The translations under genes and the position numbers were made by a program. Of a stretch of DNA of 64,000 nucleotides, positions 1 through 64,000 are shown one piece after another. Under the pieces are notes generated by a model. That model was not told the origin of the DNA. It did no database searches and was given only the letters and a program-made list of their open reading frames with translations. Position 1 is the stretch's first letter, and each line of letters starts with the position of its first letter. This stretch comes from Sphyrna mokarran (Eukaryota): assembly GCA_024679065.1 (NCBI GenBank), contig JAGIQG010000040.1:5642001-5706000 (forward strand), written 5' to 3'.

Positions 1-59
1 TGACAATTTATGTGTTTTCCAAATGATTTGAAACGATTTTTAAATAATTTTCATTTGGA

Positions 60-2340
60 CATGAAAGACACTCCAACATGGTATGTTGCCTACCAGGTAC
101 CAGGCTCCAGGATGTCTCTGAATGGGCAGGAAGAATTCTGAAGAGAAAGGGTTAAAAGCTATTGGTTGTGGTACATATTTGTACTGAGGTCCTGCAACAA
201 CAGTTTGGGACTTTAGTAGCAAGTTGAAAAACAGTACCTCTTGAGTTATAATCTCAGGCCTATTCCCCGTGCCACTTGCCAGATGAGGCTAGAAATAGGA
301 AGATAGCACCGCTCAACACGTGGCTGAACAGCTGGTGTAGGATGAAGAGTTTCAGATATCTGGACGATTGGGGTCACTTCCGAACCAGGTGGGAACACTA
401 CAAGAAGGCTGGGATGCATCTAAACTGGACGGGCTTAAATATTCTGGCCTGGAGGTTTGCTCATGTCACAACTGAAGATTTCAATTCGTTTGGCAGGGAG
501 TGGGAACCAAAAAAACGTGAATTAACTGTAAGGAACTAGAGAGTAGGGCCAGTAAACCTCCGAGAAAGAGCAAGCAGGATGTGGTTGCTCATGAAAGAGC
601 GTCTGGTGGACTAAGTGCATTTGTTTCAATGCAAGAGGTGTAACAGGTAAAGCAGATGTACTTAGTTGCTATTTCAGGCTCTTGATTAAGGGAAGGACAG
701 GATTGGCAGCTTAACTTTGAGCATATTGATGTATCAGGTTTGTTAGATGGAGAAGTCAAAGGGGTGAAGCAGTTAAGCATTAAGAAGAAACTCACAAGTG
801 TACGGTGGGAGGGCAGCTAGAAGGCCCATGCAGTGAGGCAATATGGGTAGAGGTCAGGAATTGGAAGGATGTAGTCACAATGTTGGGGTTTACTATAGGG
901 TGCCCAACAGCCAATGGGAGATAAAATAACAAATATTTAGGCAAAATTTGCCAAGGTGTAAAAGTAACATGCTGGTTGTGGCGGGAGATTTTAACACATC
1001 CTATATTGACTGGGTCTCCGTGCTAATGGTATGGATGGGGCAAAGTTATAAGGAGAATCCGGGTGGGCTTCTTGAAACAGTATTTAGATAGTCCAACTAA
1101 GGAACGAGCTGCACTGGACCTTGCATCAGGGAATGAACCCGGCCAGCTAGGCAACGTTTCAGTAGGGGCGCAGTTCGGGAACAGTGACTACAAATTTAGT
1201 AAGATTTCAGTACTGATGGATCAGGATATGTGTGGTTCTCAAGTTAAAGTGATAAATTGGGAGAAGGCTAATTACAACCATATTAGGCAGGAATTGAAGA
1301 ACGTAGACTGGGGCAGATATCTGAGGGAAAATCAGCACTTAGCATGTTGGAAGTTTTCAAATGTAAGTTGATAGTGATTCAAAACTGGCACATTCCTATA
1401 AGGATGAAGGATGAGAATGGCAAGTTTTGGTCAATTTGGACAACGGGAGATATTGTGAGCCTAGTCAAAGAGAAAAAAGTAAAAATTTGTCAAGGCTAAA
1501 AGGCTGGGAAAACACAAAACAAGTTTGGAATACAAGAAAAGTGGAAAGAAACGTTGGCGAAGAGTAAGGAGGGCGAAAAGGAATCACGGAAAATCATTGA
1601 TCAGCAGGATTAAGGAAAATTCCAAGGAAAGAGTAAGAAGGTAACAATGGAAAGGACAGGGGAGAGAATCTATGCGTGGAGCCAGAGGAAAGGCGAAGTG
1701 TTACTTTGCATCAGCATCCACCAAAGAGAAGCACTTAGTGCATGATGAGTCTGAGAAAGGATGTGTAAATAGTTTGAATCATTCTGAGATTAAAAAGGGA
1801 GTAAGTATTGGGGTTCTTGAGAAGCACTAAAGTAGACAAGTCCCCAGGGCCTAATGGGATTTACTCTGAATATTGAGACAAGCCATAGAGAAAATTGATG
1901 GGGCCTTGAAAGAAATTTTCGTATCCTTACTAGCTTCCGAGGAGATTAAAGATTATAAGGGGCATAGATAAAGTGGATAGTCGGAGGTTTTTTTCCCAGC
2001 ATGGAAGAGTCAATTACTTGGGGGCATAGATTTAATGTGTGAGGGACAAGATTTAAAAGAAATGTGTGAAGTACGTTCTTTACACAGAGAGTGGTAGGTA
2101 CTTGGAACTCACTGCAGGGTAGGTAGTGGAAGCAGATATGATAGCGGTTTTTAAGTGGCTTTTAATGAGCAACATTATTCATGTTGAAAAATACATGAAT
2201 ACGATGAGAATGGAGGGATATGGTCACTGGAAAGGTGGGAGTTTTCATTAGTCGGGCAACATGGTCGGTGCAGGTTGGGAGGGCCAAAGGGCCTGTTCCT
2301 GTGCTGTCATTTCCTTTATTCAATGTTCTTTGGTTTCTTC
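60..2340 (+). mobile_element. Decayed CR1-type LINE (ORF1 esterase C-terminus, APE fragments, internally deleted, 3' tail) in the intron of GPCR copy C
   Basis: ORF 276-539 ([21 protein letters not shown]) resembles the CR1 ORF1 esterase; ORF 1063-1371 (QYLDSPTKERAALDL..NEPGQ) is APE-like; CR1 tail gggccaaagggcctgttcctgtgctg near 2280. Boundaries are approximate. Confidence 0.85.
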
Positions 2341-3955
2341 ACTGCTACAAGTTGCAATTGTGAGAAGTGTTTAAACCCGTCAGGAGAGTGATTTCTCAAA
2401 ATTGTCAAAAAACAGGCTTTCGTCAGATAAACATTTATTTGTTACAAAACGTGGAAAATGCAGCCATCACTTACTCCTGAAACCCACAGACACACACATA
2501 AGAAAACAAAATTAATATGCATTTAAATTTTTAGTAATGCACAACAGAAAAGATCACGGCGTTATTGCTCAAAAAAAATCTAAGCATCAAATTCATTGAA
2601 AAACTGGAGCAAATCCTCCTGGGGTTTTCAGTGGGAGTTTCAAAATGAATCGCCCACAGTCTGCACACTATAGACAGTCCAATAGTGCTTGACGCTGAAA
2701 TCAGTATTCCCATCGGAGAGGCCACCAGCAAACACTGAGGAGGCCTCTGCACATATGTCGATCTGTCAGTGCTGATATCGGCGCATGTGAACTACCCACA
2801 CTGCCAGCCTCCCGATCACTGGCCAGATCGATACTAAAAAATAGCAGTGCAGATGCTGAAATTTTAGAATGGAATCAAAAAATTTAGGAAAAGCACAGGA
2901 TTTTTTGCAGCACCTGTGCAGAGTGAAACTGAGTTAATGTTTCAAGTCAGTCTGACCTTGTTCTTTGAGATGTAAGTGGGTTTGGAAGGTGCTGTGAAAG
3001 GATCTTTGGAGAATTACTGTAATGCATCTTGTAGATGGTACACACGGTGGCTGCTGAGTTTATTCTCTTTTGCCCATGCTATTACTTGTCTGCTCTTGCA
3101 TGTTTTGTATATGTGGAGGTGAATGAACCATATTGTCTTCTTCCTGCCCTTTTCCATGTTTATATATGGGGAAACCATCCAGCTGTACAAGACCAGGTTT
3201 GTGATATGTTGCATTATTCGTAAAAATCCTAAAATTCAATGAAATTATATTTAAAAATAACATTTGAGGGGACGTTCCTCGTGCTGCTGAGCACATGTCC
3301 TGCTGAGAGTGACTAACACAGGCATCCCGTGGACAGGTACGGGTCAAGTTATAAAGACATGTGTCGGAGCTGTGAAAACACCTTCTCCAACGTGAATACC
3401 ACACCGGAGGCAGTGAGAAGTAAATGTAAAAGCTTCCCACGTCATTCTACTGCTTCTGAGCATTTTTAGCTTGCAACTTTGACAATGTAAACGTGACTAT
3501 CATAGACAAGTGGGAGAAAGAAATTAGTTTCAAACAGGGGATTGGACAAACCCTAAAGGGGAAGGATCTGCAGGAATCTAGGGAATGGACAGATGAACGG
3601 GATTAGTTGCAGTAGTGAAACCAATCATGAGAATATTCACATGGAGATGAGGAATTATTCAATGGATGGGCTGGGCTGAGGCAGAAGTGGGGATGTGTGA
3701 TATTATTGAGGTGGCTGAGGACAGGGTTTGGGATGGGGAGAATATGGGGTTGGAAATCCAATCAGGGTAAAAGGGAGTTTGTGGGTTGCGGGAAGCCTCT
3801 GATAGCAACCAGAGAGGGGAGTGGAACCGTGGAATATGGGATGGAATGAGTAACTGGAGCTTAAGAGAATGAATTCATCTTTCCAAAGTGTAAATAACCA
3901 GACAAATAATGCAATCTGAGACAGTTAGAATAAATAACTGGATAGAGAAACTTAC

Positions 3956-4135
3956 CAGGGACACCAACAATAGCGAGGATGGGATAATATCCCTCTTGAA
4001 TACGTACATCTTGAGTACATCGTTAATCTGACAATCCCATGGTCTCTGACTATCAATGGACTCGGTAATGTTCAAGTGGAAATCTTCATCGAGTGTTGTA
4101 AAATTCCAAACTATTGTCCCCAGATACTGGTCCAT
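3956..4135 (-). pseudogene. Orphan GPCR (GPR139/142-like) copy C, exon 1, frameshifted; exon 2 would lie left of the window
   Basis: Near-identical to exon 1 at 13918-14092 and has the same CCTG|GTAAG donor (3955-3951), but it is 180 nt instead of 175 nt. A 5-nt insertion near 4005-4015 shifts the frame before TM1. Confidence 0.8.
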
Positions 4136-4649
4136 TGTTGTAACGTTCCAATCTACTCTCGGATTCTGATCTCTCCTCCCCCCTCACTCAGGCTGCGAGG
4201 GCCACAGTTACGCTCCCATTGAAAGGAATGGCTTATTAATAGAAGAGGGAAACCCTCCAGTGACACAGTTCGGATCCATGGAGACTGTCATTTATTCCAC
4301 TCTCTAAACAAACAAGTACAATTAACTCCTTTCAATCCAAAACAATTTGTATTACAATCAAATCAAACATTTACTTGGTATGGGTTGGATGTATGAGGTT
4401 GACTGAGGACAGGTATGGTGGAAATATCAGATATACTGACCATAATATTTCAATCCTCCTTGGATAAGGGAATGGTGCCAGAGTATGGGAGAGCTATACA
4501 TGTTTCATGTTTAGAAAAGGAGAAAGGGATAAAGCACAGAACTAATAAAGAAGTTAAGGTGAAATAAACGGGGGGAAAGGGGTTTTCCAGCGTAAAATAT
4601 TGTTCCTGACTGAATGTTGCAGACCGACACATTTTAGATTCCAGGACTC

Positions 4650-6325
4650 CAACATTTTCATGCACAGGTTCCAACAAGACTTTTTCACCGCACAGGATCT
4701 TCAACCGATGCTATACACTAGATACATCGATGACACTTTCTTCTTTTGGACTCATGGTGAACAAACAGTGAAACAACTATATGATGATATTAACAAGTTC
4801 TATCCTACCATCAGACTCATCATGGACTCCCGCATCGGTGGCATTCGTGGACACACGCATCTCCATCAAGGACGTTCTCCTCAGCACCTTACTGTACCGC
4901 AAGCCCACAGACAACCTCACAATGCTCCACTTCTCCAGCTTCCACCTCAGACACGGTAAAGAAGGCATCCCCTATGGATAAGCCCTCCGTATGCACAGAA
5001 TTTGCTCAGATGGGGAGGATCGTGACAAACACCTGCAGACGCTAAAAGATGCCCTCATGAGAACTGGATATAGAACATAGAACATAGAACATTACAGCAC
5101 AGAACAGGCCCTTCGGCCTTCGATGTTGCGCCGACCAATATAAATAGCAATGCCCCTCCAAACTAAACCATTCCCTTCTCTTCCATATACTTATCAACTA
5201 AGCTCTTAAACGCCACCAAACTTGGCGCTTGAGTCGAGCGCCATTTGGATATGGCGCTCGACTCATCGATTAACAGTTCCGAAATGCCACAGCGATAAAC
5301 CACACTGACCTCCTCAGACGACAAACATGGGACGCAGTAGACAGAGTACCGTTTGTTGCCCAGTATTTCCCCGGAGTGGAGAAGCTAGGACATCTTCTCC
5401 GGAGTCTTCAACATATCATTGATGAAGACGAACACCTCTCCAGGGCCATCCCCCCCATCCTCACTTCTTGCCTTTAAACAACCGCACAATCTCAAATAGA
5501 CCATTCTTCGCAGCAAACTACCCAGACTTCAGGAGAACAGTGTCCACAATATCACACAAACCCGCCACAGCAGCCTCTGCAAGACATGCCGGATCATCGA
5601 CATGGATGACATCATCACACATGAGAACACCATTCACCAGGTACACGGTACATACTCTTGCAACTCGGCCAACATTGTCTACCTAATACGCTGCAGGAAA
5701 GGATGTCCCGAAGCATGGTACATTGGGGAGACCATTCAGACTCTACGACAACGGATGAATGAACATCGCTCGACAATCACTAGGCAAAACTGTTCCCTTC
5801 CTGTTGGCGATCACTTCAGCGGTCATGGGCATTCGGTCTCCGACCTTCGGGTAAGCATTCTCCAAGGAGGCCTTCACGACACACGACAGCGCAGAGCCGC
5901 TGAGCAGAAATAAACTGATAGTTTTGCACACATGAGGACGGTCTCAATCGGGATCTTGGGCTCATGTCACACTACCTGTAACACCCTTGACTTGCTTGGA
6001 TTTGCAAAACCTCACTTACTGTAGTGTCTGGAAACAATACACATCTCTTTGACCCATAGCCAATGTTCCTTCCACTCACGTTGTCAGCACCTTTAAGAAT
6101 TGAATAGCAGGTTAGTTTTAAAGACTCGCTTTCTAATAAGTAATCTGTAAACTGTCTATGCTGTTATATGCTCTGTCTGAGGTCTGAACTCTCCATTCAG
6201 CTGACGAAAGGGAAAACCTCGAAAGCTTGGGAGTTTGCTATCAAATAAATTGGTTAGATTTAAACCTGGTATTGTCAGACTTCTTATTGTATTTACCCCA
6301 GTCCAACGCCGGCATCTCCACATTA
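4650..6325 (+). mobile_element. 5'-truncated Penelope-like retroelement (RT C-terminus, GIY-YIG endonuclease, pLTR)
   Basis: NIFMHRF..YTRYIDDTFFFW RT motif (ORF 4600-4959); LYRKPTD; NIVYLIRC..WYIGET..LRQRMNEH GIY-YIG (ORF 5602-5913); pLTR at about 6150-6325. Confidence 0.9.
5072..5245 (-). mobile_element. Short CR1/SINE 3'-tail insertion into the Penelope element
   Basis: (agaacat)n microsatellite tail plus acaggcccttcggcc stem, flanked by TGGATAT direct repeats at 5065-5071 and 5246-5252. Confidence 0.75.
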
Positions 6326-7400
6326 CAACAGCTGGTTACACACACTGGCAAATCAATATTTTCCTGTGCACACACATCCCAAGATCAATCTGCAGAAATC
6401 CCACCAGAAATAGTGGGATTTTATATAGTTATATTTACTGCGTGGTTGTAACATTAGCTGCCCACCATTAACACCACAAACTCCTGCTGCTTTCCTGAAA
6501 CGAGTTCTTTCCATGCAATGGAATGTGTTAAAAGGAAAGTGACATTCGGTTTAAAATATCATCCGCATTGGAGACGGTTACGTCAGGTGAAAATGTTGAT
6601 AATTAAATGAAACATGTTAATTGTCCTTCAGTGTGAAATAACGTAGAAATATTAACCAAATATTGCGCTGAGATGTCAGCAGATTCTGAGCGTTTGCTGC
6701 CACCTTTTGGGAGAGCTCAGAATTTCTCCCGTCATGTTCCGTTCAGTTCAGAATATTATTCAGGAATTAGTTTTGCAAAAAATTCGAAAGACTACACCAA
6801 AGCTGTCTTGTCATTAAATATTGCGTTGTTCGGTGTAAGTGCTATACTGAACTTTATCTCTATTTATAATATTTCATGCCTTTTTTGCTATTGTAATACT
6901 AAACTACATTTCATGTATTATTTTATTAGATAATCTTGTTTTGATCGTGCAAGGCCATGCCTTGCTAACAACTGTCCAGACCATGCCTCTTCTCACAGGG
7001 CACAAACCAGTGTCTCAGCTATTATGACACTGAGCCCATATGTCTGCCCTAATTTCACTGGATCGGTGCCTGTTTATATTACACGAAGGTTGTCTCCTTC
7101 CTTCAACATTATTCGCCTTGTAATCCATCAAAGACGCTGCCGGTTGTTAACGGTCTCAGACCGTACCCATGTCTATATTGCAAATTTTACAAAACTGTGT
7201 AAATTCTCTAAGAGAGTTTGGATTGTGTCCGAAATGTCTTTGATGTAAATGGAATAGCGGAAATCTTCCCCAAATCTGTTACTCTCGGTTTGGAAGTTAT
7301 TGACGTTTATTTGAAACCAGTACATTCTCTTGATAGGTTATAAAGAATAGGTTTCTCCCCAGCCTGCCCCTATCCCACACACCCTGTCACATTGTGGCAG

Positions 7401-7520
7401 TGTTTTTGTACAAGGGCCCCTCAGCTTCAGTCCACAGAAATACATCGCGGGGTCAGCCAGTCGCAGCTCATGGATAGTGAAATTCCCCCATTTTTTAAAT
7501 GTCTGAAGATGAAGGAATTC
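7401..7520 (-). pseudogene. Truncated TCR V remnant (FR3 only) with nonamer but no heptamer
   Basis: Minus strand reads LHLQTFKKWGNFTIHELRLADPAMYFCGLK, then about 15 nt, then ACAAAAACA (7409-7401). Confidence 0.65.
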
Positions 7521-7659
7521 GAATTCTCATACACTTTGCTCTGAAAGCTTCCACAACAAGTGGAATGTAGCTAGTCTTTTTATGATTTGAGTTATATTAC
7601 AAATCCACAATCCAGTTCACAGACCTGATTCAGTAAGAGAAGGCGAGAGTGTCTTTGCT

Positions 7660-7697
7660 GGTTTTTGTACGGCTGACTGTGTCTCTGTAACACTGTG
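7660..7697 (-). other. Recombination signal sequence CACAGTG-22 bp-ACAAAAACC
   Basis: Consensus heptamer at 7697-7691 and consensus nonamer at 7668-7660. Confidence 0.93.
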
Positions 7698-8133
7698 GTG
7701 TTCAGGGCGCAGTGATAGACGGCAGAGTCAGAGATATGGACCCCGGTGATAGTTAAAGGAACTGTTCTCTTGCCTTTGTCCAATTCAGCCAAAAACCGGT
7801 CAGGACAATGTGGAGATTTATCCATCTGTCCCTTGCCGTAACTGTTCAGTAAATATCTCGGAGCTTTCCCGGGATATTGAATGTACCAGAAGAGAGTCTC
7901 ATCAGTGTATTTTGTTGTGTAATTGCAATTCAGTATTACCGTCTGTCCTTCCTGGGCCGTGAATTCGGGGAGGTCCTGGAAAACCGAATCTTGGCCATTG
8001 GTTCCTGTAACAACATAGAGAATATGTGAGAAATCTGAGTGAAAATAACCGATGAAACACATACTGAGGATTTGAGCTCAGACTTACCCGGCAGTGTGAT
8101 CATTACTATCAGTAAAGCACACAGGGAACACAT
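7698..8133 (-). CDS. TCR alpha/delta-type V segment (leader exon 8133-8088, V exon 8004-7698)
   Basis: Leader MCSLCALLIVMITLP with GTAAG donor and CAG acceptor; V domain ..VILNCNYT..LFWYIQYPGKAPRYLL..DSAVYHCALN; RSS follows directly. Confidence 0.92.
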
Positions 8134-11100
8134 GGTTCCAGACTGGACAGAAAATAGCCACACTGTTTAAATGGTGTTACTGCTTCTAGTTTTATATCAC
8201 AGAGTGAACTCAGATCAGAGACAACTGCAATTATTGAGAAATTGGAGGGCGTTTTTCAGTGCTTCGATTGGCTAGTCTGCCTGAGATAACGTTAGCTTTG
8301 GACCAATTATTTTAGCTAACGACGAAGTGCAGTTGGCTTTCTCCAATCAATTTGTAGCCCAGGCTGTGTGCGTCCTTTTTATCCTCTTACTCTCTGTCAC
8401 ATGGTCAGTCATTCTGTCTCTTTCTCTGTTTAACTGTCTTTCCTTCGACCTCAATGTCAGTGTATTTCGTTAGATAGATCTTTCTCCCGAATTAAAGCGA
8501 AAAATGAAGCAGATTATTTGACATCTGTCTAATGCACAAGCAGTGAGTGCCCAGTGCAAGAGGATAATTAATAGATTTGCTGTTTTAAGTACATCGGGGA
8601 AGTGGAATCACCCAACTCAGAATTGAGATGCGGTTCGACTGGGAAAACATTGATTTCAGTCAGTCAAAATTACTACCCAGCAACTTCAACATGTGACAAC
8701 TCTGAGCCTGCCTTTGATATTTGATCACTTTTGAAAGGTGTGGTCTGTCACACAGTTAAGTGATCTGGAAAATTTAAAATACACATTGATGACCTTGATC
8801 TCCTGGGAGATCTGGGGTTTGTGTGAATGGGATGGGGATTGATTGGACTTGATCTGATATTAATATGAGTAAAAATATCTCAAATTTACCAATAGTGACA
8901 AGCCTTAACCTCAGTGAGGGAAAACATTCAGACGGGCTATATTGTCATGTTCATGTGGGTAAAATTTATCTGATTTTTATCTGGTTCCAGTTAGAGCATC
9001 AGAAACAGAGACAGTGATCACTGACTGTATCAGAATTGCAATTGGATAAGTTGGATCAGTCAGTGGAACGGTATGAGATCAAAGGTGACTCCCTGTCTCC
9101 GCCCATTTTTATATCTTCAAACAGGCGCTTCCTCAGAAGGGGATGGTGAACTGGTATAAGTGAGCAGAGAGCGCCCTCTCCTGGACAGCACTGTCGCATA
9201 TTGGAAATAGGTACACAAACGGCCACTTGCAAAGACTGACACAAGTCGAGATATTAGAATCATAGAATCCGTATAGTACAATCCATTCGGTCCAGCGAGT
9301 CTCTACTGGCTCGTGTGAGGTCGGTGTAGGTAAGACAGATTCCTTATCCGTTCTTAATGTTATCAGATCAAATGTTCGGGATATAGGAGGACAACACAAG
9401 TGGACTGCTTTGGGTGCAGGTGATTCATTCTCCTCTGCTATATGCCAAGTTCTGTGGAAGATTGTGAAGTTAATTAGTTATAGTATGTATAATTTAGAAA
9501 TAGTGAAGAGATGCTTCATCCGATTAAACTCATTTTGTGAACCGGATATGAAATCAATTGCATAAATAAATATGTCTATGTTGAAAGATATATCGGGAAG
9601 TATATTCAATACTTCATGCCTTTGGGTCAAGGAAACGTTGTTATTTAAAGCCAATTGTACGTACATGGATTCCACAGAAGATCCTTCTTCAGATGGGGAT
9701 TGGACAATGACGTGAAAGGGGGAAAAATCAGCTTCATGGAATCAGAGGACGAAATTGAAATGAGAACAAAGAACAGTTCAGAACAGGAACAGGCCCTTCG
9801 GCCCACAAAGCCGCACCAACACGCCAGTTGGGTAGCTCGTAATCAAATAATTGGCATGGGCATTGTGGGTTGAAGGGTCTCTTATTGTTGTCTGCCATTG
9901 TCAACCATCTTCAATCATTCTTGGATCAATGTGTCTGTAACATTCCCAATGAGTGTTGCAACATTTCAAGAGAGTCCCATTGGGTAGTACAAAATCAACA
10001 GTTTCTGTGGTGTAGTGGTGATTGTGTTCGCTTCACACACGAAAGATCCCTATTTCAAAGCTATGCTGAAGTGTTATTAGTATTTGTTTATTAAGGGTGA
10101 GGGAAGTTTGCATGATTTAAATTTGTTGCTGGATATTATCCGAAACTCGATGTTAAAGCCATATTATCTTTGCTCTGACCTCGGCCTCAAAATCTTTCAG
10201 CAAAATCTGAAATTTTGTATTTTTATGATGCAACGAGAGGAAATAGATGCCCCTGTTTTAAAACTGTGCTCATGACAGCAACTTGTTCAGTCCACAACAG
10301 AATTTAATGGCTTTATTAATGCAGACGAACAAATTTAATCATCATCTGAAACATGTCGAACAGTATTGCGTGCTCCGAAAGACAGATATGCGAGAAACTG
10401 TAACTGAACTAGAGGAAATAGTGCACATTGCACAGAACCATCTTTTTAACATCGTTCTTCAGAGTAAAGGATTAGAAAAAAACCACTCAGACAGATGAGG
10501 AAACCGAGAATCAGTGCGGATCTGCTGAACTTCCTACAGATGAATGAGATATAAGCGCCAGAATGTTTCATGCTCAGAGTAAAGAGGGATCAAATATAAC
10601 TATCAGATCATTTTAAATCTCTTCCCTTTAAAGATACTTGATTTTGTTTAAAATCCATGGTCAATCTCAAATACGCACCATGTGATGTGTCGTTAGTAAA
10701 TATTTGATTTATTTATGTGTTTAATGCCATTGGTAGCTTCTTCTCCATCTTTTGCATCTGACCCCAGAGTTCTTTCTCTCCTTTGATTCGTTAAAATAAT
10801 ATTTACATCTTATTTTTTTCTCATTCCCTCTAGTTCTTGTTTCGCTATGGGTTAAACAGATGCAACATTTTCATTGTACATGAACTGAGTTGTGCATCTG
10901 TTAGTTACAGTATTGCACTCATCCACCCACCTGACTAATCCTGCCAGATGTGGAGATTTGGTTTCTCGCATTTATTATATTCAGTGTAGAAAATGTTGCA
11001 TTATTTGATTTATTTTACAGCAGTCGGGTAGGTTGGGTGGTGGTGGGTGAGTAGGTTAGGTGGGCGGGGGGGTGGTGGTGGTGGAGTTCTCCTGAGAAGG

Positions 11101-12149
11101 AAATACTCAACATAAAGCAATGTAATAAAAAGGTTCAGACAGAATCGTATTATGTGCACGCTGTGTCTGTAACTCTGCAGACGGAAACACCCAGTTTTGG
11201 GGCAGAAGTTGCCCCTCCGACTGCACTGCAGATTTAACAAATCCCGATCGAGAGAATAACATGCCCAATAACAGAAGGTAGTCAATATAGATCAGAGGCC
11301 TCAAAGGCGGCTGACAATGCTGGTGTTATTTGTTTATATTTTCAGTTCGGATCAGCGGGGAGTTTGTAACCAGTGCGCCCCCTGGCGAAGGTCTGAATCT
11401 TTCAATGTTAGGACAACGAAAACGTGCAAATTTATCCATAGGGCAGTTTCCAGTGCCCGGGTTTTAGGAGATACTTCTCAGAAAATTCAACTGCATAAAT
11501 ATGAGCGTTTATTTCAATTTTCCGTGGGACTTAGGCGCCGCTGACTGGCCAGCATTATTGCCCATCCCCAGTTACCCTTGGAGGGCAAAGTCAATCACAT
11601 TGCTGTGACTCTGGAATCACATGTAGACCAGACCAGGTAAGGATGGCAGATTTCCTTCCCGAAAGGACATTAGTGAATCAGATGAGTTTTCGTACCATCG
11701 ACAAACGTTACGTCCGTGAATTCTAAAATGTTATCCCGGGTACCCTTGAGCATTAACTGAATCACTGGATTAATCGTCTCACGATAATACAACTAGGCCA
11801 TCCCCTCTTTTTTTATAATATCACCTGATTTTCGCTTTGTCTGTCACACTCGGTACTTTACAATCTCGATCTCTACTTCAACAGTTTCCTTATTTTCTGT
11901 CCACTCCTCCTACAATGACTGAAATTTCCTCTGTCCTGTTTTTCAATCACTCAGTCTAATTTACATGTTCCTCTTTCCTCTTCACCATTTCTGTTTTCAA
12001 CTCTCTTCATTTCTGACAGAATTTTAATAATTAGATTCTATATTTTATTTTCAGTTGCGCTCATTTACTTTTTTGACTATTTTAAAATAATCTCATCACT
12101 CACTCTGCCGACACTGCAGACACACAGAGTAGCTCTCACAGTCGATGCA

Positions 12150-12188
12150 GATTTTTGTATGGGACCCCCCTGTATTTGTTACACTGTG
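12150..12188 (-). other. RSS CACAGTG-23 bp-ACAAAAATC
   Basis: Heptamer 12188-12182, nonamer 12158-12150. Confidence 0.92.
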
Positions 12189-12521
12189 GCTCATGGCACA
12201 GAGATAGGTGGCAGTGTCTGTAACTCCGGCGCCTCTCACAGTCAGGGTGCTGAATTTGTAGTCTTCCCCGATTGAGGCAGTGATCCTCTCGCTTTGATCG
12301 GTTTCTCTTCTGGCCGTCACCAGATGCTGGGGTGGCTGATTCGAGGACTGTGTGTACCAATGCAAGCCGTCAAACATAGTGGTTGTAGTGCAGTTGATGG
12401 ATATGGTTTCCCCTTCGCTGACAACCTTCCACCGAGGGAGCTGCACCACCTCATCTGCTCCAGTCACTCCCGTGAAGATCAGCGTGAGGAAAAGCAAAGA
12501 AAATCTGTAAATTCGGAACAT
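12189..12521 (-). CDS. TCR alpha/delta-type V segment with leader and V in a single exon
   Basis: Continuous ORF MFRIYRFSLLFLTLIFTGVTG-ADEVVQLP..ISINC..LHWYTQ..DTATYLCAMS with no splice acceptor at the leader/V junction. Confidence 0.9.
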
Positions 12522-13917
12522 TTTTCAGATCAGATGAAATTCCTGTTCAAGCAATTGCCCAAGGAGTTCAGTTTAGAATTAGGATATGTATATAATATTC
12601 ACACGAAATAACAAGGAGCCAAAAACCTGCTCCAGTTGCAACTGTGGCGTCTCTCTGTCGAGCTGATGAAAGAAGCTGAGACTCGAGCTTTATCCGCTCA
12701 CACTCACGGATGTCGATTCTACTGGAAACAGAGATGGAGAATTGAAACCGGAATAAATAAACCCCATCGGCAACCCCATGTTTCCGGTTACAAATCTCAT
12801 TCCACGTGTCTAAATAGAAAACCATTCTTCCCAGCAGAACACTGACTGAACCCAGCTCGGGGTGGATCTATTCACTGGCTGCCGGCTCACCAGCTCCCAA
12901 CCCCACAGAACCACCGCCGACACAGGGAAATGCACTGAGAGCATCCCGAGACATGACAGCAAAATATACAGGGTCAAGTTTGACACGGGTGTCTTCAAAT
13001 ATCTAATTCCCCTTTTACAAAACAGGTAAAGAAAATGCTCAGCATTTGGGCTGTTTGGAGAATATTCGTAACAAGTAATTGTGAACAAAAACGCATTCTA
13101 TATTTACTTTAATTTTACAAACGTGATTCAAAATGAAATTTTAAGTGTTCAGGACCTGTAATTTCCTCGGTCCCGGTAACAAGATGCTTTTCCCAAAACC
13201 ATATATTTTGCACGGACCAACACAAACTGACATCGATTTCAATAAAAATAATTGAAAAATATTGATCTGTCAGGTTTTTTTGCCCATTAATATTATATCG
13301 TCCAGGTATCATTAGCAACTTGAGCTCCAAAGAGCTTGGTACAGCAAAGTACCAACAGGTACTTTGTAAGAAAGTCTTTTTGGAACCTGTGCATGAAAAT
13401 GTTGGAGTCTTGGAATCTAAAATGTGTCGGTCTGCAACATTCGGTCAGGAACAACATTTTACACTGGAAAACCCCTTTTCCCGCGTTTATTTCACCTTAA
13501 CTTTTTTATTCGTTCAGTGCTTTATCCCTTTCTCCTTTTCTAAACATGGAACGTGTACAGCTCTCCCATGCTCTGGCACCATTCCCATATCCAAGGAGGA
13601 TTGAAATATTATGGTCAGTATATTCAATATTTCCACCATACCTGTCCTCAGTCAACTTCATACATCCAATCCATACCAAGTAAATGTTTGATTTGATAGT
13701 GATACAAAATGTTTTGGATTGAATGAGTTAATTGCACTTGTTTGTTTAGTGAGTGGAATAAATGACCGTCTCTATAGATCTGAACTGTGCCACTGGAGGG
13801 TTTCTCTCTTCTATTAATAAGGCATTTCTTTCAATGGGAGCGTAACGGTGTCACTCGCAGCCTGAGTGAGGGGGGAAGAGAGATCAGAATCCGAGAGTAG
13901 ATTGGAACGTTACAACA

Positions 13918-16900
13918 ATGGATCAGAATCTGGGATCAATAGTTTGGAATTTTACAATACACGATGAAGATTTTCTCTTGAACATTACCGAGTCCATTGA
14001 TGTTCAGAGACCATGGGATTATCAGATTAACGATGTATTAATACGTATTCAAGAGGGATATTATCCCATCCTCGCTATTGTTGGTGTCCCTGGTAAGTTT
14101 CTCTATCCAGTTATTTATTCTAACTGCCTCAGACTGCATTTTTTTCTGGTTATTTACACTTTGGAAAGAATGAATTCATTCTCTTAAGCTCCAGTTACTC
14201 ATTCCATCCCATATTCCACGGTTCCAATCCCCTCTCTGGTTGCTATCAGAGGCTTCCCGCAACCTACAATCTCCCTTTTACCCTGATTGGATTTCCAACC
14301 CCATATTCTCCCCATCCCAAACCCTGTCCTCAGCCACCTCAATAATACCACACATCCTCACTTCTGCCTCAGCCCAGCCCATCCGTTGAATAATTCCTCA
14401 TTTCCATGTGAATATTCTCATTATTAGTTTCATTACTGCAACTAATTCCGTTCATCTGTCCATTCCCCAGATTCCTGCAAATCCTTCCCCTTCAGGATTT
14501 GTCCAATTCCCTGTTTGAAATTAATTTCGTTCTCTCACCTGTCTATGATAGTCACATCCACATAGTGAAAGTTGCAAACTAAAAATGCTCAGAAGCAATA
14601 GAATGAAGTAGGAAGCTTTTACATTTACTTTGCAATGCCTCCGGTGTGGTATTCACGTTGGAGGGGATGTTTCAACAGCTCTGACACATGTCTTTATAAC
14701 TTGACCCGTGCCGGTCCACGGAATGCCTGTGTTAGTCACTCTCAGCAGGACATGTGTTCAGCAGCACGAGGAACGTCCCCTCAAATGTTATTTTTAAATA
14801 TATTTTCATTGAATTTTAAGATTTTTACGAATAATACAACATACCCACAAACCTGGTCTAGTACAGCTGGATGATTTCCCAATATATAAACATGGAAAAG
14901 GGCAGGAAGAAGGCAATACAGTTCTTTCATTACGTTGCGTTTGAACAGCACCTCCACATGTACGAAAAAAACAAGAGCAGACAAGTAACAGCATGGGCAA
15001 AAGAGGATAAACTCAGCAGCAACCTTGTGCACTGTCTACAAGATACATTTGCAGTAATTCACCAAGGATCCTTTCACAGCACCTTCCAACCCATGACCAT
15101 TTACATCTCGAAGGACAAGGTCAGACTGACTTGAAATATTAACTCAGGTTCACTCTGCACAGAGGCTGCAAAAGCCCCTGTGCTTTTCCTAAATTTTTTG
15201 TTTCCATTCTAACATTTCAGCATCTGCACTGCTATTTTTTAGTATCGAGCTGGCCAGCGATCGGGAGGCTGGCAGTGTGGACACTTCACATGCGCTGATA
15301 TCAGCACTTTTGTGACAATCAACTTTTCTTATGTGTGTGTCTGTGGGTTTCAGGAGTAAGTGATGGCTGCATTTTCCACATTTTGCAACAAATAAATGTT
15401 TATCTGACGAAAGCCTGTTTTTTGACAATTTTGAGAAATCACTCCCCTAAAGGGTTTAAACACTTCTCACAATTGCAACTTGTAGCAATGAAGAAACCAA
15501 AGAACATTGAATAAAGCAAATGACAGCACAGGAACAGGCCTTTTGGCCCTCCGAGCCTGTACAGACCATGCTGCCCGACTGAATGAATGTGACCATGTCC
15601 CTCCATTCTCATCCTATTCATGTATTTTTCAACATGAATAATGTTGCTCATTAAAAGCCACTTAAAAACCACTATCATATCTGCTTCCACTACCTCCCCT
15701 GCAGCGAGTTCCAAGTACCCATCACCCTCTGTGTAAAGAACGTGCCTCACACATTTCTTTTAAACCTTGTCCCTCATACATTAAATCAATGCCCCCAAGT
15801 AATTGACTCTTCCATGCTGGGGAAAAAAAAAGCTCTAACTATCCACTTTGTCGATGTCCCTTATAATCTTTAATCTCCTTGGTAGCTAGTGAGGATGCGA
15901 AGATTTCTCTCAAGGCCCTATCAATTTTCTCCAATGCTTCTCTCAATATTCAGAGTAAATCCCATTAGGTCCTGGGGACTTTACTATCTTAGTGCTTCCC
16001 AATACTTTCTCCCTTTTTTATCTCAGAATGATTGAAACTATCTGCATATCCTCTCTCAGACTCATCAGGCACTAAGTCCTTCTCTTTGGTGAATGCTGAC
16101 GCAAAGTAACACTTTACCCTTTTCTCTGGCTCCACGCATAGAATATTTCCCTTGTCCTTGATTTGGACTAACCCTTTCCACTGCTACTTTCTTATTCTTT
16201 CTATGTGGATAAAAAGCCTTGGGATTTTCCTTGCAGATCAATGATTTTCTGTGATTCGTTTTCGCCCTACTTACTCTTCGCCAATGTTTCTTTCCACTTC
16301 CCTTGTATTCCACACTTGCCTGGTGTTTTCCCAGCCTTCTAGCCTTGACAAATTCTTGTTTTTTTTTCTCTTTGACTAGGCTCACAATACCTTTCGTTGT
16401 CCGAATTGACTAAACCTTGCCATTTTTATCCTTCATCCTTATAAGAATGTGCCAGTCCTGAATCACTATCAACTTACATTTGAAAGCCTCCAACATGCCA
16501 AGTGTTGATTTTCCCTCAGATATCTGCCCCAGTCTACATTCTTCAGTTCCTGCCTAATATTGTTGTAATTAGCCTTCCCCCAGTTTATCACTTTAACTTG
16601 AGAACCACACATATCCTGATCCATCAGTACTGAAATCTTACTAAATTGTAGCCACTGTTGCCGAACTGCTCCCTACTGAAAAGTTGACTAGCTGGCCGGG
16701 TTCATTCCCCAATACAAGGTCCAATATGGCTCGTTCCCTAGTTGGACTATCTAAATACTCTTTCAAGTAGCCCCCCCACCGCGGATACTCCTTATAACCT
16801 TGCTCCATCCGCACCGTTAGCACTGAGACTCAGTCAATATAGCATGTGTTAAAATCTTCCGCTACAACTACCATGTTACTTCGACACCTCCCCAAATTTT

Positions 16901-19900
16901 GCCTACATATTTGTTCTTCTATCTCCCGTTGGCTGTTGGGCACTCTATAGTAATCCCCAACATTGTGATTACACCCTTCCAATTCCTTAGCTCTACCCAT
17001 ATTGCCTCAATGCATGGGCCTCCTAGCTGCCCTCCCGCCGTACACTTGTGAGTTTCTCCTTAATCCTTAACTGCTTCACCCCTTTGACTTCTCCGTCTAA
17101 CAAGCCTGATACATCAATATGCTCAACGTTAAGCTGCCAATCCTGTCCTTCCTTTAATCAAGAGTCTGAAATAACTCCATAGGTCCAAGTACTAATCCAA
17201 GCCCTATGTTCATTTTCTTTACCTGTTATACTTTTTGCATTGAAACAAATGCACTTCAGTCCACCAGAACCTCTTTAATTAGCAACCACATCCTGCTTGC
17301 TCTTTCTCTGAGGCTTACTGGCCCTACTCTCTCGTTCCCCTACAGTTAATTCACATTTTTTTGGTTCCCACTCCTCTGCCAAACTAGTTGAAATCGTCAG
17401 ATGTTACATGAGCAAACCTCCAGGTCAGAATATTTATGCCTGTCCAGTTTAGATGCATCCCAGCCTTCTTGTAGAATTACCACCAGGCCCGGAAGTGATC
17501 CCAATCGTCCAGATATCTGAAATTCTTCATCTTACACCAGCTGTTCAGCCACGTGTTGAGCTGTGATGTCTTCCTATTTCTAGCCTCACCTGGCAAGTGA
17601 GACAGGGAATAAGTCTGAGATTACAACCCAAGGGGTACTGTTTTTCAAGTTGCTACTAAACTCCCAAACTGCTGTTGCAGGAATTCAGTACGAATATGTA
17701 CCACAACCATTGGCTTTTAACCCTCTCCCTTCAGAATGCTTTCTGCCCATTCAGAGACATCTTGGTGTGAGGTGATGCATTTCGGGAGAAAGAATGTAGG
17801 GGGTGCGGTATATGATAAAGGGTATACCTATAAAGAGTATAGAAACGCAGAGGGACCTGGGGGTGCAGGTGCACAAGTCTCTGAAGGTGACAGAGCAGGT
17901 GGAGAACAAAGAACAAAGAACAACACAGCACGGGAAACAGGCCCTTCGGCCCAACGAGCCCGCGCCGCCGTCTTAACGTCATAATGACTTAGAGACCAAT
18001 ATAGGGACAATTTGTTACCCAATCAGCCTAAGTGCACATTTTTGGGATGTGGGAGGAAACCGGAGCACCCGGAGAAAACCCACGCAACCAGGGGAGAACA
18101 CGCAAACTCCCGCAGACACAGGCAGAAATGTGTCTGCACAGCAACAGCGATAGTCTCTGAGCTGTCATGTTGCCCATCTGATGGTCCAGTTTAAGCATAC
18201 ACTAACGACTTGAAGCACTAGGCCACTCCTGAAGTAACATCCAAGAGCAGCCCTCGCACGACCTGCCGAATGCATGCACCTTGTTGGTCATCAAGGTGAA
18301 CTGAATAGCCTGTGGAAACAAAGTATTTAAACTGTCCTCCTATATCCCTCTATCTGCAGACCGCTCATGTGGCTGTCCAAGAGTCCCTTAAACAACCCTA
18401 ACGTGCCTGCTCCCACCACCCCACTCGGCAGTGCATTTCACACCCCCACTACCCTTTGTGTGAAAAAAATGCCTTCTGATATTTGTCTTATACATAGCCC
18501 CCCTCACCCTAAGGCCATGACCCCTCGTTCTATCCGAATCTAATGGTGGGAAAAGCTTACTACCATTTACTCTATCCATACCCCTCATAACCTTATATAC
18601 CTCTAATAGATCCCCTCTCAGCCGACGTCTTTCAAAGGAAAACAACCCCAGTGCTTTTAAAATTTCCTCGTAGGACAGCCCTTCCATACCAGGCAACATC
18701 CTGGTAAATCTCCTCTGCACTCTCTCCAGGGCCTCCACATCCTTCTGGTAGTATGGCGACCAGAACTGGACGCAGTACTCCAAGTGAGGCCTAACCAACG
18801 TTCTGTACACTTGCAACATCAGACTCCTACTCTTGTATTCTATACCCTTTCCTATGAAGGCTAACATACTATATGCTTTCTTTATCACTTTCTCCACCTG
18901 TACTGACACCTTAAGAGACTTGTGAACCTGCACCCCCAGGTCTCTCTGCGTCTCTATACTCCGGATAGTTTTGCCTTTTATCTTATAACTCCCCTCTACA
19001 TTATTCCGGCCAAAATGCATCACCTCGCATTTATCCGGATTAAATTCCATTTGCCATCTATCTGCCCAATCTACCAGCCTATCTATGTCCTGTTGTATTG
19101 CCTGGCACTGCTACTCAGTCCCCACCAATCCAAGCATCTTAGTGTCATCAGCAAATTTGCTGATCACACCACCTACCCCCTCTTCCAAGTCATTTATATA
19201 AATCACAAATAGAAGAGTTCCTAGTACTGAGCCCTGTGGCACACCACTAGTGACAGACCTCCAGTTGGAAAAAGAGCCTTCCACTACTACCTGCTGTCTC
19301 CTCCTCCCAAGCCAGTTCTCAACCCATCTACATATCTGGCCCTGTATCCCATGCGCCTTCATCTTTTTTATCAGCCTACCATGGGGAACCTTGTCAAACG
19401 CCTTACTGAAATCCATGTAGACGACATCAACGGCTTGTCCTTCATCAACCGTTTTTGTAACCTCTTCAAAAAATTCCACTAGATTCGTAAGGCACGACCT
19501 CCCCTTAACGAAGCCATGCTGCGTATCCCTGATCAGATTGCAGCGCTCCAGATGTTCATACATCCTGTCCCTGAGGATCCTCTCCATTAGCTTACCTATA
19601 ACTGAAGTTAAGCTCACCGGCCTATAGTTCCCTGGGTTATCCCTCTGACCCTTTTTAAACAACGGTACTACATTTGCAATCCTCCAGTTCTCTGGGACCT
19701 CACCTGTGTCCAATGAAGAGACAAAGATTTGCGTCAGAGGCCCAGCAATGTCATCTCTCACCTCCCTTAGCAGCCTGGGATAAATACCATCATATACTTA
19801 TAAATAAGCTTTATAAGTCTTTATGCTACCTAAAAGTCCCAACACTTCGTCCCTCGTAATGATTATTTCCTTTAACGGATCCTCAAAATCCTCAAAGCCA

Positions 19901-22900
19901 TCGTCAGACATCAGGCCCCTCTCCCGCGTGAATAACGACGCGAAGTATTCATTCAGGATCTCCCCCATTCCCTCAGGCTCTAAGCATAGTTTCCCTCCTC
20001 TGTCCCTGAGAGGTCCAATCTTCCCTCTAACCATCCTTTTGCTCCTTACATAGGAGTAAAATGCCTTAGGTTTATCCTTAATCCTACCTGCCAAAGCCAT
20101 TTCGTGGCCCCTTTTTGCCTTCCTGACACCCCTTTTTAGATCCCGTCTACACTCTCTATATTTTTCTAGCGCTGCCTCTGTCCCCAGTTGCCTGGATCTA
20201 ATGTACGCCTCCCGTTTCTTCCTGACCAAGTCCTCAACATCCTTAGTAACCCACGGTTCTCTAATCCTACCCTTCCCATCCTTCCTCCTTACCGGCACGT
20301 GTCTTTCCTGCAAAAATTTTAGTTTTCCCTTGAAAGACTCCCACATGTGAAGCGTTGACATACCCTCGAACAGCTTATCCCAGTCGGTATCCCTAAGATC
20401 CTGCCTAATCTGACTATATCTAGCCCTCCCCCAGTTTAACACCCTCCCCTTAGGGCAGGCTTCATCTTTTTCCATTAATACCCTAAAGCAGACAGAGTTG
20501 TGGTCACTATTAGCCACATGCTCTCCTACTACAACCACCTGCCCTGGTTTATTCCCCAGTACCAGATCCAGTATAGCCCCCTCTCTAGTCGGGCTATCCA
20601 CATATTGCTCCAAAGACCCTTCTAAAACACACTGTACAAATTCCTCCCCGTCTGCACCTTCCGCTCTCGGCACCTTCCAATCTACCCCAGGGAAATTAAA
20701 ATCTCCCATTACAACTACCCTATTCTTCCTACACTTTTCTAAAATTTCCTTACACATCCCTTCTTCCACGGCACGCGGACTGTTGGGCGGTCTGTAGTAC
20801 ACACCCAACATAGTAACCTCTCCCTTCCTATTCCTCAATTCCACCCATAGCGACTCAATTCCTAACTCAGCCTTACCTCCCTCCTTCTGCACTGCTATAA
20901 TGTGATCCTTAACTAATAACGCCACTCCCCCTCCTCTCCTCAAACCACCTCTATCATGCCTAAAACACTTATACCCTGGAATATTCAATTGCCAGTCCTG
21001 CCCTTCTTTTAGCCACGTCTCAGTCACCGCCACCACTTCTAACTTCCTCTTGTACATTATTGCCCTCAGTTCATCTGTTTTGCGAGTCACACTCCTTGCA
21101 TTAAAACACATGCACTGAAGGCCCTCAGGCACTCTCCGGGATTACCCTATCACCAATCTCTCTCCCTCTCCCAGTTCCCTCTATCTCCCCACCCCCCCTC
21201 CATATTAGTTTAAACCCTGCCGAAACACTCCAGCTAACCTCCCAGCTAAAATATGCGTGCCCTTCCCAGACAACTGTTCCCCGTCCATCTTGTATAGATG
21301 CCCCTCCCTCATGAAGACTTCCCAGTGGTCTAAGAATCTGAATCCCTCCACTCTACACCAATCCCTCAACCACGCATTCAGTTGGAGCACCTCGTTGTTC
21401 CTAACCATATCATTCCCAGGTATTGGCAGCAACCCAGAGAATGCCACCCTGGAGGCCCTGCACTTCAGCCGGGCCCCCAATTCCCTGAACTGCATACGTA
21501 TCTCCCCCCTGCCCATTGTTCCTACATCCTTCTCTCCCACGTGCACTATTACGTCTTTCTTAGCTCCTCCAACCTTCAAAATTCCATCTACCCTCTCTGT
21601 AACATCATGGACCCCTGCTCCAGGGAGGCAGACTACCATCCTGGAGTCACGCTTTTGCCCACAGAACCGCCTGTCGATCCCCTTGACCTTCCCATCCCCC
21701 ACCACTATCTCACATCCCTCCCTCCTACTGTCCTTCGGGGCATTCAGATCCTCTGCCCTTGCACTCTCTACCTCAGCTGTTGCCCTACCCTTCATGTTCC
21801 GTGATGCCTCCTCTGGGGTGAACTTGTGCCTTGACTCCTTTTCTTATTCTTCTTCCTTTCTGTCACCCACCCGTTTCTCCTCACAGGCCCTGGGGTCCCT
21901 TCTGGACTATGGTCCCTGTTCATTAGCCCCTCGTTCTCTCTAAGTATAAACATATCCTCAAGTCTTAGCTCCAACTGCCTCACCCGAGCCCTCAATCGTT
22001 GCACTTCCAAACACTTAGTGCATATGTGGGCTTTCGGGAGACGTGCTGTCTCCAAGAATGTCCACATGTGGCATCGAACGCAGCGGACGCGTTTCATCAG
22101 CGACCTTGACATTTTTTACAACCCCTTTGGAAATGTTGGACCTAGAGTTTGGGAGGTGTAGGAGTACAGCCACTTGCCACGTCCACGCCTGCGCTCGCCC
22201 AAGCCCAGTGAGCTTAAGCCCTGACAGCTCTCACTCTGCTCTCCGCCTCACTCCACTGCCCGCTCCCGACGCTGCCCGTTGTGAAGGTTTTGAAGAAAAC
22301 ATATGGTATGCTAGCCTTTATAGGAAGGGGTATAGAGTACAAGATGTTGCAGTTGTATAAAACGTTGGTTACATCTCATTTGGAATACTATGTCCAGTTC
22401 TCGTCGCCTTACTACCAGAAGGACGTGGAGACTCTGGAGAGAGTGCAGAGGAGTTTTACCTGGATGCTGCCTGGTATGGAAGGTCTGAGTTACGAGGAGA
22501 GATTAGGCAAATTGGGACTGTTTTCCTTAGAAAGACTTAGAGGAGAACAGAATGGGAACAGAATGAACAGAATGGGAATGGAGGGGTATAGAAAACTGAT
22601 TTAAAATAGGGATCATGAGCCTTGGGAGTCCCTTAGAAGTGTGTAAACAGATGATGATATTGATGTACTTGTTTTTATCCTACAGGTGCTTTGGTCCACC
22701 TTGTTGTCTAACAAAGGGCATACACGCGATGGGTGTAGAGGGCTGCTCTTGAATTTTTTTTTCGAGAGTATCCTAGTGCTTCATGTCATTAGTGTACGCT
22801 TGACCTGGACCATTTGATGGGCAACACGACAGCTCAGTGACTATCGCGTGATACACGTATTTGGACCTGTGTCTGTAGGAGTTTGCACATTCTTCCCGTG

Positions 22901-24501
22901 CTTGCGTGGGTTTTCTCCGGGTACTCCGGTTTCCTCCCACATCCCAAAAATGTACTCTTAGGCTAACTGGCAAAAGAAATTCCCCCTAAATTGTCTCAAA
23001 TTTGCTTTGTAATCCATAGATCTATAAACATAGACAGGGATCGCGTGTCGAGGTGGGAACATCGGGGAGGCGGCGCGGGCTTGTTGGGCCGAAGGGCCTG
23101 TTTCCCGTGCTTTTTGTTCTTTGTTCCTTGTTCTTTGACCCTGGTACCAGGGAGGCAACATAGCATGGTGGAGTCTCTATCACATCTAAATGAAATCCTT
23201 TAAAAATCGTCTCAAATCATTTGGAAAACAAATAAATTGTCAACGCTGTCCTCCTCTGTCCCTAACAGGCCCATCACCCATGGCATGTCCCAATAACTCC
23301 AGCGCCGCAGCATTCCTGAGTTCTGCATCATCCTGCATCCCACCACGATGCCCAGGATCCTAATCACTCTACATTCTTTCCATCGCCTCTGGCACCCCGT
23401 GTCATTACTGCTTCACCCTTTTTTCTGCTCACCCTGTTTTTATTTCATTTATGATTCCTTCCATTGGGTCGCAAATGTTCCCATTTGTTCTATCAGCTTG
23501 AGTACTTTAATACATTTCAGTGTACAGTAGCACATCTCAATAACTACTCAATCAAATGGTCATTTTGCCAGCAGCATGATGTATGATTGCATTATTTATT
23601 TCCCTTTCTCACAGTGAACTTAGTCACCATTGTGATCCTCATTCGCAAAAACTGTGGTCTCTCCAGATGTGTCACTCGTTACCTGGTGGCCATGTCATTG
23701 TCAGATCTGCTGGTTATTATCCTTGACCTGATATTGAGACACATTCCAATTGTTTTTAATGAATTGTTTCATTTCCTGAAATTGATCCCCGTGTGTAATA
23801 TCCACGCTGTCCTGCTTTATGCAGCCACTGACTGTTCTGTCTGGTTCACCGTCACTTTCACCTTTGATCGATTTGTGGCCATTTGTTGCCAGAAGCTGAA
23901 AAATAAATATTGCAGCGAGAAAGTGGCATCTGTGGTTCTGGGAACAGTGACTGCACTGAGCTGTTTAAAGAATATTTTCTGGTATTTTATGGTAACACGT
24001 CAGTATGCATTGATGAACGACCCTTGGTTTTGTAATTATTCATTTGATGTCAAGTTTTCTCCAGCCTGGGGGGCAATGGTGTTCCTCCATTACATTCTAA
24101 CACCATGTATTCCATTTGTTCTGATTCTTCTTCTCAATTTTCTCACTGTCAGATACATTTTAGCAACGAGCAGAGCCCGCAAAAGGCTCCGGGCTCACTG
24201 CAATGGTGAGAGTGTCAGAGACCCAGAAATGGAAAGTCGAAGGAATTCCATCATTTTACTGTTTGTTATTTCAGCCAATTTCATCCTGTTATGGTCAACG
24301 ATAATGATCGATACTTTATCTTTCCAGATATTCTGGTTAGGGTATCCATATGTATACAGTGCGGTTTTTGTTGAAGCGTTGGGATTCATGTTGCAGCTCC
24401 TGAGCTGCAGCACAAACACTTTTATTTATGCGGTCACCCAGACTAAGTTCAGGGAGCAGCTGAAGAATGTGATGAAATACCCATTTACTCAAAGTCATTA
24501 A
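13918..24501 (+). CDS. Intact two-exon rhodopsin-class orphan GPCR, GPR139/GPR142-like (copy A); exon 1 13918-14092, exon 2 23615-24501; 353 aa
   Basis: Exon 1 ends [12 protein letters not shown]|GTAAG (phase 1); exon 2 starts CAG|TG AAC (VNLVTIVIL). Seven hydrophobic segments, [10 protein letters not shown] (TM2), [10 protein letters not shown] (DRY-like), FILLW (TM6), TNTFIY (NPxxY-like). Family call is from motif recognition. Confidence 0.88.
15490..17765 (-). mobile_element. Decayed CR1 LINE in the GPCR A intron (paralogous copy of 60-2340; continues at about 23139-23200)
   Basis: Reverse complement of 60-2340; ORF 16641-16823 ([22 protein letters not shown]). Confidence 0.85.
17766..17905 (+). 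mobile_element. 5' piece of a truncated CR1 (continues at 22283-23138)
   Basis: Reads [28 protein letters not shown] and joins seamlessly to [10 protein letters not shown] at 22283. Confidence 0.8.
17904..22282 (-). mobile_element. Near full-length CR1-clade LINE: ORF1 (Cys-knuckle/coiled coil 22112-21792, esterase-like 21795-21205), ORF2 APE-RT (21132-18388) with a few disruptions, long 3' UTR
   Basis: APE motifs [25 protein letters not shown]; RT motifs [38 protein letters not shown]. Disrupted near 19800, with a TAG at 19113-19111. Confidence 0.95.
22283..23138 (+). mobile_element. 3' piece of the truncated CR1, with the same extended 3' UTR and (ttctttg)n tail
   Basis: ORF 22281-22604 ([30 protein letters not shown]); CR1 tail at 23080-23138. 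Confidence 0.85.
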
Positions 24502-24689
24502 CAGAAAGACTGAACCTCTCGGATTTTCCAGATTTCTCTTTTCTTTACATTTCCTGAAAAGGGAGGTACAAACACGACAGGATCTCCATAGATTCATCAA
24601 GTTGTATAGTGCAGAAAGGATTCTTCAGTCCATCAAATTTGCACCCAGAATAACTATCACTCAAATCGCTTTGCTTGCATGCTCTTGCA

Positions 24690-25720
24690 CTTGTCCCACA
24701 TCCTTGAAGGTTATAATATTTCAAATTCTCATCCACATACTTGTTAAAATTTATAAGGTTTCCACCTACTTTTGCAGGCAATGCATTCCAGATTTTCACT
24801 ATTTGCTGAGACTTTTTTCAAATCCTCTCTGAATGTCCTGCCGCTACCTCAAATGCTACACCTCCTTGTGATTGATCCTTGACTAAAAGGAATACCTGAT
24901 TCCTATTCAGCCTGTCCATCCCCCTCATAATCTTATACACCTCAGTCATGTCTCCTCAGCCACTTCTGTGCCTATCTAAGTCTATCCAGTCTCCTTTATT
25001 GCTCAAATATTCTATTCTAGGCAGAAGTGTGGTGAATATCCGCTGTATCAGTGGAATCACATCCTTCCTTCTGTGAGATGACCTGATCCATACGCAGTGC
25101 GCCTGCTGTGGCTTAACCAGTGTTCTGTACAGCTCCAACATTATCCTTCTACTTCTACTCTATGCCACAACTGTCAAAAACAAGCGTCTGTATACATTCC
25201 TAAATATGATATTCACCTGCCCTGCTGCCTTCAAGGATTTATGAGTATTTCCCCCAAGAACCGTCTGTTTCGCTGAGACTCCTTGTGTCCTGCATGCATT
25301 AAATACTCCCTTGTCTTGTTATTTCTCCCAAAGTGCATCAAGTCGCACTTACTAGGATTAAATACCGCCTGGCACTGCTTTGTCATCTGACCGATTCATC
25401 TCTATCTTCCTGATAACTACACCCTTTTTCTTTACCCTTAACCACCCTACCAACCTTGTTTAGCATTTCTCTACATTTCATCTTATACTTTGTGTAGATA
25501 ATAAACAGGAAATGTCCCTGCACTGATTTTTGTGATATGCCACTAGACACTGGCTTCCAGTCACTCAAACAACCTTCTATGATGATACTTTGTTTACAAG
25601 CCAGTTTTGGATCTGCATTGCAAATTCCTCCGAATTCTATGTGTTTCATTTTGTCAATCAGTTCTCCCATGTAGATCCTTGTCAAAAGTTTTGCTAAAAT
25701 CCATATAAACTACATCAATT
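24690..25720 (-). mobile_element. Old degraded CR1 3' fragment downstream of GPCR A (paralog at about 33700-34790)
   Basis: ORFs 24956-25141 (LELYRTLVKP) and 25383-25685 (SDWKPVSSGISQKSV) are RT-like. Confidence 0.75.
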
Positions 25721-26049
25721 GGTCCCTCCGACTGGCTGGGTCAACTATCCAAGATCCAATTACCTTGTTCTGACTTGAATACAATGACAATGAGATAATT
25801 TCCTCTCCGATTCACCCTTCCAGCTGCCCATTATCCCGCTACTTCACTCTGATTGGATAGCAATCATCCAAACATCATCCTCTTAGTAAGTGGTTCTACA
25901 ATTCCCATAGTACCCTGCTGGGGGAGGCCTGAAGAATTGAGTTTTCAGAGACATCATGAGATAACCGAAGGGAGGTGAGATCACAAACCGCACCTACATA
26001 ATTAACTAGGTTAACAGTTAAGTGTTGCATTGTCAATTTGAAGTCAAAT

Positions 26050-26430
26050 GGGACAGGAGATCGAAGGAGAAACAGGAAAATCATTAGGCTCCAGAATCAA
26101 TCTCAGCGAGAGAGAGGGAGGGCGAGATATCTCGCAAAAAAAAAGGATCAGACACCCCCGAGAGAGAGAGAGAGAGAAATAAGGGGAGAGAGTGAGGTAG
26201 AGCGAGAGGAACAGAACGAGAAAGGGGGGAGAGAGGACAGGGAAGGCTGCAGAGGGCAGAAAGGTGTAGAGAAGGGCAGAGGCATAAAAAAAAGAAAACA
26301 GGGGCATAAAGGGAGAAGCAGAAGCAATAGTGTGGCAAGTAGACATAGGGAAGAGAAAGAGAGACAGAGAGGTGGGGGAGGGGGAGCGGGTGAACGTTAG
26401 TGAGAGAGAGAAATGGAGAGAAGGCCACGA
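26050..26430 (+). repeat. Purine-rich (GA) low-complexity tract; expanded paralog at about 35190-35780
   Basis: Strong polypurine/polypyrimidine asymmetry with GA repeats. Confidence 0.8.
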
Positions 26431-26606
26431 TAATAAAGAATAATGCTAGAGTTATATGCAATAATATTTCAACTTTACAAATAAAATACGTTTACTATTT
26501 TAAAAATGGAAGGAGACAACAATCGCTGAGAATGCAGAGCCAAATACTCCCAGGAATGGCTTCAGGGTGCCCCTCTGAACATCAAACACCTCCCTGTGCT
26601 TACTGA

Positions 26607-27404
26607 TGTAGCCAAACAGGCCATCTGAAATGGCGTTTTGTAAAGCACTCTGGGACAATTGGGCAAGAAACCAAACTGACAGGCTGCAGTTTAAAGACAG
26701 AGACAAACAGGCTGCAACCCTGACGAGTGAGTAAACAGGATATGGGTCATCTCCAGGATGAAAGAGACTTTCTGGTCGCACTGAGTTGTGTACCAGACAT
26801 AAGGACACCGTGATTCCTTATTTAGGAGAGAGGTATGTCACCTATGTGCCTCCAGCGCCTAAAGGCATGGCCGTTAGGGACACACGCAGAGATCGGTGTG
26901 TTAGTAGCTGATTGGAGTCTTATCCATCAGGGAGATCAAATCCTGATCAATTGATTGGCAATGGCCAAAAAAGTGCGTGAAAGCAAACGGGGTATAAAGG
27001 GTACTGCACAACCAGGAATCTCTCTCTCTCTGTCTGACCCCACGAATGAGCTACAATAATGATGAACAAAGCCAGCAAAAGGAGAGCCTCCATACCCGAC
27101 AAAGAAGGAAGAAGACCAGAGCCAGAATAGACCAAAGGACCAGACTACGCAGATGACTACCAAAGACCAGCGCACAGATAAATGCCAATATCTGCTTGAG
27201 TACTTGCCAGTCACACAAAGTTAAGTCAAGGTCTTTGTATTGGACTTGAATTCTAGTATTTTCTGTAAGGTAACTTATTGTTGGTCGGGTGGGTGATTAT
27301 TGATTTTGTGGGTTTAAATAAAAATTGGTCGCACTAACAAAATGTCTACTCATAGTTATTTGCCCACCGTATAAAGGTTAAAACACCCAGTGCGGGAGGC
27401 AACA
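26607..27404 (+). mobile_element. Solo LTR (about 798 bp) with 4-bp TSD CTGA
   Basis: TGTAGCC...GGCAACA termini; CTGA at 26603-26606 and 27405-27408; TATA-like ggtataaa near 26992 and AATAAA near 27317. The paralogous site at about 35941-35960 is empty. Confidence 0.85.
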
Positions 27405-27769
27405 CTGAAAAAGTAATTGATCACACTTTCCATGTTATCATGGAGCAGGTGCAGGTGGGGGTAAAATCTTTGAAAGACTCAAAATGGAGGAGAATTCTCC
27501 ATAATCCCTGGCGGTTAGAAGTGTCAAAGGAATTTCTGGGGTTAAGGAAGGCCATATACAAAGTTTGCTGCCATCACCTGCATTTAACTGGTGTTAACAA
27601 ATTGTCCCTAAATTAGTCGTTCCTCAATCTGGTTATGGTTCCTTTATTGTGGAGTCCAATGAGCGTAGACAAAGGTCATAGGTAGAAGAGGGCACTCACA
27701 ATGATAAAATGGGTGGTGCGGGCTTGTTGGGCTGAAGGGCCTGTTTCCTGTGCAGCGTTGTTCCCTGGC

Positions 27770-28330
27770 GACATCAATGATAATGAAGTGGAGATTATCG
27801 AGGGCTTCAATTTTCCATATATTCTGATCAGCAACAATGAGTCCTGGTTCCTCCATGCTGACGCGATAATTTGGAAAGCTTACCAGTGTCTCCACTTTCT
27901 CGGGGAGCTGAAAAATTCAAGTTGTCCACTGCAACCCTCACCAGTTTTTTTTACATGCGCCATAGAAACCAATCTTATTGAATTTATCTCAGCTTGGTCT
28001 ATCTCCTGCTCTGACCACGATTGGACGAGGTTGTGAACGTGACCGAGTCCATTACACAAACCAGCCTCTCATACATTGGTTCCGTCTACACTTCCCACTG
28101 CCTCAGAAAAGCACCCAGCATAATCAAGTTCCCCATGTATCCCAGACATCCCCTGTTCCACATTCTTCCATCTGGGGAAAAAATGCAAAAGTCTGAAAAC
28201 ACGTACCAAAAGAATCAAGAGCAGCTTCTTCCCTGTTTGCATCAGACTTTTGAATGGCCCTATCTCATATTAAACTTTTCACCAAGCTATGACTGTGACA
28301 GTATATTCTGCGCTCTCTCCTTTTCATTTC
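27770..28330 (+). mobile_element. Degraded Rex1/Babar-like LINE 3' fragment
   Basis: Translations (CAIETNLIEFISAW; VYTSHCLRKAPSIIK..HPLFHILPSG) match the Rex1-type ORF C-terminus and are similar to 53190-53800. Confidence 0.65.
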
Positions 28331-28399
28331 CTTCTCTTTCATCACAAACGGTATGTTTGACTGTATAGCACAAAAGGCACTGCTTTAACATTGGAAGCA

Positions 28400-28730
28400 C
28401 GGCACTACTTGTGGGCTACGTTTACCCAAATGTTCATGAGGGATTAATTTAGCCAGCAAAGGGAGTTTCTCAGGTGGCAGGCTTCTTTGTTTTATTTTAT
28501 GCCAAAGCCAACCCTATAGAGTCAGCGATCTCCATCTCGTTTATCTTTCCAGGGGAAAGTGTAACCGTCAGCTTTTTTCCTGAAGTTGGCCCTGCCCACC
28601 GGGCCTCACTTAGGGCACTGACGTCAATATTGAAATGCCTGAGCTCTCAGCCACTGATAGCATTACACCATTAGAGTCTGCCCCTGTTGACGTTCTCCAC
28701 GAAGGCTCTGACATTCCAGATCCAAAATTG
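28400..28730 (-). mobile_element. Degraded RTE-clade LINE endonuclease N-terminal fragment
   Basis: Frameshifted minus-strand translation gives WNVRAF..ELRHFNIDVSALSEARW..YTFPW..RVGFGIK. Confidence 0.6.
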
Positions 28731-29815
28731 CGTTTGCTTTTTGCAAAAAAAACTTTATTTGTCAAATACCTGGTCGAGCATTACAAGCATCTCGAAGTGG
28801 CCACAAAGTACAGGTATGTACAGTTTCTCTACATACATCGTGTTGCATTCTATGGTGATTCAATACAGTCAAAAAAAAACATCGCAGACATTGCAAAATG
28901 GTCGTTATCAGTGGTAAAAAGATCCTTCTGTTCTTTACATTCGGCTCTAGATGATGGTGACGGCCTCTGAGTCCACTTTTCACCCCTTCCGCAAGGTGGC
29001 TGTTTCTGTCTCTTCTATTTTTAGTTGTTTCTCGTGCCGAGATTTCTTCATTTGTAAAATACATTGAAAAACATGCTGAACAAAATGGCCATCACACAAA
29101 GTACACAAATGGTCTGCACAGACCGAGTTGCATTCTGAGATGCTTCAATCCAAATGTGATACATGTAATATGAGCCGTGTGCATTCGCTGTGGATCATAA
29201 TGCCCGAGTTGATCTATAACATTCCTTATCTTTCTATTCACAATGGCTGAAAGGTCTTCCACAGCAACCTTCCCATTTTGTGCATATGTGATGATTTTCC
29301 CTTGCTTTACTGCATCCCTCAGCAAGTAATCCTGGCTTCTGGAATTTGTCAGTCTGCAACATGCGGTCGGGGGCAACATTTGACACTGAAAAACCACTTC
29401 AATTCATATTGATTGATCTATTGTTTTATGGTTTATCCATTCCTCCTTTCTTTGAAACTGTCCTGTGCCCTGGCACCACTCCCATTTCCAAGGAGTTTTG
29501 AAAGATTATAATCAGCATATCTACTAATTCCACCTTCCCTGTCCTCAGTCAACCTCATACATCCCACAGATACGAGTAAATGTTTGACTTGATTTGGATA
29601 CAAAATGTTTTGGATTGAAACGAGTTAAATGAACTTGTTTGTTCAGTGAGTGTAATAACTGTTAGCCTCCATGGATCCCAACTGTGTCACTGGAGGGTTT
29701 CTCACTGCTATTAATAAGGGATTCTTTTCAATGCAGCACTTACTCAGGAACTCATAGCTTGGGTGAGCGGGAGAAAAGACACTAGCATCTGAGAATAGAT
29801 TATAATGTTAGAACA

Positions 29816-32800
29816 ATGGCGCAGACTCTAAGCTTATGCAATTTGAATATTACAACTGTGGATCAGAATCTGAGAGCAATAGACTGGAATTTTCTAACAG
29901 ATGATGGAGATTATTTCTTGAACATCGTTGAGTCCATTGACGTTCAGAGTCCATGGGATTACCAGATCGACGATATATTGAAAAGCATTCAAGAGGGATA
30001 TTATCCTGTCCTTGCTATTGTTGGCGTCCCTGGTAAGTTCTTCCATCCAGCTATTTATTCCATAAACTGTGATGAACTGAATTATTTTTCTGGTTATTTA
30101 CGCCCTTGAATAAAATGAATTCGATTTCTTCAGCTCCAATCGCTCATTCCCTTCCGAATCCCGTGACTCCACGCCGCTCTCTGGTTGCCAGCACAGGCCA
30201 CTCATAACCTAACATTTCCGTTTGACCTTGGCTGGATTTCCAATGTCACATTCTCTCCATCCCAAGTCCTGTCTGCAACCATCTTGATAATATCAAACAT
30301 GCCCACTTCTGCCTCAGTGCAGCACATCCATTGAATAATTCCTCATCTCCGTGCGAATATTCTCATTCTTGGTTTCACTGCTGCAACTAGTCCCCAGTCC
30401 ATTCATCAGATTCCTGCAAATCCTCTCCCTTCAGGATTTGTCCAATTCCCTGTTTGCAATGAATTCCGCTCTCCCACCTGTCTGTGATATTCACATCCAC
30501 ATGGTCAAATTTGCCAGCTTAAAGAAGCTCAGAAGTAATAGAATGATGTGGGAAGTGCTTACATTTACTTCCCGCTCTCTCTGGTGTGGTATACATGTTG
30601 GAGGGGATGTTTTAACAGCTCTGACACATGTCTTTGTAACTTTGTCTGTGCCAGTCCACTGAACGCCTGTGTTCATCACTGTCAGTCGGAATGTATTAAG
30701 CAACACGAGGGATCTCCCCTCTAATGTTCTTCTTTGAATGTATTTTCATTGAATTTTGGCATTTTTATAAATAATACCTCAAGCCTGATCCAGTACACCT
30801 CCAAGTTTTTCCCATATATAAACATGGAAAAGGACAGGAGGAAGACAATGCAATTCATTCAGTATGTTCCGTTTGTGCAGCTCCTCCACATATACAAGAA
30901 AAACAAGAACAGACAAGTAATAGCACAGGTAAAAGAGGATAAACTCAGCAGCAACCATGTGTACCATCTACAAGATGCATTGCAGCAATTCACGAAAGAT
31001 CCTTTCACAGCACCTTCCAAATCCACGACTACTCTCACCTAGAAGCACAAGGTCAGACTGATTTGAAACGTTAACTCAGTTTCACAGTGCATTGATGCTG
31101 CAACAGCTTCTGGGCTTCTCTGAAATGTTTTGTTTTCATTCTAAATTTTCAGCATCCGCACTGCTATTTTTTAGTTTCGAGCTGGCCAGTGAGTGGGAGA
31201 ATGGTAGTGCGGGTTACTTCACATGGGCTGATATCAGCACTGACAGATCGACACATGTGCACTGCCCTACTCAGTGTTATGCTGACGGCCCTTCCGATGA
31301 GAAGACTGATTTCAGCGTGAAGGGCTCTGTGTAGTGCACAGACTGTGGGTGATTCATTTTGAAACTCCCACTGAAAATACCAACAGGATTTGCTCCGTTT
31401 TTTCAGTGAACTTGACACTTGGAATTTTTTTGAACAATAGCCCCCACGATCTTTTTTGTTCTGCATTTCTAATAACTTAAATGATGTTAATTTTTGGTAA
31501 CCATCTTTTCTTATGTGTGTGTATGTGGGGTTCAGGAATAAGTCACTGTTCCATTTTCCATGTGGTGTAGTAAGTAAGTGTTTATCTTATGAAAGTCTCT
31601 GAGCTGTCATCCAGCCATACAGTTGGGAGCTTCTACTTTATATGTTGCACTTCTCGCATTGAAACAAAGGCACTTGAGTCCAGCAGACTCTCTTTCACAC
31701 TCTGCCTGCGTTTTCCCACAGTCTTAGCGGCCTACTGTCTGGTTCCCGTTCAGTCAATTCACTTTGCTTTAGTTTCCACTCCCCTCAAACTAGTTTAAAT
31801 CTTCCCTTGTGACACGAGTGAACCTCCCAGCCAGAATTTTTATACCCTTTCAGTTTAGATGTAGCCCACACTTCTTGTAGAGTTCTCACCTGCCCAGAAG
31901 AGATCCCAAAGGTCCAGATGTCTGCAACCTGACATCCGACACCAGCTGTTCAGCCACTTGTTGAGCTGTGCTATCTTCCTATTTCCCATCCCACTGGCAT
32001 GTAGCACAGAGAATAATCCTGAGATTATAACCTGACAGGTACTGCTTTTTAACTTTCTACCAAACTCCCTAAACTGCTGCTGCAGGACCTCATCACTCTT
32101 CCTACCTGTCTCATCAGTACGAATATGCACCTCAGAAACTGGCTGTTCACCCTCTCTCTTTAGAATGCTTTCTGTCCATTCAGAGACACGCTAGACCCTG
32201 GCACCGGAGAGGCAACATACCATGCAGATGTATCTTTCATGTGCAAGTCAAAATAATTTAAAATCGTTTTAAGTCATTTGGAAAATGCATAAATTGTCAA
32301 CATCTCTCCTCTGACCCGAACAGGCCCCTCACCCGTGGCTCTCCCAGTAACCCCGACGCCCAATCACTCCTCAGTTCTACATCATCCCTGCATCCCACCA
32401 CAATCACCAGGATCCCCTGTCACCCTAGACGCTCTCCATCACCTCTGGCTCCTTGTGTCATTCCTACCTCACATTTTGCCGCACACCCTGATTTTGATAC
32501 GATTCCTCAATTGTATCACAGACGTTGCTATTGTTCTGCCAGATCTGGTTATTTTAATACCTTACAATATGCAATAGCACGTCTCAATAATCCTCAATCA
32601 AAGTAATCATTTGCCAAACGCATGATGTGTGATTTCATTGTTTATTTCCTTTCCTCACAGTGAACATAGTCACCATTGTGATCCTCATTCGCAAAAACTG
32701 TGGTCTCTCTCGATGTGTCACTCGTTATCTGCTGGCCATGTCATTGGCAGATTTATTGGTTGTTATCCTTGACCTGATACTGAAACAGATTCCAATTGTT

Positions 32801-33557
32801 TTTGATGAACAGTTTCAGTTCCTGAAATTCATCCCTGTGTGTAATATCCACGCTGTCCTGCTTTATGCAGTCACTGACTCTTCTGTCTGGTTCACCGTCA
32901 CTTTCACCTTTGATCGATTTGTAGCCATTTGTTGCCAGAAGCTGAAAAATAAATATTGCAGTGAGAAAGTGGCATCTGTGGTTCTGGCAACAGTGACTGC
33001 ACTGAGCTGTTTAAAGAATATTTTCTGGTATTTTATGGTAACAAATCAGTATATATTGATGAACGACCCTTGGTTTTGTGATTACTCATTTGATGTCATG
33101 CTTTCTCCAATCTGGGGAACAATTGTGTTTCTTCATTACATTCTAACCCCATGTATCCCATTTATTCTGATTGTACTGCTCAATGTTCTCACCGTCAGAC
33201 ACATTTTAGTGATGAGCCGGGCCCGCAGGCGACTCCGGGCTCATTGCAATGGGGAGTGTCAGAGACCCAGAAATGGAAAGTCGGAGGAACTCCATCATTT
33301 TACTGTTTGTTATTTCAGCCAATTTCATCCTGTTATGGTCAATGATAATGATTGATACTATATCTTTTCAGATGTTCTGGTTGGGGTATCCATCTCCATA
33401 CAATGTTATCTTTGTTGGGCAATTGGGCCTCATGTTGCAGCACCTGAGTTGCTGCACAAACACTTTTATTTATGCCGTCACACAGACTAAGTTCAGGCAG
33501 CAGTTGAAGAATATGATGAAATATCTCTTTACTCAATGTCATTTAGGAAAGCATTGA
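29816..33557 (+). pseudogene. GPCR copy B (exon 1 29816-30032, exon 2 32661-33557) with a 2-nt deletion frameshift in ICL3
   Basis: Splice sites are intact. Copy A ggtgagagtgtc corresponds to copy B ggggagtgtc at about 33251-33260. ORFs 32660-33355 and 33249-33557 carry TM1-5 and TM6-7 in different frames. Confidence 0.8.
31640..32230 (-). mobile_element. CR1 ORF1 fragment in the GPCR B intron
   Basis: ORF 31855-32130 (QFREFGRKLKS..IISGL..LNKWLNSWC). Confidence 0.75.
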
Positions 33558-36054
33558 ATCACTGAGAGTTTCCACATTTTTGTTTTCATTTTCTTTTACA
33601 TTCCCTGAAAAGGGAGGGCACAAACATGATAGGATCTCCATCGATCCATACAGCTGCATGTTGCAGAAAAGGTTCCTATGTCCATCAAGTCTGCACCCAC
33701 AATAACTACCACTCAAGTCGCATTATTTACATGGTCTAGCACTTGTTTCATATCCTTCAATGTTATAATATTTCCAGTTGTCATCCACATACTTTTTATA
33801 GTCTGCAAGGTTTCCCACCTCCATTACCTTCACAGGCAGTACATTCCAGATACTCATTATCCACTGAGTATTTTTTTGCAAATCTCCTCTGAATCTGAAA
33901 ACTATGTTCCCTTGTGAATGAACTTCAATCAAGGGGAATAGTTGCTTCCACTTCAGCATGTCCTATCACTCATAATCTTATGTACCTCGAGCATGCCCCT
34001 TTGGCCACCTCTGTTCTGGAACAAAATAACAGCCTAATTCTGTCCAGTCTTTCTTTATTCCTCAAATGCTTCAATCTAGGCAAACTCTTGGTGATTTTCC
34101 TCTGTCCTAGTGGAATCATACCCTTCCTATACTGAGGTGACCAGGACTATATGCAATATGCCTGCTGTATCCTAACCAGTGTTCTGTATACGTCCAATGT
34201 TACCTGTTGATCTTCTACTCTATGCCACAATTCTAAAAGCAAGTGTCCATATGAGATCATAAATATTGTATTCATCTGAAATGCTGCTTTTGAAGTAACT
34301 ATGAATAATTACCCCCAAAACCCTCTGTTCTCCTGAACCTCCTCATCTACTATATCCATTAAATTCTCCCCTGTCTTGTCAATTCTCCCAAAGTGCGTGA
34401 GCTCGCACTTATCAGGGTTAAATAACATCTGCCACTGTCTGCCATCTGGCCAACCCATCTATATTGTCCTGACAACTACAACTTTTTTTTCTTTACTTTT
34501 AACCACCCTATCAAACTTGCTTATCAATCCTCTACATTATCATCCTATCATTTGCATAGATAACTGACAACAAGTGTCACTTCACTGATCTTTGTGGTAT
34601 GCCATTAGAATGACTTCCAGCCATTCAAGCAAACTTCTATGATGATATTCTGTTTACAATTACAAAGCCGTGTTTTGGGTCAGCACTGCAATGTTTCCCT
34701 GAATTCCATGTGCACCAACATTGTCAATCAGTTCTCCCATGTGGGTCCTTGACAAAAGCTTTGCTAAAATCCATATAAATTACATCAATTGGACCCTCCT
34801 ATTGGCTAGGTCAGCTGTCCAATATCCAACTACCTTGCTCTGACTTAACAGCATAATAATGACTATGATATATCACCTTACCGATTCACCCTTTCACCTG
34901 CCCATTCCCCTGCTGCTTTATTCTGATTGGACAGCAATCATTCAAATACGGAAAGTAGTTCTTCAATTCCTACAGTGCACCGGTGGAAAAGGCTTGAAAA
35001 ATTGAGGTCAATTTTTGACCTCATTCAAGACATTCAAGACATGAGGTAACCGAAAGGAAGTGAGATCACAGACGCCACGTACGTAAACCCCTGGCGTTAA
35101 GAGTTATATGTCGCGTTGTCAATATGGACTCAAAATGGTATGGGAGATTGGAGGGGAGCAGAAGTGTTATTAACCTCAGAGTCAGCCTCAGCGAGAGGGG
35201 AAGAGGGAGAGATATCTAGCATAGAAATAAAACATTGGGATCAGACACTCAGAGAGAGAAAAAGAAGGGAGAGAGTGAGGCAGAGCGAGAAGGCCAGTGC
35301 GAGAAAGGTGTAAGGACAGAAAGGGTTGCAGGGAGCGAGAAAGGGGGCAGAGAAGGAGGCAAATAGAGAGAGGGTGCAGTGAGAGAAAGAGGGCGCAGAG
35401 AGTGAGGAGACAGAGAGAGGGGGGCAGAAGGAGAGTGAGCAGAGAGAGACAGGTGCACTGACAGCGTGGGGCAGTGAGAAGGGTAGAGGGAGAAGATGGG
35501 GCAGTGAAAGCAATGGAGCAGACAGCATGGAGCTGTGTGTAGATACAGCATGTAGAGTGAGAGTGGCAGAGAGAGAAAGGTTGAGAGAGATAGTGGCACA
35601 TGGAAAGAGAGGACAGAGAGGCCAGGGACATAAGGAAAGAAGCGGCAGAGATAGTGGGAAAAAATAGATGCAGTGAAGAGAAAGAGAGACAGAATGGTGG
35701 GGGCGGGGGGAGGGGGGGAGAGGGGGTATCGAACTTTAGTGAAAGAGAGAAGTGGAGACAAAGCCACGAAAATGGAGAATAATGCTGGTATTATATGCAG
35801 CAACATTTCAACTTCACAAATGAACTAAGTTTAATATTTTTAAACCGGACAGAGGGAACCCAAATAGCTGAGAATGTACAGTCAAACACTGATAGGAATG
35901 GCTGCAGGGTGTCTGTCTGAACATTGAACACCTCCTCTGCTTACTAAAAAAAGTAATTGTAAAACTATACAAAGACTGAATCCCATCCCTGGTATTGACA
36001 AAAGGACATAACGACTGTCTTATGTCAGATACGTTGGATGTTAATTTCATCGCG

Positions 36055-37500
36055 AATATAGAACATAGAATATAGAACATACAGCACACATAGGCCCTTC
36101 AGTTCACCATTTGCGCTGATCATATCGCTACCTGTAGGCTTACCTATAACCCTCAATCCTATTAAGTCCATGTACTCATCCAGAAGTCTCTTAAAAGACG
36201 CTATCGAATGGCAGCCGATTCCACTCACCCACCACCTTCTAAGTGAAAAACTTACCCCTGACATCTCCTTTGTAACTATTTCCCAGTACCTTAAACCTGG
36301 GTCCTCTCATAGCAACCATTTCACCCCTGGGAAAAAGCCTCTGAGAATCTACTCGATCAATACCTCTCAATATCTTATACACCTCTATCAGGTCACCTCT
36401 CATCCTTCGTCTCTCCAGGGAGAAAAGACGAGCTCCCTCAATCTATCCTCATAAGGCATGCCACCCAATCCAGGCCAAAATCTTGCAAATCTCCTCTGTA
36501 CCCTTTCAACAGTTTCCATGTCCTTCCTGTAATGAGGCAACTAAAAGTGAGCACAGTATTCCAAGTGGGGTCTGACCAGGGTCTTATAAAGCTGCAGCAT
36601 TATCTCCCGACTCCTAAAGTCAATCCTTCGATTGATGAAGGCCAGTACACTATACGCCTTCTTAACCATATCCTCTACCTGCGAGACCGATTTAAGAGTC
36701 CTATGAAGCCGGACCCCAAGATCCTTCTGATCCTCTACACTGCTAAGAGTCTTATCCTTGATATTATACTCCTTCATCCCATTTGACCTGCCAAAATGAA
36801 CCACTACAAATTTATCTGGGTTGAAGTCCATCTGCCACTTCTCCGCCCAGTCTCCCATCCTATTTATGTCACGCTGCAACTTCTGACATTCCTCCAAACT
36901 ATCCGCAATACCACCAACCTTCGTGTTGTCGGCAAACTTATCAATCCATCCTTCCACTTCCTCATCCAGGTCATTTATAAAAATCACAAACAGCAAGAAT
37001 CCCAAAACAGATTCCTGGGGCACTCCACTGGTGACTGACCTCCATGCAAAAAAGACCCATCTACAACCACTCTCTACCTTCTGCGGGCAAGCCAGTTCTG
37101 GATCCACAAAGCAAAGTCCCCTTGGATCCCATGCCCCTTCACTTTCTCAATAAGTCTTGCATGGGGGACCTTATCGAACGTCTTGCCAAAGTCCATATAA
37201 ACCACATGCACCGCTCTTCCTTTGTCAATGTGTTTATTCAAATTTTCAAAAAACTCAACCAGGCTTGTAAGGCACGAACTGCCTTTGACAAAACCGTGCT
37301 GACTGCTCTTCGTCATATTATACTTCTCTAAATGTTCATAAATCCTGTCTGTCGGGATCTTTTCCATCAACTTACCAATCACTGAGGTTAGACTCACCGG
37401 TCGATAATTTCCTGGGCTATCTCTATTCCCTTTTTTGAATATGGGAACCACATCCGCAATCCTCCAATCCTCTGGAACCTCTCCCATCTCCATTGATGAC
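36055..37500 (-). mobile_element. 5'-truncated CR1 LINE (RT region plus 3' tail)
   Basis: ORFs 37074-37493 (GEVPEDWRIADVVPIFKKG..YMDFGKTFD) and 36541-37107 (GVPQES..KFADNTK); (agaacat)n tail at 36060-36080. Confidence 0.92.
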
Positions 37501-37769
37501 GCAATTTCTTCCCTTTCTGAACCGTCAGAGCTGGAAGGAGAATCAGTGAAAAATGTTCTGTAGAGTTTGACTGAGTATAGAATTGTGAAGGGAAGAGTAA
37601 ATGTAATACAGTGTAAGATGCATTACTTAGCTAATATTCAACAATAAACGTGAATTATTGTTCGTTTCCTCACTCCGAGTTTAATAGTGTGTTTCCGCTC
37701 GCATTGCAGCCGGTAATCTTTCGTTAGGTAAATGAGGTAATCACTATATTACAGAAACGATGCCTTCCC

Positions 37770-38030
37770 TCCACCCTGGAAGCCTTGGATGATCATATAT
37801 TTGAGGTCGTCTTTGCAGGCGTTGAAGACCTTTCTCAAAGTTCAACCCACGGAGAGCGACAAGGCCGGATGGGGTACCCAGACGAGCACTCAGATCATGC
37901 GCAGATCAGTTGGCAGGGGTATTCGCAGACAAGTTCAAACTCTCTTTACAACAATCTAAAGTCCCTATCTGCTTCAAGAAGACAACTATCATTTCAGTAC
38001 CAAAGAAAAAAACCAAGCAGTGTGTCTTAA
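37770..38030 (+). mobile_element. Rex1-like LINE RT fragment
   Basis: QLAGVFADKFKLSLQQSKVPICFKKTTIISVPKK. Confidence 0.7.
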
Positions 38031-38505
38031 TGATGATCATTAAAAAACACGAGGTTTTTTTTGCCTCAAAGAAGTCTTGCTCTGCACACAACTGCTCTTG
38101 GGTAGGAGAGTTATTGGAATGGTATTTTTGATCACGAACTTCTCCAAATAATGGTCAGCTCACACAGGGTGGAACTAATGGCAATTCCGCCTCACTCTGG
38201 GTCACTGGGGAAGAAGACGCCACAAATGTCCCGAAAATAAAACATTAAAAAAATAATTTTACCGATCTTGCCCAGTAAAGTATTTATGGCAGTTTCCAAG
38301 TTTCCTTTGGTGGCGGTAATGTTGGAACGGCATTATTCCAGTGAAGTTGATATTAAGAAACTCCAGCTGTGAGTTACAGTGTGAGTGTCACTGTCTTGTA
38401 ACTAAAATAATGCAATGTCACCATCTGCTTGTGGCTTTCATTTACTGCAAGCGCTAGCCGTTGTGTGTCACAGAGAAATTCAGTCAGTCGCTGCCTGGAC
38501 CTGCC

Positions 38506-38751
38506 AGTAGTAGTCATGATATAGAGATGCCGGCGTTGACTGGGGTAAACTCAGTAAGAGTCTGGCAACATCAATTTTAAATCCAACTGATTTATTTGAT
38601 AGTAAATCTGCTAGCTTTCAGCTTTTGTGCCTTCGTGCTTTTGGAGATCAGAACACCTCATTCGCCTGACGAAGGCATAAACGCCGAAAGCTAGCAGATT
38701 TGCTATCAAATAAATCGGTTGAATTTAAAATTGGTGTTGCCAGACTCTTAC
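38506..38751. mobile_element. Penelope pLTR inverted pair (hairpin, about 83-bp arms) flanked by GGACCTGCC direct repeats
   Basis: Arms 38554-38636 and 38669-38751 are reverse complements and match the pLTR at 6200-6325. Direct repeats at 38497-38505 and 38752-38760. Confidence 0.85.
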
Positions 38752-39867
38752 GGACCTGCCGGATCCAAGTGGACCTGGGACTCAGTTGCTAAAGTGTAAA
38801 TATTGAACAACATTGTCAGGGATGGAAATTTGCAGCAGGAAGTCTGGCAGCGCATTTGCCCTTTTGTCACCATCCACCCTCTGTGAAATTTGTTCCCCAT
38901 TACCCATGGGAGATATTGTTTGGAGATTGCAGTTTGGGATTAACGTATACTACTTAGTGTATTTATCAGATGCTAACTCCATCCAAACTTGTAGTAGGTG
39001 AAGGTGCTGTCTTTTGACATATCCAGCTCTTTGGAAATTAAATTGATCATGATATCTGGGCGACATAATATTAGTGGGCAAAAAAACCTGACAGGTTAAT
39101 GTTTTTCAATTTTTTATTGAAATCAATCTCTGCTTGCGTTAATCCATGCAAAATAAATGATTTTGGTAAAAGCATTTTGCCACCCCGAGCAAGGAATTAC
39201 AGAATTCTGCCGAATAACACACGCTTCATTTCAGATAACTATAAAGAAGGGATAAATGCTATCCTTGTTTTAATTATTGATAGTTAATTCTGTTTATCCA
39301 ATATGACGCCATAAAGAATGAATGAAACGTATTCACATCAGCATGAAACTTTGCAGAGTGCATTTGTTGTTGTGCTGCACGCAGAGGGAAAATATTTTGT
39401 CCCATTCCTCCCAAAACCTGCCGGTAGTAGTCATGATTTTGTTCCAACCGTTACATTTTCAAACTTACCTGTGAAATGTGGAAATATTTTTGCTATTATT
39501 AACAGAGTTTTTTTTAATGAGGAATTTTTGAAATGAGATTCTCAGACAAGTTAGATTTTCTAATCTCTGTATTTTCATGGCACTTCGAAAAGAAGGACAG
39601 GACGATAGAGACAGAGACCAGAAGAAAGAGGGTGGAACCCTGAAAATGTCAGAAAGAGAAAGAGAAATAATCAGACTAAATAATTCTCTCTGAGCCTCAT
39701 TTATTGGTGCGCCACTTCGAATAGTACAGACAGACTGCCCTGAAAAGCAACCTCAGTTTTTGAGTAATGAAGCTAGTTCCTGATCTGGGTTACACTTTAT
39801 ATTAGTTTGGAAGAATCAACATATCGAGGATAACCTGTATTTTCTGCCGAACTCGAAAGGAATTACC

Positions 39868-40297
39868 ATGTATTCTCCTTGTTCCTTACTGATATAATGT
39901 TCTTGCTGAGTGTTGAGTCTCTGTGCAGTCAATGTATTATTATTGTGTTTAATTTCTGATTTTTGGAGCACTCTGGATTTGTGTTACAGGAAATAATAGC
40001 GATGATTCGTTGTCCCAGGCTCCTTCTGAATTAGCAATTCAGGAAGGATAGAGCACAATACAAGACTGTGGTTAGTCAACAACCTATCGTGAATCAACTC
40101 TATTCTAGGACACCCAGGGCCTTTATACTCAATAAAAATGCAGTGCGGATATTTATCTTAAGATTTGCCAGACTTTCTACTGTTTGCACAAAGGAAACAA
40201 ATCTGGGCTTTTAAATAATTCGGGGCTCTTCTCTTTGACAACGCTGTGCGTTTCTGGACCACTGCTGTCGAGATCGAGCGATTCCCGGAAAAAAACC
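39868..40297 (+). pseudogene. TCR V pseudogene (related to the V at 7698-8133) with degenerate RSS
   Basis: Leader-like ATG at 39868; acceptor gttacag|G at 39990; GNNSDDSLSQAPSELAIQEG*STIQDCG*STTYRESTLF*; CACTGCT-22 bp-AAAAAAACC at 40260-40297. Confidence 0.75.
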
Positions 40298-40699
40298 CAG
40301 ACTGGGAGTTCCAGTAAGCTGCCACCAGAGGGAGCTCTCACACCGATAAACAAATTCACTCTCCACTGAGAGAATCACACGTGCCTTCCTAAAACATCAG
40401 AGCAGAAAACAACCTCAACAACAGGAAAGGAACATTTGACAAATTATATTACTTAATTTTAACGCAGTTGAGCTCGCTGAGCTTCTTATATCTGATCTCT
40501 TTTGTTTAGCAATTGTCATTTGATCCAATTTCCGGCCGGTCAAGTATTCAATTTTGCTGTTTCAGAGAAAGTGCATACACAACGAGGACATTTCACACGT
40601 AAGTGACTGTGACCTTTAAAATATGATGTGGAGAAACAGGTCATATGCAGACACAAACTCAATTTACCAAGATAATTGTTGGGATGCGATCTTCACATG

Positions 40700-41065
40700 T
40701 AATCAAATCTTAAAGGTACAGAGAGTGTGAGTGGAGAGAGGGCCAAGCCCAAGTTAAAGAAATGTGTATTGTCTCCAGCCAGGAGAGTTAGTGAGATTTT
40801 CCAAGCCCAGGAAAGTCGTAGGGGTTACAGATATGTGACATGAACACAAGATGTCGGTTGAGTTCTCATGTGTGCGGAACTTGGCTATTAGTTTCTGCTC
40901 AGCGATTCTACGTTGCTGTGTGTAATGAAGACCACCTTGGAGAACACTTACCCGGAGATCAGAGATTGAATGCCTGTGACTGCTGAAATATTCCTCGACC
41001 GAAAGGGGACATTCCTGCCTGGTGATTGTCGAGCGGTGCTCATTCATCGTCGTAGTGTCTGCATG
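40700..41065 (-). mobile_element. Penelope GIY-YIG fragment
   Basis: ORF 40754-41047 MNEHRSTITRQ..DLRVSVLQGGL..AEQKLIAKFRTH. Confidence 0.85.
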
Positions 41066-41508
41066 ATCTCCTCACTGGTTTTGAGTGATTTCTTACTACC
41101 TTTAAAATAGACATTGAGAAAAGAATTTCCCCAATAACCAGGAAACTTCAGAATGCTTCCTTAATGCTGGAACGTTTGTGTTACTATGAGTAACCCAGAA
41201 TTTGCAGCTACTAATTAACAGAGCAGTGTTTCATTCCTGTAACATCATCTGGAAAAGTGTACCCGTTCCCCTATCGAGATGCTGAATGAGCCCAGCTCGA
41301 ACTGTTTTCTTTCAATATCAGCCAGCTCACTACTGAGAGATCTCACAGACTCATTGAGACATAATGCTAACTTAGCAGGAAACTGGAGACACTTGGATTG
41401 ACCCCAGGGTAATGACACCTCTTGTGTGCTGACAGTCACATGGCGGTTGTATTTGCCCACGATGTTGTGCAACCCGCAGAAAACAGGGGTTCAACTATAT
41501 TTAAATGC

Positions 41509-41821
41509 CGTCCTTGTACAGTAGTCAGACTGCTTTCCGTCACTGTGAGCCCCAGCGATAGCAGAGTAATACAGGGCAGCGTCAATCAGCTACATACCCG
41601 AGGTAGACAAATTGATGAATATATTCGGTGCCCGAAATTCTCCAAAGAAACGGATATATCTTCACCAAATATCGAGTTTTTCCTCAATATAAGCACGGCC
41701 TGTATATCTGGATATTGCCGGTATCACTATAAATTGCTCACTGCAGCATTATAAGGATAATTTAAAGTCTCTGTTTCTCCTGAGGACAGCGACTGAGTAA
41801 TAGAATCTCCATGACTCAGAT
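41509..41821 (-). pseudogene. TCR V pseudogene with RSS CACAGTG-23 bp-ACAAGGACG
   Basis: AG|DLSHGDSITQS..NL**YRQYPD..; frameshifted, ends IDAALYYSAIAGA; heptamer 41547-41541, nonamer 41517-41509. Confidence 0.82.
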
Positions 41822-42465
41822 CTTAAAAAATTTGTCCGAACGGACACAGATCGAACAGACTGAATATGCAAAATTCAGTTTTAAACTATGTTTATATAAT
41901 GAAAGTAAGTATGAAATGTGTTTGGTTCACAATTCTCCGTTAGGAATATTCCTCAAAAAACCCAAATGCCGCATTGTCACTCTGCATGGGGGGAGTTGGA
42001 TATTTGAAGACAAAATTTCCAAACTTCATCCTGTGCATGTTGCTGCCTGCCGTGTCTCGGGAGTTTCTCACTGCATTTCCCTGTGTCCGGGGTGGTGCTG
42101 TGGGGTTAGTAGTTGGTGAGCTGGCTACTAATGAATGAATTCACCCTGAGCTGCGTTCAGTCAGTGTTCTGATCGGACGAAATGGTTTCCTAGGTAGACA
42201 CGTGAGAAGACATTTGTAACCGGAAACATGGGGTTGCCGATAGGCTTTATTTATTCCAGCTTCAATTCTCTATCTCAGATTCCGGTAGAATCGATATCCG
42301 TGAGCGAGTCTCAGCTTCTTTCATCAGCTCGACAGAGGGACGCCTCAGTTGCAACTGGAGCGCGTTTGTGAATCCTCATTATTTCTTATGATTATATCCA
42401 TATCCCAATTCGTCACTGAACTCCCTGGACAATTGTTCCAGCAGAAGTTTCATGTGATCTGCAAA

Positions 42466-42798
42466 ATGCTCCGAATTTACAGACTCCCTTTGCTGTTTTT
42501 CAGTCTGACCTGCACTGGGGTGACTGGAGCAGATGAGGTGAAGCAGCTCCCTCGGTGGAAGGTTGTGAATGAAGGGGGAACCGTATCCATGAACTGTACC
42601 TCGACCATTGCTTTTAGCACCTGGTATTGGTACAGACAGCCCCCGAATCAGCCACCGCAGTATCTGGTGATGGCCACAAGAGAATCCGATCAAAGCGAGA
42701 GGATCATTGCCTCAATCGGCGGAGGCAACAAATTCAGCATCCTGACTGTGAGAGATGCCGGAGTTACAGACACTGCCACCTATCTCTGTGCCGTGAGG
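42466..42798 (+). CDS. TCR alpha/delta-type V segment, single-exon leader plus V (paralog of 12189-12521)
   Basis: MLRIYRLPLLFFSLTCTGVTG-ADEVKQLP..VSMNC..WYWYRQPPNQPPQYLV..DTATYLCAVR. Flanks at about 42080-43140 are an inverted duplicate of about 11830-12930. Confidence 0.9.
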
Positions 42799-42837
42799 CA
42801 CAATGTGACAAACACAGGGAGATCCCATACAAAAACC
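42799..42837 (+). other. RSS CACAATG-23 bp-ACAAAAACC
   Basis: Heptamer 42799-42805, nonamer 42829-42837. Confidence 0.9.
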
Positions 42838-44382
42838 TGCACCAACTGCGACAGACATCCTGGAGTATCAGTAGAGTGGTGGAATTATAAAAAAGGTTCA
42901 TTAACAGACGAAATGAGAGCAATGCAAAATAAAATATAGAATCTACTGATTAATATCCCGTCAGAAATGAAGTTAGATGAAAACAGAGATGGAGAAGGGA
43001 CACGGAAGCCGGAATAAGTGAGCAGCAATTGGAATTTAGAGAAGTTCAATCTTCATAGAGAAGTGGACAGAAAATGAGGAAATCATTGAAAAAGAAGTAG
43101 AAGAGACTGAAGAAAACAGAGTGTGATAGATTAAAGGTCAGAGTAAATAAAGAAAAACTTTAGCAAAGTAGATTGTGATTTTTCTTTAACATTACAAACA
43201 TTTACTTGTTATTTAAATTTTCTGAAACATGTCACCGAAAGGCCAGCAATTGGAAATCGCCCTATTGGTAAATTTCGGCTTTGCTCATGATCCTGATAGC
43301 GTATTTTCATATTCATTTCATTGCAGTGTTAATGCAATCCTTTTCGTAACGCCGTTAAAGAAAGATTTAAGCAAAAAAAAGGAGAACAAACTGTGTATGG
43401 CATTAAATGGATACAGAATCAGAGGTTTCTGAACTAAGCAACAGGCTTCAGAACACAAGAGGGCACATGTAAGCCTACAAGCACAATTGTTGAGAACACC
43501 GTTCAAACACATGGATCCGTTCAGTGACTCTTCATACCTTCAGCGTTAATCTCAGTGATAGTGTTTAAGAGAGACTGGGAAAGATGGTGAAGGAATGAGA
43601 GAGCACTATAATCAGGGAGAATAGAGCAAATGGAGGTATTTTCTGTGGAGCAGCAATTCTGTTCAGAAGTGATTGCCATACCTGTACCCAATCAAGGCAG
43701 GTTTGGAAAGGGTTGAAAAGGAGCAGAGACAATCAGCTAGCCCCCCAATGTGCGACTGGATGTCGGTATTTCTCGTGATCTTTATGCACTGAAGGGAGCG
43801 ATTAGCACACTGCGTTTTGAGCAGTCGATGTTAGAGAATGCGATGGTAATGTGGACAAACCATAAGTAATTTTCAGAGGCAAATGGATAAATATTTGACC
43901 AGCAAATAGAAATTTTAAGAATATAAGATGCAAGTGCCAATGAAGAATAACTGGATAACCCATCAACAGAGACAGTACGTGAGCAAGAGCCGAATGGTCT
44001 CTGTTAGTGCTATAACAACTTACGATTCCAAGATTATGAATAGCTCTTTTCAATTAGGAAGAGGCCAGAGCCCAAGTCTCGCAAAACAATTTACTTTGTT
44101 GCTACAGAGAGGAAGGAGATATTCGGAAGCAGTGACGGTTCAAGTGGTTTTCTGGTTTGAGAAACAGCCAATGGCTGAGTGGCACCGTGAGAAACGTCAG
44201 ATACCGATATCCCATAATTGTCCAATCGGTGACAGTGTGGCCCTTCGGTCTCACATTGAAGGGGAGAATGTAAAGCTCTCGCCTCTCCTCTTCCTCCCCG
44301 CCATTCAGAGTCTGGGCTTCCGCTGCAAGTCCCAGTCTTGAAAGTAGATCCTGATTGATGCTGTTGTGCACCTTCATCAATC

Positions 44383-44810
44383 ATGAAGAGAAATCCCCGC
44401 AAAGAGCTATTTCCAATTGGAGCTCTGATGCTGCTCATATTGTGTGAGTTTATTGATTTACTCAGACGGAATATTTTAACAATCTCTTCAAACCGTGTAG
44501 TTTATGAGTGGTTTTATTCTGTTCACAGCCGTTCGGTGTGAGGATCAGAGCTCCCATCCTCAGCAGGTCGTGTCTCAGGAAGGGGAGCGGGTTGAACTCA
44601 AGTGTCGGCTCTCTGTTGCTACAGGCGATACAGTAGCCTGGTACAGACAAGGACTGACAGGACCTCCGACATTTATCGCCTCCATTTACCAGGGGAATGT
44701 GACAGAAGGACGTTACACGCTGTCCTTTGATCGAGTAAAGAATTCCTACACCATTTCTATAGATGAGGCGACGGTCCTGTTCTCTGGGATGTATCTCTGT
44801 GCGAAGCAGA
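44383..44810 (+). CDS. TCR V segment (leader 44383-44443, V exon 44529-44810)
   Basis: MKRNPRKELFPIGALMLLIL|GTGAGT donor and CAG acceptor; ..VELKCRLS..VAWYRQGLTGPPTFIA..FSGMYLCAKQT. Confidence 0.85.
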
Positions 44811-44849
44811 CACAGTGAGACAAAGAGCGGATCCCCCTGTACAATATCC
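44811..44849 (+). other. RSS CACAGTG-23 bp-ACAATATCC
   Basis: Consensus heptamer; nonamer has 2 mismatches. Confidence 0.85.
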
Positions 44850-45285
44850 TGTTCACTGCCTTGTCTCCGCTGCACTTTTAAACTTTCTGCAAACCAGAAA
44901 TGTCGTTGATATTCTTCAATGTTACTTTCCCATCTTTAATGTTCTATCTAAATATATAGTTCTAACATCCCAAAGCTGCAATTAAAGATGCAGAGTATCG
45001 AAGCATATTAAATTAAAAAGAACTGTTTCATTGTTGCGCAAACAAATTAAAGAAACAGGCAGAAAAATCTACCTGTCAAATATCTAGAAAAACATTCGAG
45101 AAAAAGATAGATCAACAAGGATAAAGGTAAATAGACAGATTGATAAGAGGTAGAGATGTTCAGAGTCATATGCAGCAGGTAGGTGAATAGACTGATTGTT
45201 AACTTGCTTTTGCCAGTATACGTAAGAACTTTATATAATTATCCCTGTATGTGTCTTTATATTAATTCTGTTCTTGTTTTCATAG

Positions 45286-45605
45286 CTGTATCTTGTCACT
45301 CGAAGACATTTCAGATATCGATGTATTGGGTAAATCAAGGACAGACCATCTCTCTTCATCACAATATTACTGTTACCGGGAATGAGTTTGTATTTTGGTA
45401 CCGGCAATTCACCGATTAAGTTCCAGAGTATCTCGTTTCCACATTCAGAGCTGAAACAGCTGAGGGAAGGTTTAAAGTATTTGTGGACAGTGAGAAAGGA
45501 TCCACCAGTCTCACTGTTAACACGGTCCAACTGTCTGATGCTGCGGTGTATTACAGTGCAGTGAGACACAGTGAAACAAAGAGGTGCAAATCCTGTACAA
45601 TAACT
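45286..45605 (+). pseudogene. TCR V pseudogene (in-frame TAA, both canonical Cys lost) with RSS CACAGTG-23 bp-ACAATAACT
   Basis: ..TISLHHNI..FWYRQFTD*VPEYLVSTF..LSDAAVYYSAVR; heptamer 45567-45573, nonamer 45597-45605. Confidence 0.85.
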
Positions 45606-47529
45606 CACTCGACATGGGGACTGTGAAGCCAAACATCCCATGGCCTTTAGAAGAGAGCGTGATTCAAGTAATATCGACAGAAAGTGTTCTTCTTCTGACT
45701 TATATGATGGAATTAAAACAATATATTTTATTGTTTCTAATAATAGAACTTGCAGGGAAATCCACATTAGAAATATGCAAATTACTCTTTGACTCATCAA
45801 AAAACTGAGACAAATGATCTTGTATCAATATCAAGCAGCAAATGGGGAAAAATAAAAACAATAATAAACAGATATACAAGTGGTGACATCGAAGGAATGA
45901 AACCCATAATAAACTGCCGCAATGCAAATCCAGCGATATCATGTTACAATATCCGAGAATAACGGAGAGGATCATTGCTTCACTGATGACGTCCTCTTTC
46001 GCTAAACCTTGTAGAACCGTCAGTTCCCCCTGTCACAGGTGACAGCTGGAGTTACAGAAAATATCTGTCCGCCTCCACACCACAAACCGCAGTATATTTA
46101 GAGCAAGAGCTTGTAAGTGAATTACGGAAGATCCGGCACAGAAGGTCTTTTGGACAAGAAATTTTGGGTTTGAAACAGCTTTGCGACCTTTTGGCGACTG
46201 AGGTGTGTTCTTCACCTGGTCACCAAATGTTGAACATTAGGCTCTCAATTCTTCCGATATACCTAATGACAGGTGGTGAGAAGAGGAGAGTTTCCTGGTC
46301 ACACATACTGCAGGAAGCAGTGAAAGCCACTGCAGTAATTTGCCTGGCATAATCATGGAGTAATCGAATGGAAGTCTCTGGTCTCCTAGCGCCGTGTTAG
46401 AACTTAATTCTGGAGGTTGAGGGGGACGGGGAACTTAGGGAGGGGGACTTAGAGAGTGAACGATATAGAGCAGTGTATTCTAATGTCACTGGGCAGTCTG
46501 AATAAGACATTTAGAACAATATGGATCGTCAATATGGCTCCTCAGTATAACAGAAAGAGAAAAGGCGAGGATGGGCGAAAAGAGAGAGAAAGGTGTCTAT
46601 TCAAATTTGTGACAAAGTTCAATGTAACCGGCACATATTAAGATTCCCCAATCCCTTTACTCCAGGGTCAGAATGACGAGAATTTCTAACTGATAATTAA
46701 ACATTCCCACTGCCTCCTGTAGTGATAAAGTTTGTAACATCATCACAACTACATCTGGAAATGATATTCCTTAGGTTCGCAAGTCGCATTTGACCTCTGG
46801 AGTCTGTGAAAGGCACTATATCAGTCAGAATACGTTTTGTTTTTTCGAGGGATAGCTTTTGTAAAGGTTGCGTTCATTGTCTTTCTGATTCCATAGGGAC
46901 CAATAATGTTTATTTTAATTTCATTTTCATTGTTTTAATTTGTTTTTCCCAGATTGGGTTAATTAGTTGTCACCACGAATTGGGACTTCCCAGATTCCGT
47001 CTCCAGCCCCTTCAGAGATTCTTTCGACTTCAGGGGACACCGGCAGTCTATCCGGAACAACACTCCGAGAACTTACCGAGGAGACAGTGCAATGCTTAGA
47101 AATGCTGCAACGTAGGAGCTGTCAGCCTCTCGATGACCTGTTAAATCTGGGGTACCGTCTTCCCTCTCAGAGGAGGTGCTACATTGTCACTGTTTCCAAA
47201 AAGAGCAAGAGAAACATCCTGTTCGATATCTGTTCACCAGTCACAATGACTGACACAGATAGAGACCATAATATTACTAAATGAAATAATTTACTGATTC
47301 CAAAATAGCTGCTGCGTTTAGTACATAAAACCCTTCGGGACATTAAATTTTACAAATATTCTCATATTCATTCTCCTGTCCCGATGTTTTAATTTTGCAA
47401 TATATTTGTTATTAATAGAAGTATTTTCAATAAAAAATTGAGAAATCACTACGATTTCGTGTTCCATTTCAGACTCAGTCTGATCATAATGTTTGCCTCA
47501 CGCTCTGTTATGTTGAGTCAGGCTCTGAG

Positions 47530-47568
47530 AGTTTTTGTACAGGTTCAGCCCAGCTCTGTGTATCTGTG
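47530..47568 (-). other. RSS CACAGAT-23 bp-ACAAAAACT
   Basis: Heptamer 47568-47562 (last 2 nt non-consensus), nonamer 47538-47530. Confidence 0.85.
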
Positions 47569-48020
47569 GGTCTCAGTGCGCAGTAATACACCCCGGAGTC
47601 TGTCAGCTCTGTTTTAGACACTTTCAGCGGGACGGTGCGGGATGTTTCATTGAGCTCCGCTGAAAAACGATTCCCTGTGGATGTCTCTGTTTTGTCGCTG
47701 TGTCTATATCTCCTCAGCAGAAACTCCATGGAGCCGCTGGAATGTTGACGGTACCAGAATAAATAAGGATTGCTACTACTTGTAGCTGTGTAATTACAGA
47801 GTAACTGAACAACATCTCCTTCAGTGATAGTGACTGCAGCCGGTGTCTGTGAAACAGAATCTCCTCCACAGTGTCCTGTAAGAACACAAAGAAATACTAA
47901 ACTAAACAATGTGATTTCACTCTGACTCCCCCACCTACCCGCACCCCCACCAGAATATATCGTAATCTTGAGCAATAATCTCAGAAAGAAATCACACAGC
48001 ACAACAAAAATATATTTCAT
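47569..48020 (-). CDS. TCR alpha/delta-type V segment (leader from 48020, donor at 47950 or 47938; V exon 47875-47569)
   Basis: GDSVSQTPAAVTITEGDVVQLLCNYT..YLFWYRQ..MEFLL..DSGVYYCALRP. Confidence 0.9.
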
Positions 48021-49756
48021 CGTTCAGCGGCTGGAAAGGAAAAGTGGTTGTGGCGATTAAGTAAAGCTTTCACCATAAACATTCTGTTCCTTCTAACGAG
48101 ATCAGTTCCTCGCCTTTAGTCCCTATAATTGGAAACAGCTCACGGCCTGTCTATTTGAAGTGTGGTGTTTGCAGTTATTCACTGGTATCAGAGGAGTTTC
48201 AACCTGAGCCGAACTCATTCTCACTCATTCCATGTGGGAATTGTGCCTAATCCTAAGTTTGTTCGGTGTTGAGATCAGCGAAATCCTGATAATTTTTCGA
48301 TGTTGAAATCAATCCATTCCCTGACAAACTGACCCCTTACCCCTCGTATTGAGCGAAGAGCAGGATAGAATGTAGTGTGTGACAAAATTGTGCAGCACAG
48401 AGCGGATCAACTTGTGAACCTACCGGTTAAAAGTGCTGCCGCTGTCAGGAATAAATTCAGACTATAAGGAAACATGTTTGGAGAGACTCGCGGCGAATTT
48501 GACCAGAACGAGTTGAAGCTGAAGTCTTTTTTTAGTCAAAAATGGCAAAGATCGAGTCATATCCGGGCCCCTGTTGATTGGTTTACTGCTGAATATGTCA
48601 TCAGACGACATCCAATCACCTTCACGTTTCTTTGTTCTTCAATGCAACCAATGATCTCATCGTTCCTTTATCTGCAACTCACCCTGTTGGCGGAGAGATG
48701 AAAGGAACAAAGTGAATTTGGTCCCACGGCAGGGGATTACTTTCATTACTTTACCCTTCAACCTTCATTTCAGGAACTGACTAGTCTCCTGAGTATTAAT
48801 GGCTCTGTTTTGACATGGGGAATGACAATATTCATCTACACAACAACATAACAAGCAGTTTGTTTTGAATCATATTGGGAAAACAGTTATGGTGGGGGAC
48901 AATTTTTTTTTAAGTTAAGACTTCACTTCATAAGAAGTGATAGAATAATGAATGGCCTGAGATATTTCCATACGATGTTCCCTCAATTTGTAACTTTGTA
49001 GTGTGCGAAAACCTCTTCTAAAGTGGGAATATAGTTTGCCTCCCAATTGGACGACTGATCCAAAGAATGCCGAACAGGGGAAAGCAGAAAAGATCAATAG
49101 CTCCAATAAAACCTCTAATAAAACAACACAGGTGAGACGGATCAGGGTGAGAACAGCACAGGAAACCTGTGGGTGGGGCTATCATAAACAGTGTCATCAC
49201 AGGTAGAATTAGTCTGGAGAGATTTGAAGTCAATAATAATGTCATATTGGAATTCTATAACTTTGCCTCTTAGTAATAGCGGTAGGACTAGTAGGGTCGC
49301 ACCAGCAGTGTCAGGGTTCGTAAATGATTCAACACTATGCAAAATCTTCATCAGTGATGTGGATGGGAAGTGACACCATTAAGCTGAGCAGCTGTATTGG
49401 AGAAGTTCTCAATTAATATAAGCCTTAAATGTTTACGTTAGAGACTGGGAAAGGGAAATGCGTGCAATTTCCATAAATCAGGAAAGGCAAGAACAGTTAG
49501 GGGCAAATGGGCAGAGAAATGCATGAAAAGCAAAACAAGGGAGTTAAGGAATCTCAGATGGATTTGTCGCTGTTGTATCCGTTGCAAAGGTAAGTTAAAA
49601 TCACTAATGTTATTGTGAAACTGAACCAGTCAGTTGCTGTTTTTGAGTGTTGTGTTTTGTTGCACTTTAATGAACCTCTGGCACTCTCACTGCGGAATTT
49701 GAATTAGCCGCGCGTGTGCGCGCCCTGCTGGGAACTAACTGGAATTGTCAATATGG

Positions 49757-49988
49757 GGTTTTTGTACGGCATGCGTTATATCTCTGCAGCAGTATGGGCT
49801 TCATGGCACAGGAATATCGGACGTTATCGGAGATCACGGTATAACTGATCGTTAGCTTTGTAGTCTTGTTATTTTTATCAAATTTGGAAGAAAACTTATC
49901 TTAGAAGGTGGCTGCTCCTTTGCACATTCTCTCCAATAAAAAGAACCATGTACACTGGAGCTTTCCAGGCCTGCTGACTGTACCAGCA
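49757..49988 (-). pseudogene. TCR V pseudogene, 5' part displaced by a Penelope insertion; degenerate RSS CATACTG-24 bp-ACAAAAACC
   Basis: WYSQQAWKAPVYM..FDKNNKTTKLTISYTVISDNVRYSCAMKP; the Penelope end abuts the WY motif at about 49989. Confidence 0.75.
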
Positions 49989-50660
49989 CAGTAAGAAGTC
50001 TCACAACACCAGGCTGAAGTCCAAGCAATTTATGTGATAGTAAATCCACAAGCTTTCGGAAATGTTGTTCCTTCGTCAGTTGTATGGAAAGTTCTGATCA
50101 GAAAAGGGCATATAAAGGCACACACAGTTTCCAGAATACTAATGAGAATGCGAGTCTTTACAACTAACCTGTGATTCAAGTCTTAAGTGTGCAGACGATA
50201 TGAGTGGAGATATCATTAAGCATAGGTTAAAGAGATGTGTATTATCTCCAGACAGTACAGTAAGTGAGATGTTGCAATTTCAGGCAAGTCATGGGGTTAC
50301 AGATAGTGTGACATGAACTCAAAATCCCCGTGGAGGCTGTTCTCGTGTGTGCAGAACTTGCCTATCAGTCTCTGCTCAGCGATTCTGTGCTATCGTGTGT
50401 GATGAAGGCCGCCTTGGAGAATGCTTGCCCGAAGATCAGAGGCCGAATGCCCGTGACCGCTGAAGTGTTCGCCAACAGGAAGGGAACAGTCTTGCTGGTG
50501 ATTGTCCAGCGATGTTCATTCATCCATTGTCATAGCGCCTGCATGGTCTCCCCAATGTACGTTACTTTGGGACATCATTTCTTACAGCGTATTAGGTAGA
50601 CAACATTGTCCGAGTTGCAAGAGAATGTGCCGTGTACCTAGTGAATGGAGCTCTCAATTT
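49989..50660 (-). mobile_element. Penelope 3' fragment (GIY-YIG plus pLTR)
   Basis: Reverse complement of about 5630-6290 (YIGETMQAL*QWMNEH; pLTR with CTGACGA..GAAAGCTT). Confidence 0.88.
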
Positions 50661-50679
50661 TGACATGATGAATATGAAA

Positions 50680-51135
50680 TAAGATCAATATTTAAATGAT
50701 GAGCGATCACGAAATTCTGAGGTATAAATGAATTTGTCTGTTCTAGTCCAAAAATCACAAGGAATTAATGTACAAGTACAGCAATTAATTAGAAAATATC
50801 ATAGAATGTTATCACTTATCACAAGGGAATTTATTGCAAAAAATAGGTAGGGGATGTTTCCATTGTACAAGGCCATTGTGAGACCATATTTGGAGCATTG
50901 TGTAAAATACTTGTCTCCTTATGTAAAGAAAGATGTTAATGCTTTAGAAAATGTTCGTTGAAAGTTTGCAAAACTATTACCAGAATGAGCAGGTTATTTT
51001 ACGAAGAAAGGATGGTGATGCTGGGTTTACATCCATTGGAGTTTAGAAGAGAAAGAGGCAACTTGATTGAAGCCTTTCAAACCGTAAGAGGAATTAACAG
51101 GATGGATGTGGAGCAGACGTTTCTTCTTGCCCAGA
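50680..51135 (+). mobile_element. Degraded CR1 3' fragment
   Basis: LYKAIVRPYLEHC..; YEERMVMLGLHPLEFRRERGNLIEAF. Confidence 0.8.
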
Positions 51136-51433
51136 ATTGTAGCTGGACTGGATATTACTTGTCTCTATATTTCTCGGGATGTATCTATCTGGATTCTTGG
51201 TTCGGGCTCTGTTTGTAAGGCGATTGCATTGCCCACGCGAGGGCGCTCTGTGATCACTTACAAAACATCACGGCTTCCTTCTTCCGGAAGTTTCTATATA
51301 CCGGTATAAAATGAGAGGGGAAATAAAACCCCGCCAATCGTATTGCATACTCCTTGCTCTTTCAAATTCTCACATTCCAAGTCAGTTATAACCAGAGATT
51401 CGTGTTTCTGTTCCTGGAGTTCAGACTGTACCC

Positions 51434-63039: not shown

Positions 63040-63812
63040 AGATTTAACAGGCTGATTTCTGGGATGGCAGGTTTGTCATATGAAGAGCGACTAAATCGGT
63101 TAGGGTTGTATTCACTGGAATTTCGAAGTCTGAGAGAGGATATCATAGAGACTATCAAAATCCTAAGAGGGTTAAGCAGTGTAGATTCAGAAAGAATGTT
63201 CCGAGTGATGAAGGAGTCCAGAAATCGACATGATAGCAAAGTGGTTAGCACGGTTTGTGTGGAGTTTGCACATTCTCCTCGTCAGTGTGGATTTCCTCCG
63301 GGTGCTCCGGTTTCCTCCTACAATCCAAAGATGTGTGGGTTATGTTGATTGGCCATACTAAAAACGTTGCGCTTAATGTCCTAAAATGTGTTGGTTAGAG
63401 GGATTAGTGGGCAAATATTAGGGATATTGGGGTAGGGCCTGGGTGGGATTGTAGTCGATGCAGACTCGATGGGCCGAAAAGCCTTTTTGTGTACTGTAGG
63501 GTTTCTATGATTCTAACTAGGGATCATAGTTGGAGAAAAAATGGGGTAAGCCTATTAGAACTGAGGTAGGAAGAAATTTCTTCAGCTAAAGGGTGGTGAA
63601 TGTGTAGAATTCACTAACACTGAATGTATTTGAGGCCAAAACGTTTTCTGATTTCAAGAAGAAATTAGATATAGCTTTTGGGACTGAAGGGATCAAAGTA
63701 TATGAGAGGAAACGTGAATCAGGATATTAAATTTGATGATCAACCATATTCAAAATGAATGGCGGAGCAGGCTCCAAGGGCTGAATGGCGCATTCCTGCT
63801 TCTCTGTTTATG
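63040..63812 (+). mobile_element. CR1 3' fragment interrupted by a SINE (about 63230-63514)
   Basis: [24 protein letters not shown]..; SINE central domain ggagtttgcacattctc..ggtttcctcc; CR1 resumes at actagggatcatag. Confidence 0.85.
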
Positions 63813-64000
63813 TAATCCTCCTGGAATATTATTAGTGTCTATGAGATCTCCTCTCACTCTTTTGAACTTTAATATATATAATTCTAACTGATTTATTCTC
63901 TATTGAAAAGACAAAACTAACATCCCGAGAAACAGCCTGGTAAAATTTCTCTGCAATCCTTCTGTAGCAAGGACATCGGATGAGGATGTCAAACCTACAT

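What the first reader, a model, noticed from the sequence alone, without database searches (positions are those of the whole stretch)
3956..33557. An array of GPR139/142-like orphan GPCR genes embedded inside a TCR V-segment cluster
Seen: three copies of a two-exon 7TM gene (C on minus at 4.1 kb, A at 13.9-24.5 kb, B at 29.8-33.6 kb) alternate with RSS-bearing V segments (V at 7.7 and 12.2 kb between C and A; V array resumes at 39.9 kb). Known: mammalian TRAV genes are intermingled with olfactory receptor genes, and GPR139 is a single conserved gene in mammals. Inference: a locally expanding, birth-and-death GPCR family occupies the equivalent niche in this fish TCR locus. It could be an uncharacterised chemosensory or immune receptor repertoire co-duplicating, and perhaps co-regulated, with V genes.
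Basis: partly seen in the sequence, partly recalled or inferred. Interest (0 to 1): 0.75.

Follow-up and report, generated by a model that had tools for sequence, protein, structure and literature searches.

The report
Shark orphan receptors among TCR segments
One intact and two broken copies of an orphan cell-surface receptor gene sit among T-cell-receptor gene segments in a shark; they belong to a very large receptor family spread across shark and ray genomes, one branch of which appears to have multiplied inside the antigen-receptor region.

Summary
The anatomy is mostly right. Gene A is an intact 353-aa class A GPCR. B has a 2-bp deletion and C a 5-bp insertion, and only C's first exon is in the window. 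Nine RSS-bearing V segments surround them.

These are not GPR139/142 orthologues: 20-21% identity to GPR139, with 3 of 6 pocket residues lost. Nor are they a TCR-locus family. They belong to a shark-and-ray family that NCBI labels 'probable GPR139' (2,293 protein clusters hit; horn-shark hits on 37 contigs). Its nearest named outside relatives are in coelacanth, teleosts and salamanders.

A local link survives. A and B form a branch with at least five catshark paralogues on a 133.84-Mb chromosome, probably chr17, which carries the antigen-receptor complex (inferred from length). V12.2, next to A, is an inverted duplicate of V42.6.

Best reading: a peptide-type orphan receptor branch copied passively by segmental duplication with V segments. 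Expression and co-regulation are untested. I found no paper on the family in my library searches. This scan noted the family twice before, on other DNA.

The parts
3956..4135 (-). GPCR copy C, exon 1, frameshifted by a 5-bp insertion; exon 2 not in the window
   Evidence: flanking region 91% identical to A, inverted
7660..8133 (-). V7.7: open leader exon + V exon, TCR alpha/delta-like, RSS with 22-bp spacer
12150..12521 (-). V12.2: open V with leader fused to the V exon (no intron), 23-RSS; TCR-beta-like family
11980..13336 (-). Inverted duplicate of 41870-42997 (78%) and 39025-39202 (81%), ending 35 bp before the GPCR upstream block that starts at 13371
13918..14092 (+). GPCR A exon 1 (N-terminus with two N-glycosylation sequons, first half of TM1)
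18391..22115 (-). LINE insertion (ORF1-like, endonuclease and reverse-transcriptase frames) in A's 9.5-kb intron
23615..24501 (+). GPCR A exon 2 (rest of TM1 to helix 8); A is the only intact copy, 353 aa
29816..30032 (+). GPCR B exon 1, with a 42-bp extra N-terminal unit relative to A
32661..33557 (+). GPCR B exon 2, frameshifted by a 2-bp deletion near 33,270
39868..40290 (+). V40 pseudogene (stops); end coordinate approximate
41509..41860 (-). V41.6 pseudogene with 23-RSS, recognised by eye; upper coordinate approximate
42466..42837 (+). V42.6: open, intronless leader, 23-RSS; paralogue of V12.2 (68% aa)
44501..44849 (+). V44.6 exon, open, 23-RSS
45258..45605 (+). V45.4 pseudogene (in-frame stop), 23-RSS
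47530..47876 (-). V47.7 exon, TCR alpha-like, RSS with a variant heptamer
49760..49990 (-). V49.8 remnant; coordinates approximate
51434..51953 (+). V51.7: open leader + V exon, TCR alpha-like, consensus 23-RSS
58988..59314 (+). V59.1 exon, open, consensus 23-RSS

Best explanation
A, B and C are members of a very large shark-and-ray family of orphan class A GPCRs from the GPR139/GPR142/GPR210 neighbourhood. One branch of it settled in the shark antigen-receptor complex and multiplied there by the same segmental duplications and inversions that scatter V segments; copies then decay. Shown: gene anatomy, family size and spread, the branch, local duplication. Inferred: the location in the antigen-receptor complex and its conservation in catshark. 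How A most likely works (inferred, no functional data): a G-protein-coupled sensor of peptides or amino-acid-like ligands, with a conserved deep pocket and TM3-ECL2 cysteine pair and a variable outer vestibule. For the family I put about 50% on a chemosensory role, 25% on leukocyte signalling and 25% on something else. The neighbourhood of V segments is passive.
For: Family: 2,293 clusters at E<=0.001 of 3,040 candidates; 117 of the 120 listed are from 10 shark species and named 'probable/putative GPR139', 3 are unnamed. 133 clusters at 50% identity reach E<=1e-30; 4 of the 20 that I looked up are rays or skates. The tree of 159 sequences has largely species-specific clades; A+B (support 0.998) are sister to catshark P0003 (0.975), with 11 columns where all three depart from the family majority, including E214V, W294S/D and R296Q near the tops of TM5 and TM6. 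P0003's cluster holds at least 5 distinct catshark proteins, 90-94% alike, with near-consecutive accessions on one 133,841,611-bp sequence. PMC12227049 table S1 puts catshark TCR alpha/delta V, IgM, IgW and IgNAR on chr17 with genes out to 133.54 Mb; chromosomes are named by size. The same table has a great-white trio (+ V, - V, + 'TCRbV') at offsets 0, 1571-2096 and 2547, against 0, about 1680-2170 and 2598 for V40, V41.6 and V42.6 here. Local inverted duplications. Purifying selection: dN/dS 0.20 in the core, 0.42 in the outer part without the N-terminus (Fisher p 0.024). Entropy in 119 sequences: ECL1-3 1.55-1.84 bits, TM3 0.23. The AlphaFold model (pLDDT 87) matches class A receptors, peptide receptors on top (VIA Z 24.7, rmsd 3.1, 260 aligned for the kappa-opioid receptor; all 50 rows shown lie within 1.4 Z).
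Against: The chr17 assignment rests on a length match and my recall of that chromosome's length; the cluster's position on the chromosome is unknown, and it could be tens of Mb from the V segments. No member of the A/B branch appeared among the top 120 hits for great white, cloudy catshark, Mustelus or the other sharks, so the link is patchy. Two V-segment searches returned no catshark record. Only 120 of 2,293 hits were shown, so the make-up of the rest is unknown. Variable loops are common to class A families and I ran no control family; dN/dS stays below 1. No expression data. B's frameshift could be a sequencing error.
Confidence: 0.6

Rival explanations
1. Incidental neighbour: a copy of a genome-wide family landed among V segments in this lineage only, and the catshark cluster lies elsewhere on the same large chromosome.
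For: The family is on many chromosomes: 8 horn-shark sequences of 20 Mb or more, and 3 catshark clusters on 3 different sequences. Catshark chr17 is flagged as rich in recent gene duplicates (PMC11979771 passage). No great-white protein of this branch among the top 120, although its V trio matches the window.
Against: The single closest foreign clade sits on a sequence whose length fits the antigen-receptor chromosome, about 3% of a 4.22-Gb genome, and has itself expanded there.
Confidence: 0.2
2. Functional immune linkage: this branch is kept inside the antigen-receptor complex because it is switched on with the V segments in lymphocytes and senses an immune or pathogen peptide.
For: Physical interleaving and shared duplication. 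Branch-specific loss of conserved charged or aromatic residues at the pocket rim. Catshark models carry several isoforms, which in my recall of NCBI annotation implies RNA support, tissue unknown.
Against: 2 of 3 copies are frameshifted. The wider family has no evident tie to this locus.
Confidence: 0.12
3. They are duplicated GPR139 or GPR142 orthologues that sense L-Trp and L-Phe as in mammals.
For: GPR139 is the best PDB hit of the family profile, E 3.2e-12. NCBI gives that name. GPR139 also has two exons (PMC7318219 passage).
Against: 20-21% identity against 70% for human versus zebrafish GPR139. E108, R244 and N271 are replaced by L, I and F (alignment). A is closer to a coelacanth gene (34%) that is itself a distant match to GPR139.
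Confidence: 0.04
4. The arrangement is an assembly artefact (collapsed or duplicated haplotypes).
For: Sharp inverted junction at 13.34-13.37 kb. No raw data of this species could be laid against it.
Against: Duplicated blocks are only 75-91% identical and carry different insertions. The V trio has a counterpart in another shark.
Confidence: 0.03

Closest known systems
GPR139 / GPR142 (class A orphan receptors)
   Same: Nearest solved relative by sequence profile; two exons; H5.43 and W6.48 kept, F3.33 conservatively changed to Y; no proline in the TM7 motif in either (alignment).
   Different: 20-21% identity; three polar pocket residues lost; TM3 and ECL2 cysteines invariant in 119 of 119 shark sequences but absent at the aligned GPR139 positions; many copies instead of one.
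GPR210A/B (orphan near GPR139/142 in coelacanth, gar and fishes; PMC6504862)
   Same: My nearest named non-chondrichthyan hits are coelacanth, teleost and salamander genes at 27-34% identity, the same range of species.
   Different: That paper's passages have no occurrence of 'shark' or 'cartilaginous' and describe three small gene sets. I could not map my coelacanth hit to its Ensembl ids, so identity with GPR210 is not shown.
RefSeq models 'probable G-protein coupled receptor 139' of sharks and rays
   Same: A is one of these: 67-78% identity for 117 of the top 120 hits (54, 66 and 66% for the other three).
   Different: An automatic label only; no description found in the searched library.
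Protostome FMRFamide / MIP-sex-peptide / myosuppressin receptors and nematode Srw chemoreceptors
   Same: Share an origin with GPR139/142 (PMC8514136 passages); Atlas neighbours are FMRFamide-receptor-like clusters, and 16% of the top cluster's members carry Pfam Srw. That Srw is a chemoreceptor expansion from this clade is recalled.
   Different: No ligand known here; no Srw hit for A itself at E<=0.001.
Olfactory receptor genes beside mammalian TRA/TRD V segments
   Different: A is not an olfactory receptor (two coding exons; only 7tm_1 in Pfam), so this would be an independent arrangement.
Elasmobranch antigen-receptor complex (PMC12227049)
   Same: Scattered alpha/delta-type V exons in both orientations, with a TCR-beta-like V among them.
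   Different: The paper has no occurrence of 'GPR' or 'G protein' in its text, and none of 'GPR' or 'coupled' in its two supplements.

Membership tests
Class A (rhodopsin-like) GPCR | 7tm_1 profile above the curated cut-off | tested here: met
   49.7 bits against cut-off 30.5
Class A (rhodopsin-like) GPCR | Seven-helix bundle with helix 8 and ECL2 hairpin | tested here: met
   AlphaFold model of exon 2, pLDDT 87; Foldseek and VIA matches; first half of TM1 not modelled
Class A (rhodopsin-like) GPCR | Conserved microswitch residues (D2.50, DRY-like, W6.48, TM7 motif, TM3-ECL2 cysteines) | tested here: met
   D89, D143-R144-F145, W285, N326..Y330, C119 and C198 are conserved in 117-119 of 119 sequences; the usual TM6 and TM7 prolines (recalled) are absent
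GPR139 orthologues | High identity to human GPR139 (70% for zebrafish) | tested here: not met
   20-21%; single-sequence search missed GPR139 at E<=0.001; benchmark
GPR139 orthologues | Agonist pocket E108, F109, H187, W241, R244, N271 | tested here: not met
   2 of 6 identical, 1 conservative, 3 replaced; read by hand from the alignment with the residue list
GPR139 orthologues | Tree placement with GPR139 or GPR142 | not tested
GPR139 orthologues | Activation by L-Trp / L-Phe | not testable with these tools
   needs an assay
GPR210A/B group | Clade with the coelacanth, gar and fish genes named in PMC6504862 | tested here: inconclusive
   Coelacanth, teleost and salamander relatives lie just outside the shark clade (low support at these nodes); ids not mappable
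Shark/ray 'probable GPR139' family | High identity over the 7TM core and nesting in the chondrichthyan clade | tested here: met
Known vertebrate chemoreceptors (OR, TAAR, V1R, V2R, T2R) | Family-specific Pfam profile | tested here: not met
   only 7tm_1 at E<=0.001 for exon 2 of A and B; TAARs have no separate profile (recalled), but no trace-amine receptor was among the 24 PDB profile hits
TCR V segments | V-set exon followed by an RSS with a 22/23-bp spacer | tested here: met
   7 of 7 open V frames hit V-set and each ends at an RSS
TCR alpha/delta V | Best single-domain matches to TCR alpha chains | tested here: met
   V47.7 and V51.7; V7.7 weaker, with few single-domain rows; V12.2/V42.6 look TCR-beta-like; V44.6 and V59.1 not typed
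TCR alpha/delta locus proper | Linked D, J and C segments | tested here: inconclusive
   no 12-RSS J cluster seen in the window; no genome held

The most novel reading that the evidence does not exclude
Sharks and rays carry an unrecognised repertoire of hundreds of peptide-sensing GPCRs per genome, and one branch has been captured by the antigen-receptor complex, has changed its pocket rim and is expressed in lymphocytes together with the V segments around it.
Probability: 0.12. Interest if true: 0.85.

Novelty: new variant of a known kind. Interest (0 to 1): 0.58.

Why it matters
Cartilaginous fishes are described as having a 'relative paucity' of GPCRs (PMC8455134 passage) and as smelling mainly through one family, V2R (PMC11979771 passage). 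A class A family of this size, hidden under an automatic 'GPR139' label, would change that inventory. It can be tested at once with existing shark tissue RNA-seq. The TCR angle is the weaker part, but a branch that has duplicated with V segments in two sharks would be a second case of GPCRs inside an alpha/delta V field, and a test of whether such neighbours are passengers or co-regulated.

Tried and rejected
Whole genome: none held, so no paralogue count or enrichment test for this species. Synteny by V homologue search: 1 hit and 10 hits, none from catshark; inconclusive. Accession-number interpolation on catshark chr17: one nearby accession, no chromosome given; dropped. CRE-like promoter motif (recalled) within 300 bp of 6 V and 3 GPCR starts: 0 of 9 hit against 0.57 expected per site; uninformative because the V starts lack it too. 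Fold searches do not single out a family: GPR139 ranks 20th and 28th by Foldseek and is not among the 50 VIA rows; that is no exclusion. Catshark expression tables (PMC11979771 supplement) could not be read and may bear on tissue expression and chromosome length. Prediction that the unlisted great-white gene LOC121270142 is a member of this branch: not checkable, and no such great-white protein is among the top 120 hits. Literature searches for a description of the family: searches found none; finds in PMC11979771, PMC7677710, PMC8455134 and PMC12227049 showed no GPR139/GPR term; subscription journals are mostly outside the library. Rows dropped from the tree: P0001, P0002, P0004 (long models; P0001 repeats its C-terminal part); of the 150 representatives, 39 were used.
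Full report
WHAT IS THERE. The window holds three copies of a two-exon GPCR gene and eleven V segments or remnants. Gene A (13918-14092 and 23615-24501, plus strand) is open for 353 aa, with a GT-AG phase-1 intron in TM1; exon 2 hits Pfam 7tm_1 above its cut-off. Gene B has the same layout but a 2-bp deletion near 33,270. Copy C, on the minus strand, is exon 1 only and has a 5-bp insertion; bases 1-107 match the end of A's intron, so its exon 2 should lie just outside the window (inference). Seven open V frames hit V-set, and 9 of 11 strict RSS hits abut a V exon or remnant (no shuffle control). The order is C, V7.7, V12.2, A, B, then the V array from 39.9 kb.

DUPLICATION HISTORY. Self-comparison shows C as an inverted copy of A's first half (87-91%), with B older (75-77%). 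The stretch 11980-13336, which holds V12.2, is an inverted copy of 41870-42997 (78%, V42.6) and 39025-39202 (81%), and ends 35 bp from the start of the GPCR upstream block. The 39.0-kb piece follows B's 3' flank after LINE-derived sequence. So V DNA and GPCR DNA were moved by the same kind of event. That they moved as one unit is my inference.

THE FAMILY. Exon 2 of A finds 2,293 protein clusters among 3,040 candidates. Of the 120 listed, 117 come from 10 shark species and are labelled 'probable' or 'putative GPR139'; 3 are unnamed. I did not see the other 2,173. Horn-shark hits alone (55 clusters) lie on 37 contigs, 8 of them 20 Mb or more. A profile search found 133 clusters at 50% identity with E<=1e-30. 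Among 20 representatives that I looked up were sharks, four rays or skates, and more distant genes of salamanders, coelacanth and two teleosts, the latter 27-34% identical to A. A FastTree tree of 159 sequences shows largely species-specific clades. It has no GPR139 or GPR142 row, and its deep nodes are weak.

RELATION TO GPR139. GPR139 is the best PDB hit of the family profile, at E 3.2e-12, but A alone misses it at E<=0.001 and the structural alignments give 20-21% identity. Human and zebrafish GPR139 are 70% identical (PMC7318219, passages). Of the six pocket residues named there, H187 and W241 are kept, F109 becomes Y, and E108, R244 and N271 become L, I and F (read by hand). The shark proteins keep two cysteines in TM3 and ECL2 in 119 of 119 sequences, which GPR139 lacks at the aligned places. 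So they are relatives, not orthologues. PMC6504862 (passages and a supplement search) named an orphan GPR210A/B next to GPR139/142 in coelacanth, gar and fishes, with no mention of sharks; my bony-vertebrate hits may be these, but the ids could not be matched. PMC8514136 (passages) places GPR139/142 with protostome FMRFamide, MIP and myosuppressin receptors, and the Atlas neighbours agree (leads only).

THE LINK TO THE ANTIGEN-RECEPTOR REGION. A and B are sister to catshark P0003 (support 0.975) and with it depart from the family majority at 11 columns. That cluster has at least five distinct proteins, 90-94% alike, XP_038630088-102, on one 133,841,611-bp sequence. PMC12227049 (passages, sections 6 and 19, table S1 in full) places catshark TCR alpha/delta V, IgM, IgW and IgNAR genes on chr17 out to 133.54 Mb, and says alpha/delta-type V exons lie between the IgH clusters. 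The length fits chr17, and I recall that length for chr17, but no call shows it, and the cluster's position is unknown. The same table lists three great-white models whose order, orientation and spacing match V40, V41.6 and V42.6 within about 100 bp, the third labelled 'TCRbV'; V42.6's family indeed looks beta-like, while V47.7 and V51.7 look alpha-like. The window is therefore probably part of this complex. Against conservation: no protein of the A/B branch from great white or any other shark besides catshark is in the top 120, and two V searches gave no catshark record.

HOW IT MOST LIKELY WORKS. A folds as a class A receptor with an ECL2 hairpin, nearest to peptide receptors but with near-tied scores. 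It is under purifying selection: dN/dS against B is 0.31 overall, 0.20 in the core and 0.42 in the outer part (Fisher p 0.024; regions set by hand from the model). Across 119 close relatives the three outer loops are variable (1.55-1.84 bits) and TM3 is nearly fixed (0.23). I read this as a conserved deep pocket with a variable vestibule, suited to many peptides with a shared end. No control family was run, and this pattern is common in class A. The A/B branch has lost family-typical residues at the rim (E214, W294, R296), so its ligand may differ. A chemosensory role for the family is my first guess (about 50%), by analogy with nematode Srw receptors from the same clade (recalled); leukocyte signalling is next (25%). 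None of this is shown. There is no result on expression.

WHAT IS IN PRINT. Eight library searches (listings seen) found no description of the shark family or of GPCRs among shark V segments. Term finds in the catshark, bamboo-shark and whale-shark genome papers (PMC11979771, PMC7677710, PMC8455134; passages only) showed no GPR139 or GPR term; the last speaks of a paucity of GPCRs in cartilaginous fishes. PMC12294341 and PMC10768021 (passages) added nothing. The catshark supplement could not be read, and subscription journals are mostly missing. Two earlier notes of this scan describe the same family in other genomes. My reading predates them; one calls the family confined to sharks, rays and chimaeras, whereas I find more distant relatives in bony vertebrates. 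A word search of the scan for a TCR link returned nothing.

VERDICT. The solid result is a large, mislabelled receptor family. The new element here is a branch that probably expanded inside the antigen-receptor complex in two sharks, most likely as a passenger. New variant of a known kind; interest 0.58.

Noticed in passing
window 12189-12521 (-) and 42466-42798 (+): Both V segments have the leader fused to the V exon with no intron. Their only database relative found (P0128, 64%) is a V-J-C chain whose constant start aligns to TCR beta: a beta-like V family among alpha/delta-type V segments.
   Followed up: partly
window 39868-42837: The trio V40(+), V41.6(-), V42.6(+) has the same order, orientation and spacing, within about 100 bp, as three great-white models at chr27:9.05 Mb, the third labelled 'TCRbV' in PMC12227049 table S1.
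   Followed up: partly
window 13870-13960 and 29816-29900: The N-terminus is built from a short repeated unit with a glycosylation sequon. 40 of 87 relatives with a scorable N-terminus (of 120) carry 1-5 units by my pattern; A has a further unit in frame upstream of its ATG and B a 42-bp extra unit.
   Followed up: partly
window 4558-5940, 40703-41077, 49988-50656: GIY-YIG-bearing retroelement fragments (Penelope-like by recall), three related copies.
   Followed up: no
window 7660-7697 (-): V7.7 has a consensus heptamer and nonamer but a 22-bp spacer, while the other eight V-linked RSS have 23.
   Followed up: no
P0143, P0208, P0140, P0187: Several public models join a family member to unrelated sequence (integrin alpha in catshark by its source name; a sodium-channel-like part and others by eye); probably annotation joins of neighbouring genes.
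   Followed up: no
P0243, P0247, P0252, P0274: Salamander, coelacanth and teleost genes labelled 'probable GPR139' are distinct from GPR139 proper and keep the TM3 cysteine; they look like bony-vertebrate relatives of the shark family. No amniote member was among the 20 representatives I named.
   Followed up: partly
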